64,000 nucleotides of DNA from assembly GCA_000092065.1 (NCBI GenBank), contig CP000583.1. One strand, written 5' to 3'. Source of the DNA: Ostreococcus lucimarinus. Its lineage: Eukaryota. Of this stretch, positions 1-64,000 are shown one piece after another. Both the position numbers and the translations under genes were made by a program. The notes beneath the pieces were generated by a model. The model saw only the letters and a list, made by a program, of their open reading frames with translations. It was not told where the DNA came from and searched no databases. How positions within the stretch are numbered: position 1 is the stretch's first letter; every line of letters begins with the position of its first letter.

Positions 1-301
1 CTTCTTCGTCGTCGTTCGGCGCCTCCGCCTCGACGTCGACGCCTTCCACGCGCACCCGAAGCGTCTCCTCTCGCTTCCCGAACACCGCGTAGTGCACGTC
101 GATCGTCTCGATGCGCACTCGCGTGAGTTTTATCCCCAGGTTCAGCTCGCGATTGAGCGCGTCGCAGTTCACGGACACGTTTCGCAGCGAAAGTTTTCGT
201 CGCAGCAGGGCGATGCGCAGGGTGTCGGAATTGACGCCGTCGAGGTAGCGATTGAGCGCGCGCGCGAGCAAAGGCGCGAGTATGGTGTGCGCGCCGATCA
301 T
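1..301 (-). CDS. 5' partial CDS: N-terminus of a chorein-N domain lipid-transfer protein (VPS13/ATG2/BLTP-like); gene continues beyond window start
   Basis: Minus-strand ATG at ~299-301. Translation MIGAHTILAPLLARALNRYLDGVNSDTLRIALLRRKLSLRNVSVNCDALNRELNLGIKLTRVRIETIDVHYAV matches the chorein-N consensus (LLNRYLG..L.LR....LKLK..AL....LP..V..G.I..L.L..PW). The ORF runs off the window edge. Confidence 0.5.
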   Translation of the reverse strand, partial: MIGAHTILAPLLARALNRYLDGVNSDTLRIALLRRKLSLRNVSVNCDALNRELNLGIKLTRVRIETIDVHYAVFGKREETLRVRVEGVDVEAEAPNDDEE

Positions 302-453
302 GTGCGTCGATCGTGCGCCGCGCGCGCGGCGCGTGCGGCGCGTGCCGCGCGTGGCGCGCGAGAGAATGACGAAAGCGAAAAGTTCGTTGGTCGAGCGCGC
401 GACGCGACGGGACGGGACGGGACGCGGCGATGGAATAACATGAATGAATTACA

Positions 454-1521
454 TCACGAAGGCACGGGCACCGCGCCTGGGACGCGCTCTGCGTCTTCGT
501 CTCCGGGCGCCAACGCCTCGTCGATCTCGCGATCGCTCACGGGCGGCGGCGATTTGCCCTTGGCGACGTCATATCCTTTGCGGCGCTCGCGCGGCGCGGG
601 ACCGGTGGATACGATGGAGTACGCGGCGTTTAAGACGTCGTATCGCGACGTCGTGAGCGTGCGGTTGGCGAACACGGCCGCACTGAGTCGTTTGGTGAAA
701 TCACCGCCGGGCATTTTATCGCCCTCGTCGATGTCGATGTCTTGCATGCGAACGTCGAACGCGTTGTCCACCAAAGTCAACGCGTAGTCGGCTTGCACGA
801 CTTTACTCGTCGGCCCGTTTCCTCGCAATTCTCCCGTGCGCACGATGGTGAACGTCCATCCATCCGCGACACCGCCCGGTTTCACCGTTTTCGCCGCGCG
901 GCGGCGTATCATGTCCTCGCACGCGACGCAATCGTCCAACGGCGCGCCGCCTCGAAACGTCTTGCGATTCATATACTTGAACGGATCGACGTCTCGCCGT
1001 TCGACGCCGATTCTCGACATCAACACCACGCGCCGCAATCTCGGGAACCGACCGCCGTCGATCGCCTCACAAAACGTCTCCACGCACGCCTTGAGCTTCT
1101 TCGAGCTCTCCTCCGCGAATATCACGCACGTCGTTCGCTCGCGCGTCGCCGTCTCGCCTCCCAGCGTCTCCCCGAGCTCCGCCGTCTCCACCCCTTGTTC
1201 GTCGAGCATCTCCAGCGTCTTCGCGTGCGGGTACACCAGCGTCGTCGATCGCACGTCTCGCGGATTTCGCACGCCCTCGAACGCCTCGCGCGGCAGCGCC
1301 GCGACGACGCGCACGTCGCTCGACTTTTCGTTTCGCTTCAGCTCGACCGCCGACGTTTGCGCCAGCCGTTCGAGCGCGCCGGTGACGACGACGACGTCGC
1401 GCGCGGCGTCGAGCGCGCGCGGCGAGACGCGCGCGCGTCGCGGCGTCGAGCGCGCGTCCCGCGCGCGTCGCGACGACGCGCGCGGCGTCGCGGTCGACGG
1501 CGCGCGGCGCACCGACGCCAT
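454..1521 (-). CDS. hypothetical protein, probably organelle-targeted (R/S/T/A-rich N-terminus)
   Basis: 367-aa track ORF (454..1557) with coherent GC-rich codon usage. The track's M1 is a GTG; the first ATG is at ~1519-1521 (MASVRRAPSTATPRASS...). No confident family assignment (VVVTGALERL and IVRTGEL motifs only). Confidence 0.4.
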   Translation of the reverse strand: MASVRRAPSTATPRASSRRARDARSTPRRARVSPRALDAARDVVVVTGALERLAQTSAVELKRNEKSSDVRVVAALPREAFEGVRNPRDVRSTTLVYPHAKTLEMLDEQGVETAELGETLGGETATRERTTCVIFAEESSKKLKACVETFCEAIDGGRFPRLRRVVLMSRIGVERRDVDPFKYMNRKTFRGGAPLDDCVACEDMIRRRAAKTVKPGGVADGWTFTIVRTGELRGNGPTSKVVQADYALTLVDNAFDVRMQDIDIDEGDKMPGGDFTKRLSAAVFANRTLTTSRYDVLNAAYSIVSTGPAPRERRKGYDVAKGKSPPPVSDREIDEALAPGDEDAERVPGAVPVPS

Positions 1522-1532
1522 CGCGCGACGCA

Positions 1533-2858
1533 ATGGCGACGCGCGTCGCCGGCGCACCGCGCCCGCGCGTCGTCGCGCGCGCGTCGCGACGCGCGACCGT
1601 CGCGCGTTCGAGCGACGGCGCGTTCGACTGCGCGCACTGGCCGCGGTGCGCGGGATGCGTCGACGTCGACGCGCCGCTGCGACCCGAGGCGGAGGCGCGC
1701 GCGCGCGCGTACTTTGCGTCGCTGGACGCGCGCGCGGGCGAGACGGGCGAGACGCGCGAGACGCACGAGACGTATCGCGGACGCGCGACGCGATGGCGCG
1801 TCAAGGCGAAGCTCGCGGCGCGCGCGCACGAGGGCGAGACGCGACTGGGGCTGTTCGCGCGAGGCTCGCACGCGCTGGAGCCCATCGACGACGCGAGCGG
1901 GTGCGCGGTGTCGGCGATCGCGGTCGAAAGAGCGATGGCGCTGGTGCGAGAGGTGTGCGCGTCGATGGATGTGAAAGGGTACGACGAAACGACGGGGAAC
2001 GGGGAGCTGCGGTACGCGCAAATCGTGGCGCAGACGAGAACGGCGGGACAGTGGGACGCGGCGAAGGACGAAGACGCGCGAGCGGCGATTTCGTTGGTGT
2101 GGAACGCGCGGAAGATGACGCCGCGCGCGATGGCGGTGTGCGAGGAAATCGCGCGAAGGGGTGGAGATTTCGTGCACGGGACGTGGGTGAACGCGCAAGA
2201 CGCGCGAAATAACGTGATTTTTAACAACGACGGGTGGCACCACGCGACGGGCGAGCGAGAAACGCACTCGTACACGCCCAACGGTGCCAAGGTGTTTTAT
2301 CTGCCGGGAAGCTTCATGCAAGCCAACGCGGAGGCGTACGGAGAGTTGCTCAAGCGCATGCCGCGACACGTGCCGAAGAACGCGCGCGTCGTCGAGATGT
2401 ACGCCGGCGTCGGCGCCATTGGTTTTTCGCTTCTGACGAACGACGCGCTCGGCGTGAAGAGCTTGCGATGCGTGGAATCGTCGAGCGCGGTCGCCGAAGC
2501 GTGGGAACGCACGCGTGGCGAGTTACCAGAAGATTTGCGAGGTCGAGCAAGTTTGCAAGTCGAAAAGGCGGAGCGCATCGCCGTCGAATCGACGAAGGAT
2601 TGCGACGTTCTCATCGTCGACCCGCCTCGAAAGGGACTCGACGCCAAGCTGCGCGCCGTGCTCACCGACGTCGATGGTCTGAGCGATGACTTGCAAACTT
2701 TGCTTTACGTGTCGTGCGGATTTGAATCATTCATGCGCGACTCGGACGAGTTATTGGCGAGCGGCGTGTGGCAAATCCGTCATCACGAGAGCTTCGTGTT
2801 CTTCCCAGGCACGAATCACATCGAAATCTTTGCCGTGTTTTCGCGCACGCCTTATTAG
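1533..2858 (+). CDS. RumA/TrmA-family RNA (uracil-5)-methyltransferase with N-terminal Fe-S cysteine cluster
   Basis: ATG at 1533. CxxxxxxCxxC (DCAHWPRCAGC) as in RumA, then a SAM-MTase core: FMQANAEAYGELL, VEMYAGVGAIGFSL, LIVDPPRKG, YVSCGFESF. N-terminal R-rich presequence. Confidence 0.85.
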   Translation: MATRVAGAPRPRVVARASRRATVARSSDGAFDCAHWPRCAGCVDVDAPLRPEAEARARAYFASLDARAGETGETRETHETYRGRATRWRVKAKLAARAHEGETRLGLFARGSHALEPIDDASGCAVSAIAVERAMALVREVCASMDVKGYDETTGNGELRYAQIVAQTRTAGQWDAAKDEDARAAISLVWNARKMTPRAMAVCEEIARRGGDFVHGTWVNAQDARNNVIFNNDGWHHATGERETHSYTPNGAKVFYLPGSFMQANAEAYGELLKRMPRHVPKNARVVEMYAGVGAIGFSLLTNDALGVKSLRCVESSSAVAEAWERTRGELPEDLRGRASLQVEKAERIAVESTKDCDVLIVDPPRKGLDAKLRAVLTDVDGLSDDLQTLLYVSCGFESFMRDSDELLASGVWQIRHHESFVFFPGTNHIEIFAVFSRTPY

Positions 2859-2918
2859 AGTGTAGTCGATTAGAACGGTCCTTAGCTAGGCCTAGCTAGT
2901 TGTAGCGATTAAGTAGTT

Positions 2919-4166
2919 TTACTCCTCCTTCCTTGGGGGAAGAATGAATATGTTTGAGTGCATCCCGAGACATCCCGTGACTTGCGCGCAAAGCGTCGCG
3001 CTTCGGTGAAGCAACAAAAATAACGCGGCGCCGAGGAGGATGCCGCCGATGAACATGTTGCCCGCGGGCACAAATGTCGTCATGATCATGATGAACCCGC
3101 TCAACCAGTTGAACAGCGGCCAATCGGGGTCTGAAACGCGCAGGCGCATGATGCTCATCTCGGCTTCGGCGAAGAGAAGCATGCTCGTGGCGTGCGCCAA
3201 CGCCAAGTTTGGCGCAAAATACAAGCACACGCCGTGAAACAACTCGTTGACGATGCAAAACAACGCAATACGCGTCGGATTACGATGCTTTGGCCAGTGT
3301 GGTGGCACTTCTTTTGCCGTGACGGTGCGATAAAACGTCATCGCGCGAGATCGCACGCCGAACAACGCCCCGCCGTCGACGAGCAGGCGCACCACGCCTC
3401 GCTCGCCGATGATGGGTAGAGTGATCGTAAACGCATTCATCGCGTCGCTCCCAACGAATCCGAAGACAATCATACTTATTTGCAACAGGATCTGCATCTC
3501 TTGCACGTCAAAAGCGGTGTTCACAGGTAACAATCCCGTGTACGTGCTCGAAACCGTGTCGACGGCGAAAAAAATCCGGCTCGACGTCATCATCATCACC
3601 GCGAACGCTCTCGCCGCGGGCGTCGCGATACCGACGGCCAATAAATCAACGAAAATAATCCCGTACACGCACGTGCAAATCGCATCGCATCCGTGATCGA
3701 CGACTTCTCCCAACGGCGACCCGCTCTTCGTTCGTCTCGCTTGCTTACCGTCGATGCCGTCCGCCGTCTGATACGCAAACATTAAAACAGCGCTCACCGC
3801 GTACATCCACGACGGCGCGGTGTGCGCCAGCACTGGCGTGTGCGTCCAATACAACGCGTACGTCACCATCACCAACATTAATCCGCCGAACGTCAACGCG
3901 TTCGGCGCCACCCACAGCGGACACCACCGTTCGACGACGTACGTCCACCATCGCTCCAAAAACAGCTTCTCAAACGACGTCGACGGCGGTGATGTATACT
4001 TGTACGAGTGCACCTGCGCGCACGTGCGCTCGGACGCGCCCACGTGCGCGCGTTTCGCTTCGCGCTCATTTTTTTGGGCGTAGCACACCAAGTCCTCGTT
4101 CGACCCATCGTGTCCACCGCGCGTCAGCACATCGAGGCGCGCGCGTCGAACGGCGGCGATCGGCAT
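2919..4166 (-). CDS. CDP-alcohol phosphotransferase (choline/ethanolamine phosphotransferase, AAPT/CEPT-like)
   Basis: ATG at 4164-4166. Canonical CDP-alcohol phosphatidyltransferase motif DGIDGKQARRTKSGSPLGEVVDHGCDA (DG..AR....G..LD...D), with multiple transmembrane segments before and after. Confidence 0.85.
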   Translation of the reverse strand: MPIAAVRRARLDVLTRGGHDGSNEDLVCYAQKNEREAKRAHVGASERTCAQVHSYKYTSPPSTSFEKLFLERWWTYVVERWCPLWVAPNALTFGGLMLVMVTYALYWTHTPVLAHTAPSWMYAVSAVLMFAYQTADGIDGKQARRTKSGSPLGEVVDHGCDAICTCVYGIIFVDLLAVGIATPAARAFAVMMMTSSRIFFAVDTVSSTYTGLLPVNTAFDVQEMQILLQISMIVFGFVGSDAMNAFTITLPIIGERGVVRLLVDGGALFGVRSRAMTFYRTVTAKEVPPHWPKHRNPTRIALFCIVNELFHGVCLYFAPNLALAHATSMLLFAEAEMSIMRLRVSDPDWPLFNWLSGFIMIMTTFVPAGNMFIGGILLGAALFLLLHRSATLCAQVTGCLGMHSNIFILPPRKEE

Positions 4167-4330
4167 CGCGGCGGCTTTCGATCTTCGCGTCCGCGTCGCT
4201 TCGGGTCCGCGCGCGCGACGTCGGCGTCGTCTTCTGCCGTCGCGTTCGGCGGGACTCTCGTCGTTCCAGTGTCAACGAGATCTCATCGCGCGCCCTTCGT
4301 CCTCTGCGCGCGAATCCGGGACGCGGCGCG

Positions 4331-6244
4331 ATGGCAGGCGGTGTTGCGGTGGCGTCGGGAGAGATCCGGCACGGCGATAGGGTCTTCAGTGGGAACTCTG
4401 GCCCCGCGCAGCGCGAACAACCCATAAACAAAGAACTCATCGCGCACTTCAAAAGCAAGGGAGACAGTGTGTCCTGGGGCATCGCTGCAAGCATAGAGAA
4501 CTACGAGGAGGATACGAAGAGGCCAGTGTTGTCGGGCGCATGCATCGCGTCGCTCTACGACCAAGAGACCGAGCGCGAGTTGGCAGAGGAGGTGGAGAAC
4601 AGAATTGAGCGGGTGCTAAGCGACGACGCAGCCTTGTTGAAAATACGTCGATATTTGAAGACCTTCCACGCGGACGAGCGCGAATGGGATGTGAGAACGT
4701 GTGCAGCGGCGGCTCGAGGGGGCAACTTGGAGTGTTTGAAATATCTGCACGAGCACGGGTGCGCGTGGGATAAGAGTGCGTGTGAAGCGGCGGCTCAAGG
4801 TGACCACTTGGAGTGTTTGAAATATCTGCATGCGAACGGGTGCACATGCGATGAGAGTGCGTGTTTAGCAGCGGCTGAAGGTGGTCACTTGGAGTGTTTG
4901 AAATATCTGCACGAGCACGGGTACCCATGGAGTGAGTGGGTGAGTTTAGCAGCGGCCGAAGGCGGTCACTTGGAGTGTTTGAAATATCTGCACGAGCACG
5001 GGTGCGTATGGAATAAGAAAACGTGTCGAGCAGCGGCTCGAGGTGGCGACTTGGAGTGTTTGAAATATCTGCACGAGCACGGGTGCGCGTGGGATGAGAG
5101 TGCGTGTGAAGCGGCGGCTCGATGTGGTCATTTGGAGTGTTTGAAATATCTGCATGAGCACGGGTGCCCGTGCGATGAGAGTGCGTGTGAAGCGGCGGCT
5201 AGCTGTGGCGACTTGGAGTTTTTGAAAGACCTGCACGAGCACGGGTGCCCATGGGATGAGAGTGCGTGTGAAGCGGCGGCTCTAGGTGGTCACTTGGAGT
5301 GTTTGAAATATCTGCACGAGCACGGGTGCGTATGGAATAAGAAAACGTGTCGAGCAGCGGCTCGAGGTGGCGACTTGGAGTGTTTGAAATATCTGCACGA
5401 GCACGGGTGCGCGTGGGATAAGAGTGCGTGTTCTGCAGCGGCTGGACGCGGTCACTTGGAGTGTTTGAAATATCTGCACGAGCACGGGTACCCATGGAGT
5501 GAGTGGGTGAGTTTAGCAGCGGCCGAAGGCGGTCACTTGGAGTGTTTGAAATATCTGCACGAGCACGGGTGCGTATGGAATAAGAAAACGTGTCGAGCAG
5601 CGGCTCGAGGTGGCGACTTGGAGTGTTTGAAATATCTGCACGAGCACGGGTGCCCGTGCGATGAGAGTGCGTGTGAAGCGGCGGCTAGCTGTGGCGACTT
5701 GGAGTTTTTGAAAGACCTGCACGAGCACGGGTGCCCATGGGATGAGAGTGCGTGTGAAGCGGCGGCTCTAGGTGGTCACTTGGAGTGTTTGAAATATCTG
5801 CACGAGCACGGGTGCGTATGGAATAAGAAAACGTGTCGAGCAGCGGCTCGAGGTGGCGACTTGGAGTGTTTGAAATATCTGCACGAGCACGGGTGCCCGT
5901 GCGATGAGAGTGCGTGTGAAGCGGCGGCTAGCTGTGGCGACTTGGAGTGTTTGAAATATCTGCGCGAGCACGGGTGCCCGTGCGATGAGAGTGCGTGTGA
6001 AGCGGCGGCTCTAGGTGGTCACTTGGAGTTTTTGAAAGACCTGCATGAGCACGGGTGCGCATGGGATAAGAGTGCGTGTTCTGCAGCGGCTCGAGGTGGT
6101 CACTCGGAGTGCTTGAAGTACTTGCACACGCACGGGTGCCCCGGGAATAAGCGTGCGTCTGAAGCGGCGGCTGGAGGTGACGTCATGGAGTGTTTGAGTT
6201 TGAAGTACTTGCATAGATCGCTCAAACGAAAGATTTACAGGTAG
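4331..6244 (+). CDS. ankyrin-repeat protein with ~16 near-identical 33-aa repeats (HLECLKYLHEHGC[PAV]W[DN][EK]S.C.AAA.GG)
   Basis: The track ORF starts at 3989 with a non-ATG start inside the convergent CEPT gene; the first ATG is at 4331 (MAGGVAVASGE...). A unique ~125-aa N-terminus is followed by 33-aa ankyrin-like repeats encoded by 99-bp tandem units. Third-codon-position GC is only ~55%, against ~80% in neighbouring genes. Confidence 0.8.
   Translation: MAGGVAVASGEIRHGDRVFSGNSGPAQREQPINKELIAHFKSKGDSVSWGIAASIENYEEDTKRPVLSGACIASLYDQETERELAEEVENRIERVLSDDAALLKIRRYLKTFHADEREWDVRTCAAAARGGNLECLKYLHEHGCAWDKSACEAAAQGDHLECLKYLHANGCTCDESACLAAAEGGHLECLKYLHEHGYPWSEWVSLAAAEGGHLECLKYLHEHGCVWNKKTCRAAARGGDLECLKYLHEHGCAWDESACEAAARCGHLECLKYLHEHGCPCDESACEAAASCGDLEFLKDLHEHGCPWDESACEAAALGGHLECLKYLHEHGCVWNKKTCRAAARGGDLECLKYLHEHGCAWDKSACSAAAGRGHLECLKYLHEHGYPWSEWVSLAAAEGGHLECLKYLHEHGCVWNKKTCRAAARGGDLECLKYLHEHGCPCDESACEAAASCGDLEFLKDLHEHGCPWDESACEAAALGGHLECLKYLHEHGCVWNKKTCRAAARGGDLECLKYLHEHGCPCDESACEAAASCGDLECLKYLREHGCPCDESACEAAALGGHLEFLKDLHEHGCAWDKSACSAAARGGHSECLKYLHTHGCPGNKRASEAAAGGDVMECLSLKYLHRSLKRKIYR
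4700..6190. repeat. tandem array of ~99-bp units (about 15 copies, with near-identical higher-order ~300-550 bp blocks) inside the ankyrin CDS
   Basis: ggtcacttggagtgtttgaaatatctgcacgagcacgggtgc... recurs every 99 bp. Blocks around 4949-5240 are repeated almost exactly around 5489-5780. The short minus-strand ORFs (MLVQIFQTLQV...) here are repeat artefacts. Confidence 0.9.
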
Positions 6245-6267
6245 CGGAAAAATTACGCGAATTGAAA

Positions 6268-7593
6268 TCAAATACCTACGAAATCGGCGTACGCCGGACA
6301 GAGCCTACGACAGTGGCGAAATAAACGCATCGCTTCCATGGCGTCGCCCGAGGTCTCCGCGTCCACGGCGCGCTTGTGCAGGGCGTACGCCTCGGCGCCG
6401 ACGGCGTCGGCGAACGCCGGCGGCTCGCGAGCGTACATGACGTCGGTGCGAATGATGAATTTCACCGCGCCCTCGCCCACGGGCGCGCCCTCGTGCGGAA
6501 TGTCTTGTCGAAACACCAGAGCAGTGCCTCGCGCGCACGGCGCGGCGTCGGCGATCCATTCATCCGGCCAACGGTATCGATCGTCCTCGTCGCGCACGAA
6601 TTTCGACGGCTCAAAGTCGCTCGGCGGCGCGAACATCGACGTCTCCCCACCTCGCGCGCAATCGTTCAGGTACACCAAGACGCTATAAAACGAACGCGTA
6701 TTGAAATCTTCGATCGTCGCCCCGTCGGTGTGCGGTGAAAAGTGCCCGCGTCCAGAGTATCGATTAAACAACAAGTGTTCGTTCACGCCTCGCGCCACCC
6801 ATCGTCCGCGCGCCCCCGCGCCGTGCGTCTCATCCTCCTCAATCGTGATCTCCGGCGTCGCGTGCGGTTTCAATCGCGCCCACAGCGCTTCCGCGACCGT
6901 CTTCGACATCACCTCCACCGTATCCGCGTTCCTGAACGATTTTCTATTCCTCGCCTCCGCGTCCTCGTGCCAAAAGCTCAACCGTCCCGACCGCCGCGCG
7001 GCGTCCACCAGCCTTTCGCACTCCGTCGCCGTCAGCACGTCCCGCGCGACGAACGCATCGAGCGGGCTCGCGCACCTTCGCGCGCTCGTCGTCGCTTCGT
7101 CACCGCGTCGCTCGACCGCGTCGTCGAACGGTTTCGCGTCTTCGGCGCACGCCTTCTCCACGGGCGTCACCGCGCTCTTATCGACGTCCACGAACGCGCG
7201 CGACATCGCCTCGACGACGGCGTCGACGACGGTCGCGTCGCCGCCGCCGTCGTCGCCGCCGCGCGCGTCGACGCTCGACCGTTCGGTCGACCGTTCGCGG
7301 CGCGGCGCGGCGAGCTGTGCGGCACTGTCGAGCGCGATGGAACGCGTCGCGCGCGCGTCGTCGCGCGCGGCGACGGTCGGGGCGTCGCGTGCGGGGACGG
7401 GGAACGCGCGCGCGACGACGGCGTCGCGCGGCGCGCGCGCGACGACGGCGCGGCGCGCGCCGGCGGCGGCGTTTCTTTCGTCGGTGTCTCGAAAGTGTCG
7501 TCGCGGAAGGACGACGACGACGGGAGCGCTGGCGATTCCGGACACCGCGTTCACGGTGGCGACGATGGCGGTGATGCCGATGTACGCGCTCAT
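6268..7593 (-). CDS. 2-oxoglutarate/Fe(II)-dependent oxygenase (prolyl 4-hydroxylase-like)
   Basis: His-x-Asp...His iron triad and 2OG-binding basic residue: HFSPHTDGATIED, IPHEGAPVGEGAVKFIIRTDVMY. The true start may be the internal ATG at ~7203 (MSRAFVDVDKS...), which would remove the overlap with the divergent ABA4-like gene. Confidence 0.7.
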   Translation of the reverse strand: MSAYIGITAIVATVNAVSGIASAPVVVVLPRRHFRDTDERNAAAGARRAVVARAPRDAVVARAFPVPARDAPTVAARDDARATRSIALDSAAQLAAPRRERSTERSSVDARGGDDGGGDATVVDAVVEAMSRAFVDVDKSAVTPVEKACAEDAKPFDDAVERRGDEATTSARRCASPLDAFVARDVLTATECERLVDAARRSGRLSFWHEDAEARNRKSFRNADTVEVMSKTVAEALWARLKPHATPEITIEEDETHGAGARGRWVARGVNEHLLFNRYSGRGHFSPHTDGATIEDFNTRSFYSVLVYLNDCARGGETSMFAPPSDFEPSKFVRDEDDRYRWPDEWIADAAPCARGTALVFRQDIPHEGAPVGEGAVKFIIRTDVMYAREPPAFADAVGAEAYALHKRAVDAETSGDAMEAMRLFRHCRRLCPAYADFVGI

Positions 7594-8029
7594 GATCGCG
7601 AGCCCGCGGTCGAAGCGCGTGCTCGCGATGGTGGAGTCGAAGGCGTTGTTTTGGGTGCTCGGAGCGTGTTATCTGTGCGCGGCGGGGGCGTCGTTGGCCT
7701 CGGCGCACGTGTTCGACGCGGCGAGAGCGGTGCTGAATGATCGTTCAGCGCCTTTGGTGACGAAATTCGTGACGCTGGTGAGCGAATTCATGGCGACGTC
7801 GGAGACGGCGGCGAGCGCGTGGGTACACCTGTTGTCGTTGGATTTCTTCGTGGCGAGATTCGTGTACTTGGATTCGGCCAAGTATAGCTCGAGCGCGGGG
7901 GATTTGGTGGCGCGGATACCGGTACGGCACTCACTTATTTTGTGCTGCATGTTCGGACCGCTCGGGCTGATTTCGCACGCGCTGACGCGGGCAATTTGGA
8001 ACACGTACGTCGTCGTCGACGTGGTGTGA
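7337..8029 (+). CDS. ABA4-like / DUF4281 plastid membrane protein (neoxanthin-synthesis related)
   Basis: ATG at 7337 (MERVARASS... transit-peptide-like). C-terminal half MPMYALMIASPRSKR...WVHLLSLDFFVARFVY...RHSLILCCMFGPLGLISHALTRAIW aligns with Arabidopsis ABA4 (WIHLLVVDLFAARQVY...RHSVSLCLLFCPVGIVSH). Confidence 0.7.
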   Translation: MERVARASSRAATVGASRAGTGNARATTASRGARATTARRAPAAAFLSSVSRKCRRGRTTTTGALAIPDTAFTVATMAVMPMYALMIASPRSKRVLAMVESKALFWVLGACYLCAAGASLASAHVFDAARAVLNDRSAPLVTKFVTLVSEFMATSETAASAWVHLLSLDFFVARFVYLDSAKYSSSAGDLVARIPVRHSLILCCMFGPLGLISHALTRAIWNTYVVVDVV

Positions 8030-8104
8030 CGCGACGCCGACGACCGAAGATCGGAAGTTTGTCGAATGTATCAATACAAAAGAATGCTGTGATTTGAATT
8101 TGAA

Positions 8105-9625
8105 TTATTGCGCCTCCTCCGTAGCCTTGCGCTTGTTTGCCGCCGGCACGTTGATTTTGAACAACCCGGGATTAGCGGCGTGCGAGCTCTCGCCAGATTT
8201 GAAGTCTGCTTTCGCCGCCTTGACGAGCGCGTTGACGCGAGCGATGTAGTCGGGGATGCTAAACTTCTTCTTTGTGCTGTCGTACGCCATGTATCGAATC
8301 TTGCCGAAAACTTCGCGTTCTTTCCAACCTTGATCGTGCACGCCCACGATGGACCACATGCATCCGACGTAGCCGCTCGGATCGCGACCATCCAGCGAGT
8401 ACGTGTCGTTCAAATAAATTGCAAACTTCAACGCTTGCTCGGGCGACTCGGTCCACTCGAGAATCTTCTTCGCCCAATACATTCGACAAAAGCCGTGCAT
8501 CTTACCTCCATAACGCAACTCTCGCTGGGCGGCGTTCCACAGATCGTCGTGCGTCTTCGCCCGCTCGAGTTCTTCGAGCGAGTACAAGTACGGACGCTTG
8601 TCACTCGCATGCAGGCGAAGCGTGTCCTTGGCCCAGTCGTACTTTTGTCCCTCAATCTGATCGTACTTCGGGCTGTAGTAGCAAAAGTTGTCGGACAACT
8701 CTCGACGAACGACGAGCTCTTCGAAGAACGACTCATACGCGGGCGGCGACGCCTTTCCGACGGCTTTCTTTGCCTCGAGCGCGCATCGCTGACCAGAAAT
8801 CTGCCCAAAGTGCAGCCAAGGCGACAGCCCGCTCAGCGCCTGCGGCTTGGATGGATCGTTGCGCTTCTCGTACAACTTCATGCGTGAGTTCACAAAGTCG
8901 TCCAAAACAGCGTGCGCCGCGGTTTCGCCCGGGATCGCCCACGTCACTTCCGGCACCGCTTGCCCGCGCGACAGCGCCTCGGCGATGATGTCGTCCCACT
9001 TCACCGCGTCGAGCGCCGGGCCGCTGTACTTGGGCAAATCATCCGGCACTTCCGGGAATTCGTGCAAGAACTCCGGGTAACGCTTCGCCAAGCGCCCTCG
9101 AAGCGTCCGCGCGCCGACTTCGAGCTTGTCGCTCGCTTCCCAGCACGGCACTACGTTGTGCGCGTCGCATTCCTCGCAGTGCGCCGAGCGCGCCTCGCAC
9201 AATGCCGCCAGTTCTTTCCGCCATTTCAACCCATCGCGAAGCGGCGAAAAGTCGCACACGATCGTTTTCGCACCAATCTTCTTGGCCAGCGCATCGATCG
9301 CGATCGCTGGCTCATCCCCGTACGTCATCGCGAACGTCACGTTTTTCGCCTTCGCCGCGCCCTCCAGCTCGCGAAGTCCACGCAGCATGAACCCGAACTG
9401 TCGCGCCCCCGCGCCGAGGAACTTTGTCAGCAGATTAAACGCGATCACCACCGGCGCGTCGTTCGCGCGCGCGACGTCGCACGCGCGCAGCAGCGCCCAG
9501 TTATCTCGCACGCGTTGGTCCCTGGACAGCCAGTACACGACTGGCGCGTTCGGTCCCGCCTCGGGCTTCGTCCCGCGCGTCAGCGCGCGATAGCGCTTCT
9601 TCGACGCGCACAACGCCGACGGCAT
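8105..9625 (-). CDS. class II CPD DNA photolyase
   Basis: The track's M1 is GTG; the ATG is at 9623-9625 (MPSALCASKKRY). Class II hallmark VVYWLSRDQRVRDNWAL, FAD-binding C-terminal domain (GKMHGFCRMYWAKKILEW, YVGCMWSI). Confidence 0.9.
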   Translation of the reverse strand: MPSALCASKKRYRALTRGTKPEAGPNAPVVYWLSRDQRVRDNWALLRACDVARANDAPVVIAFNLLTKFLGAGARQFGFMLRGLRELEGAAKAKNVTFAMTYGDEPAIAIDALAKKIGAKTIVCDFSPLRDGLKWRKELAALCEARSAHCEECDAHNVVPCWEASDKLEVGARTLRGRLAKRYPEFLHEFPEVPDDLPKYSGPALDAVKWDDIIAEALSRGQAVPEVTWAIPGETAAHAVLDDFVNSRMKLYEKRNDPSKPQALSGLSPWLHFGQISGQRCALEAKKAVGKASPPAYESFFEELVVRRELSDNFCYYSPKYDQIEGQKYDWAKDTLRLHASDKRPYLYSLEELERAKTHDDLWNAAQRELRYGGKMHGFCRMYWAKKILEWTESPEQALKFAIYLNDTYSLDGRDPSGYVGCMWSIVGVHDQGWKEREVFGKIRYMAYDSTKKKFSIPDYIARVNALVKAAKADFKSGESSHAANPGLFKINVPAANKRKATEEAQ

Positions 9626-9713
9626 CGCGCGCTCGAGCGTCGGCGCGCGCGCGAGGACTCGGCGTCGAGTTTTGACGCGCGCGGGCGACGTCACTCAACG
9701 CCGCGTCGCGCGC

Positions 9714-11594
9714 ATGTCGCGCGCGTTCGACGCGTGCGAGCGCGCGCGCGCGATCGCGACCGCGTCGAACGCGCCATGCGATCGGCGCGCGTCGCACCGC
9801 GCGCGCGTCGCGTCGCACCGCGCGGCGACGACGTCGCGAGACGCGGATAAAGGCGCGGAAAAGTTTGTGCCGGGGACGCTCGGATGGGGACGACGACGCG
9901 GGTCGATCGATCCGCGCGTCGATGGCGACGTGCTGGAGGACGCGCGCGCGCATGGGTACTGCGTGTACACGCACGCCGACTGGGCGCACGCGTACGTGAG
10001 CGCGGACGGTGAACACGCGTACGAGAGCGCGTGCGCGTTCGGCGCGGCGCCGGAGGAGCTGCGCGGCGGCACGCTGTATCGCATCGGACCCGGGTTGTTT
10101 GAGCGCGAGAAGGAGTACGCGCACATGCTCGACGGTGATGGTCTAGCGCTGCGATTCAGGTTTTCTTCAGATGGCGCGTCGGTGGCGTTTACGTCGCGAT
10201 TCGTTCGCACGCGCGAGTTCGCCGAGGAAGACGCCGCGGGCAAGGTGTTGTATCGAGGAACGTTCGGGACCATGCGAGAAGGAGGGATGTTGAATAATGC
10301 GTTCGATTTACACACGAAAAATTTAGCGAATACGAATATCGTGCGATGGGGCGGTCGCGTGCTCGCGTTGTACGAAGCAGGTCAGCCCGTGGAAGTGGAC
10401 GCGGAGACGCTCGCTACAAAGGGCGTGGACGATTTAGGCGGTCGACTCGAGCCGGGACAGTACTTCACGCTCGGGTTACCGGAACCCATCGGATCGACGA
10501 TCGAACGCTCTGCTGGACTTGGGGGGCGGGCGTTCACCGCACACCCGCACATTGACTCCAACACCGGATACTTGGTCGGTTGGGGATGGAAATCTCGCAT
10601 CACCGCCAAGGCGGTGGAGATTTCGCTGTGGGAGTGGGATGAAGATTGGCGCGAGATGGGAAGACGCGACTACGTTATGGAGGGCTGCGAGGCCGCGCCG
10701 CACGATTTCGGTGTGACAGAAAAGTGGTACGTGATGATTCAAAATCGACTCGGCATCGATCCTCTACCGTTTCTCGTCGGGGCCAAGGGCGCGGGTGAGT
10801 GCCTGATTTCGCAGCCGCAAGAACCACTCCTCGTGCACTTGATCCCGCGCTCGACGCAGACGCCGAATGTGGCGAAACCGGTGGAACCCGTGATCGCCGA
10901 AGGGCCTCGAGAATCGTTCGAGATACACGTGGCGCTCGCGCACGACGGGCCACCTTTGAGCCGCGGCGAGACGACGTCGGAAGATCTCGAGAACTGGGTC
11001 ACCGTGTACACCGCGGGCTGGGACAAGCTTTCTCCTGGTGTGTTCCTCGGCGAGTGGGGCTCAAGCGACCCTTGGCCGTTTCCAGTGCCCACGGAGTTGA
11101 GTCCAGACTTTAACAACATCCCGAGAACGCTGTTGTGGATGTATGAAATCAACGCCGTCACCGGGGAAGTGAAGCGTCAACCGGCGCCAGGTTGCGAAGA
11201 TTTGTGCATCGACCATCCGCACGTGTCGCCGTTATTCGAGGGCAAGCGCGCGTGTCGGTACGTGTACGCTTCGTTGAGTAACGAAGTTCGCGTCAGCGGA
11301 CCGCCGCTTGGTTACGTGCGCATCGACCTAAAGACGGGCGAATTGCAAAAGTGGTACGCGAGCAACCGAAGCTTTTGCGAAGAACCAGTCATCGTGCCGA
11401 AAGCGAACGGCGCAAACGAAGACGATGCGTGGTTGATCGGGCTGATCGCGGACCATTCGCGGGAGAACCCAGCTGGGATTTCACGAGTCGTCGTTCTTGA
11501 CTGCGCCGACATAGCCGCGGGCCCGGTGTGTAGCATTCCTCTGCGCAATAGAATCCCACACGGGCTGCATGGAATGTTTGTCGGTCGAGAATGA
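9714..11594 (+). CDS. carotenoid cleavage dioxygenase (RPE65/CCD family)
   Basis: ATG at 9714. The four conserved Fe-ligand His regions of carotenoid oxygenases are present (AHPHIDSNTGYL, APHDFGVTEKWYV, VHLIPR, IPHGLHGMFV), plus a transit-peptide-like N-terminus. Confidence 0.85.
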   Translation: MSRAFDACERARAIATASNAPCDRRASHRARVASHRAATTSRDADKGAEKFVPGTLGWGRRRGSIDPRVDGDVLEDARAHGYCVYTHADWAHAYVSADGEHAYESACAFGAAPEELRGGTLYRIGPGLFEREKEYAHMLDGDGLALRFRFSSDGASVAFTSRFVRTREFAEEDAAGKVLYRGTFGTMREGGMLNNAFDLHTKNLANTNIVRWGGRVLALYEAGQPVEVDAETLATKGVDDLGGRLEPGQYFTLGLPEPIGSTIERSAGLGGRAFTAHPHIDSNTGYLVGWGWKSRITAKAVEISLWEWDEDWREMGRRDYVMEGCEAAPHDFGVTEKWYVMIQNRLGIDPLPFLVGAKGAGECLISQPQEPLLVHLIPRSTQTPNVAKPVEPVIAEGPRESFEIHVALAHDGPPLSRGETTSEDLENWVTVYTAGWDKLSPGVFLGEWGSSDPWPFPVPTELSPDFNNIPRTLLWMYEINAVTGEVKRQPAPGCEDLCIDHPHVSPLFEGKRACRYVYASLSNEVRVSGPPLGYVRIDLKTGELQKWYASNRSFCEEPVIVPKANGANEDDAWLIGLIADHSRENPAGISRVVVLDCADIAAGPVCSIPLRNRIPHGLHGMFVGRE

Positions 11595-11689
11595 AAAGAC
11601 GCCTGAATGAAAAGACGCCTACAGTAAAATTGTACTTTGTAACAAAATGTTTGCTTGCGTTCGCGTAAGTTTTGGTTTTACAACATTGT

Positions 11690-13285
11690 TCACGTGTGAA
11701 GCTCGACCGCGATCTGCTCCAATGACTTGCCTTTTGTCTCCACGACGTATGCTTGAGTGAAAAAGAACCCAAACATCGAAAACGCCGCGAAAAACATGTA
11801 CACGACGCTAGCGCCGAAGTACTCCACCGCCGGTAAAAATCCCTGTCCAATGCAGAAGTTGAAGATCCAGTGCGCGAGAAAGCACAAAGACATCCCCTTC
11901 CCGCGCACGGCCGGAGCGAAAATCTCCGAAGATAGCAGACCCGGAACTGGACCGGCGCCCATGCCGAAGATGAAGACGTACGAGAGGACGGAAAACAGCG
12001 ACAGCGCGGGCGCCATGACCATCGCTGGAAACGCGCCCGCGATGGCCAAACCGACGCAACTTACCGCCATACCGAGGAAAGAGTACATGAGAAGCGGTTT
12101 ACGACCCGTTTTATCGAGTAAACCGGTAGCGATGACGCTGCCTACGATGTTCACCACGCACACCGCGACGGAGGCGAGTACGCCAGATTCGATCCCGGCG
12201 CTTTGGAAGATGGCCGTGCTGAAGTAGATGATGGCGTTGATGCCGGCAAATTGTTGAATGAAGAACAGCATCGGCCCCGTAATCACGGCTCGACGATTCG
12301 AGCGCCCTTGCAGAGTCTCTTGCCACGTCGCCACCTTGGTCGATCCCATGTCGTCGGCGCGCTTCGGCGCCACGGCTCCGAATTGCTTAGACTCCACCGC
12401 GTCCGCCTCTTGAAAGTGCCCTTTGGAGCGCAACCACGACGGACTTTCCGGGATTCCGTTCGCGAGCGTCGCGAGCGCGACCGCGGGAACGGTGGCGAGC
12501 CAGAACATCGTGCGCCACCACGCGGGATCGACGTCGACGCCTTGCAAAGGCAAACCGAGAAACATGGCGACCAAAATCCCAAATCCGATGGACAGTTGCG
12601 GCCCCGATCCCAGCACCCCACGGTGCTCGGGCGGACTCAGTTCGCTCACGTACATGGGCACCAAAATCGACACCAATCCGACGCCCACGCCCACGATCGC
12701 GCGTCCGGCGAGCATCGTCCGCAGCGTCGTCGCCGCCGCGCACGCCGCGCTTCCCAGCGCCAGCGCGACGCCCGCCAGCGCCAGCGACTTTTTCCGTCCA
12801 AATTTATCCGCCGACGCCCCCGCGGCGAACGACCCGAACGCCGCGCCCATGAGCATGCTCGACACCACCGCTCCTTTCGCCGCGACGTCTCGCGCGATGC
12901 CGATATCGCTCGCCAGCGCCTCCAGCGCCGGATTCACGACGCCGCAGTGATACCCAAACGAAAACGCCCCGAGTGCGGCGACGGCGACCGGGAACGCCGC
13001 GCGCCGCAGCGCCTGCGACGCGCTCAGCGGTTTCGCGAGCAATCCATCGCCATCGCGCGCGTCCTCGTCGCGCGTCGCGCGCGCGCGCGGCATCGCACCG
13101 CGCGTCCCGCGGACCGACGCGTTCGCGCGCGCGTCGCTCGAGTTCGCGCGCGGCGCGATGCGCATGCGCGACGCGCGCGCGCGCGCGACGACGGGACGCG
13201 AGACGCGCGCGCGATGCCGCGATCGGCGCGCGCGCGCGTCGACGCGCGCGCGCGACGACGACGCCGCCGACGACGACGCGCGCAT
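11690..13285 (-). CDS. MFS sugar porter (plastidic glucose/hexose transporter-like)
   Basis: 12-TM MFS with sugar-porter signatures (GRKKSLALAGVAL, VPMYVSELSPPEHRG, FQQFAGINAIIYFST) and a long R/A/S-rich N-terminus. ATG at 13283-13285; internal ATGs at ~13165 and ~13093 are alternatives. Confidence 0.85.
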   Translation of the reverse strand: MRASSSAASSSRARVDARARRSRHRARVSRPVVARARASRMRIAPRANSSDARANASVRGTRGAMPRARATRDEDARDGDGLLAKPLSASQALRRAAFPVAVAALGAFSFGYHCGVVNPALEALASDIGIARDVAAKGAVVSSMLMGAAFGSFAAGASADKFGRKKSLALAGVALALGSAACAAATTLRTMLAGRAIVGVGVGLVSILVPMYVSELSPPEHRGVLGSGPQLSIGFGILVAMFLGLPLQGVDVDPAWWRTMFWLATVPAVALATLANGIPESPSWLRSKGHFQEADAVESKQFGAVAPKRADDMGSTKVATWQETLQGRSNRRAVITGPMLFFIQQFAGINAIIYFSTAIFQSAGIESGVLASVAVCVVNIVGSVIATGLLDKTGRKPLLMYSFLGMAVSCVGLAIAGAFPAMVMAPALSLFSVLSYVFIFGMGAGPVPGLLSSEIFAPAVRGKGMSLCFLAHWIFNFCIGQGFLPAVEYFGASVVYMFFAAFSMFGFFFTQAYVVETKGKSLEQIAVELHT

Positions 13286-13328
13286 AGTGCGGATCGACGC
13301 TCAAAAGGCGACGCGCGAAACCGGCGAC

Positions 13329-13933
13329 ATGTGGCGTCGCGTCGCGCGCGACGTCGCGAGACGCGCGTCGACGTCGTGCGCGACGTCGTCGTCCGCGCGC
13401 GCGACGGGCGCGACGCGGGGCGTGAGCGCGACGGCGACGTCGAGGGCGAAGGCGAAGGCGAAGGCGAAGGCGAAGGGTAAAGGTGCGTCGAGCGCGGACC
13501 GACGCGCGAGGACGCGCGCGAAGACGCGAGGACGCGCGCGAGGACGCGCGGGATGACGCGCGGGATGACGCGCGCGACGCGCGACTGACGGAGCGACGGC
13601 GGTGTCGAACGACGCGCAGACGGTGAGAAGGCGCAGACGGCGGCGAGCGGCGGCGGCGGCGCGGCGAGCGACACGAAAGTCGTAGGGTTGAATTACTTGA
13701 AAACGGGAAGTGATCCGGAACTCGGGAGCGATGATGCGTATCCGGCGTGGTTGTGGACGCTGTCGGAGGCGAAGGAAAGTTTGGGAGGGTACGAGCGGAG
13801 GATCGCGGCGTTGAAGGCGGAGGGCTTGGATTGGCGCGCAGAGTTTTCGGAGGAGGACGCGAAACGGTATCGGAAACTCGAACGGACGCATCGGATCAGG
13901 GAAAATAACGCGTCGCGCGCGAAGAAATAGCAA
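13329..13933 (+). CDS. MRPL54: mitochondrial ribosomal protein mL54 (two exons: 13329..13482 and 13620..13933)
   Basis: Exon 2 encodes YPAWLWTLSEAKESLGGYERRIAALKAEGLDWRAEFSEEDAKRYRKLERTHRIRENN (mL54 motif YPEWLF...R.YWR.LR). It is not preceded by an in-frame ATG; there is an in-frame TGA at 13586. Exon 1 (MWRRVARDVARRAST...KAKAKGK, mitochondrial presequence) ends with donor GTGCGT at 13483. Branch CTGAC lies 33 nt upstream of acceptor CGCGCAG at 13619. The phase-1 junction recreates an Asp codon. Confidence 0.7.
13483..13619 (+). other. spliceosomal intron (137 nt) of the mL54 gene
   Basis: GTGCGT...CTGAC...CGCGCAG. The interior is built from degenerate GACGCGCG(A/G)G tandem motifs. Confidence 0.65.
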
Positions 13934-13976
13934 TGTTTTGATTATACCGGTATCGTTTGAGCTCGTCGATGCGTGT

Positions 13977-14681
13977 TCACGCGGCGGCGGCGACGGATTC
14001 GGCGGCGGCATCTTCCACGCGCGCGTCCTTCAACCGCGTGGCGTTTTCTTGAACCATCTTCTCCCACTTCAGTTTGTCGTACTCCTCGGGGCTTAAAAAG
14101 TCCGGGTCGGCGTACGAGCGCCAACTCCACATGTGACACTCGCAGCAAATCGTCTCTGACTCAAACTTTTTCTTGCCTCGACACCACGTCTGCGAAAAAT
14201 GATGCTCCTTCGTGTTCGTGGACCCGCACGACAGGCAGTCGGGGAAGCGTTCGTTCGGTTTCCATCGCGAGATCCATTCGTCTACGGTCATAATTTTCAT
14301 CCCAGCTCCGACCGAGGGGTTGATTTCAACGGGGTCGCCTGCGCGCGCAAGCCGGTCAGTCAGCCGTCCCGTCGCGAACGTCGTCGTCGTCGAGGAAGGT
14401 CGCGCGCAAGCTTCTTCATCGAGCGTCGTACCGTTCATGATCTTGCGCCACTCCGTGGCGTGCACGAGTGCCTTCGGATTTGCGTTCACGTCGGTGTAGA
14501 TGTCCGTCTTCAGATCGTCCGCGTACGCGTGCGTCATGTCTTTTTCTTCCTCCTCCTTGGTCGTCGACTTGTCGACATCTTTGGCCCCTCCGGTCGCGCC
14601 GGTCGCGTCTTTGGCCTTGGACGACGCCGCAGCCGACTTCCCGGGCTTCTTCTTACCAGTCTTTTTCGATTTTGGAGGCAT
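13977..14681 (-). CDS. hypothetical Lys-rich protein with C-terminal Cys/His-rich domain
   Basis: First ATG is MPPKSKKTGKKKPGKS (~14681); the track M1 is GTG. C-terminal CLSCGS...HHFSQTWCRGKKKFESETICCECHMWSW is a possible zinc-binding module. No family assigned. Confidence 0.45.
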   Translation of the reverse strand: MPPKSKKTGKKKPGKSAAASSKAKDATGATGGAKDVDKSTTKEEEEKDMTHAYADDLKTDIYTDVNANPKALVHATEWRKIMNGTTLDEEACARPSSTTTTFATGRLTDRLARAGDPVEINPSVGAGMKIMTVDEWISRWKPNERFPDCLSCGSTNTKEHHFSQTWCRGKKKFESETICCECHMWSWRSYADPDFLSPEEYDKLKWEKMVQENATRLKDARVEDAAAESVAAAA

Positions 14682-14816
14682 CGCGACGAGAGACGCGCGC
14701 GCGTGAGTGCGGCGATCTCGAAATGTCCGCGAGAAAAACGCTCGCACCAGCCGTTTTTCACTTCGCTAATAAAATAAATCAAATCACACAGCTACGACCG
14801 AACGAGTCTCACTCGT

Positions 14817-16373
14817 TTACAGCAGCGAATCGCGCTCGTCGACGAATTCTATGATACGATCAGACTCGCCGCGGTTGATCGCGGTGTACGCGACGACGCC
14901 CAACGTCACGGGCACCAGGTAGACGAGCGCGGGTTGGCCCTCGCCGGTGAGCAAATTCGCGGAAATCGCGACGAGCAAACCGATCAAGTATGCAGACAAC
15001 GAGGCGCTGAAGAACGCGCGTCCGCTCAGCGACGATGGAATGGAAATAGTACCCCCGCTCGTGTCGCCAGCTTCGTCGTAAGCGAGCACGGCGGCGTCGC
15101 CCGCGCGTTTACCGATCCCAGATCTGTACCCGTCGGCTTCGAAATCGCCGTCGCCGTCGCCGTCGAGCCGATTTTCCACACCCGCTTCTAGGGCATCGCG
15201 CTCGGTGGCGAATATCTCCATGAACGCGTCCGCCGCGGCGTTTGCGCGTCCGCGCAAGTCTGTCGCGCGCGAGGCGTCGTAACGCAGCATGAGAGCGACC
15301 AACAACCCGGGAATGGCGACGTCGCCCAAGCCCAACAGCGAAAACTCGAAAGCGTCCAGCGGCAGCGGATTCAAGACGTCGTCAAATCTAGGAAATAATA
15401 ATCTAAAGGGACCGTTGAACGACTGGTTCGTCGCCACGCTCATCATCACGTTTTTTCCAACCACCTCTTCTGATTTGAAGACCCAAAACGCGTCGTATGC
15501 GAGCAACCCGCACAGCGCCGTCGCGCAACTCTTGAAGCTCCCGAAGCCGATGACGGAGAGAAAGTCGCTGACGATAAAGCACGCTATCGCATTGTTGAGC
15601 GTGAAGTTTTGATGGCCAGCCTGAAGATCTGCCGTCGCGAGCGCGAGTCCAGCGAGTAAGCCTACGATTTGCGCCGGCGTCACGTCGAATTCGGCATCCG
15701 TCACCGTCTCGCCCGTCTTGGGATCGGTCGCCCATCCATCGGGCACGCGCAGCTTCACTAAACCCTCCTTCCACCACGCCCCGAGCGCGTTCATGGGTTC
15801 CGTCGCGTTCCCCGCCACCGCGATCGTGCCCAGTATAAAAAAATAAAAATCCACGGCGACGCTAATATCCAGCTTCAAAATCTCCAGCGCGACGTACGCC
15901 GCAAACAGCGCCGCGCTCAGCACGAACGGTCCGAGCAGCGAGCTTTCAAACGAAATCGTCTCCCGAAAATCTCGCGTCAATCCTCGATGCGAGCCGATGT
16001 AAATGGCCGCCATCGCCAACGCGGCGAAATACGGCACGTATCCGTAGCGAAAGTGTTCCAGCGCCCCGTCCCCTCCGATGCCGAGCGCGAGCGCGAGCGC
16101 GCCGTACGCCGCGAACACGTCGACCGCGTCCCACACGAACGTCCGCGCGAGTTCCTCGTCCGCGGGCGCGGCGCGACGCGCGACCGCGACGCGATGGCGA
16201 TGCGTCCGCGCGCGACGCGGTCGCGCCCACCGCGCGCGGTCGACGTCCGCGCGCGCGCGCGCGACGGGCGCGACGGGCGCGACGACGACGCCATCGCGCG
16301 TCGCGACGGTCGTCGCGCGACGCCGCGCGCGAGACGCGACGGCGAACGCCGGGGGGGCGACGCACGCGCGCAT
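14817..16373 (-). CDS. signal peptide peptidase (presenilin-type intramembrane aspartyl protease, SPP/SPPL)
   Basis: Catalytic YD (LLAYDAFWVF) and LGLGD (FSLLGLGDVAIPGLL) motifs and the PAL motif (QPALVYLVP). Nine or more TM segments. ATG at ~16371-16373 (MRACVAPPAF...). Confidence 0.85.
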   Translation of the reverse strand: MRACVAPPAFAVASRARRRATTVATRDGVVVAPVAPVARARADVDRARWARPRRARTHRHRVAVARRAAPADEELARTFVWDAVDVFAAYGALALALGIGGDGALEHFRYGYVPYFAALAMAAIYIGSHRGLTRDFRETISFESSLLGPFVLSAALFAAYVALEILKLDISVAVDFYFFILGTIAVAGNATEPMNALGAWWKEGLVKLRVPDGWATDPKTGETVTDAEFDVTPAQIVGLLAGLALATADLQAGHQNFTLNNAIACFIVSDFLSVIGFGSFKSCATALCGLLAYDAFWVFKSEEVVGKNVMMSVATNQSFNGPFRLLFPRFDDVLNPLPLDAFEFSLLGLGDVAIPGLLVALMLRYDASRATDLRGRANAAADAFMEIFATERDALEAGVENRLDGDGDGDFEADGYRSGIGKRAGDAAVLAYDEAGDTSGGTISIPSSLSGRAFFSASLSAYLIGLLVAISANLLTGEGQPALVYLVPVTLGVVAYTAINRGESDRIIEFVDERDSLL

Positions 16374-16519
16374 CGGTGTCGCGAAATGAACCCATGTCCG
16401 ATTTCTCCCAGTAGAAAAGGTCGAATGATGTTTAAGTTTAAGATAAGAAGTCAACTACATTTTGCGAATCGCGACGACGAAAGGAACGACGGATGCGCGA
16501 GCGACGTTTCGTTACAACG

Positions 16520-19021
16520 CTACGAACGCGAGAGATCGTTTTGGAGCAAGACGGACGAACGCGGCGGCGGCCTTCGAGGCGCGGTGCAACCGGTGACGGC
16601 GCGCGCGAACCAACCGCTCTGCGCGAGCACGGGGCGCGTCTTGGTTTCGTCTTGCTCGGCGAGCAAAGAAATTTGCCACGCGAGTTCGCGATTGGCTTTT
16701 TCTAAGGGTGCGAGCTTGGCTTTGGCGTCGGCGGCGGCGCGCTCGGCCTCTTGCGCGCGACGGTTGACGGCGGCGAGCGACGCCGCGGAACGCTCGCCGA
16801 CGTCCGCCTTGAGCGCGGCGAGTTCGGCGCGGAGACGCTCGACTTCTTCCGCGCTCGCGGTGTCTCGGGCGACGTTAGACGACGGCGCCGATGCGGGCGA
16901 TGCGCGTCGTTCGTCACTCGCCCAAGTTTCGATGCGATCGAACAAACTGTCCAAATCATCTCGCGGCGTCGCCGCGGCGTCGTCGGCGTTTTCGTCCTTC
17001 TCATCGGAGCCCATGAACATGCCCATGAGCATCCCGATACCGGCGCCTTCTTCTTTCGCGCGCGCCGGCGAAGAAGTTGAAGTAGGAATGTCCAGGCGTT
17101 CCATGATGCCGATGAGACGTTTACGCGCATTGCCGTCGTCGCGCGCGACCGGCGGCGCGACGGGTTCTTTTCGCGTCGCGTCGGTTTGCGTGGAGGCCGA
17201 CTTTTTGGAAACTGGACGGGATGGCTCCGGGACGGGTTGCGTCTTGCGCAAAGACTCCATCTCTTCCAAAACACCGAGCTTGGTTCGCGCTTCAGACGCC
17301 GCAGCTTCAGTCGTCTCGAGCGCGCGCTCGAGCCTTTCCGCCTTGGCCGTGACCGCCGTCAGCGCCTCCTTCGTCTCGGCGGCGTCAGCCTGCGTCTCTT
17401 CAACGATGGACACCGCATCCTCTTTCATTTTCTCCGCCTCGTCCGCGTTCGCTCGAAGAACTTTCAACTCGGACTCAAATGTTTCGAGCTTCTCGCGTAA
17501 CTCTTTCTCGGTGACTTGAAATTGCGACTGTACGTGCGCGAATCGTCGCTTTCGCTCTTCGCCCTCTCGTGCGGCTTTTTCGGATTGCGCGCGCGCCTCC
17601 TCCACTTCCTTTTCTGCTAACGCAAGCTTTGTCTCCGCGCGCTGCTGTGCGAGCTCGGCCTTTTCGCGCGCCGCGATGGACGTCGCCGCTTCGCGACCGG
17701 TGGCGTCCATGAGCTGCACCTGCTTACGCAACTCGGCGAGCTCGGCTTCAGCCTTCGTCTTGGCTTTTTCCGCCGCCGCCATCTTCGCGTTCGCGTTCGC
17801 CGCGTTCACGGCGCCGCGAGACACAGCGCCTTCTGCGTCTTCTCTCGCCGCGATGGCGTCCGTCAATTCGTCGCGTAAGCTCGCGATTTCAGATTCCGAC
17901 GCCTTCGCGCGATCGTTCATTTTCGCGAGCTCGTTTCGCAACTCCTTCTCCGTCGTCGTCGCCGCGGCGAGTTGGTCTTCTAACGTCGCGGCGCGCGATT
18001 CAGCCTGCTGAAGCTTTGCCGCTTCTTCACCGGTCGCGGAATCATTTGCGCTCGCCGCTTCGGCGCGCACGCGCTCCAAAACCTCGACGTGTTCTTTCGC
18101 AGCCTTCTCCGCGCTCGCTCGAGACGCCTCCGCCTCGGCGCGGAGATTGTCTCGCTCGACTTTGACGCTTTCGAGATCTTTGCGTATTTTTTCGAGTTCT
18201 TCCGCGTGCGCCGCGCTGGCTACGGGTGAGGCGTCTGATGCGCCGCCACCTCGACCGCCCTTCTTCCCCTTTTTTCCTCGACCGCCGCGACTGCCGGCGT
18301 TTTGTTGCGGCGACGAACTCTCGCTCTTTTCGTTCGCCTCGCGCTCCGCCGTTTGCAGTTTCTCCATCACACTCGCGAGCTCGGCGCGCAGCGCCTCCAC
18401 CTCCTTCACCGCCGCAGATTTCGCATCGTCGATCTCAGCTCTCGCCGTCGCCGTCGCCGCCTCGGCGTCGCGTAACTCCTTCTCCATCTTCGCCGCGTCC
18501 TCGAGCGCGCGCCGCGTCGCCGTCTCCGCGTCTTCCAAATCCGCCTTCAACTTTTCAACCTCCACCATCGCGCTTTCGCCCGTCGTCGTCCCACCCGCGC
18601 CATCCGCCTCCGCCGCCTTCCGTTTCCGCTGTTCCTTCGCCAGCTCCTTCGCCGCCTTGATCGCCGTCTCTCGCATCTTTCCCGCGTCGTCTCGCGCCTC
18701 TCGCAACTGTTCGTCCCGCGCGTTCAACTCTTGTTTCGCGATCGACAACGCCTGTCGCAGCGCGTCGATCTCATCGTTCGTGAACTCGCCCTCGCGCGCG
18801 CCCGCGAACGCATCGCCGTCGCTCAGCGCGCGATCCGCGCCTTCCTCGTCGTCGTCGCCGAGCGCGCGTCGCGCGAACGAATCGAGTTGGTCATCCATGG
18901 CGTCGAGTTTTTCCGTCACCACGCTCGCCGTCTCGCGCAGGCGCGTGCCCAGGCCGTCGAGCCAGGACGTCGCGCGCGCGGGCGCGTCCACCGCGTCGTC
19001 CGCGTCGTCCTCGCGCGACAT
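16520..19021 (-). CDS. long coiled-coil protein, possibly golgin-84-like
   Basis: ~830-aa Ala/Glu/Lys/Arg-rich heptad-repeat protein. N-terminus MSREDDADDAVDAPARATSWLDGLGTRLRETASVVTEKLD resembles the golgin-84 N-terminal SWL.DL..K.E..L...D motif. Start chosen at the internal ATG (~19021). Confidence 0.5.
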   Translation of the reverse strand: MSREDDADDAVDAPARATSWLDGLGTRLRETASVVTEKLDAMDDQLDSFARRALGDDDEEGADRALSDGDAFAGAREGEFTNDEIDALRQALSIAKQELNARDEQLREARDDAGKMRETAIKAAKELAKEQRKRKAAEADGAGGTTTGESAMVEVEKLKADLEDAETATRRALEDAAKMEKELRDAEAATATARAEIDDAKSAAVKEVEALRAELASVMEKLQTAEREANEKSESSSPQQNAGSRGGRGKKGKKGGRGGGASDASPVASAAHAEELEKIRKDLESVKVERDNLRAEAEASRASAEKAAKEHVEVLERVRAEAASANDSATGEEAAKLQQAESRAATLEDQLAAATTTEKELRNELAKMNDRAKASESEIASLRDELTDAIAAREDAEGAVSRGAVNAANANAKMAAAEKAKTKAEAELAELRKQVQLMDATGREAATSIAAREKAELAQQRAETKLALAEKEVEEARAQSEKAAREGEERKRRFAHVQSQFQVTEKELREKLETFESELKVLRANADEAEKMKEDAVSIVEETQADAAETKEALTAVTAKAERLERALETTEAAASEARTKLGVLEEMESLRKTQPVPEPSRPVSKKSASTQTDATRKEPVAPPVARDDGNARKRLIGIMERLDIPTSTSSPARAKEEGAGIGMLMGMFMGSDEKDENADDAAATPRDDLDSLFDRIETWASDERRASPASAPSSNVARDTASAEEVERLRAELAALKADVGERSAASLAAVNRRAQEAERAAADAKAKLAPLEKANRELAWQISLLAEQDETKTRPVLAQSGWFARAVTGCTAPRRPPPRSSVLLQNDLSRS

Positions 19022-19170
19022 CGCGCGCGTCGGCCCCCGATTCTTTCGATTCGATTCGTTTCGTTTCGACGCCGCGCGCGCGTGTGCCGCGCGACGGTCG
19101 CGCGCGTCGCGCCGCACTCTCGCGCGCGCGAACGCGCGACGCGCGAACGCGCGACGCGCGCGCGTCGACG

Positions 19171-20931
19171 ATGGCGCCGCGCGAGGACGGCGCGAAGCGC
19201 TCGTCGTACGTCGCGGACTTGCTCGCCGGAAGCTTTGACGTCATGGACGCTTCGAAAGCGCGCGCGGCGCCGCTGCGTCGAATGGGCGGCGACGGCGGCG
19301 CGAGCGAGCGCGCGGATGATCGCGCGCGCGCGGTGGGAAGAGGAGCGACGCGCGCGGACGCGCGAGACGCGCGCGAGACGCGCGCGGAGGATGATCTCGA
19401 AGCCTTGTTCGGAGGCTCGACGACGACGCGCGAGCGAACGACGACGACGACGACGACGCGGGGCGCGCGCGAGGCGAAGGATGCGTTCGGCGATCTCGAT
19501 GGGATGTTCGCGTCGGCGTCGACGTCGACGCGAGGGGGGGGGGAGAACGCGACGGGCGACCGTCGACGCGCGCCGAGCGCGGCGAGCGCGGATTTCGACG
19601 ATATTTTCGGTGGATTCACGGACGCATCGCGAGCGGGGAGTCAGAGCGTGCCGGTGAAAGCGAGCGGTGCGGCGACGCGCGCGCGCCGTGGCGATGGGGC
19701 GGGGGCGGCGAAGGGAGATTTGTTTGATTTGATGAGCGAGTCGAGTAGCGTGAGCGAGCTCGGGTCGAGACCCGAGTCGCCGAAGAGCGCGGCGAGCGCG
19801 GGGACACAGCGTGGGTTGATGGCGCACGACGCAGATGAAAGTCTCATCGATGGATTGGACGAACTATTGGGTGAAGTTTCTATCGCGACGGCGTCGAAGG
19901 CGACGCGGACGCCGGAGAAGACAGCGTCGGCGTCGTCGTTATCGCGGATGTCTTCCATGTCGCGATCGGCGAGTCTGGCGAACGATATAGGCGATTTAAT
20001 GTCTTCGCCCGAGTCCGACGCATCTGCACCGGTGGGTTTGGCGCGGTTCCGTTCGACGGCCAGCGTGGATTCGCAAAGCTCTCAACCGACTGCGGCGGCG
20101 ACGAAGAAGGCGCCCGACGCCGCCGTCAAGGTTCAAGCGCGCGCTGAGGCGAACACCACGGCTTCTAAGACGTCGATGTCGACGCCGAAACCACAAAAGT
20201 CACCGGCGACGATGCCCGCGGCGGCTTCGTCGACGAAGTCGTCGGTGGAAGATTTGGATGACTTTTTCAACGCTGGCGCCGCGAAAGCGGGCGCGACGCC
20301 AAAGGCGCCGACGTCATCCATCGATCCTATAGAAGCCATGTTCGCGATTCCTGATTCCGCAGTCGGTGTAAGTTCAGCTGTTCCCGCGAACGGTGTCGTG
20401 GACGATCTTTTCGGGGCGATGGACACTCGAGTGATGTCGCAGAAATCAACCGCGGCGAGCGCGTTCGAGTACGCCCCCGAGGAAGAAGTCGATCCGAACG
20501 AGCCGCCCGAACGAGCCGCCCTACGCAAGGCCCGACACGATCGAAACAGAGTACGAATAGAGACCGCGCTGAAAGAAAAGCGCGCGAGAGAGAGCGCGGC
20601 GAGACAAGAGCAAGCCGAGCGTCAAATGCTCAAGGATCTCATCGGCGCTGACATCGACGCGTGGCAAAAGAAGAACCAAAACAACATTCGCACCATGCTC
20701 GCCAACCTCGGAGACGTCTTGTGGGACGGTCACAGGTACAAGAGTCCCGATATGGGGTCTTTGATGCAACCGATCGGGGTGAAGAAGTCTTACCACAAAG
20801 CTTTAGTCATCATCCATCCCGACAAAGTCTCGCAAGCGGGCGGCGACATGTCGCAGCGATACATCGCCGACAAAGTCTTCGACATCATCAAGGTGGCGTA
20901 CAAGGAATTCGAAGCCAAAGAACTGAAATGA
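19171..20931 (+). CDS. auxilin-like protein with C-terminal J domain
   Basis: ATG at 19171. Low-complexity Ser/Ala/Thr-rich body. C-terminal J domain with HPD motif (SYHKALVIIHPDKVSQAG...YIADKVFDIIKVAYKEFEA) in the auxilin/GAK arrangement (J domain at the extreme C-terminus). Confidence 0.7.
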   Translation: MAPREDGAKRSSYVADLLAGSFDVMDASKARAAPLRRMGGDGGASERADDRARAVGRGATRADARDARETRAEDDLEALFGGSTTTRERTTTTTTTRGAREAKDAFGDLDGMFASASTSTRGGGENATGDRRRAPSAASADFDDIFGGFTDASRAGSQSVPVKASGAATRARRGDGAGAAKGDLFDLMSESSSVSELGSRPESPKSAASAGTQRGLMAHDADESLIDGLDELLGEVSIATASKATRTPEKTASASSLSRMSSMSRSASLANDIGDLMSSPESDASAPVGLARFRSTASVDSQSSQPTAAATKKAPDAAVKVQARAEANTTASKTSMSTPKPQKSPATMPAAASSTKSSVEDLDDFFNAGAAKAGATPKAPTSSIDPIEAMFAIPDSAVGVSSAVPANGVVDDLFGAMDTRVMSQKSTAASAFEYAPEEEVDPNEPPERAALRKARHDRNRVRIETALKEKRARESAARQEQAERQMLKDLIGADIDAWQKKNQNNIRTMLANLGDVLWDGHRYKSPDMGSLMQPIGVKKSYHKALVIIHPDKVSQAGGDMSQRYIADKVFDIIKVAYKEFEAKELK

Positions 20932-21076
20932 TCGCTTCCTGCGTTCGCGCGTTTCACTAGATTAGCGGCGCATCGTTTAACAACCACCGTCAAACATCGC
21001 CGAGATCTTTCCCCGTCGCCTCCCCCGTCGCCCCGTAACGACCATTGGTCTCGACATCGCGCCTCGCGCGTGACGC

Positions 21077-22129
21077 ATGACGTTGCGACTCGTGCTCTTG
21101 GTCCCGTTCAGGGAGGACGCGACGCGAACGCGCGCCGCGCAATTGCGTCAACTCATCGAGCGCTTCGTCGCCGTCTTCGACGACCCGAGCCGCCCCGCGC
21201 TCGTCGTCGTCTGCGAACAGAGCGACGACGGGTGTCGATTCAACCGCGGTCAGTGCTTGAACGCGGCGTACGCGATCGCGACGTCGACGTTCAGCGAGCG
21301 CATCGATCGATGCGGCACGCATTTCGCGTGCCACGACGTCGACATGGCGCCCGAGGCGGCGACGAAGACGGCGTACTTTGTCGAGGACGACGCGCGCGAC
21401 GGCGCCGGATTCGTTCGCGTGTTGCAAGCGAGCGGGTGTCGGTACGACGCCGAGAAATGCTTCGGTGGCGTGACGATTTACGACGTGACGGCGTTTGAGC
21501 GCACGAATGGGTACCCGAACGGATTTTACGGGTGGGGAGGCGAGGATCACGCGGCGTTTTTGCGGGCAGCGGAAGCGGGCGTGCGAGTGGAGCGTCGCTC
21601 GGGCGCCGCGTTTGATGATTTAGAGAAAGACGTGGAGACGGTGGCGAAGAAACTATCCGTGCTCGACGCACACGATGCTCGAATAAACGCCAAGGAGAAG
21701 GAGCGTCTACTGAAACGAAACGCAAAGTTTTGGCGCGAAGACGGCTTGAATTCGTGCGCATTCGACGTCGTCGAGAAAAGCGTGCTGCGCGAATCGCCGG
21801 CGTTGACGTGCGTGCAGTTCAAGGTTGAGTTGAAATGCGCGCGACCTGGGTACATCAAGTGCTTCACGTGCGCGACGTGGCTTCCAGAACCTGAGTATTC
21901 GGGCAAAGCGCTCGCCGCGGTGCGATGGAGCGAGAAAACGGGCACCAAGCACGAACGATCGTGCACGTCGTGTACGGCGAATTTGCCGAAGCAAATCGAA
22001 ACGGAGGCGCAAAAAGCTTTCAATCAGAGCAATTTCGAGCAGAGGCTGACGTGTGCGGAGTGTGCGACGTTGTTTGCGAGCCGCACGTCGTTGTTCAAAC
22101 ATCTCAAATCGTCGCCGTGCGGAAACTAG
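21077..22129 (+). CDS. GT7-like beta-1,4-galactosyltransferase catalytic domain fused to C-terminal Cys/His zinc-finger-like motifs
   Basis: LVLLVPFRED...FNRGQCLNAAY...CHDVDM...FGGVTIYDVTAFERTNGYPNGFYGWGGEDHAAFLR parallels B4GALT (FNRAKLLNVG...DLIPMNDHN...[35 protein letters not shown]). C-terminus has CFTCATW...CTSC and CAECATLFASRTSLFKHLKSSPC (C2H2/C2HC-like). No N-terminal TM anchor. Confidence 0.6.
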   Translation: MTLRLVLLVPFREDATRTRAAQLRQLIERFVAVFDDPSRPALVVVCEQSDDGCRFNRGQCLNAAYAIATSTFSERIDRCGTHFACHDVDMAPEAATKTAYFVEDDARDGAGFVRVLQASGCRYDAEKCFGGVTIYDVTAFERTNGYPNGFYGWGGEDHAAFLRAAEAGVRVERRSGAAFDDLEKDVETVAKKLSVLDAHDARINAKEKERLLKRNAKFWREDGLNSCAFDVVEKSVLRESPALTCVQFKVELKCARPGYIKCFTCATWLPEPEYSGKALAAVRWSEKTGTKHERSCTSCTANLPKQIETEAQKAFNQSNFEQRLTCAECATLFASRTSLFKHLKSSPCGN

Positions 22130-22201
22130 TGAAGCGCACGCGTTAGCGCGTTCGCGTTACGCATTAGATCTAGAATTGTTGTACATTTTACATAGCGCAA
22201 G

Positions 22202-23548
22202 TTAATCAAATACGACCTTTTTACCCTCGGGCTTGACACCGCCGCCGCCCCAGGCCTGTTGATCAGCCTTCAGCTTAGCTGCCCACGATGGGTGCAGCGG
22301 TCCCTCCGGAACCTTGGGCGCGTATTGCTGCTTCTTCGAAACTATCGGCGTTTTCTTCGCACCATCGTCATCGCCGAACTTGACCTTCTTACCCTTTGCA
22401 CCAGCGATTATGATGGGTGCTTGCTTACGTTTCGCTTTCCAAGACGGGTGCATATTTCTTTCCTCTTCCTCCTTCGCCCTACGCTCGGCTGCAGCTTTTT
22501 CGCGTTCGGCGATGATGTGCGCGGCGTTTGAGCCAAACTTAGCCTCCGCGATTTGACGACGCTTGCGCTGCCCCATGCGCTTTTTCACTTTTTTCTTCTT
22601 TGGTCCTAGATCTACATCCTCGACATCGTCCCCGTCCTTCGCCGATTTCGCCTGCTTTTTCGACTTTTTCGCCGCCGCCTTCGCCGCGTAAAGCTCCGCC
22701 AACGTATCCTCGCTCAAACTCGCATAGCCATCTTCACCGACGTCGGATTCGAATTCAGAATCCGATTTGGATGCACTATCCTCGTTGTCAGCATCGCGGC
22801 GAGACGTGGGCTTCGCGTGCACGACCTCCTCTTCCTCGCTCGACGACACCTCCTCTCCCGCCGCTCGCCGTTTCGCCTTTTCCTCCGCTTTGACGATGGC
22901 CAACTCGCGCTTCTGCCGTCGCTCCTGCTTCTCACGCGTCCACTCTTCGCGTTTTTGCTTCCCAACCACCGCACGATTCATTCGACCCGCGATCGCCAAC
23001 AATCGTTCCTTCAGCGCATCCGTCTCCGCGCGCGTCGCCTGCGCTCGCAACAACCGCCTCGCCGCGCTCACGTATTCATTCTCCCCGACGACTTCCTTCC
23101 CTTCGCTCTCGCTCGCTTTTGCGCTCGCGGCGTCGTCGCAAATAGCGCGTAACACGTCTTGACTGTCGAAGCCGTCGCCCAAGTCCACGGCGTGCGTCGC
23201 GCGGACGGCGTTCGCGTCGCCATCCGCCGCCACCTCGCGAAATGCCAACTCGAGCGACTCTTCCACTCTCTGCGCGCACGCCGACGCGCATTGCCGAGCC
23301 AAGACGTCGATATCGACGTTACGCGTCGCGTGCAACGCGCGCTTGAGCTTATCGGCGTCCTCGGGCGCCTTGAGACGCCGGCGGAGCTTGGCTTCGTCAA
23401 AGGTTTTGGCCTTCTTCAACGCGCGTCTGAGGAGCGAGGCGCCGTGGTGGGTCTTCTTGCGCAGCTCCTCGAGCACGGTGTCGCGCGCCGTGAAGTCTCG
23501 AGCGTGACGCTTTTTGGCCCACTTGGGCCAATTTCCAGCGGGAGGCAT
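22202..23548 (-). CDS. BUD22/SRFBP1-like nucleolar protein
   Basis: Highly charged K/E-rich protein ending with the Bud22-type HPSW motifs (NMHPSWKAKRK, PLHPSWAAKLK). Start placed at MPPAGNWPKWAKK (~23548), downstream of the upstream gene's stop at 23616. Confidence 0.5.
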   Translation of the reverse strand: MPPAGNWPKWAKKRHARDFTARDTVLEELRKKTHHGASLLRRALKKAKTFDEAKLRRRLKAPEDADKLKRALHATRNVDIDVLARQCASACAQRVEESLELAFREVAADGDANAVRATHAVDLGDGFDSQDVLRAICDDAASAKASESEGKEVVGENEYVSAARRLLRAQATRAETDALKERLLAIAGRMNRAVVGKQKREEWTREKQERRQKRELAIVKAEEKAKRRAAGEEVSSSEEEEVVHAKPTSRRDADNEDSASKSDSEFESDVGEDGYASLSEDTLAELYAAKAAAKKSKKQAKSAKDGDDVEDVDLGPKKKKVKKRMGQRKRRQIAEAKFGSNAAHIIAEREKAAAERRAKEEEERNMHPSWKAKRKQAPIIIAGAKGKKVKFGDDDGAKKTPIVSKKQQYAPKVPEGPLHPSWAAKLKADQQAWGGGGVKPEGKKVVFD

Positions 23549-23615
23549 GAAAGGTGCGCGTGTACTTGTGACGCCGCTCGGCGTCGCGCTGCTACTAAAA
23601 ATTCTAAAATCGCAT

Positions 23616-26600
23616 CTAAAACCACCGACGTTCGGATTGCTTACGAATCTCGCGAGCGAGCGAGGCGAAATCCGCCGCGTCATTTTCGAGCGAGGCTGAT
23701 TTATCTTGAAGCCTGCTAAGTTTCTCTCCACGCTCGACGAGCATGTCTTTTGTTTCGTTCATTTGCGAAGTAACTTCTCGTCCATACTTGGCTCGGACTG
23801 AAGACGCGCTCCGACGCACAGGCGCGATGGCTGGCGTGGACGACGATGTCGCGAACAACTCATCGCGCTCTGCAGATTCTGTCGTCCTTTCGACCGGCGC
23901 GGGATCCTCTATGCGAGCATCTGCGAATAAGACAGCCAGGTCCGTCGTCGTGTACATCTTGCGCGTCGCTGGCGACGACGATGAGTCACGTGGTGACTGC
24001 GCGAACTTTTCTTCCAGCTTTTCAAACGCCGCCTTTGCGCGATGTCGTAGCGCTTCACTCATCGTCAGCGCTTTGGTCTTCATGGGTGTCGTCGACGCTG
24101 ACGATACTTCTCGTCGAGGTGACTTGGTTTGCTGCGCGAGTTCGGGATCGTCTTCTTCCATGGCGTGTCGCGCCGCTCGCGCGGCTTCCGCGGCGCTCTC
24201 GACTTCGAGATCGATGATACAACCTTGCGCGGGAAAGCTGTCACCAAATGCTTCGAGTCGAGCGATAGACAAGCCGTCATCTGCGACGACGACGACGGCG
24301 CCGCCTCGAGAGCAACACGTCGCGTTGGCGTTGGACAACGCCGGCACCGGACCAAATACGCCGCGCATTTGCAGGGACGGCGACGCGTACGCCACCATTC
24401 TCCCAAACTCCGTCAAGGCGACGATGTGAGAACGTTTCCGTCCGTGACCGAACGCACATTCGTTTTCGCTACCGTCATCTCGAACGGCGAACGCACCGAT
24501 GAGCGGCTCGTCGAGGTGTTCTTTTCGCAACGTAAATCGCTCTCCTCGAGAGCAGCCGACTGCGTGGTATACGCGCATCGAATCTTTCGCCACAGTAACG
24601 ACAATGGCGGTCAGCTTTGGGTTTCCCTTAATGACGTCGTCGCTGTCGACACGGTCTTCCTCGTCCGTCGACAGCACTTTGTCTTCGTCGTCTGACGCAG
24701 ACGCGTCGTCCACAGTCCACTCCGACGCGAGAAATTGATAAGCAAACGATGTCGGCGGTGTGAACCAACTTTTGGCGACGGGCGCTGGTGGAATTATATC
24801 TGACGCCGTACCATCGAGCCGAAGGAGCGAGATTGCAAGCGCCACGTCTTCTGCCGCTGACTTCGGGGTCATAGTCTTCCCAATCTGCGAACCGGTCGAA
24901 AGCGCGTGGAAACGAACGCTACAGTTTGATTCTAGAACCGCCAGGACGCACTCATCCGGAGCGTCTGGAAGCGGTAACCCAAAGTCGAAATCCGCCACGG
25001 CCGATGGCTTTCCTTCGGCAGAAGTAGGTAACGACACCGTCCACATTTTCGTTCCTCGTTGAAGATTGAGTAAGGACACACACCCTGCGACGTCGCCGAC
25101 GGCGAGGAGTGTCGCCGCGGCGTTCGTTCGAACGCACGATATGGCTTTGCCAGCCGAGCTAAATCTACCGATGAGTGTGTATACCGAAGTCATACACGCC
25201 GCTGCGGAATCCGTATCGACAAAGTCGCGAGATTCACCGGCGAAAAATGCACGCTCCTCGTCAACGTTTTCGGCGTCGCTCTTGTTTAAGTTGCGCGCGT
25301 GCGTACGTACTCGCGAAGTCGCTTCGGCACCGTCGGCTGGATACTCGCGCAACGCGTATATTTCAAGGTTTCCACTCACCCGACCGACGATCAGCAAAGC
25401 ACCACCGGCGTCGACGTGCAGTCTCGTGATCGAGTCGCCGTTCGGCGCGATCGCGCCACCAGACATCAATCGTCCGTCGCGATCGATGTAGATTTTCACT
25501 CCAGAACCGTCTCTGCCGAACGCGCCGACGACGATGCGCGCACGCAGCGCGGATGAAGGCGATGTCGTGTCATCGACTACGTCGCATCCACCGCTGATTG
25601 GCCATTTCGACCCTTTCCAAGCGAACGACGCGTCTACTTCATTTTCTGGAACCGCGACGCGTTTGGCGTTCTGCTCAAATGCCCGCGCGACGTCGCGCGA
25701 CGTCGCGCAGATACTCGGCGCGCACGTCTTCGAAAGTGTCGGTCGCATCACCATTACTTCCTGCGGGCGCGCGATGTCGTCGCTCGAAACTCCGTAACGC
25801 ACGTCGTGTAGGTGTAGCTGCGAGCCTTCGGACAGAACGCAAATCGATTCCACAGTGTCGCGATATGGCACCAACGTCGCGTCGAGCACTGGACCGAACC
25901 AAGGCAGCGCAATCGCACCCGCGCTTTCGATTCGAAACTCCCCGTCACATCGCGTCGCTCGCAAACAAATCACGGGATCTGGACACGCGATTGGCTCGCC
26001 GCCGACGCACGCGAACCACGTGGCGACGTCGCGAGCCGCGTCGTCGTCTTCGCTCACGTACGTCTTCAACGCGCGAATGGGTGTCAGCGCGCCCTTGTAC
26101 GACGGATTAATCAAAACGTGCGGCACGATGCACTGCTTTTCAACGATTTCCTCCGTCATCACCGTACCCGCGCGCACTTTCCACACTCTCACGCGCCCGT
26201 CGCTGTACCCCGCGACGACGCATTCGGCGTCGAGCCACTCGGCGCACGTCAAAGACGCGTCCGTCGCCTCCGTCTCGTCCACAGCGTCGCCTCGCGGCGA
26301 CGTCACCGCCACCGACCGTTGTTCGTGCAAGTGCCACAGCGCGAGCGCCCCGTCCGACCACGCGATGAGCATCATCGCTCGCTCGTCTCTTCCCGGTCGC
26401 GCGCGCACCGCCGCCACGGCGTTTCGCGTCGGCAAAACGCGCGACAACGCCCGCGACGCCGACACCCTGTACCCGCGCCTTCTCGCCACCGTGGTCTCTC
26501 CTCGCGCGTTCACTCCCAACGCGTGCACGCACACGTCCCCCCTCACCGTTCCCGTGACGAAGAAATTCGTCCCTCGCATCGCCTCGCTCGCGCAGCTCGG

Positions 26601-27065
26601 CTCGTCGTCGCCCGCGTCTAAATTTTCGCTCGCCAGCGACCTTCGCTCGCGCCCGTCCCACACCTCGACGTCGCCGTCTCGTCCGCATCGATACACGCGC
26701 GACGGCGCGACGTACTCTCCTCGCACCGCCTCCGACGAGCCTCCCGACGCCGACGCGAACAAGCACTCCGTCCCGCGCGCGCCGAACGCCTTCACGCCGT
26801 GTTCGCTCGCCGCGAACAGCGCGTGTTGGTCCCTCGCGTACGACACCGCGGACGTCGTGGCGTCGAATCCGTAGTGCGCCACCAAGCGCGGCGACGCTCG
26901 CGCGTCCTCGTCGCGCGCGTCCTCGTCGTCATCGCTCGCGCGCGCGCCGTCCAAGTCGATTCGAAGCGGCACGCGCGCGTACGCCTCGTCGCGCGTCTCG
27001 ACCGTCGCGCGCGCCTTCGCGGTGACGCGCGCGTCTTTCACCGCGCGCTTCGCCCGTCGAAGCAT
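23616..27065 (-). CDS. Lgl/tomosyn (STXBP5)-family WD40 protein with C-terminal R-SNARE-like motif
   Basis: 1149 aa. WD40-like repeats (WSDGALALW, YSDGRVRVWKV). The extreme C-terminus SQMNETKDMLVERGEKLSRLQDKSASLENDAADFASLAREIRKQSERRWF is a synaptobrevin-like coiled-coil, as in tomosyn. Confidence 0.7.
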   Translation of the reverse strand: MLRRAKRAVKDARVTAKARATVETRDEAYARVPLRIDLDGARASDDDEDARDEDARASPRLVAHYGFDATTSAVSYARDQHALFAASEHGVKAFGARGTECLFASASGGSSEAVRGEYVAPSRVYRCGRDGDVEVWDGRERRSLASENLDAGDDEPSCASEAMRGTNFFVTGTVRGDVCVHALGVNARGETTVARRRGYRVSASRALSRVLPTRNAVAAVRARPGRDERAMMLIAWSDGALALWHLHEQRSVAVTSPRGDAVDETEATDASLTCAEWLDAECVVAGYSDGRVRVWKVRAGTVMTEEIVEKQCIVPHVLINPSYKGALTPIRALKTYVSEDDDAARDVATWFACVGGEPIACPDPVICLRATRCDGEFRIESAGAIALPWFGPVLDATLVPYRDTVESICVLSEGSQLHLHDVRYGVSSDDIARPQEVMVMRPTLSKTCAPSICATSRDVARAFEQNAKRVAVPENEVDASFAWKGSKWPISGGCDVVDDTTSPSSALRARIVVGAFGRDGSGVKIYIDRDGRLMSGGAIAPNGDSITRLHVDAGGALLIVGRVSGNLEIYALREYPADGAEATSRVRTHARNLNKSDAENVDEERAFFAGESRDFVDTDSAAACMTSVYTLIGRFSSAGKAISCVRTNAAATLLAVGDVAGCVSLLNLQRGTKMWTVSLPTSAEGKPSAVADFDFGLPLPDAPDECVLAVLESNCSVRFHALSTGSQIGKTMTPKSAAEDVALAISLLRLDGTASDIIPPAPVAKSWFTPPTSFAYQFLASEWTVDDASASDDEDKVLSTDEEDRVDSDDVIKGNPKLTAIVVTVAKDSMRVYHAVGCSRGERFTLRKEHLDEPLIGAFAVRDDGSENECAFGHGRKRSHIVALTEFGRMVAYASPSLQMRGVFGPVPALSNANATCCSRGGAVVVVADDGLSIARLEAFGDSFPAQGCIIDLEVESAAEAARAARHAMEEDDPELAQQTKSPRREVSSASTTPMKTKALTMSEALRHRAKAAFEKLEEKFAQSPRDSSSSPATRKMYTTTDLAVLFADARIEDPAPVERTTESAERDELFATSSSTPAIAPVRRSASSVRAKYGREVTSQMNETKDMLVERGEKLSRLQDKSASLENDAADFASLAREIRKQSERRWF

Positions 27066-27177
27066 CGCGCGTTTCAGCGCCGCGAATTCGCGTCCGAGGC
27101 GGGCTCGTTTTGGCGCTTCGCGGCGGTTACGACGTCGCGGCGGCGCGGTGATGTTACAACGCCTCCGTCTCCTCGCG

Positions 27178-27798
27178 CTATTCTGTCGTCTTCGCTCTGC
27201 GCCATCGCGCGTCTAACGCGTCGATCGCGCACGACATTTTCGCCTTCCCGAGCTTCTCGTTCACGACGTTGTGTCGCTCGCACACCCACTTCGCCAGCGC
27301 CTCGCGCGATTCGCACCTCGGCGGGTGCGCGTCGACGTCGGCTCGCAAATCCGCCCTGCACGTCGCGCACGGGTACAGGTCTCCCAGCGCGTCGAAGAAC
27401 CGTCGCGCTTGCACGCGCTGCGCGTGCGTCGGTTTTTGTGGGTAATACGCCGCGATCGTGTGCATCAGCGCCCACGACGCGCGTCCCAGTTCGTCGACGT
27501 CCAGCGGCGCCGCCGTCCCCGTCCCGGCGCCTTCGTCGGCGTTCGCGTCGTCGGCGTTCGTTCGCGTCGTCGACGCGTCGCGGTGCGTCGCTTTTCGCAC
27601 GGCGTCGAACAGATCGCGTCGCTTTTCGCACGCCCCGTCGTCGCACGTCGTCGACATCGTCGTATCGTCGGTGAATGCGCCGACGAATGGACGCGTCGCC
27701 GCATTCATCGCCGCATTCGTCGACGCATTCATCGAGTCCCGGAATCGCGCGCGCGTTCGCACGCGCGCGACGCTCCGCGGTCGGCGACGCGCGGACAT
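27178..27798 (-). CDS. ERV1: Erv1/ALR-family FAD-linked sulfhydryl oxidase
   Basis: LGRASWALMHTIAAYYP, redox-active YPCATCRADL, WVCERHNVVNEKLGK. The first ATG (27796-27798) overlaps the ATG of the divergent RCC1 gene; internal ATGs at ~27732 and ~27657 are alternative starts. Confidence 0.85.
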   Translation of the reverse strand: MSARRRPRSVARVRTRARFRDSMNASTNAAMNAATRPFVGAFTDDTTMSTTCDDGACEKRRDLFDAVRKATHRDASTTRTNADDANADEGAGTGTAAPLDVDELGRASWALMHTIAAYYPQKPTHAQRVQARRFFDALGDLYPCATCRADLRADVDAHPPRCESREALAKWVCERHNVVNEKLGKAKMSCAIDALDARWRRAKTTE

Positions 27799-29440
27799 GT
27801 CGAAGCGCCATCGCGCGAGTGGCGACGGCGCCGCGTCGCGCTCGAGCGACGACGACGACGACGACGCGGTGACGATCGGGTACCGACGCGCGCCGACGAA
27901 CGATCGCGACGCGCTCTGCGCCGCGCACGTCGAGGCGCTGAACGCGCAGTTCGCGCGACACGTCGCGAAGAAGACGCGCGATGCGCCGCGGGAGTTTCTC
28001 GTCCAGGCGTGTCGGGATTACGTGACGTACGCGAACGCGATACGGAAGGAGTTTCGAGACGCGGCGGGCGCGGGCGCGGCGGCGGACGAGGCGAAACGCG
28101 GCGAAGCGAGCGCGAGCGGGGAGGCGTACGTGTGGGGACAGGGAGACAGCGCGCAACTCGGGTTGGGTGGAGACGTGGACGAGCGACGACGACCGACGCG
28201 CGTGACGACGGGCGCGATGGGGGAGGCGAGAGCGACGCGGATCGCGGCGGGCGGGACGCACACGTTGGCGTTGACGAGCGACGGCGCGTGTTACAGTTGG
28301 GGGAACAACGATAACGGTGCGCTCGGACGAGTAGTGAATAAAGACGCAGATCCGGACGCGGAGTACGCGCCGGGAAAGGTCGAGCTTCCTCTGGACGTCA
28401 AGGTGGTGATGGTGAGCACCGGCGACTCGCACGGGTGCGCGTTGACGGAGAGCGGCGAGGTGTGGGCGTGGGGGCAGTTTCGAACGACGAACGGGGCGTG
28501 GGCGTTCAACCCGAACACCCTGGACGCGCAAAAGACGTCGTTTCCATTTAAAATATACGCGCCAGCGTCGTCGAAGGAGCGCGCGAAGGCGATCGTGAGC
28601 GGCGTCGACCACGTGTTGGCGCTCTCGCGCGAGGGCGGCGTGTACTCTTGGGGATGTAGCGAGAAGGGCCGTCTCGGTAGAGTCGACGCGAGCGAGGCCG
28701 AGGACAACGAACAGGCGAGCGATGATGTGAAAAGACGATTGCTCACCCCTAGTCGCGTGGCGTTGCCGAAGAGTGGCGGAGGTATCGGATCCGCGTTTGG
28801 CGGCGAACCGGAAGTCACCGCCATCGTCGCCGGCGATTTCCATTCGTTTGCCATTTGCGCCGACGAAGACGGCTCGAAATCGGACGTCTACGGCTGGGGT
28901 TTGTCAAACTTCCACCAAGTCGGGTTGTGGGACCCCAATCCTGACTTGCGCGGGGACGAACAGGTGACGTACTTTCCGAAACGAGTTGCCTCGTTGTGCG
29001 GAAAATGCATCGTCGCGGGCGACGCCGGCGCGCACCACTCGCTATTCTTAACGGGCGACGGTAAAATCATCGCCATCGGGCGATATACCGACGGTCGATG
29101 CGGCGTTCGCGTTCCCAACGCCGCGCTCGACGGCGCGTTGGAAGAGCCTAGAGTCATCGAGGATTTGCCCGGTCGCGCGGTGAAGGTGGCGAGCGGCGAC
29201 ACGTGCGGCGGCGCCATCATGGAGGATGGTTCCGCCTACGTCTGGGGATCGCAGTACATCGGACAGCTCGGACTTGGTCCGCGGGAAGAGGATGCGTACA
29301 CGCCAGAGAAGATGCCGTACACGAAACCGATGGCTGGCAAGGTGTTCGCCGAGCTTTCTTTCGGCGGTCAGCACGCCGCGGCGCTGTTGATCGACGCCAA
29401 GGACGACAAACCCGCGAGCAAGCGAGCTCGAGGGGCGTAG
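27797..29440 (+). CDS. RCC1-repeat (beta-propeller) protein
   Basis: ATG at 27797 (MSKRHRASGDG...DDDDDD). Seven RCC1 blades with YVWGQGDSAQLGLG, GGTHTLALTSDGACYSWGNNDNGALGR, GDSHGCALTESGEVWAWG, GVDHVLALSREGGVYSWG, AGDFHSFAIC, GAHHSLFLTGDGKIIAIG, SGDTCGGAIMEDGSAYVWGSQYIGQLG. Confidence 0.8.
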   Translation: MSKRHRASGDGAASRSSDDDDDDAVTIGYRRAPTNDRDALCAAHVEALNAQFARHVAKKTRDAPREFLVQACRDYVTYANAIRKEFRDAAGAGAAADEAKRGEASASGEAYVWGQGDSAQLGLGGDVDERRRPTRVTTGAMGEARATRIAAGGTHTLALTSDGACYSWGNNDNGALGRVVNKDADPDAEYAPGKVELPLDVKVVMVSTGDSHGCALTESGEVWAWGQFRTTNGAWAFNPNTLDAQKTSFPFKIYAPASSKERAKAIVSGVDHVLALSREGGVYSWGCSEKGRLGRVDASEAEDNEQASDDVKRRLLTPSRVALPKSGGGIGSAFGGEPEVTAIVAGDFHSFAICADEDGSKSDVYGWGLSNFHQVGLWDPNPDLRGDEQVTYFPKRVASLCGKCIVAGDAGAHHSLFLTGDGKIIAIGRYTDGRCGVRVPNAALDGALEEPRVIEDLPGRAVKVASGDTCGGAIMEDGSAYVWGSQYIGQLGLGPREEDAYTPEKMPYTKPMAGKVFAELSFGGQHAAALLIDAKDDKPASKRARGA

Positions 29441-29492
29441 AAGATTATTCTAATAAAATCAATTGAATCACAAGTAATATACACAGCAGCGT

Positions 29493-31082
29493 CTACGAAT
29501 CGCGCTTCTGTTCGCTGAAAAGCAGCACATACACGTTGCTAATCGCCACAAAGCTCGCGAATAAAATCAGCGCGCCGGCGACGACGACGGTTCCGACTCC
29601 CGGTTTTGCCGCGAAGGACGCGTTCGCATCGTCGCCTGATGGAAGGATGTTACCTTCCTCGTCAAAATCCTGTTCGAGAAGATCGCGAGCGGAACTCAAA
29701 AGTTCCCTCGTGACGTCGTCCAGACCATCGAGCAAATCGTCCGCCGGCTCCTCGACGTCCGCCGCGGCCTTCGACGAGCGCATCTTCGGATGCAGCAAGA
29801 GCAAGGCTGGGATCACGAACATGACGAGACTTCCGCACGTGGCACCGATGAACTCGAATACCTTTCCTAAATCTTCCACCGCGAACGCTACGAGCGTGGT
29901 GAAGACGACGAACGCGAACGTTTGCGTCGCGTGACGAGTCACCGGCGCTTGTCCCGGCGCGCACACCTCCCAACCAAACGCCTCCGCAAGTAAGTCGTCC
30001 AAAGCCGCGCGCGCGGCGTGATGATTCACCGGAAACGATGCGACGGCGCTGAAGCCCATGAAGATTGTCGCCACCATCATGGCTTTGTCATCCTTGCCGT
30101 AGCTATCTAGGACGTTAGACGTCACGTTTGGATGCGACACGTACGCGAACTCGCCCACGAGGAGGTAGCCCCAAAAGCACGCGCCGACGGCGAGCGCGAT
30201 GACGGTGTACATTCGACTGAGGCGTCGCGCCTCGGTGGCTTGCCTAGCGTCGCCATCGATAGGTTCGATGTCGTCTTCGAAATGCGGTTCAGGGGCGGAA
30301 TCTGCCGATAGCTCGGAGAAAATCGCCAAGACTTGAATATGGCACTGAAACGCGAAGACGACGATGGGCACGGCGGAGATGGAATCGGTGTTGAATTTGA
30401 AAGCCACGGCTTTGGCGTCATCACCGCCAGAAGTGCGGGTCATTCCTTTGCACGTGATCGTCGCGGCGGTGTACGCGAGCGAAACCAGGGCTACCGCACT
30501 CGCCGGTGCCAACCGACTCATCTCTCGAAGTAAGCTCAGCGGCGTCACCAAAAACGTCGCTCCGACGGCGATGGCGAATCGTCGACTTCCCCACCACGCG
30601 CTCGACCCCGCGCTGGCGACCGCGCTCATCACTTTCGCGTACGAATCACCGATGATGATCAAATATGCCACGCACGATCCGAACAAGTACACCACCAACG
30701 TCCCGCTCACGAATCGAGACGCGCGAGTTCCGAACGCGTCGCGCACCAAGCCTTGATACGACGTGGACTCGAACGCCGATCCCGCTCGCACGAGCACGAC
30801 GAGCGTGTACGCGACGAGTAGCGCGGCGATGAGTACGACAATTCCACCACCGACGGTGCCGAACTTACTCACCGCGAACGGCGTCGCCAGCACTCCCGCG
30901 CCGATGGCGCAGTTCGCGAGCGTCGCCGTCGACCCGGAGACGTTGCCTCGCCGCTTCGCCCGACCGTCAGTTTCACCGACGAGCGCCGAGCTCGCGAGCG
31001 CGCTCATGGCGCTCGAAATCATGTGCTCGAGCTCGCTCTCGGCGTGCGCGGCGTCGTGCGCGTCCGTGGTGTCGCTCGACAT
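29493..31082 (-). CDS. amino acid transporter (AAAP/Aa_trans family, SLC38-like)
   Basis: 11 TM. N-terminal Aa_trans signature NVSGSTATLANCAIGAGVLATPFAVSKFG. Start at the internal ATG MSSDTTDAHD (~31082); the track ORF extends to 31163. Confidence 0.8.
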   Translation of the reverse strand: MSSDTTDAHDAAHAESELEHMISSAMSALASSALVGETDGRAKRRGNVSGSTATLANCAIGAGVLATPFAVSKFGTVGGGIVVLIAALLVAYTLVVLVRAGSAFESTSYQGLVRDAFGTRASRFVSGTLVVYLFGSCVAYLIIIGDSYAKVMSAVASAGSSAWWGSRRFAIAVGATFLVTPLSLLREMSRLAPASAVALVSLAYTAATITCKGMTRTSGGDDAKAVAFKFNTDSISAVPIVVFAFQCHIQVLAIFSELSADSAPEPHFEDDIEPIDGDARQATEARRLSRMYTVIALAVGACFWGYLLVGEFAYVSHPNVTSNVLDSYGKDDKAMMVATIFMGFSAVASFPVNHHAARAALDDLLAEAFGWEVCAPGQAPVTRHATQTFAFVVFTTLVAFAVEDLGKVFEFIGATCGSLVMFVIPALLLLHPKMRSSKAAADVEEPADDLLDGLDDVTRELLSSARDLLEQDFDEEGNILPSGDDANASFAAKPGVGTVVVAGALILFASFVAISNVYVLLFSEQKRDS

Positions 31083-31372
31083 TGGCGTTCGCTCGGGACA
31101 AAGATCTTCAACTCGACCCTCCGAGCTTGCGTTCGTGCGCGTTTTGGCGTTGTACTCGCTCACCCCGCACGCTTTGCGCCAACGTTAACGTCACAAGCGT
31201 ACCCGAAGCGCAGAAGCCCAAGATCCAAAGCGTCGCGCGATCGCTCAGCGCCATAAGCCAGGTTGTGCGGGACTTTAAACGACGGGACGCGAGACGCCGG
31301 CGCGAGACGCGAGAACGATCGAGATCGACGTTTAAACGCGGCGACGTTACAACGACTACGAAAGGTGGGTGG

Positions 31373-32803
31373 CTAACGCAGCAACGTGGACGCGATGGAC
31401 TGAATCTCTCGCGGATTGCCGTTCGTCAGCGCTTTCATCGCCGCGACGGTTTGCTCGTCGACGACGGCTTTGACGATTCCGGCAGCCTTGTACTCGCGAA
31501 GGATGGTCGCGATTTCATCGGTGTTGAATCGCGGCGTCTCCACTGTAACGACGGTCGAGGACCCCAGTTCGTCCGGCAGCGACTGTTCGGTGTTCGATTT
31601 GGAAACACCGACGGAGTGAGACGCCGCCGTGACGGCGACGTGCCTCGCGTCTTCGTCGCACGCCGAGTCCACGGTTTCGATTACCGCGCGCGCCAAACGC
31701 AGACTTTTCGCGGGAATATTCTTTCTAGACCTCGGTCCGGTGACCTCATGCATGTCGGACGGCCCGAATAGCGCATTGTACTGATCGACGACGAACATGA
31801 CTTTCCCGTCGCCGTTCTTCGCGAGCGCTCTCAGCTCATTCAACACCACGAGCGCGCAGTCGACAGCTATTTCCGGATCGGTCGAACCCGCTTTTGCGTA
31901 GTCGAATAAGTTCATTTCCGCGCTCGCCTTGGGCTTGGCGTCCGCCTCGGGCGCGTCGGCCGCATCCTTGGATTTTTTTCCGCGGCTCTTCTTCGGCGCG
32001 TTTTCATCCTTGAGCGTCACCCCCTTAACCTTCACGGACTTTAACACGCTCTCGTTCGCCGCGTTGGCGATGTGTTGCAACAGCCGCATCGCGCAATCGG
32101 GCGTTTCCCACAGTCCATCGCAACCTTCCTTCGTACTCTTGCTAAAGTAGCTCAACCTCGTGAGCTCTAAACCATCCGGGACGTACGCGACGACCCACCC
32201 ATCGGCGCGCGCGCGCATGACCAACCGCGCCAACGCCACACTCTTACCGCTACCTCTAGATCCCCGAACGTCCACGCGCCTGTGCGAAGTGGTCGCCTCT
32301 TGCAGCGCGTCGTCGCTGGCTCTCGCCATCAAACGTCTCGCCGCCGTCTTCGCCCCGCGCTTTCCATCGCCACGCTCGGCCGCGCCCTTGGTCTGATTCG
32401 CAAACGTAAACGCCGCCGTCAACGCTTTCACGCTGGAGATCTCCGGCAGCAGCGTCGCCACGGCGTCGTCGTCGATGTCGTACACGTTTCCGGCGTTCGC
32501 CGCCGCCGACGCGAACCCTCGCGCCGCGCTCGCGACGTCCCGTCCGGGCGCGATCGCGCGCGCGCCGCGTCCGAGCGCGATCGCGCGCGCGCCGCTCGAG
32601 GCCACGCTCGCGCTCGCGCCGGCGGTATCGCTCGCGGAACGCACGCCGCGCGCGCGAACGAACCCGATCGCGTTCGTCGACGACGCCGGTGACGAGAGCG
32701 CGTCGACGCGCGTCGACGCGTCGGTGATGGAAGAGGCGCGCGCCGACGACGAGGATGACGAAGCGATGAACACGCCGCGACATCGCGAGCTCGCGCGCAA
32801 CAT
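31373..32803 (-). CDS. DAP3: mitochondrial ribosomal protein mS29 (DAP3)
   Basis: P-loop GSRGSGKS and FVVDQYNALF, as in the DAP3 GTPase. The track start (33004) would overlap the 3' end of the upstream PDF gene, so the internal ATG MLRASSRCRG (~32803) is used; it has a presequence-like N-terminus. Confidence 0.65.
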   Translation of the reverse strand: MLRASSRCRGVFIASSSSSSARASSITDASTRVDALSSPASSTNAIGFVRARGVRSASDTAGASASVASSGARAIALGRGARAIAPGRDVASAARGFASAAANAGNVYDIDDDAVATLLPEISSVKALTAAFTFANQTKGAAERGDGKRGAKTAARRLMARASDDALQEATTSHRRVDVRGSRGSGKSVALARLVMRARADGWVVAYVPDGLELTRLSYFSKSTKEGCDGLWETPDCAMRLLQHIANAANESVLKSVKVKGVTLKDENAPKKSRGKKSKDAADAPEADAKPKASAEMNLFDYAKAGSTDPEIAVDCALVVLNELRALAKNGDGKVMFVVDQYNALFGPSDMHEVTGPRSRKNIPAKSLRLARAVIETVDSACDEDARHVAVTAASHSVGVSKSNTEQSLPDELGSSTVVTVETPRFNTDEIATILREYKAAGIVKAVVDEQTVAAMKALTNGNPREIQSIASTLLR

Positions 32804-32954
32804 CGCGGAAGCGAATCGATCGATCGAGCGCGTCGTTGTGACGTTTCTCGCCCGCGAACTGCGCGGCTTCGCGGCGGGTTCGGCGCGACGCGTGGAGGAG
32901 AGAATCGACGCGGTCGAGGACGTCGTGCGATGAGATGTGCGTGCGATCAATGCG

Positions 32955-33914
32955 CTACAACGCCTTTTCGCTATCTTCGCCCGGATACGCCTCGACGAAT
33001 CCATCGAGCGTGCTCTGCACGCTCGCGCGGACCTCGGGCGACATTCTGTCGTGGTACAAGACGCCGTCTAAATGGTCGTACTCGTGCTGGAACACGCGCG
33101 CCTCGAACCCTTCGAGGGTCATTTTGAATTTTTTACCCTTCAAGTTTTGCGCTTCGATTTGAACGCCGATCGGGCGCTGCGCGCGTGAATCGAGGAAGAG
33201 CGAAGCGGTCAGTCTCGCGCGACGCAAAATCTCCCGACGCCGACGGCGGCGGCGGCGCGTCAGAGTTAGCCTCGCGTATTAGCTCACATTTCTCCGCACG
33301 ACCCGCACGCGGGTCTCGGATTAGCGTATATTTATGTTTTGATCGTCATCGGCTCTCTCGTCTCGCGCGTGACGCGACAATCGCGCGCGGCGCCGTCGCT
33401 CGATACGCACCTCGACGTCGGCGTACATCTTCGGAAAGCTCAAGCACCCTTCCTCGAACAAATCCTTCTCCTTGGAAAACTTCACTATTTCCGGGTTACA
33501 CAACACCACTTCTCGCCCCTGTCCTGGCTCTCCCGCCTCGTTGTACACCATCATTCGATAATTCACACCCACCTGCGGCGCCGCCAATCCGCAGCCGACG
33601 GTTTCGTACATAATCTTAAACATCGCCTTGCTCAACCGTTCCAAATTTTTATCGAACGTCTCCACGGGCGCGTTCTTCGCCCGCAGGCACTTCGCCGGGT
33701 ACTTCGCGATCGCCAGCGGTTCGCTCCATCGAACGCTCTTCGCGTCCTCGTCGTCGCCCTTCGTCCCCTCGCCCTCGCGACTCAAGTTTTCCACCTCGCC
33801 GAACAAGAAACCCTTCTTCTTCCCGCGCGCGACGACCGCGGCGCCGCGCCGCGTCGTCGTCGTCGTCACCCTCGACGAGCACGACGCCACTTTACACGCG
33901 CACCGCGTCATCAT
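32955..33914 (-). CDS. PDF: peptide deformylase, organellar (two exons: 33412..33914 and 32955..33177)
   Basis: Motif I GCGLAAPQVG and motif II EGCLSFP lie in track ORF 33321..34124. Motif III QHEYDHLDG lies in ORF 32955..33227, in the same frame, with an in-frame stop between them. Donor GAG|GTGCGT and acceptor CGCGCGCAG|CGC join ...YADVE|RPIGVQIEAQ..., restoring the canonical PDF spacing. Start placed at MMTRCACKV (~33914), a transit-peptide-like N-terminus. Confidence 0.8.
33178..33411 (-). other. spliceosomal intron (234 nt) of the PDF gene
   Basis: On the minus strand: GTGCGTATCGAG...GAGACTGACCGCTTCGC...TTCACGCGCGCAG. Length is a multiple of 3 but it contains an in-frame TAA. Confidence 0.75.
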
Positions 33915-34147
33915 GATCGATCGATCGACGCCCCGGCGTCGCGCGCTCGTGTGACGCGCGAACGTCTGATGTCGCGCGGGGTTCGGTTCCACACGGACCT
34001 TCTTTTGGTTCGACGTGCGAATCCACGGTTCTTGACTCGACGCGAGTCTCAGTATACGAGTCTCCGCCCTAATCAGGCATCCGACGGCGTCCGAGGCCGC
34101 GCGCGTCGCGCGACGTCGCCGCACTCGACGACGAGCGACGACGAACG

Positions 34148-35170
34148 ATGTTCGCCTCCATCGCCGCCAACGCCTCCGCGGCCGTGCACGCCAAGGTACG
34201 CGCGAACGCGCGAACGCGCGAACGCGCTCGGCGACGCGACGCGTCGTCTCGAGCGACGCCGCGACGGACGCGCGCCGAGCGTCGCGATGGGGTTTCGACG
34301 CGCGCGCGCGATGGGGACGCGGCGCGCGGGGGATGGGACGCGTCGCGCGCGCGCGCGCGCGCGAACGGTCGAGAATAATTTTACGCGCGGTGCGCGCGCG
34401 CGCGATGGAGGATCGCGCGCGCGCGAGGGCGTCGTCGAGGCGCGCGACGACGTCGGATAAACCCCGAGGGCGGGCGAGGGCGAGGCGACGACGCGCGGCG
34501 ATGCCGACGACGACGAGCGAGGGGGGACGACGAGCGCGCGAACGATGACTGACGGATGAATTGTGTTTTCGACATCACGCAGCGCACGCAATTTTCGGGC
34601 GCTTCCGTCAAGCCCGCGCGGGCGGTGACCATGGTGCGTGTCGCGACGGATGCGCGTGGGGTGAATAGGGTTTCCATCGCCCCGAGCGCGCGGAGTCGAG
34701 AACGCGCGAGCGAGCGAGCGTGGTGCGAACGAAGACTGACGAATGCGCGCGGGATCTTTGACGATGAACAGCCCGTCGCGCAACGACGCGGTGATTTGTG
34801 CGTGCGCGCGGCGCGCGTCGCCGGGGTTGAGATTCCAAACAACAAGAGATGCGAGACGGCGTTGACGTACGTGTACGGCATCGGCGAAACGAGCGCCAAG
34901 GCGATCATGGCGGCGACTGGTTTGGAGAACAAGCGTTTGCGTGAATTCTCTGAGCAGGAACTCACGCAATTGCGCGAAGAGGTGGAGAAGTACCAGATTG
35001 AGGGTGAACTCAGACGCTTCATTACGATGAACATCAAGCGCTTGAAGGAGATTCAGTGCCACCGGGGTAAGATGCACATTCGCAACTTGCCGGTGCGTGG
35101 TCAGCGAACCAAGACGAACGCGCGCACGCGCAAGGGTAAGGTTAAGACCGTGGCTGGCAAGAAGAAGTAA
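34148..35170 (+). CDS. RPS13: organellar ribosomal protein uS13 (bacterial type), probably two exons: 34148..34195 and 34583..35170
   Basis: Mature part [37 protein letters not shown]...[36 protein letters not shown] is a full uS13. Proposed exon 1 [16 protein letters not shown] ends at donor GTACGC (34196). CTGAC lies 31 nt upstream of acceptor ACGCAG (34580-34582), and the join is in frame. The alternative unspliced start is ATG 34556. Confidence 0.75.
34196..34582 (+). other. probable spliceosomal intron (387 nt) in the uS13 presequence
   Basis: GTACGC donor, CTGAC branch, CAG acceptor. The first exon is a typical targeting-peptide start. Confidence 0.5.
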
Positions 35171-35332
35171 ATTATCTTGTCAGTAGCGGCGACGGGGAGA
35201 GGAAATTTAGACATTTCGCCTGTATCTGGGGAGCGTTTGTAGTTGGCGCGCGTTCGTAAGTTTTAATCAAACACAATAACGCCATTCTTTAAAACTACGG
35301 ACTATACTATTAATGCCTTGGAAACGAACGCG

Positions 35333-38197
35333 TCATCTTTCCCTGGGCGCCGCCGCGTAGGCGGCGTGCGCGCGCTTGAGGGAGAGGCCGCCGCGTTTTC
35401 TCGCAGACGTCGCATCGAACTCGCTCGCGCGACCGAGGAGTTCGGACTGTAAAGTCCTTCGATGCTGAGCCGAGCGCTCTAAGCGCTCGCTTACGTCGCG
35501 CAGCTCCGTTTCGAGATCTTTGATTCGTCGTACGTCTTCCGGACGCGACTCTCGCTTTTCGTACATCGCTCGCCACTTTGAGATTTCGGCGCGAGACGCC
35601 GAGAGCGCCTCATTCGCCACTTTCGCCGCCGATTCGTTCACGTCTTGCATGCGCGTGATGGTGATTTTGTGTTCTTTGCGCATCGAGTCGATCTCACTTT
35701 CGTGCGCGTACGCCGTAGCCACCGCGGCATCGCGCGACTTCTCCACGTCCATTGCTCGCTCGAGCTCCGCCGCGCCGAGCTCTTCTCTCGCTCGACGAAG
35801 TTGACTTCGCAAACTCTCGCGCTCGAGCTCGAGCGTCGTGCTCACTGCGATGCACGATTCGAGCTTAGTCTCGTACTCGCGCTCGAGACGTTCGAGATCT
35901 CTCGCGTACTCGTCCGTCGCGCATTTCAATTCCTGCGCCTGGTTTGCCGCCGCCTTTTCCGCGCGATCCGCCTCGCGCGCGTCGTGTTGCGCCTCCACCT
36001 CGCGCACGGCCAATCGAACGGCCTCAGCCATGGAATGTTTCAGCTGCTTCGCGTGTTCCTCGTCCATCATCTCTACGCGCTCACGATGCGAAGCCGTGAG
36101 GCGCTCGATTTCGCAAACGTGCGTCGCGCTGAGCGACTCGAGACGATGATTACAGTCTGCTTGCAGCTCACTCACCGCGCGATCACGCTCGAATGCCATG
36201 GTTTCTAATTGTTTGGCGTGTTGTCGGTTGATGTCGTCGATCTCTTCGCGCAACTCGCGCTCGTTTGCATGATACGCTTCGGATACGTTTGCCACCGCGC
36301 GCGCGACGTCGCCTTTCGCCTTCATCTCCATCTCAGTCATCAAGCGCTCCATGGCACTCTCGTGCGTGCGATGAGATTCTTCAATCGCAATCTGAACGTT
36401 CTCTTTCGTCTTGCGTTCCCAAAGAGCGTTCGTGCGGTTGATCTCGTCCCTCAGCTTTTGGTCGGCGAAGGATCGCTCGGATTCGTACTCGAGCTCTCGC
36501 TCGCTCATTTTCTTCTCCAATTTGTGCGTCAACGCCTCTACAGCGTTTAAAGCAAGTTTTGAGTCACGTATTTGATCGACCAGATGAGTCTCTTTAGCCT
36601 CCGCGCTTGACTTGATGCGTTCCATCTCAGCCGAGAGCGTTTGATGCCGCGCTTCGTACGTTTCCACGACGTCGTTCGCTTTAGATTCCCGCGATGTCGC
36701 GCACTCGAGCGAGCTTTCCAATCGCAGTTTCTCGTCTTTCCATTCGTTTTCTTTCCGTAACCACGCCGCGTTGAGCGCGCTGATCGCTTCCTCGTGTCGC
36801 GATTCCGCCACGTCGGCGCGCTCGGCGAATTCAGCTAACGCGCGCGCGTGATTCGCAGAATGTTCGACTTCCATCGCCTTAATGCGAGCTTCGTACGAAT
36901 TCACGAGTTCGTTTGTTTCAGACTCAGCCTTTTCATTTCGCTCCTCCAAATCGCTCAACAGTTTTTTCAGTCTTTCCTCACCGTCTCTCGTAGCCAACTC
37001 GACGACGCTTTCGTTGCGCCGAATCGTCGCGCGCAAGTCGTAAATCGTTTCCTCCAACTCGTGCACGTGCTCCGCATGCGCCGTGCTCATCGCTGCTTGC
37101 GATTGTTGTTCGGTTTCAATGTTTTCGCGCAGTTTCGTACGCTCTTCGATGCTCGTCGCGTACGCCTCTTGCGACTCACTTAATTTCCGCGCGAGATCAA
37201 TCTCGCTCGCAATGAGACGATCCAAGCGTGCGCGCATGTCGCCGATCGTCGCAGTTTTATTCGTCAACTCCGTTCGCAGACCGATCACGGTCTTTTCGCG
37301 CTCATTCGCGCTCGCACTTAGCTCGTCCAGCGATCGGCGACAGGTTTCGTGCGCTCTTTGCGTGCATTCGAGTTCCGATGCCGTCTCGGCGAGCGATTTC
37401 TCCACGAACTCGTACGCCGATCTTTGCCTATCGTACTTTTCGCGCGCCAAAGCACGTTCACGATCGAGCGAGTCTTTGTGGTCCTTTTGAACGCGTTCTA
37501 GCTCGATGGTTTTGTCGCACATTTCCTTCTTGACGCGTTCTACGCGCGCCTCGGCCTCGGCGTTGACTTTCTCCATCTCTGCCGCGTGCGCCGCGCGCAA
37601 CGCTTCGATTTCTCGCGCGAATTCTTTCTCCATTTGGCCGCGTTCGTTGCGTTCGAAACGTAAATCGTTCATAAGCTCTTCTTCGACGGCTCGAGCGTTC
37701 TCCACGATGCGCATTCGCGCCTCCATCTCCGCTCGAAGCGCCTCTTCGCGCGCTCTCTCCGTCGCCTCGCGATCGCGCTCGCAAGCCGCCTTCACGGTTG
37801 CGATTCTCACCTTGGTCTGCGCCTCGCGATTCTCATCTCGCGTCCGAAACTCTTTCGCCGCGAGTCTTAGCCGCGATTTCATCGCCGCCGTCACCTCCCT
37901 TCGCTCCTCGTTCGCGCACAATCGCATCGCGTCCGCCACCGCGCTTCGCGCCAACGCCCCGCGAGCGTCATCCTCGGCTCGTTCGCGCGCGCTCGCCTCT
38001 CTGTATATCGCGTTCGATGCCTCGTATCGCGTCAGCGCGATATCTCGCGCGAATGACTCCAGCGCGCTCGCTTTTTCCCGTTCGTGCGCGTCGCACGCCG
38101 TGTGCAGTTCGCACACCACCTCGGTTAATCGAGCAATTTTACGCGACGCCGCGGCGACGTCGCTCGAGTCGTCGTTCGCGTCGCCGTGGACTTGCAT
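35333..38197 (-). CDS. long coiled-coil protein (myosin-tail/SMC-like heptad repeats), function unknown
   Basis: ~950 aa, almost entirely E/R/A/L-rich predicted coiled coil. Start placed at the internal ATG MQVHGDANDD (~38195), downstream of the divergent CLC gene's ATG. The track ORF extends to 38833 through low-complexity sequence. Confidence 0.5.
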   Translation of the reverse strand: MQVHGDANDDSSDVAAASRKIARLTEVVCELHTACDAHEREKASALESFARDIALTRYEASNAIYREASARERAEDDARGALARSAVADAMRLCANEERREVTAAMKSRLRLAAKEFRTRDENREAQTKVRIATVKAACERDREATERAREEALRAEMEARMRIVENARAVEEELMNDLRFERNERGQMEKEFAREIEALRAAHAAEMEKVNAEAEARVERVKKEMCDKTIELERVQKDHKDSLDRERALAREKYDRQRSAYEFVEKSLAETASELECTQRAHETCRRSLDELSASANEREKTVIGLRTELTNKTATIGDMRARLDRLIASEIDLARKLSESQEAYATSIEERTKLRENIETEQQSQAAMSTAHAEHVHELEETIYDLRATIRRNESVVELATRDGEERLKKLLSDLEERNEKAESETNELVNSYEARIKAMEVEHSANHARALAEFAERADVAESRHEEAISALNAAWLRKENEWKDEKLRLESSLECATSRESKANDVVETYEARHQTLSAEMERIKSSAEAKETHLVDQIRDSKLALNAVEALTHKLEKKMSERELEYESERSFADQKLRDEINRTNALWERKTKENVQIAIEESHRTHESAMERLMTEMEMKAKGDVARAVANVSEAYHANERELREEIDDINRQHAKQLETMAFERDRAVSELQADCNHRLESLSATHVCEIERLTASHRERVEMMDEEHAKQLKHSMAEAVRLAVREVEAQHDAREADRAEKAAANQAQELKCATDEYARDLERLEREYETKLESCIAVSTTLELERESLRSQLRRAREELGAAELERAMDVEKSRDAAVATAYAHESEIDSMRKEHKITITRMQDVNESAAKVANEALSASRAEISKWRAMYEKRESRPEDVRRIKDLETELRDVSERLERSAQHRRTLQSELLGRASEFDATSARKRGGLSLKRAHAAYAAAPRER

Positions 38198-38396
38198 CGT
38201 CGATCGTCGACGGGACGGGGTCGAGATCGCGCGTTCGAGACGACGTCGCTCTCGAGTTCGCGCGCCGCGACGCGCGTCGGTGTGTGTCGCGCGTCCCGTC
38301 GAGTCAACAAGTTGTTTGTTGACTCGCGCGAGACACGAACCGTCACGAAAGCGGGCCGAGACGCGTCCAGACGTCGGCGCGAGACACGACGACGCG

Positions 38397-40934
38397 ATGA
38401 CGAGCGATGGCGCCGCGCCGACGACGCCGAACGAAGACGAGCTCGCGCTCCGCGAACCTCTCGTCGGTGGAGCGACCGCGATCGAGTCGGGGTACGACAG
38501 CGACGTCGACGTTCCCGCGGACGCCTCGGCGTCCGTGCCCGAGGCGAGAAGAGAGGAAGAACCGACGACACCAGCCACGCCACCGCGACGAGTGAACTTT
38601 CGAGGGTTCACCGCGCGCACGCAGTCGTTGTATCTCGGCACGGAACGAACGTTGAGTACGCAAACGACGGATTCGGGCGCCCCGGAGGACGCGGTGGAGA
38701 GTTTGGATTTTGCCGACGTCGATTCCCATTGGGCGCGGCGCGCGCGCGGACGCGGCGTCTTCTCCAAAGTTTCGGCGAAGTGGATCGTGGCGGCGTTCAT
38801 CGGTGTCGGTGTCGGTACGATTGCGTTTCTCATCGATGTCTCGGTGCTCTATGCATACCGAGGTCGCGGGAAGCTGTTCGAAGTGTGTCGCCGACGCGTC
38901 CATCTGGCGTTGGCGATGTTTGCGTACGGCGGTGTCGGCGTCGCACTCGCCGCGATCGCTGGGGCTCTCACGACGTACGTCGCGCCGCGAGCCAAGGGTG
39001 CAGGGGTGCACTACGTCATGGCAATGTTGAACGGAATATACATTCCGAAAGCGTTCGATGCGTCGACGCTTTGGGTTAAAGCTGTAGCCACGATCGCTGC
39101 GGTATCGTCAGGACTTATGATCGGTCCGGAAGGGCCATTGGTACATGTGGGCGCTGCTATTGCGATGCAATTTACGCACGGAGCGTCTTCTGGTATGGCG
39201 GACCTCTTTCAATCGGACCTCGACCGCTCTGACTTCATATCCGCGGGCGCTGCGGCCGGGATCGCCGCCGCGTTTGGCGCGCCCATCGGCGGGGTATTGT
39301 TTTCGTTGGAGGAAGCGAGCACGTTTTGGAGAGAGAGCACGACGCGCCGCGCGCTGTTTTCGGCGAGCATCGCCACTTTTGTCCTCGCACTGGCTCGCGC
39401 GGTGTTTCTGGAAGGATCGGCGGCTTCAGAACATACGCAAATGAAAAATCCTGGCTTGCTTCGTGTGGGCGATTTCGATTCGACGTACTTTTTGATAGAG
39501 CTGCCGTTCTACGCCGCCCTCGCCGGCACGTGCGGTGTGATCTCAGGCATCGTGACAAAGTCAATCATCTTTGTGTCCACCAACTACACCCCGCAGCGAA
39601 ACGAACGTCGGCTTGCGCAAGTCGTTCTTGTCTCCCTGGCGTGCGTCGTAATGTTTTTCGGCGTCGCCGCCGCAGGAAAGTGCGTGACAGAGACCCCCGG
39701 TGAAGTGTCGAGATGGAGTGAAGCGTCGATACGATTGTGGTGCGCCGAAGGTGAATACGCGGACTTGGGTTCGATTCTACTGGGCAACAAAAACGATGTC
39801 ATCGCCTGGGTCCTCGGGTCGCCGGCAAAGGCGCACACTTTACACGCGTTGCTACTATCTTTCGCGACGACGCTCATCTCTCTGATCATGGCTGCGAACC
39901 TTTTCGTACCCGCTGGGCTGTTCATGCCCACAATTCTGTGGGGTTCGTTGCTCGGGCGAGCGGCGGCAATCGTCGTCGAGCACTCTTTGAGCCCGCTCGG
40001 CGATTTACGCGTGAATCCACACGCGTACGCGCTCGTCGGCGCCACCGCCGCGCTTGCTGGCACGTTTCGAGCCACGATTTCCGTCGTAATCATCGTGTTA
40101 GAGGGCGTCGGGAAGAGTGCGTTTCTATTCCCGCTCCTCATCGCCGTTGCGGGCGCAAATTTGGCGTCGCGACTATTTGGGGCGAGTCTTTACGAGGAAC
40201 AACTCGTGCGCTCGAAGATTCCATTTTTGCACGCCAAGCCGCCGAAAGCGCTCCTGGACGACTCCATCACAGCCTTCGATGTGTGCGCGCGCGACGTCGT
40301 CGCTTTCAAGGCGATCGAAAAAGTGAGTGCGATCGAAGAAGCTTTGGCCCAAACGACGCACAACGGATTCCCGATTCTCAGCGCGAAAGGCAAACGCGTC
40401 ATCGGCGTCATCCTTCGCAAGCAACTGCTCGTGCTCTTATCTCGCCGAGCGTTCGTGGAGAATCTCGTCCACGCGCCCGTGTTGAACTCATCAGCCATGG
40501 AAGAAGGTCACGACGACGACTCCGTGCTCGGCGGCCGAACGCCCGACGACGTCGTTTCGCTTCGCGTCGCCGAGTATTGCGCCGAGCTCACCAGAGTCAT
40601 GCGAGGCTTCCATCATCGTTCGAGCAGTTCTCGTCACGGTCGTCGCGCTGAGTCTTCCATCATCGCTCGACTCGGTCTCACCGACGTCGAGCGCGAGCGT
40701 CGTTGCGATCTGGGCGTCTTCATGGCGTTATCTCCCGCCTCCATCGCCGCCGACGCGCGCGCGAGAGACGCGTACGTCCTCTTCACTCGTCTCAGTCTTC
40801 GCCATCTGTGCGTCGTCGACGCCGCCACCGGCGCCATTCGCGGCATCATCACTCGTCACGATTTGTTCGACGCCGCGGAATCTGTCGATCGCTCGCTTCA
40901 TCACTCCGTTTCGTCTTCTTCGATTTTGTTGTAA
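38397..40934 (+). CDS. CLC-family voltage-gated chloride channel / H+-Cl- exchanger with C-terminal CBS domains
   Basis: ATG at 38397. Selectivity-filter motifs GPEGPLVHVGAAIA (GxEGP) and GAPIGGVLFSLEE. About 10-12 TM. C-terminal CBS pair (HNGFPILSAKGKRVIGVILRKQL; HLCVVDAATGAIRGIITRHDL). Confidence 0.9.
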   Translation: MTSDGAAPTTPNEDELALREPLVGGATAIESGYDSDVDVPADASASVPEARREEEPTTPATPPRRVNFRGFTARTQSLYLGTERTLSTQTTDSGAPEDAVESLDFADVDSHWARRARGRGVFSKVSAKWIVAAFIGVGVGTIAFLIDVSVLYAYRGRGKLFEVCRRRVHLALAMFAYGGVGVALAAIAGALTTYVAPRAKGAGVHYVMAMLNGIYIPKAFDASTLWVKAVATIAAVSSGLMIGPEGPLVHVGAAIAMQFTHGASSGMADLFQSDLDRSDFISAGAAAGIAAAFGAPIGGVLFSLEEASTFWRESTTRRALFSASIATFVLALARAVFLEGSAASEHTQMKNPGLLRVGDFDSTYFLIELPFYAALAGTCGVISGIVTKSIIFVSTNYTPQRNERRLAQVVLVSLACVVMFFGVAAAGKCVTETPGEVSRWSEASIRLWCAEGEYADLGSILLGNKNDVIAWVLGSPAKAHTLHALLLSFATTLISLIMAANLFVPAGLFMPTILWGSLLGRAAAIVVEHSLSPLGDLRVNPHAYALVGATAALAGTFRATISVVIIVLEGVGKSAFLFPLLIAVAGANLASRLFGASLYEEQLVRSKIPFLHAKPPKALLDDSITAFDVCARDVVAFKAIEKVSAIEEALAQTTHNGFPILSAKGKRVIGVILRKQLLVLLSRRAFVENLVHAPVLNSSAMEEGHDDDSVLGGRTPDDVVSLRVAEYCAELTRVMRGFHHRSSSSRHGRRAESSIIARLGLTDVERERRCDLGVFMALSPASIAADARARDAYVLFTRLSLRHLCVVDAATGAIRGIITRHDLFDAAESVDRSLHHSVSSSSILL

Positions 40935-40991
40935 CTCCCGATCGCTCGCTTCATCACTCCGTTTCGTCTTCTTCGATTTTGTTGTAACTCC
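40886..40991. repeat. perfect 53-bp tandem duplication spanning the CLC stop codon
   Basis: cgatcgctcgcttcatcactccgtttcgtcttcttcgattttgttgtaactcc x2. The first copy encodes the last 15 codons plus the TAA stop of the CLC gene; the second copy lies in the 3' UTR. Confidence 0.9.
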
Positions 40992-41045
40992 GCCTCGCGA
41001 CTCGCGAAATCCCTCAGTGCGCGCCTCGCCTCGCCGCGGTGTGTC

Positions 41046-41518
41046 ATGAGCACCACGTTCGCCCAACGTTGGTTACGACCGGAGGTGCGTCAAGGCTCGA
41101 GACGACGACCGTGGAGGACGCCGGACGCGTCGCGCGGAGCGCACGGCGCAGAGCGCGTCGTCACCCGTCGTCCGCGCGCGATCTTCGCGCGGCGCCGTAC
41201 CCTAAACGATCACGACGACTGACGACGTCCCGTCCTCGTTCGCGCGCGCAGGTGTACCCGATCTTCGCCGCCATCGGTGGAGCCGTGGGATTGTGTGGAT
41301 TCTTCTGCACCCGCCAACTCGTCGCGAGCCCGGGGTTCACGGCGGCGAAATCTCGACGCATGGCTGGGATCCTCGAGACAAAGGCTGACTTTGACGAAGG
41401 GAAAAATTGGCGCGACCACCGCGTGCGACGATTCCTGCGCTCGATGTACGGCGGTAAAGGACACGGACCGCAAATTTTCCCCGGTTTGAACGAATCTTTC
41501 GGCGGAGGACAACACTAG
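41046..41518 (+). CDS. B12D / NDUFA4-like small mitochondrial membrane protein (two exons: 41046..41084 and 41252..41518)
   Basis: Exon 1 MSTTFAQRWLRPE plus exon 2 VYPIFAAIGGAVGLCGFFCTRQLVASPGF...AGILETKADFDEG...HRVRRFL matches plant B12D (M..RWVRPEVYPLFAA.GVAVGICGF...RAAGVL.N.AEG). Donor GAG|GTGCGT, branch CTGAC, acceptor CGCGCGCAG|GTG. Confidence 0.75.
41085..41251 (+). other. spliceosomal intron (167 nt) of the B12D-like gene
   Basis: GTGCGTCAAGG...GACGACTGACGACG...TTCGCGCGCGCAG. Confidence 0.75.
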
Positions 41519-41767
41519 AGGACGCGAACGCGCGAGCGAGCGACCAAACGAACGCGTCGAGCGCGACGACGGAGGGGCGCGTCGGATATCCGTCGCGATC
41601 GCGTTCGCTCGTCGCCGCGATGCGTCGTCGACGATCGATGAGTTCGATCGATACTAGCACTGTAATATACCCAACCAAGCACCACACGCCGCGCGACGAC
41701 CCCGCGCGAGCGAGGCGCGCGTCGCCGCAGTTGTCGAAGCGCCGCGCGAGCCGCGCGGCGCCCGGCG

Positions 41768-43066
41768 ATGTTCGTCACCGCGACGTCGTCGCCAGCCGCG
41801 CGCGTCTCGGCTCCGAACGCGCGCTCGCGGTGTTCTCAGCGCGCCGTCGCGCGCGCCGCGTCGTCGCCCGCGAGCACGTCGACGCGACGCGTGGACGATG
41901 AAAACGAAAACGCGTCGTCGTCGGTTGAGTTCATCTTGGCGACGCTCGGCGCGGCGACGACGTGCGCGTGCGGGACGAACGCGGATGGAGTGCGAGGTTT
42001 ATTCGCGTCGCGAGACGTGCGACGCGGGGAGACGCTGTTGGAGGCGTCGCTCGACGCGCACGCCGTGGTGGACGACCCGAGCGGAGACGCGCCGTGGTCG
42101 AGGCAACTGGCGCGAAGACTCGTCGAAGAACGACGACGCGCGTCGACGGATTTCATGCGGCGCTACGTGTCGAGTTTACCGCAAATGGGCGATGGACCGG
42201 CGATCGGGCTGGCGAACGACGCGCGGTGCGTCGAGGCGTTACGCGACGTCTGGGATTGCACCGAAGCCGTCGCGGATATGACGACGTTCGCGCGACAAAT
42301 CGAAGACTCGTTCGCTCTCGAACGCGCGCTCGATTCAAGCCTGAGTGAAGACGAATGGCGATGGGCGGTGTCGTTAGTGCACTCGCGCACGTTTCGTCTC
42401 GAGGACGAGCGTGGACGGCGACCGACGCGACGCGCGCTCGTGGCCGGGGCGGATTTAATCAACCACTCTAGCGTCCCCGAAGACGTGAACTGCGATTGGG
42501 TGGCGAACGACGCCGATGTATTCTTCATATCCGCCACGAAAGACGTTCGCAAGGGTGAAGAATTTTTTCTGTCGTACGGTGAACAGTGCGATCGGCACTT
42601 TGCGTTATTTTACGGGTTTCTTCCGCGGCGGAACTCGTTCAACCGAGTGAAACTGTTCAACAACGGCCGCGAGGCGCTGGATTGGTATCGAAAGCTGTGC
42701 GGCGCCGACGCCGCGGACGATATCTGGAACCGAGAGAGCGAGCGCGTGGTGAAAATGGTGTGCGACAAGTACGGAAAATATACGTTAGATAAGAAATCCG
42801 GACTTCGACGACGAGTGATTCAAGATTTGTATCTCGGCGAAGGCTGCGTCGTGAGTGATTCGATGCTCCTTTTGTTCAACGAAATGTGTGGCGACGAAGA
42901 GATGGCGATCGCGGCGATACGAACGCGCGCGGAAGAGTTGAAGACAAAAATGGTAAGCGCGACGGGTAAAATAGAGACCGGTATCGCGGTGTTAGATGCG
43001 TACTCGCAAGGGCTCGTCCGCGATTATCGCTCTAGAAAAATAGACATTCTCGACGCCGTGATTTGA
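41768..43066 (+). CDS. SET-domain protein-lysine methyltransferase (Rubisco LSMT/SETD3-like)
   Basis: ATG at 41768. GLFASRDVRRGETLL, ALVAGADLINHSS, KGEEFFLSYG (SET pseudo-knot region), plus a C-terminal substrate-binding-like domain. Confidence 0.8.
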   Translation: MFVTATSSPAARVSAPNARSRCSQRAVARAASSPASTSTRRVDDENENASSSVEFILATLGAATTCACGTNADGVRGLFASRDVRRGETLLEASLDAHAVVDDPSGDAPWSRQLARRLVEERRRASTDFMRRYVSSLPQMGDGPAIGLANDARCVEALRDVWDCTEAVADMTTFARQIEDSFALERALDSSLSEDEWRWAVSLVHSRTFRLEDERGRRPTRRALVAGADLINHSSVPEDVNCDWVANDADVFFISATKDVRKGEEFFLSYGEQCDRHFALFYGFLPRRNSFNRVKLFNNGREALDWYRKLCGADAADDIWNRESERVVKMVCDKYGKYTLDKKSGLRRRVIQDLYLGEGCVVSDSMLLLFNEMCGDEEMAIAAIRTRAEELKTKMVSATGKIETGIAVLDAYSQGLVRDYRSRKIDILDAVI

Positions 43067-43116
43067 GGCGACTGTACATACAATTGTTTACATTTCGCGC
43101 CCTATTGCGTCACCGC

Positions 43117-43230
43117 CCAGTTACGTCGATATTAGCGTTTTCGTCGCGTCATCGATCCAAGATCCGGTTTTTAACACCACCCAGTTACGTCGATATTAGC
43201 GTTTTCGTCGCGTCATCGATCCAAGATCCG
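43117..43230. repeat. two 50-bp direct repeats (14-bp spacer) at the 3' ends of the convergent SET genes
   Basis: ccagttacgtcgatattagcgttttcgtcgcgtcatcgatccaagatccg at 43117-43166 and 43181-43230. The second copy contains the last 12 codons and stop (WIDDATKTLIST*) of the minus-strand SET gene. Confidence 0.85.
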
Positions 43231-44750
43231 TTTTTGAGCAGACTTTCTTCCGTGAGCACGCCTTGGACGGCCGCAAAAGTGCTCTTCGCTCCGGTACGAA
43301 GACGCTTCGCCGTGCGGAAACGCGCCGCGAACTCGCCGCCGACGGCTTCAGCCGTTCGCTCGAGCTCGGCAATCTCCGCGTCCGTGGCACCACAGACGAA
43401 TGCTTCCACTTGAGTAAGCAACCACGCGACGTATCGTCCCGCTCGCCGACGCGTTTCCGGCTTGAAACTAAACAACGAGCCGTCACCGCCGCCGTTCGAT
43501 GCGATCACCGCGGACGCGGCGACGGCGACGACTTCGTCCGCGTCGCAACACATGAGACCAGCGATACCACCGAGCACTTTTGGATTCCCTCGCATCGTGA
43601 GCACGAACGATAGTTCCTCGCCCTCGTTTAAGCCCAAAGCGCCGCACCGCTCGAGGAGTCTGCGTCTCAGCGCGGCGGTTTCTTCTCTATCTTCCTTCGC
43701 TACGGCGTTCAATCCGTTCGCGAACACAGTGTCTGGTAAGTTGAAAACGACCGAGCAATCGCCGTGCGACGGCGTCGAAGGTACGAATCCGTACCACAAC
43801 CACATTTCCTCATTCGACAGTTCGCCGTACGTCCAGCGCAAAGCTTGACCTTTCGCTACGTCGCGTGTCGTCTTCCAAATAGATTCGCCGACGTCATTCG
43901 ATTCGATGCTGACATTCGGCCCGTCGTCGCTGTCGTCGCTCGTGCTCGTGGGCGAGTGATTGAGCACGTCGCAAACGGGTACGAGACATCGCTTACGCTC
44001 GATGACGTCCGTTCCAGACTTTTTCACCGCGAACGTAATCGCTCGACTGCGCACCATAGACCACGCCCAAGCGAATTCGAGATCCTCCAACGCCGGCTCG
44101 TCGCTCATTTTAGCGACAATCTGTCTCGCGTCGGCGCATGACATCGCAAATTCTCGTCGCGCCGCGTCCACCTGGTCGACGAAGTGGAGCGAGAGCATCG
44201 GCACAAGCGCTTCCAACGATTCGTCCTCGTACAGCGCGGGCGTGTCCGCCGCCTCTTTCGGGAGCGACAACGCGTACGCCCCCAAAGCCGAACGTTCGGG
44301 ATATCGTTTCGCAAAAACCAACATGAGTGCCATCGGGACGTCATCGCTCACGAGTCTTTGTACTTCGCCTTCGTACGCAGAAATCGCCGCGTTTGCGCCG
44401 AAAGCGTCGTCGCTCCGCGCGTACGTGGCGTCGAACGCCGTCGACGACAGCGCGCGCGTCATGATGGGCGTGTCGGCCGGGATGTGGACTTTTGCCACGA
44501 CGCCGCACACGCCTTCTTCGCTCTCGACGCCCCCGATGTCGACTAAATCGTCGCGCGTTCGCGTCCCGTCTCCCGCCGCCGCCTCGCACAGACGAACGAA
44601 TCGCGCACCGTCGTCGACGGTCGCGTGCGCGCGCGCGCGACGCGCGCGAGGAGACGTCGACGCAAACGAAGATGAACTCGCACGTCGCGCGTCGTTCGCG
44701 ACGCGCACGACGTCGCGCGCGAGAGAGGTCGTCGCGAACGCCACAGCCAT
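43185..44750 (-). CDS. SET-domain protein-lysine methyltransferase (Rubisco LSMT/SETD3-like), paralogue of the upstream convergent gene
   Basis: ATG at 44748-44750. CLVPVCDVLNHS, QALRWTYGELSNEEMWLWYGFV, and a C-terminal helical domain. Confidence 0.8.
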   Translation of the reverse strand: MAVAFATTSLARDVVRVANDARRASSSSFASTSPRARRARAHATVDDGARFVRLCEAAAGDGTRTRDDLVDIGGVESEEGVCGVVAKVHIPADTPIMTRALSSTAFDATYARSDDAFGANAAISAYEGEVQRLVSDDVPMALMLVFAKRYPERSALGAYALSLPKEAADTPALYEDESLEALVPMLSLHFVDQVDAARREFAMSCADARQIVAKMSDEPALEDLEFAWAWSMVRSRAITFAVKKSGTDVIERKRCLVPVCDVLNHSPTSTSDDSDDGPNVSIESNDVGESIWKTTRDVAKGQALRWTYGELSNEEMWLWYGFVPSTPSHGDCSVVFNLPDTVFANGLNAVAKEDREETAALRRRLLERCGALGLNEGEELSFVLTMRGNPKVLGGIAGLMCCDADEVVAVAASAVIASNGGGDGSLFSFKPETRRRAGRYVAWLLTQVEAFVCGATDAEIAELERTAEAVGGEFAARFRTAKRLRTGAKSTFAAVQGVLTEESLLKNGSWIDDATKTLIST

Positions 44751-44825
44751 GGCGTCAAAAAGTGTCGCGTCGTCTTGCGACGACGCTCGCCGACGCGCGA
44801 GGACACGCGGGCGAACGCGCGAGCG

Positions 44826-45653
44826 ATGAAGGTGACGCCATCGATGCTTCGACGCGTCGTGGTGTTCGGCGGCAGCGGATACGTGGGGAGCGCCATCGCG
44901 AGGGCGCTGACGCTGGTGACGACGTCACCGGCTGTCAAGGCGACGACGCAAACGACGTCGAGCGATGCGGCGAAGGCGGACGCGAAGGCGGACGCGAGCG
45001 ATGCCGTCGATATCGTGTGCGCGTCTCGCACGGGCGCACCTCCGTCTTGGGCGCGCGACGAACCGTGGGCGGCGCGCGCGCGTTGGGTAAAGTGCGACGC
45101 GCTCGACGTCGCGCAGTGTCGAGAAACCGTACGAGGGGCTACCGCGGTCGTCACCGCGATAGGTGGCTTACCATTTCCTTGGCTCAAAGCTGAAGAAATC
45201 GTGCGAACAAACGGGGCGACGAACGTGATTCCCGGTCGAGCGGCGATGGAAGAGGGCGTGCGAAGATTGGTCGTTGTCGGAGCCTCGATTCCGCCATTCG
45301 TGCCTGGTCTCGCGTCTTACGCCGAGGGCAAGGCTCAGGTGGAGGCGTTCGCGCGAGACGAATTTGCGAGTGAAAGCAACGGACGGCGTGCGTTCATACT
45401 CAAGCCCGCGGCAGTGAGCGGGACGCGCAGAATGGGTGGCGGCGTAACGCTTCCTTTGTCGCTCGTCATGGACCCGACGCGAGCGATTTTACGCGCGTGC
45501 GGCGGCGCGCTCGTCGAAAATGCTCCAGTTCCTTTGGAAAACGTTGCGCGAGCGGCGGTGAAAGCGGCGCTAGATGACGCGTACGGCAACGATGGGTTCA
45601 CGATGATCACGAACAAGTCACTCATCGAGGACTTTGGTGGCGAAGTCGCGTAG
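44826..45653 (+). CDS. NAD(P)-binding Rossmann-fold protein (NmrA/atypical SDR-like)
   Basis: ATG at 44826 (MKVTPSMLRRVVVFGGSGYVGSAIARAL = GxxGxxG dinucleotide-binding motif). The 75-bp spacer to the divergent SET gene suggests a shared promoter. Confidence 0.6.
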   Translation: MKVTPSMLRRVVVFGGSGYVGSAIARALTLVTTSPAVKATTQTTSSDAAKADAKADASDAVDIVCASRTGAPPSWARDEPWAARARWVKCDALDVAQCRETVRGATAVVTAIGGLPFPWLKAEEIVRTNGATNVIPGRAAMEEGVRRLVVVGASIPPFVPGLASYAEGKAQVEAFARDEFASESNGRRAFILKPAAVSGTRRMGGGVTLPLSLVMDPTRAILRACGGALVENAPVPLENVARAAVKAALDDAYGNDGFTMITNKSLIEDFGGEVA

Positions 45654-45731
45654 GCGAAATCGCGTAGCGACGAATCGCGAAAGCGACTTCGGCGCGCAGT
45701 ACTAGTACTAGAACAAATGTTGTATTAAAGA

Positions 45732-46496
45732 CTAAACGATTCCAGCTGCTTCGGCGATTGCCTGCTTCGCTCTACCCAACCTACGTCTGCGCTCCCACGG
45801 CATTTCGTCGTCGAAGACTTCCACCGTCCGCTTCGGCGCCGCGTCGGTTTCTTCGACGGTGACTCTGACGTGCGAGCGCGGGCGATGCATGACGCCTGCG
45901 CGTCCTCGACCGTGGATGGAAACCCGTCGCAGGTACTCGCCCTTTCCGACCGTCGCGGACGACACTACTAGTCGCTCGCGATCGAGCCCTTGATTGTTAA
46001 CCGCGTTTCCAATGGCGCTCTGGAGCACCTTCGCTACAGTCTTCGCCACTCGCTTTGGACTCATGTCGCACTGGATGAGCGCGTCGTCGACGCGAAGCCC
46101 GCGGACGAGGCGGAGAAACGCGCTAAACTTCTTCGGTGAGCCTTTTGCGCCCCGTAGAATCGCACTCGCGCTCTCGGATATCCCCTCGTCCGTCAACGCG
46201 CCCGGGATGAACGCGCCTCGCAAAGCGTTGGTCGGCGCCGGCGCCTGTCGCAGCGGACTCACGCCGGGTTCACCGCTCGAAGACGCCGCAGAAGATGTTG
46301 ACGTCGCGTCTTCGCTCGCTTGATCACCTTTGCCGTCGAACGCGCGCGGTGAGGCGTGAAAACTCCGCACGCCGCGCGCGGTGTGCAACCAGCCGTCGAA
46401 CGGTGCGAACGTCGACGGAGACGCCGTTGACGTGGACGCGCGCACGCTCGAGCTCGCGCGATGCAGCGTGCGCAGCGTTGCGAGCATTCTTGACAT
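45732..46496 (-). CDS. RPL22: organellar ribosomal protein uL22 (bacterial type)
   Basis: RGAKGSPKKFSAFLRLVRGLRVDDALIQCDMSPKRVAKTVAKVLQSAIGNAVNN is a uL22 core. Start placed at MSRMLATLRTLHRASS (~46494-46496, presequence-like); the track ORF extends to 46946. Confidence 0.8.
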   Translation of the reverse strand: MSRMLATLRTLHRASSSVRASTSTASPSTFAPFDGWLHTARGVRSFHASPRAFDGKGDQASEDATSTSSAASSSGEPGVSPLRQAPAPTNALRGAFIPGALTDEGISESASAILRGAKGSPKKFSAFLRLVRGLRVDDALIQCDMSPKRVAKTVAKVLQSAIGNAVNNQGLDRERLVVSSATVGKGEYLRRVSIHGRGRAGVMHRPRSHVRVTVEETDAAPKRTVEVFDDEMPWERRRRLGRAKQAIAEAAGIV

Positions 46497-46663
46497 CGTC
46501 GATGCGCGGTGCGTCTTTCGTCGTCGTCGACGCGCGACTGAGTGAAGACGAGGTGATCCCTGCAAACCCTGGCGCGCGCGCGCGCGCCGCGTTCTCGTCG
46601 CTCGTTTTGGCGGTTTAAGTTTTGGTTGCAGCTGAATAACACAGACAAAATTGTGACGGCGAT

Positions 46664-48414
46664 CTAGGCGCGTGGCGGGGTGGTCCACCCGGCTTCCACA
46701 GGACCGCGGTCGTAAATGACCTCGCGATGGCACGACCAGACGAGCCGAATCGCTTCGATGGTTCCGATTCCACCGGCGAGCGGCGTGCCGGCGGGACCGA
46801 ACCAATGGTTTTGAGGCGCGCCCGTCGTTCTCGCGCGTCGACCGGCGTACGTGGTACCGTTTACAGTTGATCCAAGGACGCGCTGGACGAACAACTCGTC
46901 GCTCGACACCACCGCGGCGGTCAGATGTGCGTCCATTTTCTCGCACGCGTCGAGCACGAGCGAGACTTCGTCGTCGCAGTAAGACGTGAGCACTTGCAGC
47001 GGGCCGAAAATTTCCGTCGTCGCGAGCTTGAAGTTTTCATCGCTCGCCATGATTGTTTTTAACGGGACAAAGATAGCCGTCGGCTCGATGGCGCCGTATT
47101 GCGAGGGAATATTATGCTCCCCCTCGTTCAACTCTCTTCCGCCGAAGGCGACGCGAGCGCCGGGGAGTTCAGCCAGTTTCTTCGCGTGATCCAACATCGT
47201 TTGCGTGGTCACGGTGAGCACGGGGCCAACCGTCAAGTCGCTCAGATTGCGCTGCGCCGCGAGTGATGCGATCTTCGCTTCAATTCCAGCCTTGACCCAG
47301 TTCTCGTGCATGAACAAAATTGATTGCGCCGAACACTTTTGACCGCTGCACGCGTACGCGTCCTGATCGCAAACGTGCGCCACGTAATCAACGTCACCGA
47401 CGTCCGGGCCGAGAATCTTCCAATCGAACCCAGCGTCTTCGAGCTTGACGTTGCCGTCGAGCTCTTTTGTGAGATGGTGCGCAACCTTTTGCGACCCAGT
47501 GAAGAGCGTCATCTTCGGTTTCGCTCTGCGCAAAATTTCGTTCATCGTCGCGCCATCGCAGTTAATGAAATCCAGGTCGGTCGCCGGGGCCCCGCATTCG
47601 AGCATGAGCCTGATGAACTGCTCGAGCACGATGGAAACTTTCGTATCAGATTTTACCAACGCCTTGTTCCCCATGAAAAGCGCGCCCATGAGTTGCAACA
47701 CGGGAATCTCCAAGGGAAAGTTGAAAGGCGTGATGACGGAAACCGGTCCGTACGGCCATCGCAACCCGTGCGACGTTTGGCCGAGATGGTCTCCGGAAAC
47801 GGAAAATCCTCGCGCCAGAAAACGTACGTTGTCGCCTGCGAAGTTTTCCAAAAACTTTCGCGTCACTACGACCTCAGCGAGAGCTTGAGCGTGGGATTTC
47901 GGCGCCACGCGTTGAATGAGTCGCGCGAAGAATTCCTCCACGGCCGGTTTGCGCATCTCCTCCGCCAACTTCGCGCTGACTTCACCGTACTTCAGGTAGC
48001 GTTCAGGCGCCTTGAATGGATTATGCAACCCGCTCTTCGGGCACGACGCCAACGATCGCGCGACTTCGGCAATCTCGCCTTCGGTGTTCGTCTTCGGCGC
48101 GACGACGACGACGTCGTCCTTCGCCATCGGGTCCACCACGCGTTCAGTCGTCTCCCCCGTTGACGGTGCGCGCCAGGTGCCGTTTATGAGATTCGCGCAC
48201 GTCGCCGGTCCGCCGGTGCGCCGCGACATCGCCTCTGGGTCGCACGTCGCCCACGTCGGTACATTCCGCGCGGCGCACGCCCGTCCTCGTCCTAACGACT
48301 TTGCGCGCGCTGATTGTGCTGACTGTGCGCGCGCGAAGGACGTCGATGCGACGGCGTCGCGCGGCCAACACGCCGACGCGCGCGACGCGAGCGCGCGTCT
48401 CGCGCGCGCGTACA
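46664..48414 (-). CDS. aldehyde dehydrogenase (ALDH12 / delta-1-pyrroline-5-carboxylate dehydrogenase-like), mitochondrial presequence
   Basis: ALDH fold with catalytic region ELGGKSP-equivalent (MTLFTGSQKVAHHL) and catalytic Cys context YACSGQKCSAQS. First ATG MYARARRALASRA (~48412-48414); the track M1 is GTG. Confidence 0.8.
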
Positions 48415-48604
48415 TCGCGCGTCGATCGCCGCGTCGCGGAGTCACGCGTCGAACGTCCTCGCGCGCGTCGACGTCGTTTGATTTGATTAATCAAAAACAT
48501 CCACCCGCGCGGTGGTCGTTCGCCTCGAACGACGCGCGATCGTCATTCGGACGCGCGCGCTCGGTCGTCGACCGCGGGAGCGTCGAGCGCGCGCGACCGC
48601 GGCG

Positions 48605-50134
48605 ATGACTTCGCCGCCTCGATCGGTGTCGCAGGCGCTGTTATCGCCCGTGCGACACGTCCTCGCGAGCTTGCGAACGAACTCGTTCGAAGGCGAACGA
48701 TTCGTCGGCGACGAAGGGGGCGAGGACAAGCGTGAGGAGATATTCGCACGCTTAGAAGCACACGTGGAGAACGGGCTGAAGAAGAACACGCTGAGCGACG
48801 GTGATATCTTTGAGTTGATTCGCTTGACGACGGCGTTCGGGTTAGAGGAAGTAGGGACGTCGAACGCGGGCGCCGCGTTGGAAGCGGCGCGGTACGTGCT
48901 CACGGGGTCGAGCGCGACGGCGACGACGGGAGATTCAGAGGTGTTTCACGCGTCAACGCCCATGAGTGCGAATGGAACGCTCACCGCGCAGCCGTTGTCA
49001 CCGCCTCCGACCGCGACGACGCTCTTGGCGAGAACGGCGTCTGGGGGCGCTCAGACGGCGCCAAACACGCCGCAGCCCGATGACGGAGGTAGAATGGAGT
49101 CTGCGACAACTGCAACTAGTACGATGAGAGACGCTGCTCGCGCGACGAAGTCTTCGTCACTTCGTTCGAAGAGCAAGTCGGCGCTTTCGTCCATCGCCGG
49201 CGCGACTGACGAATCGAAAAAGCCAAAGCCGCGCCGGAGAACCGATGGAGAAACGGTCGAAGATCGTTTGCTCCGCGAGTGGATTCTTAGACAAGCGCGC
49301 GAGTCGGCGCGAATGGAAGAGATACGTCAAGCCGAACTCGCCGCAACCCGAAAAGCAAATTTGACGGGTCGACAGATTATGGAAAGCGTCGAGTCGCTGC
49401 GCGCGCGCGGCGAGGCTAGCCGCAAGCAGCAAGAAGAAGCACGAAAGGCGGCGGAGGCGAGCGCACGTCGACTCGCGATGCGGAGTGTGTCGGCGCACAT
49501 CGGTAAGAAGACTCGGGAACTCACAGCGAAGATGCCCGACTTTTCTTCGCGCCAACAGAGATTTGCGTCAAAGGCGGCGGAACGCGCGGAGCAACGACGT
49601 CGGGAAGCCGAAGAAGAAAAACGAGCCAAAGAAATGGTTGATGTTTCTGGAGAGCGCGTGCCCATGACGAACCGAGCGGCGCAGACGCATAGAACGCTTG
49701 AAGACCTTCAGGCGTGGAACGATCGCAGAGAAGAGAAAATCCGTAGCGCCAAGGCGAAGAAGGAGCAGGAAGAATTGCACGGGGCGACTTTCGCGCCGGT
49801 GTTGGATCAAAGGTCGCTACGCATGGCGCTGAAGAAGCGCATGGCGCTGAAAAAGTCACGCGAGGACTTCGCGACGTCAATAAATCATGAGCGTGACGCC
49901 GATGACGCCCGCCACCCATTTACGCCGCGTCTCGTTTCTCGACAACGTGAGACTCCGAGAGATGTCGTGCTCGAGCGACTGTATAGCGCGTCAAAATCGA
50001 CGCAAAAGAAGTCGGCCACGCCGGATAGAACTCCGCGCGAACACTGGGGTGGCTACGGCGTCGACGACGATCACCCAGACGCTGACGCGGGGGCGTCGGG
50101 GTTCATCTCGCTCGCCGAGCTCGACAGAGAGTAA
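48605..50134 (+). CDS. hypothetical charged/coiled-coil protein
   Basis: ATG at 48605 (MTSPPRSVSQALL). Codon usage is consistent with neighbouring genes. Long K/E/R-rich helical segments. No recognisable domain. Confidence 0.45.
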   Translation: MTSPPRSVSQALLSPVRHVLASLRTNSFEGERFVGDEGGEDKREEIFARLEAHVENGLKKNTLSDGDIFELIRLTTAFGLEEVGTSNAGAALEAARYVLTGSSATATTGDSEVFHASTPMSANGTLTAQPLSPPPTATTLLARTASGGAQTAPNTPQPDDGGRMESATTATSTMRDAARATKSSSLRSKSKSALSSIAGATDESKKPKPRRRTDGETVEDRLLREWILRQARESARMEEIRQAELAATRKANLTGRQIMESVESLRARGEASRKQQEEARKAAEASARRLAMRSVSAHIGKKTRELTAKMPDFSSRQQRFASKAAERAEQRRREAEEEKRAKEMVDVSGERVPMTNRAAQTHRTLEDLQAWNDRREEKIRSAKAKKEQEELHGATFAPVLDQRSLRMALKKRMALKKSREDFATSINHERDADDARHPFTPRLVSRQRETPRDVVLERLYSASKSTQKKSATPDRTPREHWGGYGVDDDHPDADAGASGFISLAELDRE

Positions 50135-50335
50135 ACGTAATACTGGTACATGTTATTTAAGACGTTTCGTTTCATCGATCATTCGCGTTGACGAGGTACA
50201 GGTAGACCGTAATCGTCGGGTCGGGTCCATGAGTCAAGAATGCCCATCCGACTATCGTCTTGAGTCATGAGCAGTAAACAGTCACGATGTGTGCTGCCTC
50301 GTCAAAACCGCGCGCGCGCGTGACGCGCGTTCCCG

Positions 50336-50995
50336 ATGCGCGCGTCGTGCGCGAGTACCCACGTCGGTGAAGTCGCGTGTTCGTCCTCGCGCGACACCGC
50401 GCGCACGAGCCGCGTTCGCGCGCCGCGCGCGTATTCGCGCGCGTGCGTCGAGCGTCGAGCGTCGAGCGTCGTCGCCCTAACCACCGCGCGTCGTGCTTCG
50501 GCGCTCATCGTCGGCGCCGTGGGCGACGAAGACGACGACGCGCGCGCACCGCGTCGCCGCCGCCGCCATCACCGCCGGGATGTCTCGACGTCGGCGATGA
50601 GCGATGTCGTGGCGAGCGGGGACGACGACGACGACGACGGGTCCTCGCGACTGGGCCAAACGCGCGTGCAACGCGCGGTCGATTCGTTGCGAACGAAGAC
50701 CTGGCGCAGGGCGAAGAAGAACTTTAAAAAGCTGCCTCTGGCGTTGATTTCTCTGCTGGTCGGATTTTCCGTGTGTGCGCTGCTACCTCATCCCGAAAGC
50801 CCGCAAGACGCGTTCATTTCGTTCACCATAATCTTGCTCGCCGAGTTCGCCTCGAGCGTGCTCTACGGCGACGAAAACCAAGGCGGGATTTTGCGTTGGG
50901 TTCGCGAGGGCGATTGGCTACCGACGGTTTTAAATTGCTTCAAGATTGGTGTTTTATACGGTTTATTCTGCGATGGTTTCAAAGTCGGGTCGTGA
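50336..50995 (+). CDS. Ycf20-like (DUF565) small plastid membrane protein
   Basis: ATG at 50336. Transit-peptide-like N-terminus, then KKLPLALISLLVGFSVCALL...EFASSVLYG, resembling Ycf20 (KLPVKILFFLVGFYCATAF...EGISLLLYRG). Confidence 0.45.
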   Translation: MRASCASTHVGEVACSSSRDTARTSRVRAPRAYSRACVERRASSVVALTTARRASALIVGAVGDEDDDARAPRRRRRHHRRDVSTSAMSDVVASGDDDDDDGSSRLGQTRVQRAVDSLRTKTWRRAKKNFKKLPLALISLLVGFSVCALLPHPESPQDAFISFTIILLAEFASSVLYGDENQGGILRWVREGDWLPTVLNCFKIGVLYGLFCDGFKVGS

Positions 50996-51098
50996 ACGCG
51001 AACGAGCCTAGTCATTTGCAACGTCAACGTCAACGTAACGTCGACGAAAAATTCTGTAGCTCTCCTCGCGTCGCCGCCGCCTCGCCCGCACATCGACG

Positions 51099-51743
51099 AT
51101 GTCTTCCGAGCCCTCGACGTCGGGCAGGATCGCAATCGATGTCACCGCGCGCGAGGACTTACACGCATGCATTCGTCGCGCGAGCTCGCACCCCGACGTC
51201 GATCGCGACGTGCGCGAACGATGCGTCGAGGCGTTGAAGGACGCGCACGCGCGCGGTGTGGATTACGACGTCGTCTTCGACGCGTGCGATGCGTTGCGAG
51301 CGATCGGCGACGGCGAAAACGTGCCGAGCGTGCGCGCGGTGCTCACGCTCGCGAACATTCGCTTCGAAGTCGTTCGCGAGCGCGAGGAGCTGACCGAGGA
51401 GGAGAAGGAGGCGAGGCGAGCGCACCGCGAGCTCATGGCGACGCTGCGAGACGTCGTCGAGGCACGCGCGTTCGCGAAGATGACGTGCGATGTGGATCGC
51501 ACTCGAGGATCAGACCGCTCGTCTCCGATGGGATTTAAGGCGGATACGCGCGCGTTTGGGTTCGCCGCGCACGTGCTGACCGTCATGTTCGCCTTCGCGT
51601 GCGCGGGATACGTCGGCGGCGGCGCGTTGGAGCGCGGCGGCGCGAATCCCGCGTGGGCGCGAGGGCTGTGCGCCGCCCTCGGCGCCGCTCTCGGGCTCAC
51701 GGTAGAGGCAGGATTGATGATTTTACGCGAAGGTCGCGTGTAG
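51099..51743 (+). CDS. hypothetical protein with C-terminal transmembrane hairpin
   Basis: 214-aa ORF with typical codon usage. Soluble acidic N-domain and two C-terminal TM helices (FGFAAHVLTVMFAFACAGYVGGG; GLCAALGAALGLTVEAGLMIL). Confidence 0.4.
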   Translation: MSSEPSTSGRIAIDVTAREDLHACIRRASSHPDVDRDVRERCVEALKDAHARGVDYDVVFDACDALRAIGDGENVPSVRAVLTLANIRFEVVREREELTEEEKEARRAHRELMATLRDVVEARAFAKMTCDVDRTRGSDRSSPMGFKADTRAFGFAAHVLTVMFAFACAGYVGGGALERGGANPAWARGLCAALGAALGLTVEAGLMILREGRV

Positions 51744-51757
51744 TTAAAATGTAGAAG

Positions 51758-52519
51758 CTAGTCGCCGCCCAATCTGCGCCCTTGCCCCGCGAAGTATCGC
51801 TGTCGAGGCGGTTGCACGACGTTTGAAGCGGCGCTCACCACTCCGTTTCCGCTATTGATGTAATCCGCGAGTGCGTGCACAAACTTCGGCGTTTGGATGA
51901 TCGATCGTCGCCCGCTGTGTAGTGGGTACAGGCGCGCGAAGAAGTAATACGCGTGCCCGACGATAATGCCCAAGAAATCAGGCATCGGGTCGCCTCCCAT
52001 GAGCGCCGTCATCACGAGCATGGCCCAGGGAAAATAAAACGCGCCCACGCGCACGATTCCCATCAACGATACCCTCGCCCGCGGGTGCTCTCGACTCCAC
52101 AAGTACAGGCACATGAAAATTAAGCTATCGCCGTAGAACGCTTGCGCGATCGACGGCACGACGAGCTCGAGCGGCGTCAACGCGCACGCGCCGAAGAGGA
52201 GAAACGCGATATAATCCGCCGTCCCGCTCGCGCCCGTGAACGCCTCCTTCTCGAGCGACACCGAGTACTGCGCGATCATCACCATGCGCATCGCGAACCC
52301 TAAGCTCAGCTTCCCCAAAAACGCAAAGTTCGTCAGCAATCGCCACGGTTGAAACTTCCCGCCCTTGGCGAGTGAAATCATTCGCCACGACAGCATCATC
52401 GCGCGCGGGTCGACGAATTTCGCGTGGAACCCGAGCGTGCTCAGCGCGCAGGACGTGAACCAAAACTTTGATATCGGCGGCAGCGCGGCGTACCACGCCT
52501 GCGGGGAATCCGCGGACAT
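51758..52519 (-). CDS. Derlin (Der1-like ERAD component)
   Basis: [30 protein letters not shown]...[11 protein letters not shown]...SLEKE is the Der1 signature. Four TM segments. Confidence 0.85.
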
Positions 52520-52673
52520 CACGCGCGGGCCTCGACGAAATCGAGTCGCAATCAACCCAAATCACGAAATCAATCGCGTCGCCGTGTGCCGCGGCTGCGC
52601 GGCCGCGATGGGCGAGCGCGAGATCGCGACGCGTTCGTCGTCGCGCGTCCGTCGTCGTCCGTCGACGACAGCG

Positions 52674-53711
52674 ATGATGCGTCGAACGTCGATCAAGTCG
52701 TTGATCGAGCGCGCGAGCGCGGCGAGCGCGGCGAGCGCGGTCGCGCGCGCGGCGCGCGCGGCGTTCACGTCGTCGTCAACGGCATCGGTGCGCGCATCGT
52801 CGTCGTCGCACGCCGACTCGCCGGCGGTGTTCGTCGACAAGAACACGCGCGTGATAGTGCAAGGGTTCACGGGCAAGAATGGCACGTTTCACAGCGAACA
52901 GGCGATCGCGTACGGGACGCAAGTCGTGGGCGGGGTGACGCCGCGCAAGGGCGGAACGACGCACTTGAATCTGCCCGTGTTCGACACCGTGCGAGAGGCG
53001 AAAGAGAGCACGAAAGCCAACGCGAGCGTGATTTATGTCCCACCACCGTTCGCGGCGCGGGCGGTGATGGAGGCCATAGAGGCGGAAGTCGAGCTCGTCG
53101 TGTGCATCACGGAGGGGATTCCGCAACACGACATGGTGCGAGTCAAACAGGCGCTGATGTCGCAAAGCAAAACGCGATTGATCGGGCCGAACTGCCCGGG
53201 AATCATCAAACCCGGCGAGTGTAAGATTGGAATCATGCCTGGATACATTCACAAGCCAGGACGCGTGGGCGTGGTTTCACGAAGCGGGACGTTGACGTAC
53301 GAGGCGGTGTATCAGACGACCGTCGCGGGACTCGGGCAGAGCACATGCGTGGGGATCGGGGGCGACCCTTTCAACGGCACTAATTTCGTCGATTGTCTGG
53401 AGAAGTTCGTCAAGGATCCGCAGACGGAAGGCATCATCATGATCGGCGAGATCGGCGGCACCGCGGAAGAGGAAGCGGCGGAGTTTATTCGCGCGAGCGG
53501 TACCGAAAAGCCGATTGTATCCTTCATCGCGGGGCTCACCGCACCCCCAGGCAGGCGTATGGGTCACGCCGGAGCGATCATATCAGGCGGTAAGGGTAGC
53601 GCAGGCGATAAAATCGCCGCGCTCGAACGCGTCGGCGTTCGCGTCGTCAAGTCGCCGGCGAAGATGGGCCAGGCGATGTACGAAATGTTTGGCGAACGAA
53701 ACATGCTGTAA
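52674..53711 (+). CDS. succinyl-CoA ligase alpha subunit, mitochondrial
   Basis: ATG at 52674 ([15 protein letters not shown], presequence). [39 protein letters not shown], active-site His region [17 protein letters not shown]. Confidence 0.9.
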
Positions 53712-53843
53712 ACTAATTCTGGTTGATATCGGTCGTCGACGCCGCTGTTACGCGACACTGCACTACTCTACGCGCTACTTGCTTGATAATACTATACTTA
53801 CGCTTGCGTGCCTACGTGCGTACCGACGGACTTTGCGACGATT

Positions 53844-54902
53844 TCACGCGCACGCCGCCACGGCGTCGATGGGCTCGCGTCTTCGCTCAAGAAACTCGCG
53901 CATGGCCGTGCTTCGCGAACGCAACGGCACGTGACAGCACCGCTGATACATGGATCTGTGCAGGCCGAACTGCCGCCGAACGTCAGCCACCGTTGCGCCC
54001 GCCTCGCGTTTGATCCACGCCTTTGTGGTGATGTCGAGCACGAACATCACCCAGTGCGTCCACGCGAAACATACGAAACCAATGACATGCGCGCCCGACA
54101 GGGCGCACGCGAGTAACATGTAAGGCCACGCCGTAGAACGCCACGCATTCTTGGACATCTTCGCGAGCGAATACGCCGCTACAATAAATATGAGAACTCC
54201 CATCGCTGCGCCGCTCGTCAAGAGGGCCAGAAACCAACTATGGTTGTACTCACCGACGCAGTTCCCGATCACGCCGCAGTGATGGTCGAACCTTCGCACG
54301 CACACGTTGCATGTCGCGCAGTGCGTCGCCATCGGCGGTCGCCAGAGTTGGCACGTGACGCAAAACTTTAACCTCGCGTCGTCGTTCGTCGCGCTCGTTT
54401 CGGTTAGAGCTCGTCGCGTCCACGCGCCGCCGAAATCTCGATCCATGCCCCAAGAGCGCGCTTCGGCGTCTTCTTCGACGGCATCGATGACGCACTGTCT
54501 AAGTCTATCGCTGTACGATGGGCACTTGTCCCCGCTTTTGCTCTCCTCGCTCGTCGCTTCCGCCTTGACGCGCGTCGCCTCGTCGAGGCGCTTCACGCAC
54601 GCCGCCGCGCGGTCGTCCTCTGCCGTCGGTACGACGATCCCCGGGTCGCTCGCGCGCGTCATCCACGCGCACACTAACGCGCACACCGCCGTGACCAAGA
54701 TCGCGCTCTGCCAAATCCATCGGCGAAGCCCGAATTCGTCCTTCGTCGCGTCGTCCAGGGCGTTGTCTTCGTCACCAATCCACAGCGCGATCGACGCGCT
54801 CGCGGCGAGCGAGGCGAAGGCGACGATGCACAGCGCGAGAGAGCGACACGCGGCGCGTTCTCTCGCTCTCGCGCGCGAGCGCGACGCGCGCGAGGCATCC
54901 AT
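53844..54902 (-). CDS. DHHC-type protein S-acyltransferase
   Basis: ATG at 54900-54902 (MDASRASRSR). DHHC-CRD: CVTCQLWRPPMATHCATCNVCVRRFDHHCGVIGNCVGEYN, flanked by four TM helices. Confidence 0.85.
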   Translation of the reverse strand: MDASRASRSRARARERAACRSLALCIVAFASLAASASIALWIGDEDNALDDATKDEFGLRRWIWQSAILVTAVCALVCAWMTRASDPGIVVPTAEDDRAAACVKRLDEATRVKAEATSEESKSGDKCPSYSDRLRQCVIDAVEEDAEARSWGMDRDFGGAWTRRALTETSATNDDARLKFCVTCQLWRPPMATHCATCNVCVRRFDHHCGVIGNCVGEYNHSWFLALLTSGAAMGVLIFIVAAYSLAKMSKNAWRSTAWPYMLLACALSGAHVIGFVCFAWTHWVMFVLDITTKAWIKREAGATVADVRRQFGLHRSMYQRCCHVPLRSRSTAMREFLERRREPIDAVAACA

Positions 54903-54980
54903 GTCGACTGTACGACAGCCTGTGCGGCGAACGCGGCGCACCGACCGACGACGTCGTCCGCACTGCGACGCGCGCGAAAG

Positions 54981-55652
54981 ATGACGACGACGACGACGAC
55001 GACGACCAAGGCGTCGACGACCAAGGCGACGACCAAGGCGACGGCGACCAAGACGGCGCAGCGCCCCGTCGCGACGCGCGCGGCGCCGGCGAATGCGACG
55101 AAGCAGGTGCGGCGCGCCGAACGCCACCGGACACCGAGCGACTGACTCTATCCACTCGCGCAGGCGAGCGCCGAGTTCGAAGCGCCGAATCAGTACGGAT
55201 ACTTCCCGTCCGCGATCGAGGCCGCGAGGAAGAAACGCGCGACGCAAACTGGGTTCGACAAGCAAGTCAAGATGACGAAGGCGGAGCAAAAAGAACGTTT
55301 CAGCTCGCTGTGCTCGAAGCATCCCGAGCTGCAAAAGTGCAGAGACGACTACGTGTCGCCGCTTCGGGTGAAACCGTCGACGCAGAGCGTCATCAACGGA
55401 AGCGTCGTGCGCAGCGATGGTATCATTTTAGTGCCCGGGAATAAGGATGACTTGGTGACGTGGGCGCTCGATCCCGCCATGTCCGGCGACACGCTCGGAT
55501 TGTTGCTCCCGACGCTCTTCATCATCATCGGCGCGCAGCTCAAGCAAGCCGCGGGGGTGCCGGAGTACGTCTCTGGCGCGGTCGGGGTGACGACCAAGCT
55601 CATAGCCACCGGTCTCGTCGCGTTGTACTGGGTGCCAAACTTTGTGAACTAA
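54981..55652 (+). CDS. small organelle-targeted two-TM membrane protein of unknown family (two exons: 54981..55106 and 55164..55652)
   Basis: Exon 1 MTTTTTTTKASTTKATTKATATKTAQRPVATRAAPANATKQ (transit-peptide-like, (ACG)7 run) ends at donor CAG|GTGCGG. 57-nt intron with CTGAC branch and CGCGCAG acceptor. Exon 2 continues in frame through the track ORF 55272..55652, which has a C-terminal hydrophobic pair (LGLLLPTLFIIIGAQL; LIATGLVALYWVPNF). Confidence 0.6.
55107..55163 (+). other. short spliceosomal intron (57 nt)
   Basis: GTGCGGCGCGCC...GAGCGACTGACTCTATCCACTCGCGCAG. Confidence 0.65.
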
Positions 55653-55912
55653 TATCAGCTCTGATCGCTCTCGATGAAGCTGACCATTGACCGCGATATC
55701 AACGGCGCGAGAAACAACGGACTTCGGGCGCTCGCCGACGGCGGATTCGGCCGAACGAACGAGTACTGGACGACAATGTAAACAGAACTACCCCGCCCCG
55801 CGAATTACGGGGTGACACAGGCAGCCGAGCGAGCTAGGCGTTTCACTCGCGCCGACGACGCGGGGGCGGCGTTCTAAAACTTTCATTCTTCTACACGCTC
55901 TACACACTATTC

Positions 55913-56632
55913 CTAAGCGCCGCTCGGTGGGATTGAAACCGAGACGATTTGCTCGCCGCGCACGAAGACTTGCTGTATGCGCCGCGTGCGAACATCTAAC
56001 TTTGGAAGGATGCGCGTCTTCGTCTCCGTCGTCGTCGCGCCTCCGTCGATTTCGCTCGGCAGCGTTCGCTCCTTCTCCACCTCACGCATCACGCGCACGC
56101 TGTACGTTTCCTCGACGTCGGTGAGAATCATGTTCGAAAACTTATCAAACGCCTCTACGTACGCCGTGGCGACGCCTCGCACGCCTCGCGCGTGTCGCGT
56201 TACGATTTTCACTCGTTCTCTGCGCTCGCGCGCGTCCCTCAGCACCCGCAGCGGTCCATCTCGCGCGTGCTTCGAGTTAGCCAGCACATCACACACGCGT
56301 TCGCGCTGCGCAAACTTCTCGCCCTGTTTCGTGAACTTCTCCGCGCGTTGCTTCGCTCTCGCCTGCGCCGCGAACGACGTCGCGTCTCGCGTCGCTCGCG
56401 CTCCGCCGCGCCCGAGCCCACCTTCACCCTCGTCCGCGCCCGACGGGAGCAATCGTCGACACTGTCGCACCGTGTCCAACGCCCGCGCGCGCGGTCGCGG
56501 CGGCACGGCGCCCGAATCTTTTCGCAAAGCCAACGCCGGGTCGAAGTCGGGCGAGTAAAAGTCGAGCGCCGACGCCGACGCCGACGTCGACGCGCGCGGC
56601 GCACGAGACGCGTCGTCGGGGCGCGCGTCCAT
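55913..56632 (-). CDS. Sm-like (LSM) domain protein with N-terminal extension and split Sm fold (LSm11/LSm-like)
   Basis: Sm1 (RVKIVTRHARGVRGVATAYVEAFDKFSNMILTDVEE) and Sm2 (RRIQQVFVRGEQIVSVS) are separated by a ~40-aa insert, preceded by a 130-aa low-complexity N-terminus. Confidence 0.55.
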   Translation of the reverse strand: MDARPDDASRAPRASTSASASALDFYSPDFDPALALRKDSGAVPPRPRARALDTVRQCRRLLPSGADEGEGGLGRGGARATRDATSFAAQARAKQRAEKFTKQGEKFAQRERVCDVLANSKHARDGPLRVLRDARERRERVKIVTRHARGVRGVATAYVEAFDKFSNMILTDVEETYSVRVMREVEKERTLPSEIDGGATTTETKTRILPKLDVRTRRIQQVFVRGEQIVSVSIPPSGA

Positions 56633-56733
56633 GACGCACGTTTTGACCGACGGACGACGCGTCGTGCGCGCGCGCGCGCGCGCGAGTGCTGTCGCGGCGC
56701 TGGTCCCGAACGTGGCACAGCGCGGCTCGCGCG

Positions 56734-56766
56734 ACGATCGATCGATCGATCGATCGATCGATCGAT
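56734..56766. repeat. (GATC)7-8 palindromic microsatellite in the divergent LSM/PDI-like intergenic region
   Basis: cgatcgatcgatcgatcgatcgatcgatcgatg. Self-complementary tetranucleotide repeat ending in an ATG at 56765. Confidence 0.9.
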
Positions 56767-56878
56767 GGGCGTCGATACGCCGACGGTGGCGAAGATGGAC
56801 GAACGCGATGGGCGTCGTGGTCGAACGCGCGCCGCGCGCTCGGCGAAGGCGTCGCTCGCGTGTCGTTTAACTCGCACG

Positions 56879-58390
56879 ATGGTGATTACAATCGTGTCAC
56901 TGCTGGCGACGAGGTCGTCGTTCGTCACGATCGCGCGCGCGATGGCGAGCGAGCGAGGGACGCCGATCGATCTCGGGACGGCGCTGCAAACGTCCAAGAC
57001 GGCGCATCAGAGAGCGAACGAGGCGATGCGAACGGAGAACTATTATCAAACCACGGATGAGCGCGAGCTGTTCGCTACGCTCGGCGACGCCACGGTGGTG
57101 TTGGCGCTGTTGATCCCGGACTGTGAGCTGTGCGCAAACTACGCGCAGGAGTTCAGATACGTGGCAGAACTGTTCGCACGATCGGACGCAGATGGGAACG
57201 TGGACGCCGCGACGCCATCGAATTCGTTGGTTTTCGTCGAGGTGCCCGACGCGCGTGCGACGCCGAATGCCACGGGCGCGTTCAACGCCAAGAGCGCGCC
57301 GTTCGTGGCGCTTTTGAAAAAGAACCGGTGGTACTACGTCACGCCTCAAGGCGAGACGAAGATTAGAGAGCCAAAGCGCTTTAAAGGAGCGTTGAACGCG
57401 AAGGAAACGGTTGAGTGGTTGAACTACGCGCTCGGTCGTAAGCACGACGCTCGCGTATCGGTGCCGCCCGTGGTCGACGAGTTGACGATGGAAACCATCG
57501 ACGAGTACATCGTCGATGACGATTACGACGTCGTGGTTGAGTTCTACGCCAAATGGTGTGGACATTGCCAAGCTTTTGAGAAGGATTACGAGCAAATCGG
57601 CGCGCACTATTTTCGCGAGCGGCGCGCGAAGAATCGTCGCGTTAAAATAGCAAGAATAGATGTCGACAACGCTCGACCAGCGGCGATCAAGTACAACATC
57701 ACCGGATTGCCCACTTTACAGTTGTTCCCTCGCGGGCACAAGACCAAAGGGTTGCCGTTCAAGGGCTCGAAGAAAACGACGCAACTGGTAATCGACTTCA
57801 TCGATTCCCCCGGCGTTGCGTTGTATGAAATGAAAATTAAGGACATGGAGCCTTGGCAGTGCTTCGATTGGTTGCGAGAAGAGCAACTGATAGAGTTCGA
57901 TGACAATATTCAGAAAGCCGTCGATGGTGAGAAAGTCACACCGGCGGAGTGCGATGACATCGTGAACAGCGTATTCAACTTTGCGCAGGCGCGCGCGAAC
58001 AGACAACAATGGCGAGAAGCGATGGTCATTACCATGTGCATGGCGGCGACCAAGGAGCTGAAGAACACACCGTCTGGAAATTCCGCGGCGATGTGGAATC
58101 TTTTGGACAACGCAAAGTTTCACGTCGAGAATCCATCGACGGAAGACGACGAGCAGGCGCGCGAAGCGGAGCACACCAAGTATCGGAGGCCCGACGGCGA
58201 GATGGATTGGGAGGCGTTCCGAAGCGACCAAGCGGAGGCCTGGAGGCGCGAGCGCGAAAAACATGGTTTGTACGACCTTGAAGGCGAAGACGATGCGATG
58301 TTTGATGAAGAGGAGTGGTTCGACTTCGCTTCACCCGAGGAAGGCGGCGCGCGTGTGGAAATCCCGGAAATTCACCGAGACGAGCTTTGA
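56879..58390 (+). CDS. ER-resident thioredoxin-domain (PDI-like) protein with C-terminal RDEL retention signal
   Basis: Signal-peptide-like start MVITIVSLLATRSSFVTIARA (ATG 56879; upstream in-frame ATGs at 56765 and 56795 are alternatives). Thioredoxin active site WCGHCQ. Ends ...EIHRDEL. Confidence 0.75.
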   Translation: MVITIVSLLATRSSFVTIARAMASERGTPIDLGTALQTSKTAHQRANEAMRTENYYQTTDERELFATLGDATVVLALLIPDCELCANYAQEFRYVAELFARSDADGNVDAATPSNSLVFVEVPDARATPNATGAFNAKSAPFVALLKKNRWYYVTPQGETKIREPKRFKGALNAKETVEWLNYALGRKHDARVSVPPVVDELTMETIDEYIVDDDYDVVVEFYAKWCGHCQAFEKDYEQIGAHYFRERRAKNRRVKIARIDVDNARPAAIKYNITGLPTLQLFPRGHKTKGLPFKGSKKTTQLVIDFIDSPGVALYEMKIKDMEPWQCFDWLREEQLIEFDDNIQKAVDGEKVTPAECDDIVNSVFNFAQARANRQQWREAMVITMCMAATKELKNTPSGNSAAMWNLLDNAKFHVENPSTEDDEQAREAEHTKYRRPDGEMDWEAFRSDQAEAWRREREKHGLYDLEGEDDAMFDEEEWFDFASPEEGGARVEIPEIHRDEL

Positions 58391-58447
58391 TCCTGCGCGA
58401 CCGACTGCTGCACTACTAGCTAAATATTTGTTACAATAGACCCATGG

Positions 58448-59233
58448 TTATTCGATGGGCATCAAACTACCTTTCAAGTGCTCGCCGCCGACTTGATCCA
58501 CGATCGCTCTTAGCTTGAGCATGAGAGATGCCAAGACGTCGCCCTTTGCCTCTGCGCCGTCGTCTCCCGCGGTTGCGTCGGCCGCTCCTCCATCCTGAGG
58601 TTGCATCGCAGTCGCGCGCGCACGAAACGTTTCGGCACACGAAGCACATCGATACACCTTGAAGCCACCCAGAGAGACGTTCTGCCATGTTAATCTTGAG
58701 CACGCGAAGCACGGTTGTATCCAGCCGTCTTCGGGCAACTTTGTCTCGCCGTCGTTCGCCGCCATGAATCCACTTTCAATTTCGCGATCACCCTCTTCCG
58801 CGCGATCACCGTCAAAGGCTTCGTTTGGAAGTCGTAAACCCGGCAGCGCGCGGCGCGCGCGTAAAGATGACGTCTTCCCGCTCGTGCCTTGAGACGACGT
58901 CAACTCTGAACACCCGTCCCCGAATTCGTCATCGGCATCCTCTTCCGCGTATTTCTCCAGTACGCTCGCCGGTACGGTGTTGGACACCGCGCGCTCGCCG
59001 AGCGCCGAAAGCACGTCGTGCTCGCTAAGCTCTAATCCCGAGCGCCCGGACGTCGACGGACGGTCGTCGCCGCGAGCGACGGCTTCAACCGCCTCTGCCC
59101 GTCGCCCTTTAGGCTCCTTCTTTGCCTTTTTCGCGACAGGTGACGCGCGCTTCCGCTTCGCGCCGTCGTCACCGGCGATCGACGCACCGCCGCTGTCTCG
59201 GCGCTTCGACGATCGTCTCGTCTCGCGCGGCAT
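58448..59233 (-). CDS. hypothetical protein with C-terminal zinc-ribbon-like motif
   Basis: Start placed at MPRETRRSSKRRDSGG (~59233). K/R-rich N-terminus and acidic middle. CFACSRLTWQNVSLGGFKVYRCASCAETF (C-x2-C...C-x2-C). Confidence 0.4.
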   Translation of the reverse strand: MPRETRRSSKRRDSGGASIAGDDGAKRKRASPVAKKAKKEPKGRRAEAVEAVARGDDRPSTSGRSGLELSEHDVLSALGERAVSNTVPASVLEKYAEEDADDEFGDGCSELTSSQGTSGKTSSLRARRALPGLRLPNEAFDGDRAEEGDREIESGFMAANDGETKLPEDGWIQPCFACSRLTWQNVSLGGFKVYRCASCAETFRARATAMQPQDGGAADATAGDDGAEAKGDVLASLMLKLRAIVDQVGGEHLKGSLMPIE

Positions 59234-59282
59234 GTCGAGAGTCGACGTGTGCCGCGCTCGACGGGGACGGGCAAGCGAAGGC

Positions 59283-60155
59283 TCACGCACGCAACAAGTG
59301 GTCCCGAAACATCGCGCGCGCACGCGCGCCGCTCTCTATCGTGCCGTGGCACGGTACAATGACGTCCCACTGAAATTCATCGCACACGCGTCGCGCGCTC
59401 TTCTCGAATTTTTCGCGGTTAGTTACCATCACTTTCAGGTAAATTGGCAAATACACTTTATCCATCAACGCTTTCCAGAGCTTCGTCCCCAATGGAATCG
59501 CCACGCCGTCGACGGGCTGTGCGGGGTAGCTCCAAAACACGTCCGTCACAAACAACGCTCGACTTGGCTTGTGATGAAAGACCACCTCGTTAAAGAACGC
59601 ACCGCCGACCACCGGCGTCGCCTCGCAGTCGAACCATTCCATTTCAAACTCGTCCCACCACGTCGCTGGGAGGACGCCATCCTCGAGGTCGACGTCGTAC
59701 GAGATGTCGGGACGTTTACTCTTCAATCCGGGACAGGCGTATAACGTCGCGCCCGGGTACGCATCTTTCCACTGTTGTGCGTATTTAAGGTGCTCGTAGT
59801 TCGGCGACACCACGTGTCGAACGACGCCCAGAGCGTCGACGACCGCTCTCGTGCGCTCGTCCAACTCGATCGGCGAGTGCACCCAGACGCTACCGTCGGT
59901 TGCGAGCTTTACGATCCCCATTCGACCACCGACGTCGATGTCGTTCCAAATGAACGGCCGCGCACACGCGAAAACTTTGTCCGCCACGACGACGTCCAGC
60001 ACCGAACCGCTCGGGTTGCTCCACGTCTTTTCGTACGACGACGACGACAACGACGACGCGCGAGCCGGGCGCGAGTGAGGGTGATTGCGGTGATGCCGCG
60101 CGGGCGCGGGCGCAACGGGACGATGGGACGGCCAGGCGCGGGTGGTTGAAGCCAT
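59283..60155 (-). CDS. DUF4336-family protein (metallo-beta-lactamase-like fold), probably plastid-targeted
   Basis: Start placed at MASTTRAWPSHRPV (~60155). VWVHSPIELDERTRAVVDALGVVRHVVSPNYEHLKYAQQWKDAYPGATLYACPG matches DUF4336 conserved blocks. Confidence 0.5.
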   Translation of the reverse strand: MASTTRAWPSHRPVAPAPARHHRNHPHSRPARASSLSSSSYEKTWSNPSGSVLDVVVADKVFACARPFIWNDIDVGGRMGIVKLATDGSVWVHSPIELDERTRAVVDALGVVRHVVSPNYEHLKYAQQWKDAYPGATLYACPGLKSKRPDISYDVDLEDGVLPATWWDEFEMEWFDCEATPVVGGAFFNEVVFHHKPSRALFVTDVFWSYPAQPVDGVAIPLGTKLWKALMDKVYLPIYLKVMVTNREKFEKSARRVCDEFQWDVIVPCHGTIESGARARAMFRDHLLRA

Positions 60156-60293
60156 GATGAGGCGTCCGCGAGGCGCGCAGTGCGGGACGACGATGACGGC
60201 GAGGGAATCGCGCGTGATGACCAAATCAGGTTGTAGGCTTCTATGTGCTAGGTTTCTATGCTTCCGTTCAAAACGTCCTTCTCGCGCGATTCG

Positions 60294-62399
60294 CTAGTCC
60301 GCGACGGGAAATAATGCTTCTAATATTTTATCACTCGCAGAAGGACCGACGGATCTCGCCTGTGTCTCTGCGGCTGTCCTAATGACTTGCAGCTCCATGC
60401 GCGCGCGGTGCCTGTCCCGATCCACGACGCTTTTCAGTGAGGATGGCGTGGGGAAAACCTCGACGACCGCCTGAGCCTTGATTGGACCGACGCCGTCGAT
60501 TTGCGCGAGCATGCGCATCCACGTGACCTTAACCGTGCTTTCTTCTTTGTGTTTTATCTCGCGAAAATCGCGTTCATACTCGGCAAAAGTGCGAGCCTTC
60601 TTGCTCGCCCTGGCGCGAGTGAGCGGACCGTACGTCGCGTGCAAGGAGAGCGTCAAATTCTTCAATAACCGCTTCGTATCCTCCAGGTGCATGGTATTTA
60701 CCACTTTGAATCCGTGAAAGATTTCCGTTTGCACGCGAGCGCTGAGTAATCGACCGACCATATCCACGGTCGTCATTCCACTATGCGTGGGGACAGACGT
60801 GCGCGCGCCGCCGCCGCGATCGCGACGAAACATGGCGCTCACGTTGCGCAAGTTGCCTTCGATGAGATAGACCAGGTTCTTCAGCCCGCTATAATTTTTC
60901 ATGCGATACTTCTGCCGCACAAAACGCTGTCCGCTCTTGTCGCTCGGTATGATGCTCGCTCGTAAATCATTCACCTCTTTACGTTCGATGAGGATATCTA
61001 GCACATACGCGTCGCCCAAACTCGGCGCGAGGCCTTTCGGGCACGCGACCCAAGCGAAATCACCGGCGTCGAGGCTGTGCCTGAGCGTCTTCACGCCCGC
61101 ATTCCGGAAGAACTCAAGATCGCGTTCTGTGAACTTCGTCTCGGAAACGTCTACCACTAAGACGGTTTCGTACCTGTCAGCGTACGTTTCGTCTCCTTGG
61201 AGCGGCGGGAGCGCCCATTCGCCTCTAGACGGACTCACGAGGTTCTTTAAAGCCGGCGCCGCGTTCGTCACACGCGGTACTTGCGACGACGATGGCAGAG
61301 GTTGCGAACACACTGGTGTCCAAACTCCGGCGTCGTCCAGCATCGCCACTTCGTCGTCGTCGTCGTCGTTTTCTTCGCATTCGCGGGCAAAGTTTGGGTT
61401 GACGTTTTCGCCCGGCGCAGCGAAACCGCACGAACAGTCCCCGCGCGCCTCCGCGGCGGCGTGTAATTTCGCAGCGAGCTCCGTCCCCGTCTTACTCAGA
61501 CGGATTTGCATCGCGTAGGACTTCTTCCACGTGTTCACCATGGGTTCGACGTAACCATTCTGCAACGTCTTCAACGACTTGAAGGAATTCCAACCGCAGT
61601 ACGCGAAGTGCTGCGCCGCGCCGCGCCCACCCATGACGGCGCGCGACGTCGGTTTGGGTTTGATCCCCTTGGCGCTCAAACCACTCACCTCTGTTTCGTC
61701 TTGGAGCTCGTCTTTAGTCAACACCTCCCGCCCCTCGAGCGCGAGCCTATGCGCGGTGACCAAGAGCGCGAACGCCGCCGTGCGATAACCGGGCACCCAC
61801 GGTTTGGTATTTCTCGCGCGTTTCGCCGCCGGTTCGCTCTCCGTCGCGCGCGCTCCTGCCGCGCGCGCTACTTTGTGTCGCAGATGATCGAGATCTGTGA
61901 CGTCGTTTCGACTCGTCGCGCCATGCGTCTCCCGCGCCCGCTCTCCCGCGATTGCTCCCGCCGCTCCGAAGAAATTTCTCGCCCCCAGCGTCTCGCCGTA
62001 CTCTGTCACCGTCGGCGCTCGACTTCGTCGCCAAAACTCCTCCATTACGTCGCACATTTTCGGCCCGATTCCCTTCACCACGATCGCGCGTTCGCGTCCC
62101 GAGAGCGCAGTCTCCGCCTTGGCGCACGCCTTGGCGCAGTTCCGCAGCGCGCGTCCGTACGCCGTCTCTTCTCCCGTTCGCGCGCCGCGTTCGAGTAGTT
62201 CGCACACCGTCTCCACGAACGTTCCCAGCGCCGCGTTCGCGCGCACGCGGTACTTTTTCCAATACGCCGCGCGCGCGCGCTCCCCATCTCGCGCGCTCGT
62301 CGTCGCCCAGCGCGCGTCGTGCGCGTCGTCCATCGCGTCGAAGCGTCGCAGCGTCAGCGCGTACGCGTCGTCGTACAGCGCGTCGTCGGGCGCGGACAT
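60294..62399 (-). CDS. MUS81: MUS81 structure-specific endonuclease (ERCC4/XPF nuclease domain plus HhH)
   Basis: ERCC4 nuclease motifs GDFAWVAC...YVLDILIERKEVNDLRASI...RFVRQKYRM...LVYLIEG. C-terminal HhH MLAQIDGVGPIKAQAVVEVFPTPSSL. N-terminal winged-helix-like region. Confidence 0.85.
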   Translation of the reverse strand: MSAPDDALYDDAYALTLRRFDAMDDAHDARWATTSARDGERARAAYWKKYRVRANAALGTFVETVCELLERGARTGEETAYGRALRNCAKACAKAETALSGRERAIVVKGIGPKMCDVMEEFWRRSRAPTVTEYGETLGARNFFGAAGAIAGERARETHGATSRNDVTDLDHLRHKVARAAGARATESEPAAKRARNTKPWVPGYRTAAFALLVTAHRLALEGREVLTKDELQDETEVSGLSAKGIKPKPTSRAVMGGRGAAQHFAYCGWNSFKSLKTLQNGYVEPMVNTWKKSYAMQIRLSKTGTELAAKLHAAAEARGDCSCGFAAPGENVNPNFARECEENDDDDDEVAMLDDAGVWTPVCSQPLPSSSQVPRVTNAAPALKNLVSPSRGEWALPPLQGDETYADRYETVLVVDVSETKFTERDLEFFRNAGVKTLRHSLDAGDFAWVACPKGLAPSLGDAYVLDILIERKEVNDLRASIIPSDKSGQRFVRQKYRMKNYSGLKNLVYLIEGNLRNVSAMFRRDRGGGARTSVPTHSGMTTVDMVGRLLSARVQTEIFHGFKVVNTMHLEDTKRLLKNLTLSLHATYGPLTRARASKKARTFAEYERDFREIKHKEESTVKVTWMRMLAQIDGVGPIKAQAVVEVFPTPSSLKSVVDRDRHRARMELQVIRTAAETQARSVGPSASDKILEALFPVAD

Positions 62400-62613
62400 G
62401 GCAGTCTTCGGTCGTCGCGACCGCCGAGGCGATCGCCGTCACGACCGCCGTCGCGCACTGCCGCAAGGAACGTTCGGTTCGATCCACGTCTGTCGTTGAG
62501 TCGTTTGGATTTATTCCACATTGCCGACGCCGCATCGCGACGCGACGCGAGGGCAACGAGCGCATCGCGTCGCGCGATAGGATAGAATAGCATCGAATCG
62601 GTCGCTGCGTCGA

Positions 62614-63327
62614 ATGACGACGACGGACGCGACGGACGCGACGGATGCGCGACGAGACGCGCGACGAGACGCGCGCGATGGCGTTGGCGTTGGCGTTGGC
62701 GACGGGACGCGTCGCGCGCGCGCGCGACGCTCGACGACGTTACCGCCGATTCTCACGCGAGGCGGGAGACGAGACTTGGTGAAGGAAAACATGCGCGCGG
62801 TGCGAGAGCGGTCGAAGGCGAATCTCGCGGCGAGAGTGAAGGAAGAAGCGACGCGCCGCACGGTTGACCGCGCGGCGGCAAAGTCGCCGCCGCCGACGAC
62901 GGTGTCGCCGCGCGTGGAGGATGATTTGAGAAGGTATAAAGAGTTAGGCGAGACGAGGAAGGAGCTCGTGGAGGCGCGCGTGCGGGCGAGAGCGCCGGTG
63001 CGACGACATGAAGGGTTCGGGGAGACGCCCGCGTACTTGCGACGACGAAAAGCCGAACTGTTGGCTGAGATGAACGAAAACATGGAACGAGCGCTGGCGG
63101 AAATCGAACGGCGACGCGTCGAGCGAGCGCTCGAGCGCCAAACACTTGAAGACGAGAGGGCGAGGCGCGCGCGAGAGGCGGCGAAGCGGCGACAAGCGTT
63201 GCGCGCGAGAGCGGAAATCGACGCCGACAAGGCGACTCCAATCGAGCGGCGGCGGCACGCTTTGGAGTTGGAGCGCACGCGAGAGCTCTTCGCGCGCGCG
63301 CGCGTGCGTGCGTACGAATGTATTTGA
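62614..63327 (+). CDS. hypothetical coiled-coil protein, weak enkurin-domain-like C-terminus; last gene before the telomere
   Basis: 237-aa R/E-rich ORF. GFGETPAYLRRRKAELLAEMNENMERALAEIERRR weakly resembles the enkurin domain. Low confidence that it is a real gene. Confidence 0.35.
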   Translation: MTTTDATDATDARRDARRDARDGVGVGVGDGTRRARARRSTTLPPILTRGGRRDLVKENMRAVRERSKANLAARVKEEATRRTVDRAAAKSPPPTTVSPRVEDDLRRYKELGETRKELVEARVRARAPVRRHEGFGETPAYLRRRKAELLAEMNENMERALAEIERRRVERALERQTLEDERARRAREAAKRRQALRARAEIDADKATPIERRRHALELERTRELFARARVRAYECI

Positions 63328-63790
63328 ACTAGCCATACGAGGACGTCGACTTCGTTGTATCGACCTAGAATTAAAAAACGCTAAACGTGTGTGCTGCTCG
63401 GCGTTTCTTCGCGGCGGCTTCATCGAGAGCGACTTGCGTCAAGCGTACGTGTTTGTGAGCGCACGCGCACGAGCGACGCACGCGAGAATATGCGCCGCGC
63501 ATGCGCGCGAATGTTTGTACGCGAAGCGAGGCGCGCGATTCCTCGGTTCATAAAGGATCCTCCGCAGGCTTTCCACTCAAATCGACTGTGTGTCACGCAA
63601 GACGAGTGCTTGGGGTCTCATTATTTTCACAGAGGACAAACTACGACTGGTCGTTTGTCGCCCAACACGACCACTGAAGAAGGAACTTTGACGCAAGAGT
63701 CCGGCGACGTCCGGAGCGTCGAGGGGGAAGTCTGCGGTGCCGTGCTGGTCGACGAGTGATGGCCGTAGGGTGTCGTGAAGGTGCCCAGGG

Positions 63791-64000
63791 TTTAGGGTTT
63801 AGGGTTTAGGGTTTAGGGTTTAGGGTTTAGGGTTTAGGGTTTAGGGTTTAGGGTTTAGGGTTTAGGGTTTAGGGTTTAGGGTTTAGGGTTTAGGGTTTAG
63901 GGTTTAGGGTTTAGGGTTTAGGGTTTAGGGTTTAGGGTTTAGGGTTTAGGGTTTAGGGTTTAGGGTTTAGGGTTTAGGGTTTAGGGTTTAGGGTTTAGGG
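63791..64000 (+). repeat. telomere: (TTTAGGG)n, ~30 units, G-rich strand 5'->3' toward the window end (right chromosome end)
   Basis: Perfect TTTAGGG tandem array from ~63791 to the end of the window, preceded by a degenerate unit (cccaggg). Plant/green-algal type telomere repeat. Confidence 0.95.

Follow-up and report, generated by a model that had tools for sequence, protein, structure and literature searches.

A recombining gene of 27-residue ankyrin repeats on a probably acquired 2-kb cassette in Ostreococcus lucimarinus

Positions 4331-6244 of the 64,000-nucleotide stretch of Ostreococcus lucimarinus DNA that was analysed here (contig CP000583.1 of assembly GCA_000092065.1; hereafter the window) are a real protein-coding gene, made of an orphan N-terminal module, 18-19 short repeats of the ankyrin type and a basic tail. 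We can probably understand it as a member of a Mamiellales ankyrin family, acquired horizontally or ectopically and evolving by unequal recombination. A 2-kb cassette would have been inserted between two conserved genes after the split from the sister species, its source being perhaps a young multi-copy gene family found in other genomes of Mamiellophyceae-like type, where GC is 52-55%. The array would then have changed by unequal recombination, slippage and gene conversion among its 81-bp units, giving the alleles of 9 to about 19 units that are met in natural populations.

Repeat anatomy and fold

The gene is organized as follows, the N-terminal module preceding the array of short ankyrin repeats and the basic tail closing the coding sequence.

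4331-6244, + strand: complete coding sequence of 637 amino acids plus stop (open reading frame list and translation; Pfam ankyrin families above their cut-offs)
4331-4621, + strand: orphan N-terminal module, amino acids 1-97, mostly helical (no Pfam match; alignment A2 with relatives)
4622-4684, + strand: degenerate N-terminal capping repeat, amino acids 98-118, DDAALLKIRRYLKTFHADERE (aligns with the first repeat of relatives)
4685-6142, + strand: 18 in-register short-ankyrin units of 81 bp, 27 amino acids each (TRF, autocorrelation), consensus WDESACEAAARGGHLECLKYLHEHGCP
6143-6244, + strand: degenerate unit 19 and basic tail, GNKRASEAAAGGDVMECLSLKYLHRSLKRKIYR followed by the stop
5156-5410 (units 7-9), identical to 5642-5896 (units 13-15), + strand: longest exact internal repeat, 255 bp, offset 486 bp (mismatch matrix)
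4883-5086 (units 4-5), identical to 5450-5653 (units 11-12), + strand: second exact internal repeat, 204 bp, offset 567 bp (mismatch matrix)

The tandem array, placed by TRF at 4684-6197 with a score of 1813 that is the highest of the window by a wide margin, has a period of 81 bp, and its autocorrelation peaks at 81, 162 and further multiples up to 567. A preliminary description had counted some 16 repeats of 33 residues on a 99-bp period; both figures have to be replaced, as there are 18 regular units of 27 residues, a degenerate nineteenth and a degenerate N-terminal cap. It had also seen higher-order blocks that are almost base-identical. Such blocks do exist, with lengths of 255, 204, 175 and 132 bp, but the pair that had been singled out (4949-5240 against 5489-5780, an offset of 540) is out of register and 21% identical, the true offsets being 567 and 486 bp. 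Recent internal amplification, or concerted evolution, was rightly proposed: units are identical, and exact repeats extend up to 255 bp. A 6-bp duplication of GTTTGA lies at 6191-6202, in the region of the tail. The 'terminators' returned by a bacterial-type promoter and terminator scan proved to be a repeated piece of the unit, and such a scan is irrelevant to a eukaryote.

The ankyrin character of the repeats, recognized from the start, is established by Pfam (Ank_4 at 9.7e-60 and 197.7 bits for a cut-off of 22.7, Ank_2 at 2.5e-52 and 175.8 bits for a cut-off of 27.3, with the Ank_5, Ank and Ank_3 profiles also matched over threshold) and by HMMER alignments with DARPins, which open a gap of 6 residues in each repeat. 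Structure prediction points the same way. In the AF2 model the array (pLDDT >90) is predicted to form, for every 27 residues, a helix of 9-10 residues, a turn and a helix of 9. DSSP assigns to this model no strand in the array and a 6-residue loop between repeats, while the capping repeat would be the end of a long helix entering the solenoid. The best Foldseek matches of the model are DARPins, espin and ankyrin-1/B (E from about 1e-9 to 1e-10, TM 0.44-0.55). Two antiparallel helices per repeat, stacked as a solenoid, are thus what the prediction, as opposed to a solved structure, displays.

When compared with canonical ankyrins (Pfam clan Ank: PF00023, PF12796, PF13637; DARPins), the array has the same signature of turn and outer helix, GGHLE-x-L-K-x-L, and, in the model, the same stacked helix-turn-helix solenoid with variation on the face made by inner helix and loop. 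In contrast, the repeat of about 33 residues, the beta-hairpin or finger loop and the TPLH motif are all missing: the unit has 27 residues instead of 33, the hairpin finger is reduced to a 6-residue loop in a strandless model, TPLH gives way to (S/T)AC-x-AAA, and Cys or His occupy the framework positions C6, C17, H22, H24 and C26. No description of an ankyrin class of 27 residues came up in the literature that was searched. That a Cys/His-rich ankyrin variant is abundant both in protists and in giant viruses, as the preliminary description had it, holds for this period, which recurs in Pandoravirus-sized genomes, in giant-virus MAGs and in proteins of Cymbomonas, Balamuthia and Seminavis.

Within each unit the inner helix reads ...ACEAAARGG and the outer helix HLECLKYLHEHGC. 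The positions that vary from unit to unit (2-5, 7, 11, 12, 14 and 27) belong to the loop and the inner helix, the outer helix being invariant. Because this is the usual binding face of ankyrins, the gene product is likely to act as a protein-binding scaffold. The N-terminal module is of a different nature. It belongs to no known Pfam family, and among 1.84 billion representatives it has only 24 matches, each 65-79% identical. Its AF2 model is of low confidence (pLDDT 65.6, pTM 0.29), too low for a fold search, which was ruled out for that reason. No other copy of the module, of the repeats or of the PSF3 gene considered below was found within the 64-kb window, and an exact-protein look-up of the 637-residue reading and of a 750-residue one returned no record.

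Empty sites, alleles and PSF3 fusions

The limits of the cassette are given by genomes that lack it, and its surroundings are the following.

4246-6255, + strand: inserted cassette of 2,010 bp, comprising the 5' flank, the coding sequence and 11 bp of 3' sequence
4246-4330, + strand: conserved non-coding DNA of the cassette 5' of the coding sequence, a putative promoter or 5' UTR (62 of 85 positions identical to the copy on contig L055; alignable to that on contig L064)
4225-4245, + strand: CGTCGTCTTCTGCCGTCGCGT, 21 bp abutting the left junction, of which haplotype B has a second copy at its right end
2919-4166, - strand: left neighbour, a CDP-alcohol phosphatidyltransferase gene (Pfam PF01066; orthologues; exact matches on many metagenome contigs)
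6268-7593, - strand: right neighbour, a 2OG-Fe(II) oxygenase gene (Pfam PF13640)

In three independent assemblies of conspecific origin (L006, L009 and L063) the site is empty, window position 4245 being joined to 6256 through a 53-bp filler. The two neighbours serve as synteny anchors, the phosphatidyltransferase gene being divergent from the ankyrin gene and the oxygenase stop codon lying some 12 bp from the right junction of the cassette. Syntenic orthologues in sister species, which the preliminary description named as possible counter-evidence, are missing from two sister genomes, where the site is empty: on chromosome 3 of O. tauri the gene order is fully retained, the anchors lying 110 bp apart with no ankyrin gene, and a second Ostreococcus-like genome has 197 bp between the same two genes and no cassette. 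As a test for an ancestral empty site, the filler was compared with the intergenic DNA of the sister species, from which it is too diverged to align. The locus belongs to an ordinary chromosome arm and is some 58 kb away from a telomere. Around the cassette, a search for terminal inverted repeats gave only chance matches of 12-13 nt. The window junctions carry no target-site duplication, 53 bp having been replaced instead, and the 21-bp direct repeat is present in haplotype B only. Neither transposase nor integrase was found in the cassette or beside it.

The conspecific genomes differ widely at this place. There are alleles with 9 units (L004, L011), 11 units (L061) and 13 units (L010 and L012, two distinct alleles with units absent from the window), all of them in frame, as well as an allele of about 19 units on a 956-kb contig (L003), an array-less one on a 962-kb contig (L008) and a decayed one (L007). 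Haplotypes B, D and E carry fusions with PSF3, a GINS subunit. In D and E the body of the PSF3 gene stands in place of 6188-6196, and E brings along 185 bp of downstream DNA from the other PSF3 locus. Related PSF3 genes are flanked by a HAD hydrolase gene on one side and a LON-substrate-binding-domain gene on the other, and the copy at the ankyrin locus shares only 74% identity with the abundant PSF3 type, present on 144 contigs. In view of this other genomic context, of the level of identity and of the 185 bp in haplotype E, we rejected as unlikely the idea that this copy is the native PSF3 of the species. A JGI metagenome scan with a 32-mer of the right flank retrieved 3 loci only, too few for haplotype frequencies. 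Hypervariable minisatellite-like coding arrays likewise have identical units, higher-order blocks and in-frame alleles that differ by whole units; here, however, the whole gene is also polymorphic for presence and absence, and the array recombines with the unrelated PSF3.

One might object that the length and order of the window array are products of assembly (expansion, collapse or chimera) and the allele diversity mere assembler noise. The risk, already pointed out in the preliminary description, is a real one. With their 132-255 bp, the exact internal repeats are longer than the usual k-mers, several contigs (L002, L005, L013-L016) end inside the array or hold 100-N gaps there, array lengths differ between assemblies, and many shortened protein variants appear in clusters. 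As short-read assemblies with k = 127-141 must collapse such repeats, some of the short alleles may be artefacts, and the L003 array bears the frameshifts and uneven spacing of units that uncorrected long reads typically produce. We nevertheless find this explanation unlikely for the locus as a whole. The array of the independent 956-kb contig measures 1,934 bp as against 1,925 bp in the window. L010, L012 and L061 have units that are missing from the window array, and so are not collapses of it. Finally, no collapse can yield an empty site, an array-less allele or PSF3 fusions, each of which recurs in independent samples.

Since natural genomes of the same species have empty, array-less, decayed or PSF3-fused versions of the locus, the gene appears to be dispensable, and frequent null alleles fit a functionless gene equally well. 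It might then be the decaying remnant of a selfish repeated element, with an open reading frame that is only incidental. The common null alleles, whether empty, array-less or stop-containing, would agree with this, as would the raised dN/dS of the N-terminal module (0.37-0.77, against 0.19-0.32 for the neighbours) and the occurrence, in contig L059, of module and 5' flank together at scattered places ahead of unrelated genes. This fate seems to us rather improbable, because the frame of 1,914 bp is intact in the window, as are those of the 9-, 11- and 13-unit alleles, because the outer helix and the structural positions are strictly conserved with variation clustering on the predicted binding face, and because dN/dS is still below 1.

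Relatives, base composition and the proposed acquisition

The N-terminal module and the 5' flank are 80-85% identical at the DNA level to copies in algal genomes of very different base composition, whereas intergenic DNA does not align at all between Ostreococcus species. Homology to the copies of L064 and L055 runs from about 4253 to the stop codon, matching the edges of the cassette; with L064 the alignment begins 7 bp inside the left junction and has 80% nucleotide identity along 881 bp. The dS of the N-terminal module between copies (0.42, 0.36 and 0.105) is to be compared with 0.80-1.16 for orthologues within Ostreococcus. Ordinary cellular genes (HAT1, OTU, RPS4e) surround the closest relatives, whose contigs measure 0.5-1.7 Mb. 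Assigning L064 to Micromonas was considered and rejected, the GC3 of the neighbouring genes (0.78-0.83) being Ostreococcus-like. The cross-lineage argument would be weaker if L055, L059 and L064 were low-GC outlier regions of close relatives; however, a contig of 1.74 Mb is longer than any Ostreococcus chromosome known from published assemblies. The direction and the vehicle of the transfer are inferred.

The preliminary description had envisaged a horizontal, possibly viral, origin. The empty sister sites, the empty conspecific haplotypes and the low dS argue for the foreign origin; a viral donor is not supported, no viral contig of IMG/VR bearing the N-terminal module. Direct capture of a gene from a giant virus or a prasinovirus, during infection of the host, would account for a compositional outlier that is also a lineage-specific insertion. 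Giant-virus expansions, in Pandoravirus-sized genomes and in MAGs where this type of repeat abounds, display the same 27-residue unit, ...GHL(D/E)CLKYAHE(H/N)GCPW(D/N)E.TC..AA.., in long arrays, and one relative, P0173 of L055, adjoins a D5-like helicase (DUF5906, 2e-14), a weak GIY-YIG match and a Peptidase_S74-like fibre protein. Yet the viral search, which was made on IMG/VR, gave as its best ankyrin matches sequences of 28-58% identity, confined to the repeats. The N-terminal module, used as a profile against the same collection, retrieved nothing, and the cellular company of the closest relatives argues against such a capture as well. A direct viral origin is therefore not supported, and we hold it to be improbable.

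Base composition was what first drew attention to the gene. With a GC3 of 0.62 (0.60 in the repeats, 0.72 in the N-terminal part), it does have the lowest value among 33 genes, and also the lowest CAI (0.574, the minimum of the neighbours being 0.595). The contrast is nevertheless smaller than the 55% against 80% initially estimated, as the 32 neighbouring open reading frames have a mean GC3 of 0.741 (sd 0.043, range 0.655-0.817). Furthermore, the array is effectively one sample of 27 codons copied 18 times, so that the contrast mostly reflects a single unit, whose consensus has a GC3 of 0.593, a value equalled or undercut in 13.8% of the 27-codon windows of the neighbours. Relaxation of an expression-linked codon bias, proposed at the outset, need not be invoked, for a low GC3 is common to the family, 20 of the 27 third positions in the consensus unit being those of a relative whose unit has a GC3 of 0.56. 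The cassette of L064 also has a GC3 of 0.62, amidst its GC-rich neighbours, and in L055 and L059 cassette GC3 matches that of the surroundings (0.54-0.70). The dip probably has its cause in lower-GC codon choices of the source family, which the gene would have retained. That the gene is native, vertically inherited and lost in the sister species, its GC3 reflecting nothing but weak expression and repeat homogenization, is very unlikely in spite of the unremarkable composition of the single unit, of the ordinary GC3 of the N-terminal part and of the 17 family genes reported in O. lucimarinus (PMC3491373), because two sister genomes as well as conspecific haplotypes would have had to lose it, independently and precisely, because in its 5' flank and at synonymous sites the cassette is much closer to its copies in genomes of another composition (dS 0.1-0.4) than orthologues within Ostreococcus are to one another (0.8-1.2), and because the GC3 contrast recurs in L064.

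A family of picoeukaryote genes and its possible mobility

The proposed acquisition of a Mamiellales family member, followed by unequal recombination, connects the locus with earlier work. Moreau et al. (2012; PMC3491373) described a Mamiellales-specific ankyrin family, HOM000035 of pico-PLAZA, with 149 copies in Bathycoccus, 56 in Micromonas CCMP1545 (M. pusilla), 17 in O. lucimarinus and 6 in O. tauri, many members being flagged as probable horizontal transfers. Judging by its description, this family resembles the present gene, with ankyrin repeats at the C-terminus and an N-terminus that matches nothing in databases; the 27-residue period, the presence or absence in populations, the copy-number alleles and the PSF3 fusions do not figure in that paper. 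The locus may serve as a handle on this large ankyrin family, known since 2012.

More tentatively, the module and the short-ankyrin gene, together with some 80-230 bp of 5' flank, might make up a young and still mobile cassette, moving between Mamiellophyceae genomes of different genera and compositions and creating in-frame fusions or 5' replacements of host genes. A dS of 0.1 separates cassette copies that stand in a 53%-GC background and in a background of GC3 0.8, and fusions or 5' replacements involve PSF3 (both in the species of the window and in another genome) as well as HAT1 and an OTU protease (in L059). As no recognizable transposition machinery is present, a virus may perhaps be the carrier.

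There are practical consequences for annotation, as ankyrin variants of 27 residues are systematically mis-measured as having 33, and as short-read assemblies collapse arrays of this kind. Beyond this, natural populations have at least eight structurally different alleles (empty, array-less, decayed, arrays ranging from 9 to about 19 repeats, three fusions with PSF3) at one locus of 2 kb, in a genus whose genomes are among the most compact of eukaryotes. The structural hypervariability known in Ostreococcus has been associated with the small outlier chromosome and with virus resistance; the ankyrin locus, in contrast, sits on an ordinary chromosome arm. If the cassette is indeed mobile, it would drive variation in gene structure in the smallest free-living eukaryotes, outside the hypervariable 'outlier' chromosomes. 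If confirmed, the close kinship with DNA copies in compositionally different algal genomes would offer a concrete and easily genotyped case, among marine picoeukaryotes, in which to follow how genes are gained by transfer, how repeats diversify proteins and how genes fuse.

The 81-bp array and its predicted fold

An intact open reading frame on the + strand, from the ATG at 4331 to the TAG at 6242-6244, encodes 637 aa and contains what is by far the strongest repeat of the 64-kb window according to Tandem Repeats Finder (4684-6197, period 81 bp, 18.7 copies, score 1813). In self-comparison the peaks fall at 81 bp and at multiples of it, none at 99 bp, so that the period of 99 bp and 33 aa proposed in a preliminary description must be replaced by 81 bp and 27 aa, and its approximately 16 units by the following layout.

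Layout of the array (+ strand)
Immediately before unit 1: degenerate cap, in the 27-residue layout of the protein
4685-6142: 18 regular units of 27 residues each, consensus WDESACEAAARGGHLECLKYLHEHGCP
After the 18 regular units: degenerate unit 19, continuing into a basic tail (...GGDVMECLSLKYLHRSLKRKIYR)

Units 4 and 11, 5 and 9, 7 and 13, 8 and 14, and 12 and 15 are base-identical; the longest exact repeats within the array span 255 bp (offset 6 units) and 204 bp (7 units), followed by 175 bp (3 units) and 132 bp (4 units). These offsets displace the blocks 540 bp apart that had been reported, while the very recent internal amplification read from those blocks is borne out by the identical units and exact repeats. 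Unequal recombination together with gene conversion among units would account for the evolution of the array.

By Pfam profile the array belongs to the ankyrin clan, far over threshold (Ank_4 9.7e-60). An AlphaFold2 model of residues 1-361 gives the array pLDDT above 90 and no beta strands; every 27 residues form a helix (9-10), a turn, a second helix (9) and a loop of 6 residues. Structurally the model is most like DARPins, the espin ankyrin domain and ankyrin-1/B, and when the sequence is aligned to designed ankyrin proteins, each repeat shows a gap of 6 residues. The profile and the predicted fold are thus those of the family, as had been proposed, but the 33-residue length and the hairpin/TPLH features are not, and the array is, on this model, a short variant of the ankyrin repeat that lacks the hairpin finger. 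Proteins with the 27-residue unit are common, both among many protists (Cymbomonas, Balamuthia, Seminavis, numerous metagenomic proteins) and among giant viruses (Pandoravirus-sized genomes, giant-virus MAGs), a distribution that had been anticipated. The outer helix (LECLKYLHEHG) hardly varies among the 24 distinct units of six alleles, the variable positions (2-5, 7, 11, 12, 14, 27) falling in the loop and inner helix, the usual ankyrin binding face; the protein would be a scaffold for protein binding whose concave face varies. The N-terminal 97 residues, here the module, match no Pfam family and have a low-confidence predicted fold of helices. With only 24 relatives among 1.84 billion representative proteins, all 65-79% identical, this module is a young, narrow orphan.

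A probable insertion at a conserved site

Chromosome 3 of O. tauri fully keeps the gene order (MFS transporter, RPE65-like, photolyase, ABA4-like, 2OG oxygenase, CDP-alcohol transferase, two more genes, VPS13). The left neighbour, a CDP-alcohol phosphatidyltransferase, shares 70% identity with its O. tauri counterpart and 74-78% with those of two other relatives, so the window belongs to a different Ostreococcus species. Its exact protein occurs in 804 blocks of the collection, the source species being cosmopolitan in marine metagenomes. A syntenic orthologue in a sister species, which would tell against a foreign origin, was looked for: oxygenase and transferase lie 110 bp apart in O. tauri and 197 bp in a second species, and at neither site is there ankyrin or module sequence. 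As 30.6 perfect AGGGTTT copies (the TTTAGGG plant-type telomere repeat) occupy 63787-64000, up to the window end, the window is a chromosome end, with the ankyrin locus some 58 kb away. Other repeats of the window include two tandem duplications in or near intergenic DNA, one perfect (53 bp x2, 40886-40991) and one near-perfect (64 bp x2, 43111-43235), and GC-rich imperfect short tandem repeats of CGCGCG/GACGAC type (7362-7471, 1370-1607, 13145-13583) in N-terminal coding parts of neighbour genes, the 2OG oxygenase included.

The gene has the lowest GC3 (0.62 overall, 0.60 in the repeats, 0.72 in the N-terminal part) and the lowest codon-adaptation value (0.574; neighbour minimum 0.595) of 33 genes. 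An anomaly had been correctly perceived, with its contrast overstated: 32 neighbouring ORFs average 0.741 (sd 0.043, range 0.655-0.817). If the array is counted as a single sample of 27 codons, a GC3 as low as that of the consensus unit is found in 13.8% of the neighbours' windows of that length, and on its own the anomaly is weak; it is comparison that gives it weight. A relative in another genome has a unit of GC3 0.56, to which the consensus unit is identical at 64/81 bases and at 20/27 third positions, those of the TGT, TTG and AAA choices included. The repeat therefore brought its low GC3 with it, the dip not being of local making, and relaxed codon bias is not supported.

Relatives combining module and short ankyrin units are present in other genomes. 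The copy on contig L064 (GC3 0.62, neighbours 0.78-0.83) matches window 4253-5117, non-coding 5' flank included, at 80% DNA identity, its homology beginning 7 bp inside the left junction of the 2,010-bp cassette (4246-6255); similarity between cassette copies stops at the stop codon. On contigs L055 (1.74 Mb) and L059 (502 kb), with 52-55% GC, gene GC3 is 0.54-0.70, so that the cassette's composition matches its surroundings there. By the Nei-Gojobori method the module gives dS of 0.42 (window-L055), 0.36 (window-L064) and 0.105 (L055-L064), against 0.80-1.16 for flanking genes between Ostreococcus species; dN/dS is 0.37-0.77 against 0.19-0.32. These distances, with the empty syntenic sites, support a foreign origin. 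In L059 the module behaves like a dispersed 5' cassette, two copies with 5' flank lying head to head at 2376-2858 (-) and 3572-3862 (+), in frame into two unrelated genes, for an OTU protease and HAT1.

A viral donor is not supported: the module was found on no viral contig searched. The closest relative of the same architecture, P0173 (L055 45-9072), does have a virus-like neighbourhood, comprising a D5-like helicase (DUF5906), a weak GIY-YIG match, a Peptidase_S74-like fibre protein, an FG-GAP protein and a 'TELSGRIDTLNTTDDALK' tandem-repeat protein, and a viral vector is possible. Searches of the window copy for terminal inverted repeats, a target-site duplication or a transposase found none. 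Acquisition of the cassette from a lower-GC source would have proceeded by ectopic or horizontal transfer. In L056, 2-3 TTTAGGG telomere-type units (~1010-1035) directly 3' of an ankyrin relative hint at a subtelomeric or telomere-healing context.

By description, the gene fits a family that Moreau et al. (2012; PMC3491373) reported from Mamiellales, whose proteins have their ankyrin repeats at the C-terminal end and an N-terminus without matches. The family counts 149 copies in Bathycoccus, 56 in M. pusilla, 17 in O. lucimarinus and 6 in O. tauri, and many of its members are among the transfers predicted by those authors. The best-supported reading is a lineage-specific, recently inserted gene, apparently dispensable and belonging to a young ankyrin family of Mamiellophyceae.

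Alleles and PSF3 fusions

Within the species the locus is polymorphic in structure; its alleles were compared on contigs with flanks 98.7-99.9% identical.

Alleles at the locus
A, intact array: L004 and L011, 9 units; L061, 11 units; L010 and L012, 13 units each, mutually different, with units not in the window
A, ~19 units, frame broken by long-read-type indels: L003 (956-kb contig), 1,934 bp vs 1,925 bp in the window
Array-less: L008 (962-kb contig), window 4682 directly adjoining 6256
Decayed: L007, array with stop codons
C, empty: L006, L009, L063, a 53-bp filler replacing window 4246-6255
B: L001 4847-5836, module in frame with truncated PSF3; protein on 12 contigs
D: L017 5523-6636, PSF3 body exactly within unit 19, replacing 6188-6196
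E: L060 2859-3962, like D, plus PSF3's own C-terminal tail and 3' region, then more low-GC DNA

The assembly risk that had been flagged is real: contigs L002, L005 and L013-L016 end in the array or carry N-gaps there, and short-read collapse is to be expected because exact internal repeats exceed k = 127-141. Collapse cannot account for alleles with novel units, nor for empty, array-less and fusion alleles, which recur in independent samples.

PSF3 (GINS subunit 3, named from the JGI annotation of matching proteins) is at this locus only ~74% identical to the abundant type. Related PSF3 genes reside elsewhere, between a HAD hydrolase gene and a LON-substrate-binding-domain gene, and haplotype E includes 185 bp of downstream DNA from that locus; the same fusion partner recurs in P0177, a protein from another genome. 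At the HAD/LON locus, 2.4 kb from PSF3, L018 carries a small 198-aa gene of the 27-residue ankyrin type (9013-9609), on which ectopic exchange between the two loci might act. The low-GC DNA following the PSF3 segment of haplotype E (L060 4140-4852), with a 177-aa ORF matching no Pfam family, could reflect either a larger insertion or a chimera in the contig.

What is new is one more ankyrin protein of known type, to which hypervariability and cassette copies across genomes are added; it is from this population-level hypervariability, and from the near-identity of the cassette between genomes, that the locus draws its moderate interest.

Follow-up and report, generated by a model that had tools for sequence, protein, structure and literature searches.

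We analysed a 64,000-nucleotide stretch of Ostreococcus lucimarinus DNA (the window), in which positions 6268-11594 carry four genes, each a single uninterrupted ORF (Table 1). In order, these genes encode a 2OG-Fe(II) oxygenase (minus strand), an ABA4-like/DUF4281 protein (plus), a class II CPD photolyase (minus) and a carotenoid cleavage oxygenase (CCD, plus). They form two divergent pairs, between which the ABA4-like gene converges on the photolyase gene. A first-pass annotation had proposed the same four identities, which Pfam and NCBIfam matches bear out, and had placed the start codons of the two head-to-head pairs about 130 bp or less and under 100 bp apart, where we measure 124 bp (2OG/ABA4-like) and 88 bp (photolyase/CCD). 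Its gene identities and geometry are sound, but most of the biology that it proposed is not supported.

Table 1. Genes and divergent intergenic regions at the locus (positions within the window)
Feature	Position	Strand	Basis and remarks
2OG-Fe(II) oxygenase	6268..7209	-	Pfam and orthologue starts near 7209; ORF open upstream to 7593
Divergent intergenic region, 2OG oxygenase/ABA4-like	7210..7333	.	124 bp; starts inferred from orthologue alignments
ABA4-like/DUF4281 membrane protein	7334..8029	+	Pfam PF14108 and gene call P0160; ORF 6701-8029
Class II CPD photolyase	8105..9625	-	506 aa from ATG 9625; ORF open to GTG 9694
Divergent intergenic region, photolyase/CCD	9626..9713	.	88 bp
CCD, ACO (apocarotenoid-15,15'-oxygenase) type	9714..11594	+	626 aa; ORF 9672-11594

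The head-to-head arrangement had been taken to mean shared bidirectional promoters. However, a rough gene map of the 64-kb window shows divergent orientation in 12 of 41 pairs of neighbouring genes, and the median distance between their ATGs is 110 bp. Start-to-start distances below 130 bp are therefore the genome norm, and the arrangement is not unusual.

The 2OG oxygenase ORF (6268-7593) matches the Pfam model 2OG-FeII_Oxy_3 (PF13640, E 2.9e-8) and, weakly, PhyH. Its likely start is at 7209, where orthologues of 320-380 aa begin (alignment A2). Residues H160, D162, H239 and K250 are invariant among the 20 homologues in this alignment, and the protein has the HxD...H iron triad, the basic 2OG-binding residue and the double-stranded beta-helix fold. 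Its AlphaFold model (pLDDT 91.6) is closest in the PDB to Chlamydomonas and bacterial prolyl 4-hydroxylases (P4Hs) and to PHD2 (Foldseek, E 5.6e-10 to 1e-6). The top structural matches, Cr-P4H-1 (PDB 2jig/3gze), EF-Tu P4H (4iw3) and PHD2, reach a target-normalised TM of about 0.6 and share the triad and the basic residue. By contrast, their sequence identity to the Ostreococcus protein is just 13-17%, and the latter has an extra C-terminal helical hairpin, which is conserved from algae to Leishmania. A phmmer search of PDB sequences returned no match for this protein.

Full-length homologues of the 2OG oxygenase occur in the choanoflagellate Salpingoeca rosetta (45% identity) and in Leishmania martiniquensis (37%). 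Given these homologues and the P4H-like fold, we rejected the earlier assignment of this gene to a carotenoid pathway, as the family is not restricted to carotenoid makers. Judging from the fold and from the occurrence of homologues in non-photosynthetic eukaryotes, the enzyme most likely hydroxylates a protein.

The ABA4-like protein matches Pfam PF14108 over the entire profile (positions 1-127 of 127) and scores 98.7 bits where the cutoff is 27 (E 4.3e-28); the match lies in the final 145 residues of ORF 6701-8029. A 230-aa gene call (P0160, 100% identity) backs the start at 7334. The N-terminal extension, which is common to orthologues (alignment A3), is rich in R, S, T and A and resembles a transit peptide, so the protein is probably targeted to the plastid. 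A word-indexed search matched Ostreococcus-like proteins only. An exhaustive profile search gave 490 family representatives at E<=1e-3, listed without names; among ten that we looked up, the sole informative name was a Tetraselmis 'DUF4281' protein, and the other named ones were each called 'hypothetical protein'. A role in neoxanthin formation may be proposed solely by analogy with plant ABA4.

The photolyase matches the Pfam DNA_photolyase model (PF00875, E 1.2e-32). Its assignment to class II is clear from NCBIfam TIGR00591 (phr2), against which it scores 576.2 bits (cutoff 550.05) over profile positions 4-452 of 453, whereas models for class I, 8-HDF, plant cryptochrome and DASH proteins give merely 21-41 bits.

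The CCD belongs to Pfam PF03055 (RPE65); its score is 287 bits (cutoff 27; E 3.4e-85), and the match spans positions 13-468 of the 469 in the profile. By far its closest solved relative is the apocarotenoid-15,15'-oxygenase (ACO/Diox1) of Synechocystis sp. PCC 6803 (PDB 2biw; 241 bits, E 2.6e-70), which leads its PDB matches by about 160 bits and to which the N-terminal half is strongly similar. The score against maize VP14, an NCED (3npe), is 50 bits, with the C-terminus alone aligned, and that against a 9,10-dioxygenase is about 49 bits. As in Synechocystis ACO, there are four iron-binding His positions, namely H277 (AHPH), H330 (PHDF), H405 (FEIHVA) and H619 (LHG), all of which are conserved in the algal clade. 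H277, H330 and H619 align with bacterial ACO-like sequences, but the third His lies in a shifted motif, FEIHVAFAHD, unlike the usual HHANAF type. The algal enzyme is also longer than the Synechocystis one (626 versus 490 aa); it is extended at the N-terminus by about 80 residues and has insertions within the chain.

Other CCD relatives point in the same direction. Beyond prasinophytes, the closest are ACO-named proteins with about 30% identity, and the JGI annotation of relatives reads all-trans-8'-apo-beta-carotenal 15,15'-oxygenase. The 90%-identity cluster of the CCD includes XP_001416800.1 of Ostreococcus lucimarinus CCE9901, which bears out the earlier placement of this DNA in Mamiellophyceae. 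By sequence similarity, then, the CCD is of ACO type and not of NCED type, as ranked among PDB entries, which include no plant CCD7/CCD8. Its resemblance to Synechocystis ACO suggests that 15,15' cleavage of apocarotenals, yielding retinal, is its most likely reaction, and NCED-like cleavage of 9-cis-epoxy-xanthophylls is not expected of it. Modular rhodopsins are reported in O. lucimarinus (PMC7693036), and retinal from the CCD could supply them; alternatively, the reaction could clear products of photo-oxidation.

We found all four genes together solely in Ostreococcus-like loci, where unrelated flanking genes are collinear too. Elsewhere they are split or absent (loci L008/L010, L011, L012, L013, L015, L017 and L019). 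In L013 and L014, the 2OG/ABA4-like pair is kept beside Sugar_tr and VPS13 genes, and Rad9 takes the place of the photolyase and the CCD. The ABA4-like gene is missing from a Bathycoccus-like locus that does have the 2OG gene, and in no fetched locus outside Ostreococcus are the ABA4-like and CCD genes neighbours. The order of the four genes is not kept beyond general collinearity, and the block is not a conserved functional cluster.

The photolyase/CCD pair is present in all 30 evaluable Ostreococcus-like loci and recurs in 13 high-GC non-Ostreococcus loci, where the CCD is 48-59% identical and the pair lies between Tim17-LeuCD and LRR genes. The two genes are divergent in every pair, both in the Ostreococcus context (ABA4...Sugar_tr) and in the Tim17-LeuCD...LRR context, and theirs is the only adjacency common to the two. 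Photolyase/CCD is therefore a conserved divergent pair in independent contexts among presumed relatives, although it has been lost in some lineages: the CCD occurs without the photolyase in 16 evaluable Bathycoccus-like loci, in another high-GC clade (11 loci) and in Pseudoscourfieldia.

The photolyase/CCD spacer, which measures 60-100 bp in Ostreococcus, contains GACGTCAC at 9687-9694, 19 bp upstream of the CCD ATG. As read from the sequence, this is a C-box/CRE-like element with an ACGT core. In six of the seven Ostreococcus lineages compared, (C)TGACGTCA(C/T) occurs 3-37 bp upstream of the predicted CCD start, and the seventh has TGACGACAC; the remainder of the spacer cannot be aligned among these lineages. 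At its rate of 0.18-0.30 per kb, about 0.02-0.03 hits are predicted per spacer. No TGACGT/ACGTCA hexamer was found in the 2OG/ABA4-like spacer, and among the divergent intergenic regions of the window that were checked besides that of photolyase/CCD, all 12 lack it. Beyond Ostreococcus, ACGT-core hits in the photolyase/CCD spacer are at about the chance level (0.6-3 per kb over 300-600 bp). Given its position so near the CCD ATG, the element could serve the CCD only, as part of its core promoter or 5'-UTR.

In our preferred reading, to which we assign a probability of roughly 0.45, two older head-to-head pairs of independent origin came to lie side by side in Ostreococcus only, which gave the 5.3-kb block, and the photolyase/CCD pair is light-controlled. 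The P4H-like 2OG oxygenase and the DUF4281/ABA4-like membrane protein would form one pair with a history separate from that of the other, in which the class II CPD photolyase and the ACO-type oxygenase would behave as a unit. One short shared control region would drive divergent transcription of the photolyase and the CCD, and light, or dawn, would activate this region by way of a bZIP factor of the HY5 type that binds the ACGT box. Given that this pair occurs in two contexts and has a conserved ACGT-core element, a shared light-responsive promoter is plausible for it alone. Putative HY5/HYH orthologues with a dawn peak are present in O. tauri (PMC5508029), in which photoprotection and DNA-repair genes are diurnally co-regulated (PMC2850359). 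The data show the identities of the genes, the class of the CCD, the pattern of synteny and the conservation of the motif; as with the enzymes' substrates and plastid targeting, we infer the light co-regulation and the candidate factor. The block is not a xanthophyll-to-apocarotenoid pathway.

Such a pathway was the proposal of the first-pass annotation: ABA4 would supply neoxanthin, an NCED-like CCD would cleave it and the 2OG oxygenase would modify the product, under light-responsive co-regulation. The corresponding known system is the plant route from ABA4 to NCED and on to xanthoxin/ABA (Arabidopsis ABA4; maize VP14), and there are points of agreement, since a protein that truly belongs to PF14108 and starts with a stretch like a transit peptide and a CCD-family enzyme with an intact catalytic His set do occur here, and the four genes are adjacent in each Ostreococcus-like contig examined. 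However, the CCD is of ACO rather than NCED type (241 versus 50 bits), so the logic of the ABA4-to-NCED route fails. In addition, the 2OG oxygenase family extends to choanoflagellates and kinetoplastids with its P4H-like fold, and the four genes stay together solely under whole-region collinearity, with the two pairs separate in other lineages. The ABA4-like gene is convergent with the photolyase gene and shares no promoter with it or with the CCD, and the proximity of the ABA4-like and CCD genes is confined to Ostreococcus. With no synteny beyond the genus and the CCD in a non-NCED clade, the scheme is largely refuted, and we regard it as very improbable. A looser carotenoid link, in which the ABA4-like protein and the ACO-type CCD both take part in plastid carotenoid turnover (for example, with the CCD trimming xanthophyll-derived apocarotenals) and selection favoured their proximity, is unlikely, if less so. 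Both families are tied to carotenoids, by their Pfam names and by the ACO similarity, and the N-terminal extensions of both proteins are compatible with plastid targeting. Against this stand the photolyase gene lying between the two, the failure to find them as neighbours in any locus fetched outside Ostreococcus, and the word-indexed and profile searches, which did not establish that the ABA4-like protein is an orthologue of plant ABA4.

A stronger contender, which we judge a real possibility at somewhat less than an even chance, is that the four genes are neutral neighbours that have neither functional nor transcriptional coupling, in a genome where spacers of about 100 bp give every gene a close neighbour. 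Divergent pairs would then outlast others because a breakpoint in a very short common spacer would damage both promoters. The frequency and median gap of divergent pairs in the window agree with this explanation, as do the breakage of both pairs in several lineages and the frequency of the GACGTCAC 8-mer, which is not enriched across the whole window (7 found, 6.6 expected). The conserved adjacency of the unrelated L37 gene and its neighbour, which extends to Bathycoccus, is also as expected. We found no evidence of co-expression and no usable expression data for photolyase and CCD; the Monnier 2010 supplements contain a single unidentified KOG1285 CCD (cluster 76), and the class II photolyase is not listed. 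Neutrality does not readily account for an element that keeps its place in six of seven Ostreococcus lineages, where the surrounding spacer is unalignable and so few hits are expected, or for photolyase/CCD being the sole adjacency common to the Ostreococcus and Tim17-LeuCD/LRR contexts.

The reading of two juxtaposed pairs can be extended, with considerable doubt. The photolyase and the ACO-type CCD might be an ancient bidirectional unit of Mamiellales under ACGT-box light control, which moved through the genome as one piece. If so, it would link the photorepair of DNA either with the formation of the rhodopsin chromophore, retinal, or with apocarotenal clearance. Light-induced photoprotection sets that combine a photolyase with carotenoid or retinal genes are known from the fungal carX-carRA-carB-carO cluster and White-Collar regulons, and from bacterial LitR/CarH regulons. 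They share the theme of photorepair and a carotenoid- or retinal-forming enzyme under one light-responsive control. By contrast, in the green alga Ostreococcus the unit consists of just two divergent genes, with a candidate plant bZIP (C-box) element and putative co-regulation.

We now note some additional properties of the locus and its relatives. An 'APCO'-type CCD of O. tauri listed by Cui et al. 2012 (PMC3299332) may be the orthologue of the CCD described here. In relatives, the 2OG/ABA4-like spacer ranges from 47 to 400 bp. The adjacency of the ribosomal L37 gene and its neighbour is conserved in Ostreococcus and Bathycoccus, and it is not rare for neighbouring genes to stay together in these genomes.

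Four ORFs run without interruption through positions 6268-11594 of the window. They encode a 2OG-Fe(II) oxygenase, an ABA4-like protein, a photolyase and a carotenoid cleavage oxygenase (CCD), and Pfam matches show them flanked by a CDP-alcohol phosphatidyltransferase, an ankyrin-repeat ORF and a sugar/MFS transporter. The photolyase belongs to class II by NCBIfam (TIGR00591, 576 bits vs a cutoff of 550), in which the remaining photolyase/cryptochrome models score only 21-41 bits. The 90%-identity cluster of the CCD contains XP_001416800.1 of Ostreococcus lucimarinus CCE9901, and the GC content of 62% is consistent.

Coordinates of the block, of neighbouring genes and of genes at related loci
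Feature	Location	Strand	Basis
2OG-Fe(II) oxygenase ORF	window 6268-7593	-	Pfam 2OG-FeII_Oxy_3, E 2.9e-8; PhyH match weak
ABA4-like ORF	window 6701-8029	+	Pfam PF14108, E 4.3e-28, C-terminal 145 residues
Photolyase ORF	window 8105-9694	-	Pfam DNA_photolyase, E 1.2e-32
CCD ORF	window 9672-11594	+	Pfam RPE65/CCD, E 3.4e-85
Ankyrin-repeat ORF	window 3989-6244	+	
Ribosomal L37 with neighbour	window 13688-14747		
Unannotated neighbour of L37	window 13977-14747		
L37 with neighbour, Bathycoccus-like	L015 13270-14385		
RCC1-repeat protein	window 27797-29440	+	
LTA4H gene	L013 10001-13206		Peptidase_M1 and Leuk-A4-hydro_C
Photolyase with PF08711	L008 7896-9833	-	domain match
Photolyase with PF08711	L010 8161-9954	-	domain match
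Photolyase with PF08711	L055 3744-5537	-	domain match
Photolyase with PF08711	L050 3571-5385	-	domain match

Start codons of the overlapping 2OG and ABA4-like genes were based on orthologue alignments. Because 2OG orthologues have 320-380 aa and begin just ahead of a conserved FVDVD block, we place this start at 7209 instead of the ATG further upstream, at 7593. All aligned orthologues of the ABA4-like protein share an N-terminal extension rich in R/S/T/A, and the start of the ABA4-like gene is set at 7334 because a separate 230-aa gene call matches at 100% identity. Codon-position GC did not settle the choice between two overlapping frames, the N-terminal extension of 2OG and the transit peptide of ABA4. 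The ATGs of the photolyase (9625) and the CCD (9714) lie 88 bp apart, and those of the 2OG and ABA4-like genes 124 bp apart, so both pairs are present with the close head-to-head spacing described in the first-pass annotation. Prokaryote-style gene callers make two of these genes too long: call P0177 (441 aa) extends the 2OG ORF across the N-terminal part of the ABA4-like gene, which lies on the other strand, and P0001 (640 aa) begins the CCD at TTG 9672, within the photolyase-CCD spacer.

A rough map of the genes across the 64-kb window has 41 neighbour pairs, of which 12 are divergent; their ATGs lie a median of 110 bp apart. Given that a shared spacer of about 100 bp is the default on this map, the close divergent spacing is not special; where genes are packed so tightly, spacers below 130 bp between head-to-head neighbours are what one would expect.

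Among all PDB sequences, the CCD most closely resembles the Synechocystis apocarotenoid-15,15'-oxygenase (ACO; 2biw, 241 bits, E 2.6e-70). Stilbene/lignostilbene oxygenases score 66-82 bits, maize VP14/NCED (3npe) 50 bits, a 9,10-dioxygenase 49 bits and RPE65 33 bits. With ACO, the N-terminal half aligns strongly, and all four histidine ligand positions are found. Relatives carry the JGI name all-trans-8'-apo-beta-carotenal 15,15'-oxygenase, and a candidate orthologue in O. tauri was listed as 'APCO' type (Cui et al. 2012, PMC3299332). By sequence, the CCD is thus of ACO type and not of NCED type among the classes with PDB entries, which plant CCD7 and CCD8 lack. These scores (241 vs 50 bits) contradict the suggestion of an NCED-type enzyme using ABA4-derived neoxanthin, and they place the CCD in a non-xanthophyll-cleaving clade, an outcome that the first-pass annotation had itself counted against its proposal. 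In a related CCD cluster (cluster 9, of the L008-type lineage), some members are labelled '[bacterium]', e.g. MDC1215499.1; these are algal contigs binned in bacterial MAGs.

The 2OG oxygenase has full-length homologues in Salpingoeca rosetta, a choanoflagellate (45% identity), and in Leishmania martiniquensis (37%). An alignment of 20 homologues shows invariant H160, D162, H239 and K250 and a common C-terminal helical hairpin. A sequence search of the PDB gave no match at E<=1, and the fold was then assigned by structure prediction and Foldseek. The model is confident (pLDDT 91.6), and its closest folds are prolyl 4-hydroxylases, i.e., Chlamydomonas P4H, a bacterial EF-Tu P4H and PHD2 (E 5.6e-10 downwards). 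Our best guess, from this modelled fold and the choanoflagellate and Leishmania homologues, is that the substrate would be a protein. The homologues and the predicted fold speak against a carotenoid enzyme, as which this gene had been proposed. Several metagenomic homologues bear the JGI name 'leukotriene-A4 hydrolase'. A genuine LTA4H gene lies directly downstream of the 2OG gene in contig L013, and the label probably stems from fused or neighbouring gene calls.

Judging from its profile match, the ABA4-like protein is a genuine PF14108 member. A word-indexed search retrieved only Ostreococcus-like proteins as relatives. An exhaustive profile search gave 490 representatives without names, and one of the ten looked up had an informative name, a Tetraselmis DUF4281 protein. 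On these matches, it counts as no more than a candidate orthologue of plant ABA4.

Contigs bearing orthologues were collected via exact protein look-up, and a metagenome scan with the CCD alignment gave 80 further loci. All loci were analyzed using tblastn, a neighbour-joining tree and ORF-level blastp; the counts refer to contigs and are not independent, because many come from one species. The photolyase-CCD pair is present in 30/30 evaluable Ostreococcus-like loci (CCD 63-100% identity), and those with enough upstream sequence also have the ABA4-like and 2OG genes there. Unrelated flanking genes (CDP-OH transferase, sugar transporter, ribosomal L37 and signal peptide peptidase) are also collinear, and therefore the four-gene order represents genus-level collinearity.

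Other lineages have only parts of this arrangement. The contigs L013 and L014 (GC 61%, 2OG 50% identity) retain the divergent 2OG-ABA4 pair, with a sugar transporter and VPS13 near, and Rad9 occupies the place of photolyase and CCD. Bathycoccus-like loci owe this assignment to their GC content (46%) and to an SBPase cluster in which B. prasinos is named. Here, the 2OG gene neighbours AAA_18 and BUD22 without an ABA4-like gene, L37 and its neighbour are nearby, and the CCD lies opposite a ribosome-biogenesis gene (photolyase in 0/16 evaluable loci). A divergent photolyase-CCD pair recurs in 13 high-GC non-Ostreococcus loci (CCD 48-59%, photolyase 58-64% identity), all with the context Tim17-LeuCD-pair-LRR protein, unlike Ostreococcus. 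The CCD occurs without photolyase in 11 high-GC loci of another CCD clade and in Pseudoscourfieldia marina. One locus, L050, has a clade-A-like CCD within the photolyase context, which favours the view that the high-GC CCDs with and without photolyase are orthologues separated by one translocation, over paralogues.

The four-gene block, specific to Ostreococcus, therefore places side by side two older pairs, each of which is broken in some lineages. Most simply, the photolyase-CCD pair would have moved as one unit. A single module had been proposed, but the four genes stand together only in Ostreococcus-like loci and are split elsewhere.

Photolyase-CCD spacers in Ostreococcus span 34-100 bp and align poorly (47% mean column identity) except for an ACGT-core element. 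The sequence (C)TGACGTCA(C/T) is kept in six of the seven lineages compared, 3-37 bp 5′ of the predicted CCD start, and the seventh has TGACGACAC in its place. At 0.18-0.30 per kb in these sequences, about 0.02-0.03 matches are expected per spacer. Another 12 divergent spacers of the window were checked, and none has TGACGT/ACGTCA. Across the 64-kb window, neither GACGTCAC nor TGACGTCA is enriched, nor is the element's 8-mer, and only the positional conservation is informative. Each non-Ostreococcus spacer has one ACGT-core box (CACGTCA, CACGTG or TGACGTG), approximately the chance rate over 300-600 bp. Boxes with an ACGT core are known as classical sites of plant bZIP/HY5 factors. Putative HY5/HYH orthologues of O. 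tauri peak at dawn (PMC5508029). The putative OtHY5 is ostta03g00340. It is possible that the element is a shared control element of photolyase and CCD, and we regard it as a lead.

The most likely explanation, to which we assign a probability of roughly 0.45, is that the photolyase and the ACO-type CCD are transcribed divergently under light control. The CCD might supply retinal, given that O. lucimarinus is reported to have modular rhodopsins (PMC7693036), or might clear apocarotenals that arise under photo-oxidative stress. It is almost as likely that the two genes are uncoupled, neutral neighbours. A very short spacer is expected to protect a divergent pair from breakage. Moreover, L37 and its unannotated neighbour (61% identity to the Bathycoccus-like counterpart) are adjacent in both Ostreococcus and Bathycoccus-like loci, so a two-gene adjacency can be conserved in these genomes without an obvious functional link. 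Conservation of the photolyase-CCD pair thus means something, but not much. We found no expression data for the block genes in the literature. The supplements of the O. tauri diel array (Monnier 2010) do not list a class II photolyase; they place one CCD, given as KOG1285, in cluster 76.

A looser carotenoid link between the ABA4-like protein and the CCD is improbable, and the ABA4-to-NCED module of the first-pass annotation is very unlikely. Its gene identities and geometry hold, but its NCED logic, the carotenoid role of the 2OG oxygenase and the four-gene module do not. All four genes are ordinary members of their families (ACO-type CCD, class II photolyase, DUF4281/ABA4-like protein and P4H-like 2OG oxygenase), and a functional story built from Pfam names, here from ABA4 and CCD to an ABA-like pathway, can fail at the subfamily level. 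Light-controlled sets joining photolyase to carotenoid or retinal genes occur in fungi and bacteria, of which the divergent photolyase-ACO pair of prasinophytes would be a new example. If the pair shares a light-responsive promoter, it would offer a compact, testable case of bidirectional control by light in a picoalga that can be transformed. The enzyme making retinal for green-algal modular rhodopsins would then also have a candidate, for a step of which the literature searched gives no account.

In the ankyrin-repeat ORF, a unit of 81 bp recurs 18.7 times in tandem (81% matches); the ORF has a strong GC skew (+0.24) and an atypically low GC3 (0.62). It lies between the CDP-OH transferase and 2OG genes only in O. 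lucimarinus-type contigs (L021/L022), where its array varies, given 84-86% identity; the other Ostreococcus clades (L002, L004, L006) lack it there. Similar ORFs adjoin the CCD in L010/L086/L099 and L008. The ORF looks like a recent insertion from an expanding repeat-gene family.

An RCC1-repeat gene 16 kb downstream of the block was considered as a UVR8-type UV-B receptor and rejected, since RCC1, the Ran GEF, is its nearer relative (193 bits, vs 151 bits for UVR8).

At the non-Ostreococcus loci L008, L010, L055 and L050, the class II photolyases have a TFIIS/Med26 helical-bundle domain at the C-terminus (PF08711, E 6e-11 to 8e-8), which the window photolyase lacks. Such a fusion of photolyase with a docking domain from the transcription-elongation machinery may merit separate attention.

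What the first reader, a model, noticed from the sequence alone, without database searches (positions are those of the whole stretch)
13483..55163. Shared intron signature (GTGCG[TG]...CTGAC...(C)GCAG) reveals five introns the ORF track breaks
Five genes are truncated or split in the six-frame track but become canonical when spliced: mL54 (13483-13619), PDF (33178-33411), uS13 (34196-34582), B12D-like (41085-41251) and a small membrane protein (55107-55163). Four donors are GTGCGT/GTGCGG and one is GTACGC. Every intron has CTGAC 20-35 nt upstream of the 3' AG, and three acceptors are the identical heptamer CGCGCAG. Splicing restores conserved motifs across junctions (PDF YADVE|RPIG; B12D RPE|VYPIF; mL54 phase-1 join). 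In four of the five genes the first exon encodes only an N-terminal organellar targeting presequence, so the presequence and mature domain sit on separate exons. The mL54 intron interior is a run of degenerate GACGCGCG(A/G)G tandem motifs, so some of these introns may be repeat-derived.
Basis: partly seen in the sequence, partly recalled or inferred. Interest (0 to 1): 0.65.

Follow-up and report, generated by a model that had tools for sequence, protein, structure and literature searches.

The report
Ordinary Ostreococcus spliceosomal introns, known signature
The five gaps are real spliceosomal introns of the tiny green alga Ostreococcus lucimarinus, and their shared GTGCGT / GACTGAC / CAG signature is the intron consensus already published for this genome, so the finding is correct but ordinary.

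Summary
The window is Ostreococcus lucimarinus CCE9901 nuclear DNA. All five proposed introns are present; the PDF interval is one base off (true 33177-33410, minus strand). Four are removed at exactly the proposed junctions in RNA-derived public assemblies: mL54, PDF, uS13 intron 1 and the 57-nt intron. Three give products identical to RefSeq models: B12D, the small protein and PDF. B12D has no transcript proof, but its exon-1 peptide and intron position are conserved as far as Bathycoccus.

The signature is the published consensus for O. lucimarinus introns outside chromosome 2 (Irimia & Roy 2008): 5' site GTGCGTG, ACTGAC in 87% and GACTGACG in 66% of EST-confirmed introns.

The loose three-part pattern is not enriched over shuffles (9 vs 8.3). 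The extended GACTGAC box does discriminate: 8 copies in the window, 7 of them in introns.

One is uS13 intron 2 (34634-34771). The other is an in-frame 93-nt intron (14339-14431, minus) that RefSeq translates as coding.

The introner or repeat-derived idea is not supported. The presequence-exon claim fails for B12D.

By-products: uS13 intron 2 matches O. tauri Ot-HAsno33, and the PDF intron holds an 85-nt C/D-like RNA conserved to Bathycoccus.

The parts
13329..13482 (+). mL54 exon 1 (51 codons plus 1 nt; basic, Ala/Ser/Thr-rich N-terminus ending in AKAKAKAKGK)
   Evidence: Spliced ORF. The AKAKAKG motif is shared with full-length transcript-derived homologues P0040-P0042.
13483..13619 (+). 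mL54 intron, 137 nt, phase 1: G|GTGCGT ... GACTGACG ... CGCGCAG
   Evidence: The exact 30-mer junction 13482|13620 is present in RNA-derived Logan contigs L014, L015 and L016; L013 retains the intron. An orthologous intron sits at the same place in L006.
13620..13930 (+). mL54 exon 2 (Pfam Ribosomal_L37/mL54 domain)
   Evidence: PF08561, 6.4e-15, residues 68-150.
14339..14431 (-). 93 nt, phase 1, in frame and stop-free: G|GTACGA ... GGCTGACTGAC ... CGCGCAG. RefSeq XP_001417097.1 translates it as coding.
   Evidence: The unspliced 234-aa product equals the RefSeq model. The spliced 203-aa product is P0139 in Logan. The exact junction is in four RNA-derived contigs, L013-L016. Relatives carry -6/+5 nt indels or an unalignable interior.
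33411..33914 (-). PDF (organellar peptide deformylase) exon 1: N-terminal extension plus about two thirds of the catalytic domain, ending in YADVE
   Evidence: The 240-aa product from the second Met is identical to XP_001417104.1.
33177..33410 (-). PDF intron, 234 nt, phase 0: G|GTGCGT ... GACTGACC ... CGCGCAG.
   Evidence: The exact 50-mer junction is in L001. The position is the same in Bathycoccus, YAEVE|RPMGV.
33269..33353 (-). 85-nt conserved RNA element inside the PDF intron. It is C/D-box-like: GCC-GAUGA ... a 25-nt invariant stretch AAAACAUAAAUAUACGCUAAUCCGA ... internal hairpin ... CGCGA-GGC.
   Evidence: Conserved in L008, L009 and Bathycoccus L011/L012 while the rest of the intron is not. 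The terminal stem and internal hairpin covary. Its position matches the unclassified O. tauri Ot-mncR68. Its 5' half resembles Ot-CDsno7. No Rfam hit.
32955..33176 (-). PDF exon 2 (RPIGVQ ... HEYDH ... stop)
34148..34195 (+). uS13 exon 1 (16 codons)
34196..34582 (+). uS13 intron 1, 387 nt, phase 0: G|GTACGC ... GACTGACG ... CACGCAG
Evidence: The exact 50-mer junction is in L001, L002 and L003.
   Evidence: Conserved in L008 and L009.
138 nt, phase 0, in frame and stop-free: G|GTGCGT ... GACTGACG ... GAACAG. It is the orthologue of the O. tauri intron annotated as the H/ACA snoRNA Ot-HAsno33.
   Evidence: Spliced in L001, retained in L002 and L003. The 165-aa product is in Logan. The L009 intron is near-identical to the published Ot-HAsno33 sequence, whose host gene is ostta03g05760, ribosomal protein S13.
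34772..35170 (+). uS13 exon 3 (bacterial-type S13 domain)
   Evidence: PF00416, 5.7e-28.
41046..41084 (+). B12D/NDUFA4-like exon 1 (MSTTFAQRWLRPE), part of the conserved domain and not a presequence
   Evidence: The Pfam match starts at residue 9. QRWLRPE is conserved in Bathycoccus P0136 and in L008.
41085..41251 (+). B12D intron, 167 nt, phase 0: G|GTGCGT ... GACTGACG ... CGCGCAG
   Evidence: The spliced 101-aa product is identical to XP_001416807.1. An intron sits at the same position in L008, L009 and Bathycoccus L011 with a diverged interior. No transcript contig was found.
41252..41518 (+). B12D exon 2
54981..55106 (+). Small membrane protein exon 1 (42 codons, Thr/Lys/Ala-rich)
55107..55163 (+). 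57-nt intron, phase 0, with an in-frame TGA: G|GTGCGG ... GACTGACT ... CGCGCAG
   Evidence: The product is identical to XP_001416814.1. The junction GCGACGAAGCAG|GCGAGCGCCGAG is in RNA-derived contig L007.
55164..55652 (+). Small membrane protein exon 2
   Evidence: Homologues cover about 76-88% of the protein.

Best explanation
These are canonical U2-type (GT-AG) spliceosomal introns of the nuclear genome of Ostreococcus lucimarinus. They belong to the 'canonical' intron class found on all chromosomes except the low-GC outlier region of chromosome 2.

This genome is intron-poor, and its few remaining introns carry near-invariant signals. The 5' site is G|GTGCGT (variants GTGCGG, GTACGC, GTACGA). 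The branch box is GACTGAC(G), 17-32 nt from the 3' end. The acceptor is YAG, usually GCAG.

Splicing joins short 5' exons to the main coding exon, so a six-frame ORF view shows truncated or split genes.

Shown here: the boundaries and motifs; removal from mature RNA for six of the seven introns in the window; identity of the products to public models for three genes; and conservation of intron position in relatives.

Inferred from established spliceosome biology: the branch box pairs with the GUAGUA element of U2 snRNA (the O. tauri U2 carries GUGUAGUA) through one G-U pair and a bulged A, and the uniform signals reflect the known co-evolution of low intron number with strong splice signals.

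Two of the introns, PDF and uS13 intron 2, also appear to host small stable RNAs. That may explain why they persist and why they are the two introns left in some transcript assemblies. This last point is inference.
For: Organism. Exact matches to O. lucimarinus CCE9901 RefSeq proteins on a 982,987-bp contig.

Transcript-derived Logan contigs with exact junctions:
- PDF, uS13 intron 1 and uS13 intron 2 in L001; uS13 intron 1 also in L002 and L003.
- The 57-nt intron in L007.
- mL54 in L014-L016, and the 14339-14431 intron in L013-L016.

Pfam matches run across the junctions.

All seven introns carry GACTGAC. They account for 7 of the 8 GACTGAC and 7 of the 11 ACTGAC in 128 kb of strand sequence.

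Conserved positions with diverged interiors in L006, L008, L009 and Bathycoccus L011.

Literature. Irimia & Roy 2008 (PMC2483917) report that 87.2% of EST-confirmed introns outside chromosome 2 contain ACTGAC, 66.5% contain GACTGACG, and the 5' consensus is GTGCGTG. Verhelst et al. 2013 (PMC3879977) report that Micromonas canonical introns favour AG|GTGCGT and NCTGAC and are 5'-biased. The O. tauri U1 and U2 sequences come from PMC7671301.
Against: No transcript contig was found for the B12D junction. Exact-junction scans of the metagenome collection found nothing for either the B12D or the mL54 junction.

The B12D intron is open in the exon-2 frame, so an unspliced 159-aa GTG-start ORF exists.

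Some assemblies keep the PDF intron, uS13 intron 2 (L002, L003) and the mL54 intron (L013), so splicing is not complete in every assembled molecule.

The loose signature regex alone has no statistical power in this GC-rich sequence.
Confidence: 0.95

Rival explanations
1. Some of these introns are introner-like or repeat-derived. On this view they are copies of a mobile or tandem-repeat element that inserted recently into genes, which would explain the shared ends.
For: The mL54 intron interior is a degenerate tandem array: period 12, 6.6 copies, 80% matches. mL54 and uS13 intron 1 share 77% identity over 70 nt. A short introner class with a GACTGACG branch box (IE-C) exists in Micromonas RCC299.
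Against: The similarities between introns are CG-rich low complexity. The same segments also match exons and spacers elsewhere in the window at comparable scores, for example at 13083, 19125, 26940 and 62618. mL54 exon 1 is just as repetitive.

Intron positions are shared with divergent Ostreococcus (mL54, uS13, B12D, PDF) and with Bathycoccus (B12D, PDF), while the interiors are unalignable. That is the pattern of old introns, not new insertions.

The shared ends are simply the species' splice consensus.
Confidence: 0.03
2. The motifs co-occur by chance and the genes are not spliced. Each gene would use a downstream in-frame start, for example uS13 from ATG 34556 or the small protein from ATG 55272, and the upstream 'exons' would be non-coding.
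For: The three-part regex is found as often in shuffled sequence as in the window: 9 sites against 8.3. ORFs starting downstream exist: 34556-35170 and 55272-55652.
Against: Exact spliced junctions occur in independent RNA-derived assemblies from several sequencing runs. ATG 34556 lies inside the excised uS13 intron 1. mL54 has no in-frame ATG in exon 2 ahead of the conserved domain. The PDF catalytic domain is split by its intron.
Confidence: 0.01
3. For B12D only: the real product is the unspliced 159-aa ORF (GTG 41039 to 41518), or an exon-2-only protein, and the RefSeq spliced model is a prediction artefact.
For: The intron is open in the exon-2 frame. Prokaryote-style gene callers report 88-, 135- and 159-aa products for this locus. 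No transcript contig with the junction was recovered.
Against: The exon-1 peptide QRWLRPE, fused directly to VYPIF, is present in the Bathycoccus protein P0136. The Pfam B12D profile starts in exon 1. The interval between is unalignable and differs in length in L008, L009 and L011, yet keeps GT..CTGAC..AG.
Confidence: 0.04

Closest known systems
Canonical (non-chromosome-2) spliceosomal introns of Ostreococcus lucimarinus, as described by Irimia & Roy 2008, PLoS Genet 4:e1000148
   Same: Same species. Same atypical 5' consensus GTGCGT(G). Same ACTGAC / GACTGACG branch box close to the 3' end. GT-AG boundaries and low intron density.
   Different: Nothing of substance. Donor variants GTACGC, GTACGA and GTGCGG fall within the expected spread. 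One acceptor is ACAG, and one branch box is 17-18 nt rather than about 30 nt from the 3' end in the two shortest introns.
Canonical introns of Micromonas and other Mamiellophyceae (Verhelst et al. 2013, Genome Biol Evol 5:2393)
   Same: Donor AG|GTGCGT, branch motif NCTGAC, few introns per gene, and a bias towards the 5' end of genes.
   Different: In Micromonas the branch motif is reported 43-52 nt upstream of the acceptor. Here the branch A lies 17-32 nt from the 3' end.
Introner elements of Micromonas (IE-A to IE-D)
   Same: They are spliceosomal introns in a related alga. The IE-C class carries the same GACTGACG branch box.
   Different: Introners are multi-copy families with conserved interiors, located at positions not shared between strains. 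The introns here have unique interiors and positions conserved across genera.
Intron-hosted snoRNAs of Ostreococcus tauri (Bousquet et al. 2020, NAR Genom Bioinform 2:lqaa080): Ot-HAsno33, Ot-mncR68 and Ot-CDsno7
   Same: uS13 intron 2 is the orthologue of the intron annotated as Ot-HAsno33 in the O. tauri RPS13 gene. The PDF-intron element lies where the unclassified Ot-mncR68 maps, and its 5' half resembles Ot-CDsno7.
   Different: Ot-HAsno33 is an orphan with very few reads, and I could not recover a convincing H/ACA fold. The PDF-intron RNA lacks a canonical CUGA D box, has no identified target and has no Rfam match.

Membership tests
U2-type spliceosomal intron, O. lucimarinus canonical (non-chromosome-2) class | GT...AG boundaries on the coding strand | tested here: met
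   All five claimed introns and both extra ones. The PDF interval needs a 1-nt shift.
U2-type spliceosomal intron, O. lucimarinus canonical (non-chromosome-2) class | Strong 5' splice site matching GTGCGT(G) | tested here: met
   GTGCGT in four of the seven; GTGCGG, GTACGC and GTACGA once each; G at position -1 in all seven.
U2-type spliceosomal intron, O. lucimarinus canonical (non-chromosome-2) class | ACTGAC / GACTGACG branch box near the 3' end | tested here: met
   GACTGAC in 7 of 7, with the branch A 17-32 nt from the 3' end. These are 7 of the 11 ACTGAC in the window.
U2-type spliceosomal intron, O. lucimarinus canonical (non-chromosome-2) class | Precise removal from mature RNA | tested here: met
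   Exact junctions in RNA-derived contigs for 6 of 7 introns. B12D has no transcript and rests on the RefSeq model and conservation.
U2-type spliceosomal intron, O. lucimarinus canonical (non-chromosome-2) class | Location outside the low-GC, intron-dense outlier region of chromosome 2 | tested here: met
   Window GC is 0.57-0.69 throughout. About 12 kb covered by transcript contigs contains no further introns. The orthologous O. tauri loci are on chromosome 3.
Introner elements / repeat-derived introns | Interior sequence similarity among many introns (a multi-copy family) | tested here: not met
   Only CG-rich low-complexity matches, which also hit exons and spacers. Tested within this window only, not genome-wide.
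Introner elements / repeat-derived introns | Positions not shared with related strains or species (recent gain) | tested here: not met
   Positions are shared with L006, L008 and L009, and for B12D and PDF with Bathycoccus.
Box C/D snoRNA (for the 85-nt PDF-intron element) | Terminal stem bringing the 5' and 3' ends together | tested here: met
   AGCC/GGCU, UGCC/GGCA and GGCC/GGCU, with a compensatory change. Only four sequences were available.
Box C/D snoRNA (for the 85-nt PDF-intron element) | C box RUGAUGA and D box CUGA next to the terminal stem | tested here: inconclusive
   The C-like box is CGAUGA(G), or UGUGAG in L008. The 3' box is GCGA, not CUGA. A CUGA 10 nt further downstream occurs only in the window sequence.
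Box C/D snoRNA (for the 85-nt PDF-intron element) | Antisense element of at least 10 nt to rRNA or snRNA placed upstream of D or D' | not testable with these tools
   A 25-nt invariant stretch sits upstream of a CCGA D'-like box. Its longest complementarity to O. tauri U1-U6 and U3 is 8 nt. No Ostreococcus rRNA sequence was available.
Box C/D snoRNA (for the 85-nt PDF-intron element) | Accumulates as a stable small RNA | tested here: inconclusive
   Coordinates and spacing match Ot-mncR68 of O. tauri: 89 nt, minus strand, 1186 nt from Ot-HAsno33 against 1191 nt in L009. Its sequence is not printed in the paper's supplement, and read counts are very low.
H/ACA snoRNA (for uS13 intron 2) | Two hairpins, an H box (ANANNA) and ACA 3 nt from the 3' end | tested here: inconclusive
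   It is the orthologue of the intron published as Ot-HAsno33, and the intron ends in ...GAACAG. The consensus fold of three orthologues is weak, and Ot-HAsno33 is listed as an orphan.

The most novel reading that the evidence does not exclude
The most novel reading that remains open concerns the by-products, not the signature.

(a) The 85-nt element in the PDF intron could be a previously unclassified k-turn or C/D-like small RNA. It would be conserved from Ostreococcus to Bathycoccus, carry a 25-nt invariant guide-like stretch, and have an unknown target. It probably corresponds to the unclassified Ot-mncR68.

(b) The species' intron signature could be used to find in-frame, stop-free introns that current annotations translate as protein. 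Two such introns occur in this 64-kb window alone: 14339-14431, which RefSeq XP_001417097.1 translates as coding, and uS13 intron 2, for which no public O. lucimarinus model was checked.
Probability: 0.5. Interest if true: 0.3.

Novelty: already known. Interest (0 to 1): 0.15.

Why it matters
It matters little as a discovery. The signature has been the textbook description of introns in this genome since 2008, and three of the five gene models are already in RefSeq.

It has practical value for annotation. The GACTGAC box is specific enough to flag introns that ORF-based or ab initio callers miss. In this window it exposes a 31-residue false insertion in a RefSeq protein (XP_001417097.1) and a missed micro-exon in uS13.

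The conserved RNA in the PDF intron adds one candidate to the intron-hosted small RNAs of Mamiellales. It also offers a simple reason why this intron survives in a genome under strong pressure to lose introns.

Tried and rejected
1. Exact-junction scans of the JGI metagenome collection for the mL54 and B12D junctions found nothing. mL54 was later settled through Logan contigs that carry its neighbouring gene.

A look-up through the neighbouring SET-domain protein returned only a genomic JGI contig.

3. Rfam found no family in the window at gathering thresholds. At permissive thresholds it gave only low-complexity (CG)n hairpin hits to miRNA models in uS13 intron 1. I treat these as noise.

4. 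I first read the conserved GAATAGGGTTT block in uS13 intron 2 as a plant 'telo-box'. I dropped that when the whole intron turned out to be the published Ot-HAsno33 locus.

5. U6 snRNA (the AGAUUAGC region) as a target of the PDF-intron RNA: only 7 contiguous pairs, so rejected.

6. Scans of the prokaryote genome and viral collections for the 25-mer of that RNA found nothing.

7. Other ACTGAC or GACTGAC sites at 49205 (+), 35184 (-), 30971 (-) and 21254 (-). The site at 49205 is in frame inside a long ORF, and the only donor-like site I saw upstream would shift the frame if spliced. The site at 21254 lies antisense to the long ORF 21077-22129 (+), which I took to be the gene. The site at 35184 is antisense to the uS13 stop-codon region. 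The site at 30971 was not examined. I treat all four as chance.

8. I did not attempt a full intron census of the window.

Full report
SOURCE AND OBSERVATION

The window is GC-rich (0.57-0.69) and densely packed with ORFs. Spliced translations of two of the proposed genes are identical, residue for residue, to Ostreococcus lucimarinus CCE9901 RefSeq proteins on a 982,987-bp contig. These are B12D/NDUFA4-like XP_001416807.1 and the uncharacterised protein XP_001416814.1. The spliced PDF product, taken from its second Met, is identical to XP_001417104.1, 'Peptide deformylase, organellar'. The window is therefore nuclear DNA of this picoalga.

All five intervals begin with GT and end with AG on the coding strand. 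The PDF interval is one base too high: the true intron is 33177-33410 on the minus strand.

Every intron has the longer box GACTGAC. The heptamer CGCGCAG closes four of the five introns, not three.

Splicing gives products with clean Pfam matches that run across the junctions:
- mL54: PF08561, 6e-15.
- PDF: PF01327, 4e-53, as a single stretch.
- uS13: PF00416, 6e-28.
- B12D: PF06522, 1e-13, starting in exon 1.

The tandem motif in the mL54 intron is real (period 12, 6.6 copies).

IS IT MORE THAN CHANCE?

The loose three-part pattern is not. GTGCG[TG]...CTGAC...CAG marks 9 acceptor sites in the window, against 8.3 +/- 2.9 in dinucleotide-preserving shuffles. CGCGCAG is a common word here (45 observed, 52.8 expected).

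The branch box is what discriminates. CTGAC is depleted overall (58 against 107.6 +/- 9.1). ACTGAC occurs only 11 times on both strands, and 7 of those are intron branch boxes. GACTGAC occurs 8 times, 7 in introns. The eighth copy, at 49205, is in frame inside a long ORF, and the only donor-like site I saw upstream would shift the frame if spliced.

DIRECT EVIDENCE OF SPLICING

Public Logan assemblies of sequencing runs contain contigs that are collinear with the window except for clean deletions of exactly these intervals. I take these contigs to be RNA-derived for that reason.

- L001 (SRR28369099) carries exact 50-mer junctions for the PDF intron, uS13 intron 1 and a second uS13 intron.
- L002 and L003 carry the uS13 intron 1 junction.
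- L007 (SRR28369097) is collinear with 49983-55667 except for the 57-nt intron, and it contains the junction GCGACGAAGCAG|GCGAGCGCCGAG.
- For mL54, the exact spliced protein was not on record. Contigs found through the neighbouring convergent gene settle it: L014, L015 and L016, from three different runs, contain the exact 30-mer 13482|13620, while L013 keeps the intron.
- B12D is the only one of the five without a transcript. The evidence for it is the RefSeq model, the Pfam profile starting at residue 9 in exon 1, and comparative data. The exon-1 peptide QRWLRPE is fused to VYPIF in the Bathycoccus protein. An intron sits at the same codon in two other Ostreococcus lineages and in Bathycoccus, with unalignable interiors of different length.

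uS13 has a second intron at 34634-34771: GTGCGT...GACTGACG...AACAG. It is 138 nt, in frame and free of stops, so the ORF track does not break. It is spliced in L001 and retained in L002 and L003. The N-terminal extension of uS13 is therefore spread over three exons.

A seventh intron lies at 14339-14431 on the minus strand: GTACGA...GGCTGACTGAC...CGCGCAG. It is 93 nt, in frame and free of stops.
- RefSeq XP_001417097.1 (234 aa) translates it as protein.
- Close relatives carry -6 and +5 nt indels inside it, and a more distant Ostreococcus has an unalignable interior between perfectly conserved flanks.
- The spliced 203-aa product is on record in Logan, and four RNA-derived contigs from four runs carry the exact junction.

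The RefSeq protein therefore contains a 31-residue false insertion.

WHAT IT IS AND HOW IT WORKS

These are ordinary U2-type spliceosomal introns of the 'canonical' Mamiellophyceae class.

The signature is already published for this very species. Irimia & Roy 2008 report that 87.2% of EST-confirmed O. lucimarinus introns outside chromosome 2 contain ACTGAC, that 66.5% contain GACTGACG, and that the 5' boundary has 'the atypical consensus GTGCGTG' (PMC2483917). Verhelst et al. 2013 report AG|GTGCGT and NCTGAC for Micromonas canonical introns, and a bias of these introns towards the 5' end of genes (PMC3879977).

By inference from standard spliceosome biology, the branch box pairs with the GUAGUA element of U2 snRNA, leaving a bulged A. 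The O. tauri U2 has GUGUAGUA and its U1 starts AUACUUACCUG. ACUGAC then fits U2 with one G-U pair, while GUGCGU leaves a mismatch to U1 at position +4. That mismatch is why the 5' consensus is called atypical.

The uniformity of the signals is the known pattern of intron-poor genomes. The 5' position of most of these introns is also the known pattern. In coding nucleotides, they fall at:
- B12D: 39 of 306.
- uS13: 48 and 99 of 498.
- Small protein: 126 of 615.
- mL54: 154 of 465.
- The 14-kb gene: 250 of 612.
- PDF: 504 of 726.

SIDE CLAIMS

Presequence on its own exon. This is plausible for mL54, uS13 and the small protein, whose exon-1 peptides are basic or hydroxylated, poor in acidic residues, and not conserved in homologues. 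No targeting predictor was available. The claim is wrong for B12D, whose exon 1 is part of the conserved domain. A simpler account is the general 5' bias of surviving introns.

Repeat-derived or introner-like. This is not supported.
- Similarity between introns is CG-rich low complexity, and the same segments match exons and spacers elsewhere.
- mL54 exon 1 is as repetitive as its intron.
- Intron positions are shared across Ostreococcus lineages and, for B12D and PDF, with Bathycoccus.

This test covers only the window, not the genome.

BY-PRODUCTS

1. The intron of the O. tauri-like contig L009 that is orthologous to uS13 intron 2 is almost identical to the published sequence of Ot-HAsno33. 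That RNA is an intronic H/ACA candidate hosted in ostta03g05760, 'Ribosomal protein S13' (PMC7671301). It is listed as an orphan with few reads, and my three-sequence consensus fold is weak. I therefore regard its H/ACA status as unproven. The ACA just before the 3' splice site would explain the odd AACAG acceptor.

2. Inside the PDF intron lies an 85-nt element at 33269-33353 on the minus strand. It is far better conserved than the rest of the intron, and it is present in the PDF intron of Bathycoccus.
- It includes a 25-nt invariant run, AAAACATAAATATACGCTAATCCGA.
- It has a terminal stem with a compensatory change, a C-box-like GAUGA, a CCGA D'-like box and an internal hairpin that covaries.
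- Its 5' half resembles Ot-CDsno7, with an alignment score of 35 against 14.2 +/- 2.1 for shuffles.
- Its location and spacing match the unclassified O. tauri RNA Ot-mncR68.
- It lacks a canonical CUGA D box, has no Rfam match, and shows no complementarity of 10 nt or more to O. tauri snRNAs or U3.
- rRNA could not be tested.

The two introns left in some transcript assemblies, apart from mL54 in L013, are exactly these two. That fits stable intron-derived RNA, but it is only an inference.

VERDICT

The core interpretation is right. The signature and the biology are already known. The introner idea is not supported.

The useful residue is practical. The GACTGAC box finds in-frame introns that annotation misses, and one candidate conserved intronic small RNA deserves a target search.

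Noticed in passing
It is 138 nt, in frame and stop-free. It is spliced in L001 but retained in L002 and L003. It is the orthologue of the O. tauri intron published as the orphan H/ACA candidate Ot-HAsno33. The ACA just before the 3' splice site may explain its unusual AACAG acceptor.
   Followed up: yes
window 14339-14431 (-), in the gene at 13977-14681: A 93-nt in-frame, stop-free intron with the full signature. RefSeq XP_001417097.1 translates it as 31 extra residues. Four RNA-derived contigs from four sequencing runs show it spliced out.
   Followed up: yes
window 33269-33353 (-), inside the PDF intron; also L008 ~763-847, L009 2434-2518, L011 ~13968-14058: An 85-nt C/D-box-like RNA element with a 25-nt invariant stretch, conserved from Ostreococcus to Bathycoccus. 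It probably corresponds to the unclassified O. tauri RNA Ot-mncR68, and its 5' half resembles Ot-CDsno7. The target is unknown.
   Followed up: partly
window 40886-40991 (+): A perfect 53-nt tandem duplication (2.0 copies, 100% identity). It spans the stop codon of the CLC-channel ORF (37506-40934) and runs into the spacer before B12D.
   Followed up: partly
whole window, both strands: CTGAC is about twofold depleted relative to dinucleotide shuffles (58 against 107.6 +/- 9.1), and ACTGAC likewise (11 against 20.8). This could reflect avoidance of TGA-containing words in dense coding sequence, selection against stray branch sites, or both. The two were not separated.
   Followed up: no
proteins P0019, P0045 and P0061: Ostreococcus proteins more than 90% identical to window genes are deposited in NCBI as '[bacterium]' (MDA9599379.1, MDA9627158.1, MDA9599364.1). 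Picoeukaryote contigs appear to have been binned into bacterial MAGs.
   Followed up: no
protein P0039: A Logan-derived copy of mL54 exon 2 whose residue differences from the window appear, by eye, to be mostly the kind that C-to-T changes would give (for example R->W, P->L, H->Y, A->V). It looks like an assembly of bisulfite-converted reads rather than a real variant.
   Followed up: no
L002 ~5060-5090 versus window ~38750: The strain behind contig SRR6824979_6403 carries an in-frame extra GRGVFSK repeat in the N-terminal region of the CLC-channel protein, relative to the window.
   Followed up: no
window 34339-34421 (+), inside uS13 intron 1: A long (CG)n-rich palindromic hairpin gives weak sub-threshold hits to several unrelated miRNA models in Rfam. 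I judged this a low-complexity artefact.
   Followed up: partly
window 13285-13329: The start codons of mL54 (13329, +) and of the divergent 531-aa ORF (11690-13285, -) are only 44 nt apart. Their promoters and 5' UTRs must overlap.
   Followed up: no

Follow-up and report, generated by a model that had tools for sequence, protein, structure and literature searches.

Fill-in at a staggered break, followed by Ku-dependent joining, produces small tandem duplications (PMC8355091). In this patch-mediated or paired-nick end joining, the fill-in is performed by Pol alpha-primase/CST or Pol lambda/mu, and the products are head-to-tail duplications of tens of base pairs with blunt junctions that lack microhomology or, in the "TD+" class, with junctions that occasionally include additional bases, either mutated or filler; tandem duplications joined by polymerase theta carry microhomology (PMC8355091). 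As far as they are represented in the same paper, the surveys cited there indicate that duplications of the end-joining type are also found among the natural insertions of plants and humans (PMC8355091). The microhomology-mediated tandem duplications of fission yeast are likewise short, have high rates of gain and reversion, and pass a filter set by the reading frame; collapse of a tandem duplication is about 100 times faster than its formation (PMC8639346).

The two large duplications described here are located at the 3' ends of a gene for a CLC-type chloride channel/antiporter ("CLC") and of a gene for a divergent SET-domain paralogue ("SET-like"), and they are an already known kind of mutation. 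As in end joining, a unique segment was duplicated exactly, with no or minimal microhomology at the junction (53 and 52 bp, and 64 bp with three junction changes). Different from the cases described before, these are natural polymorphisms of a picoalga for which we infer the break and the enzymes, both large events contain a stop codon, and one of the two sites is a small copy-number-variable array. Similarities to minisatellites or VNTRs are the unit size of 52 to 64 bp, the range from 1 to at least 3 copies among individuals, the identical spacers in a three-copy allele, and the identity of the copies within a lineage; copy number differs within the species at the SET-like site (1, 2, or 3) as well as at CLC (1 or 2). 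Unlike a minisatellite, however, the array is very young with just 1 to 3 copies, has its start within the coding region, and includes the stop codon. The terminal microhomology that defines the fission yeast type is absent here (0 nt), and the two ends of the CLC unit share no direct repeat. Target-site duplications or excision footprints of transposons are also direct repeats made at a break. No element was present between the duplicate copies in any allele among about 35 records, and the target-site duplications known to us are far shorter than 51 to 53 bp.

Structure and copy number of the two loci

The window, which is the complete stretch of 64,000 nucleotides analyzed, belongs to the nuclear genome of Ostreococcus lucimarinus, and its ALDH protein is XP_001417108.1 of O. 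lucimarinus CCE9901. The genome of this alga is among the most compact in free-living eukaryotes. The coding fraction of the window is 0.90, the 3'-3' spacers measure about 50 to 95 bp, and the duplicated loci are situated about 20 kb from the telomere. Exact local repeats of at least 24 nt in these 64 kb are the CLC and SET-like pairs and three others, all of which are listed in Table 1 together with two smaller duplications. The gene labels given in the initial annotation were right in substance. The 521-aa protein had no Pfam match and aligns with the SET core of the neighboring SET protein (29% over 134 aa, E=1e-10). The 589-aa open reading frame at 27074-28843 is absent from the called genes.

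Table 1. Positions in the window of the two duplicated loci, the smaller stop-spanning duplications, and other exact local repeats.
Feature	Position	Strand	Content or basis
CLC-type chloride channel/antiporter gene, 845 aa	38397..40934	+	Voltage_CLC (PF00654) + CBS
CLC copy 1	40886..40938	+	last 15 codons, TAA stop 40932-40934, 4 nt CTCC
CLC copy 2	40939..40991	+	same sequence as copy 1; in 3' UTR
Convergent SET-domain gene, 432 aa	41768..43066	+	PF00856; stop 43064-43066
521-aa gene, divergent SET-domain paralogue	43185..44750	-	BLASTP to neighboring SET protein
SET-like gene-proximal 51-nt copy	43180..43230	-	last 14 codons, TAA stop 43185-43187, 5 nt CTGGG (gene strand)
SET-like distal 51-nt copy	43116..43166	-	3' UTR/convergent spacer
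SET-like junction, 13 nt	43167..43179	-	GTTTTTAACACCA; gene strand TGGTGTTAAAAAC
16 bp x2, exact	11589..11620	+	GAATGAAAAGACGCCT; holds TGA stop 11592-11594 of RPE65-family gene
14 bp x2.1, 13/14 identical	45639..45667	+	holds TAG stop 45651-45653 of epimerase-like gene
81-bp coding repeat array	4684-6197		other exact local repeat, at least 24 nt
(CGAT)n run			other exact local repeat, at least 24 nt
Telomere			other exact local repeat, at least 24 nt

At CLC, the perfect 53-bp tandem across the stop codon that had been annotated was recovered without any correction: both copies are identical, the period-53 match run of 53 nt gives 2.0 copies, and TRF scored the repeat with a 100% match. The SET-like repeat is also real and also spans a stop codon, but its annotated dimensions of 50 bp, a 14-bp spacer, and a start at 43117 were each off by one; two exact copies of 51 nt start at 43116 and are separated by 13 nt, resulting in a period of 64 and a TRF match of 96%. 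The convergent spacer between the two SET-gene stops is 118 bp long in the window and ancestrally was only 54 bp. Each of the two units has CG(G)ATC at its start and GTAACT immediately before its end, a pattern that was noticed post hoc and is not present in the two small duplications.

The initial annotation had also expected duplicated terminator or polyadenylation contexts at both genes. The poly(A) signal of Ostreococcus is UGUAA (PMC6413133), and the CLC unit contains TGTAA overlapping the TAA stop, so that the poly(A) motif was indeed duplicated at CLC. This part of the claim did not hold for the SET-like unit, from which TGTAA is absent; the likely signal is AAATGTAAA (gene strand), located beyond the array.

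Both duplications are real and their copy number varies among wild populations. Independent contigs that cover the CLC locus, the SET-like locus, or both number about 35 and come from metagenome or genome assemblies in ENA, JGI, and Logan. An exact 51- to 53-mer has a chance probability of about 4^-51, which excludes a chance origin. The probability that the repeats are artefacts of assembly or polishing is practically negligible. There are N gaps at these sites in L001, L010, L035, L045, L048, and L050, and the contigs L017, L037, and L038 terminate there, as might be seen with an artefact, but the same junctions occur in more than 20 independent assemblies from different assemblers, including the chromosome-scale JGI contigs of 956 to 966 kb (L003, L005, and L008), and multiple different alleles exist. 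Even the end point of L037 is that expected of a genuine repeat. This k=31 Logan contig, 100% identical to the window, breaks off after exactly 30 nt of the CLC unit. With a unit that is repeated in the reads, a de Bruijn graph would branch at this very position, which therefore fits a true CLC repeat.

Presence or absence of the duplications among strains, a comparison proposed in the initial annotation, was polymorphic at both loci in independent assemblies. Two copies of the CLC unit were present in 20 of the 25 resolved records and one copy in the other five (L014, L015, L033, L042, and L049), with the reservation that most single-copy calls are based on metagenome assemblies of short reads, in which a repeat may have collapsed. 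L014 and L015 have private flanking SNPs in common, which argues for a genuine single-copy CLC haplotype. A sister lineage, represented by contigs that are 3.6% diverged from the O. lucimarinus window, was duplicated at CLC in two of its three contigs, with two mismatches between the copies in 53 positions, and single-copy in L012. The CLC event is thus not "very recent," as had been concluded from the perfect identity of the copies; since within-species diversity is just 0.1 to 0.6%, identical 53-mers say little about age. In five other Ostreococcus lineages (L051 to L055, including O. tauri; 56 to 66% CLC identity), no duplication was present at the CLC stop, and recurrence at orthologous sites was accordingly rejected.

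At the SET-like site, 14 records have one copy, and the window and three records have two copies of the 64-bp period. Three such copies with identical 13-nt spacers are present in L005, whereas L003 carries a separate, perfect allele of two times 52 bp, in which the distal copy of the 64-bp period is replaced. Three records are N-gapped at this site, with at least three copies in gapped scaffolds. All three chromosome-scale contigs have at least two copies, as does the window. The sister lineage is single-copy at this locus, which is the ancestral state.

Junctions and origin of the duplications

The most probable account is that of near-neutral tandem duplications from break repair, which were kept since the stop codon is included and which show a 3' bias that is largely the result of survivorship. 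Each locus would have been founded by one or a few events, in which a staggered double-strand break, for instance from two close nicks on opposite strands, had both overhangs filled in. Homology-free end joining would then lead to head-to-tail copies with a blunt junction (CLC, 53 bp; SET-like, 52 bp) or, alternatively, to a short error-laden junction (SET-like allele with the 64-bp period). Replication slippage or unequal exchange may later have added or removed units, yielding the alleles with one, two, and three copies, and may also keep the copies identical.

The CLC junction has no microhomology (0 nt) at either side: copy 1 is preceded by T, whereas the unit ends in C, and copy 2 is followed by G, whereas the unit starts with C. 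The 52-bp junction in L003 also has 0 nt of microhomology and cannot be shifted by even one base. The 13-nt junction of the SET-like allele in the window resembles both flanks imperfectly, with CACCG changed to CACCA, TTTTTGA to TTTTTAA, and one additional G. This indicates that the allele with the 64-bp period is best taken as a duplication of 63 bp whose junction was scarred. Absence of junction microhomology together with one scarred or filler junction fits end joining of staggered breaks. That nearly the same 51 nt of the SET-like site carry two junction types suggests that either this site broke repeatedly or the first junction underwent a further event.

It is highly improbable that the founding events came about by break-free replication slippage or template switching. 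Slippage depends on a short sequence that is directly repeated at either end of the unit, and the founding junctions contain 0 nt of microhomology; moreover, simple slippage does not yield a scarred 13-nt junction. The series of one, two, and three copies with identical 13-nt spacers in L005 is nevertheless typical of slippage, and fission yeast commonly has duplications of this sort, which can revert (PMC8639346). Slippage is disfavored for the founding events.

Three other candidates were rejected. A hairpin or template-switch origin was discarded because no inverted repeats were found at the duplication boundaries. Duplication of a structured RNA as a unit was rejected since Rfam gave one sub-threshold match, elsewhere in the region, and fold stability compared to shuffled sequence (z-scores of +2.15, -0.25, +1.66, and +0.57) indicated no stable fold. 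The sister lineage contains a 113-bp MITE-like insertion about 50 bp from the deletion hotspot in the ALDH 3' UTR. The terminal repeat of the MITE resembles this hotspot, but the window contains three weak matches versus 4.9 expected, so the transposon link was dropped.

Position of the duplications at stop codons

The stop codon in the first copy ends translation, the protein is unaltered, and the extra copy just extends the 3' UTR. The duplications persist because each contains its stop codon. No frameshifting duplication inside a gene was found in about 58 kb of about 10 haplotypes. In a null model of survivorship, with placement computed on this window only, the probability that a tolerated duplication of 53 to 64 bp spans a stop codon was 0.34 to 0.41. 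With about 90% of the window coding, much of the 3' clustering is thus survivorship, and this model supports that duplications of 50 to 60 bp can hardly survive elsewhere in it. That both large duplications are stop-spanning has a P value of about 0.14 in a simple survivorship model.

It is unlikely that gene 3' ends are true hotspots of breakage, where duplications and deletions would arise more often, beyond what is explained by tolerance. Possible causes of such a hotspot would be nucleosome-free terminators, breaks linked to convergent transcription or termination, or meiotic double cuts by Spo11. All four non-coding duplications of the window that are not of low complexity cross a stop codon (P of about 0.001 in a plain model), their distal ends are 0 to 12 nt past the stop, three of the four are located between convergent genes, and the SET-like site has its two junction types. 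The 16-bp duplication is fixed in 10 haplotypes, and the 14-bp duplication is also present in the sister lineage. Non-coding indel polymorphisms of at least 9 bp other than microsatellites were at 5 of 5 sites positioned 0 to 65 nt downstream of a stop. Nine alleles in 18 sequences, with nested deletions of 1 to 38 bp, exist in the ALDH 3' UTR 25 to 63 nt past the stop, compared to a background diversity of 0.1 to 0.3%, and an 18-bp deletion begins 12 nt past another stop.

Evaluation of these numbers needs to consider that this pattern was the reason for choosing the window, which biases the test for stop-spanning duplications, and that the P value for the four duplications climbs to about 0.04 in a model that lets only 3'-proximal DNA vary. 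The duplication boundaries were searched for a shared sequence motif or hairpin and had neither, and the region 27650-27790 in a divergent promoter is hypervariable, too. In six related Ostreococcus loci (about 120 kb), 0 of about 27 non-coding tandem duplications cross a stop, most of them being near start codons, and a pooled test with the first three of these loci was borderline (P of about 0.05). With no stop-spanning case in the relatives, a 3'-end hotspot stays putative. That the first tens of bases past stop codons are preferred break sites, at which imprecise repair would generate stop-spanning duplications plus nested deletions, seems rather unlikely.

Alternatively, the duplications may have been favored by selection for lengthening of extremely short 3' UTRs or convergent spacers, such as the 54 bp between the two SET genes, or, at CLC, for a second poly(A) signal, the benefit of which would be less read-through or antisense overlap. 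This is very unlikely. The CLC duplication has a frequency of about 80%, is common to the diverged lineage, and doubles TGTAA; L003, L005, L008, and the window all have at least two SET-like copies; and convergent spacers of about 41 to 48 bp in O. tauri compare with 78 to 118 bp at the three duplicated spacers. Most alleles of the SET-like site, however, are single-copy (14 records), its unit contributes no TGTAA, and drift with recurrent expansion and contraction predicts a high frequency equally well.

Consequences for gene ends in O. lucimarinus

The two loci are a clean natural example, in which public metagenomes alone show an allelic series (1, 2, and 3 copies; two junction types), and they are ready strain markers for O. 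lucimarinus populations. Constraint by the reading frame shapes where duplications from break repair persist. Such duplications can lengthen 3' UTRs and very short convergent spacers while the proteins remain untouched, and one of them doubles a poly(A) signal. Were mutation, and not selection, behind the 3' clustering, this would mean a localized source of breakage, possibly a meiotic one; to our knowledge, the sexual cycle of O. lucimarinus has never been observed. If the first tens of bases past stop codons were prone to breakage, gene 3' ends would be the main site of gain and loss of non-coding DNA in this streamlined genome.

Copy number at the CLC and SET-like stop codons

The exact tandem duplications that the initial annotation had reported at the 3' ends of the CLC-type chloride channel/antiporter gene and of the SET-like gene were confirmed, with coordinates right to within one base, and the interpretation given with them proved partly right. 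Besides these two, the exact local repeats of at least 24 nt in the window comprised only a coding 81-bp array, a CGAT run and the telomere repeat. About 35 independent records of the region (contigs from ENA, JGI and Logan, L numbers) were recovered by exact-protein look-ups and one metagenome pattern scan. They diverged from the window at only 0.1-0.6% of the sites, and Logan contigs from run SRR1179203 matched it at 100% identity. The proposed check for presence/absence polymorphism revealed that both loci were polymorphic, with one to two copies at CLC and one to three at SET-like. The Logan contig L037 from this run stopped exactly 30 nt into the CLC unit, which is the expected branch point of a k=31 graph if the unit is truly repeated in the reads. 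These ~35 records and the break point of L037 excluded an assembly artefact as the source of the repeats. Private SNPs on either side of the CLC site, common to L014 and L015, argue that the single-copy allele is a real haplotype rather than a collapsed assembly.

Duplications, genes and variable site in the window, with allelic states in the records
Feature	Strand	Position	Description
CLC gene	+	38397-40934	Voltage_CLC and CBS; stop TAA at 40932-40934
CLC duplication		40886-40938, 40939-40991	Identical copies. Two contiguous copies: 20 records and the window; one copy: L014, L015, L033, L042, L049; N-gapped or contig broken at the unit: 5 records
SET-like gene	minus	43185-44750	521 aa; stop at 43185-43187, within copy 43180-43230
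SET-like duplication		43116-43166, 43180-43230	Exact 51-nt copies, 13-nt spacer, period 64. One copy: 14 records; two copies with 13-nt spacer: window, L008, L015, L046; three copies, identical spacer: L005; perfect 52 bp x2 without spacer: L003; N-gapped: 3 scaffolds, at least three copies in one
Duplication at RPE65-family gene stop		11589-11620	16 bp x2
Duplication at epimerase-like gene stop		45639-45667	14 bp x2.1
ALDH 3' variable site		46600-46664	Junction 46639; sequences L001-L018

The period-53 match run at CLC was exactly 53 nt long, so there are precisely two copies with zero shared junction bases, and the stop sits within copy 1. The unit contains a TGTAA overlapping the stop, and since UGUAA is the main poly(A) signal in Ostreococcus (PMC6413133), two putative signals are now 53 nt apart. 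The SET-like array extends the convergent spacer from the ancestral 54 bp to 118 bp or more; here the putative poly(A) signal is likely located beyond the array, which would merely lengthen the 3' UTR and this spacer. Of the duplicated poly(A) contexts initially suggested, a duplicated motif is present at CLC, whereas the SET-like unit lacks TGTAA. L003 and L005 have their flanking haplotype at the SET-like site in common.

The closest named relative of the CLC protein was that of O. tauri (60% identity). A Pfam search with the 521-aa SET-like protein gave zero matches; the protein aligned to the convergent SET protein (432 aa) over its SET core (E=1e-10). Directly after the CLC array (40992-41010), CTCGCGA is a 7-bp tandem duplication in its own right, single in L012, and L016 has CG/GC swapped at the right edge of the array; these variants are small-scale changes at the array junction. 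Two further indels are located near the 5' end of CLC. L039 carries a 15-bp in-frame insertion in the N-terminal region at 38769, an 850-aa variant of the CLC protein (P0157) being found on 17 contigs, and L006 has a 6-bp insertion 5' of the start codon at 38285.

Age and junctions of the duplications

Both duplications had been read as very recent. The sister lineage, ~3.6% diverged (L011-L013), is single-copy at the SET-like site, therefore a single copy is ancestral and the SET-like duplication is indeed young. At CLC, both states are present in this lineage: L012 has one copy ending in TGAGTGT, while L011 and L013 are duplicated; their first copy has the TAACTCC end of the window, and their second ends in TGAGTCC. 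It follows that the CLC duplication is older than this split or extends across it, and the identity of its copies in the lineage of the window stems from low diversity, and probably from cycles of contraction and re-expansion, rather than from recency.

The junctions at CLC and in the 52-bp SET-like allele are blunt. On the plus strand, the 13-nt spacer is G + TTTTTAA + CACCA; compared with TTTTTGA of the right flank and CACCG of the left flank, it carries one extra G and two G>A substitutions. Because these three differences all lie in the 13-nt junction, while the 2 x 51 identical bases have none, they most likely arose during the duplication event, and the 64-period allele is best regarded as a 63-bp duplication whose junction is scarred. 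The 52-bp allele may stem from a separate event, its boundaries displaced by 4 and 7 nt, or from the 64-type through loss of 12 nt at the junction. No inverted repeats were found at the duplication boundaries, no RNA family match or stable fold for the duplications, and no element between the copies in any of the ~35 records.

This junction anatomy matches that of small tandem duplications from staggered breaks with fill-in and homology-independent joining; products of polymerase theta carry microhomology (PMC8355091). A staggered break followed by fill-in synthesis and such joining would produce the duplication, the break and the enzymes being postulated, and slippage or unequal exchange may later change the copy number. 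Reversion of tandem duplications in fission yeast is ~100-fold faster than their formation (PMC8639346). In related Mamiellophyceae, insertions in mutation-accumulation lines were on average 1.9 bp long and deletions 9.8 bp (PMC5455958), therefore events of 50-60 bp are rare.

Chromosomal setting and other variation

The window has a G+C content of 61.7%, is ~90% coding by the gene list of this analysis, and represents a chromosome end because it closes with a (TTTAGGG)n telomere repeat (63787-64000), ~20-23 kb from the two duplications. The MUS81/ERCC4 gene directly follows the SET gene in L051-L055, which represent O. tauri and four other Ostreococcus lineages, whereas in the window (43000-60300) ~17 kb separate them, holding the SET-like paralogue, epimerase, rpL22 and ALDH among others; the O. 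lucimarinus lineage has therefore undergone a rearrangement or insertion here.

The ALDH protein (46664-48229) is identical to XP_001417108.1 of O. lucimarinus CCE9901. The 18 sequences compared carry nine alleles of a site that lies 25-63 nt past the ALDH stop (minus strand, 46664-46666) and ~150 nt before the start of rpL22. One allele is the full 46-nt form, one has a substitution, and the others are deletions of 1, 2, 3, 4, 11, 11 and 38 bp. The deletions fall within ~20 nt, at a background diversity of ~0.1-0.3%, a pattern suggestive of recurrent breaks joined imprecisely at a single spot. L010 has an 18-bp deletion starting 12 nt past another stop, and a 9-bp tandem duplication (GGTGATGTT) is polymorphic at 27146, 3' of the Evr1/Alr stop (present in L031 and L032). 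Like the ALDH deletions, these two changes may be further marks of end-joining.

At the latter site, L034 carries a 6-nt replacement creating TACAACTACAAC. Polymorphism in the divergent Evr1/Alr-RCC1 promoter (27650-27790) far exceeds that of the adjoining DNA: the 10 sequences compared contain many SNPs and small indels and fall into several distinct haplotypes. L011-L013 contain a 113-bp MITE-like insertion in the ALDH-rpL22 spacer, relative to 46587, with terminal inverted repeats of about CTGATTCGTC[G/C]CACT.AAAA; no copy of this repeat was found in the window. The gene at 3989-6244 consists of ~19 copies of a 27-aa repeat (..GHLECLKYLHEHGCPWDE..; 81-bp array, 4684-6197). It is wholly missing from L019, L020 and L023, has fewer repeats in L021, L022 and L024, and L025, L026 and many metagenome contigs terminate near it. 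The Tara contig L040 (1-3100) has a Tmrp11_N/methyltransferase-like gene (472 aa) adjoining the peptide deformylase gene, a position taken by ribosomal protein S13 and a 954-aa gene in the other haplotypes; this is either a structural variant or a chimeric contig.

Location of the duplications at stop codons

If a duplication includes the stop, the encoded protein stays the same, while one inside a gene would shift the frame because 52, 53 and 64 are not divisible by three. When units were randomly positioned over the de-duplicated window and tolerated if wholly intergenic or stop-spanning, 34-41% of the tolerated placements at 52-64 bp spanned a stop, and both duplications did so with a probability of ~0.14. 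Moreover, a 63-bp unit could not fit into the ancestral SET-SET spacer of 54 bp without including a stop.

Alternatively, gene 3' ends may be a true hotspot of breakage and duplication; a mechanism linked to termination, as initially suggested, is likewise hypothetical. A systematic scan found two further stop-spanning duplications in the window, at the RPE65-family and epimerase-like genes, both fixed, the other non-coding duplications being CG-rich, microsatellite-like promoter repeats. Four of four stop-spanning cases give P ~0.001 in the plain model and ~0.04 if only the 80 nt past stops vary freely, and the indel variation downstream of the ALDH, Evr1 and another stop also feeds this possibility. 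However, the window had been selected for the stop-spanning pattern itself, and in six related loci (sister lineage, O. tauri and four uncultured lineages; ~120 kb) none of the ~27 non-coding duplications spanned a stop, the majority being near start codons. With the first three of these loci, a pooled test gave P ~0.05. It was concluded that survivorship of protein-neutral duplications accounts for much of the clustering at stops, a true 3' hotspot being a possibility.

This type of mutation is already known, the organism is new for it, and the natural allele series at the CLC and SET-like loci is useful.
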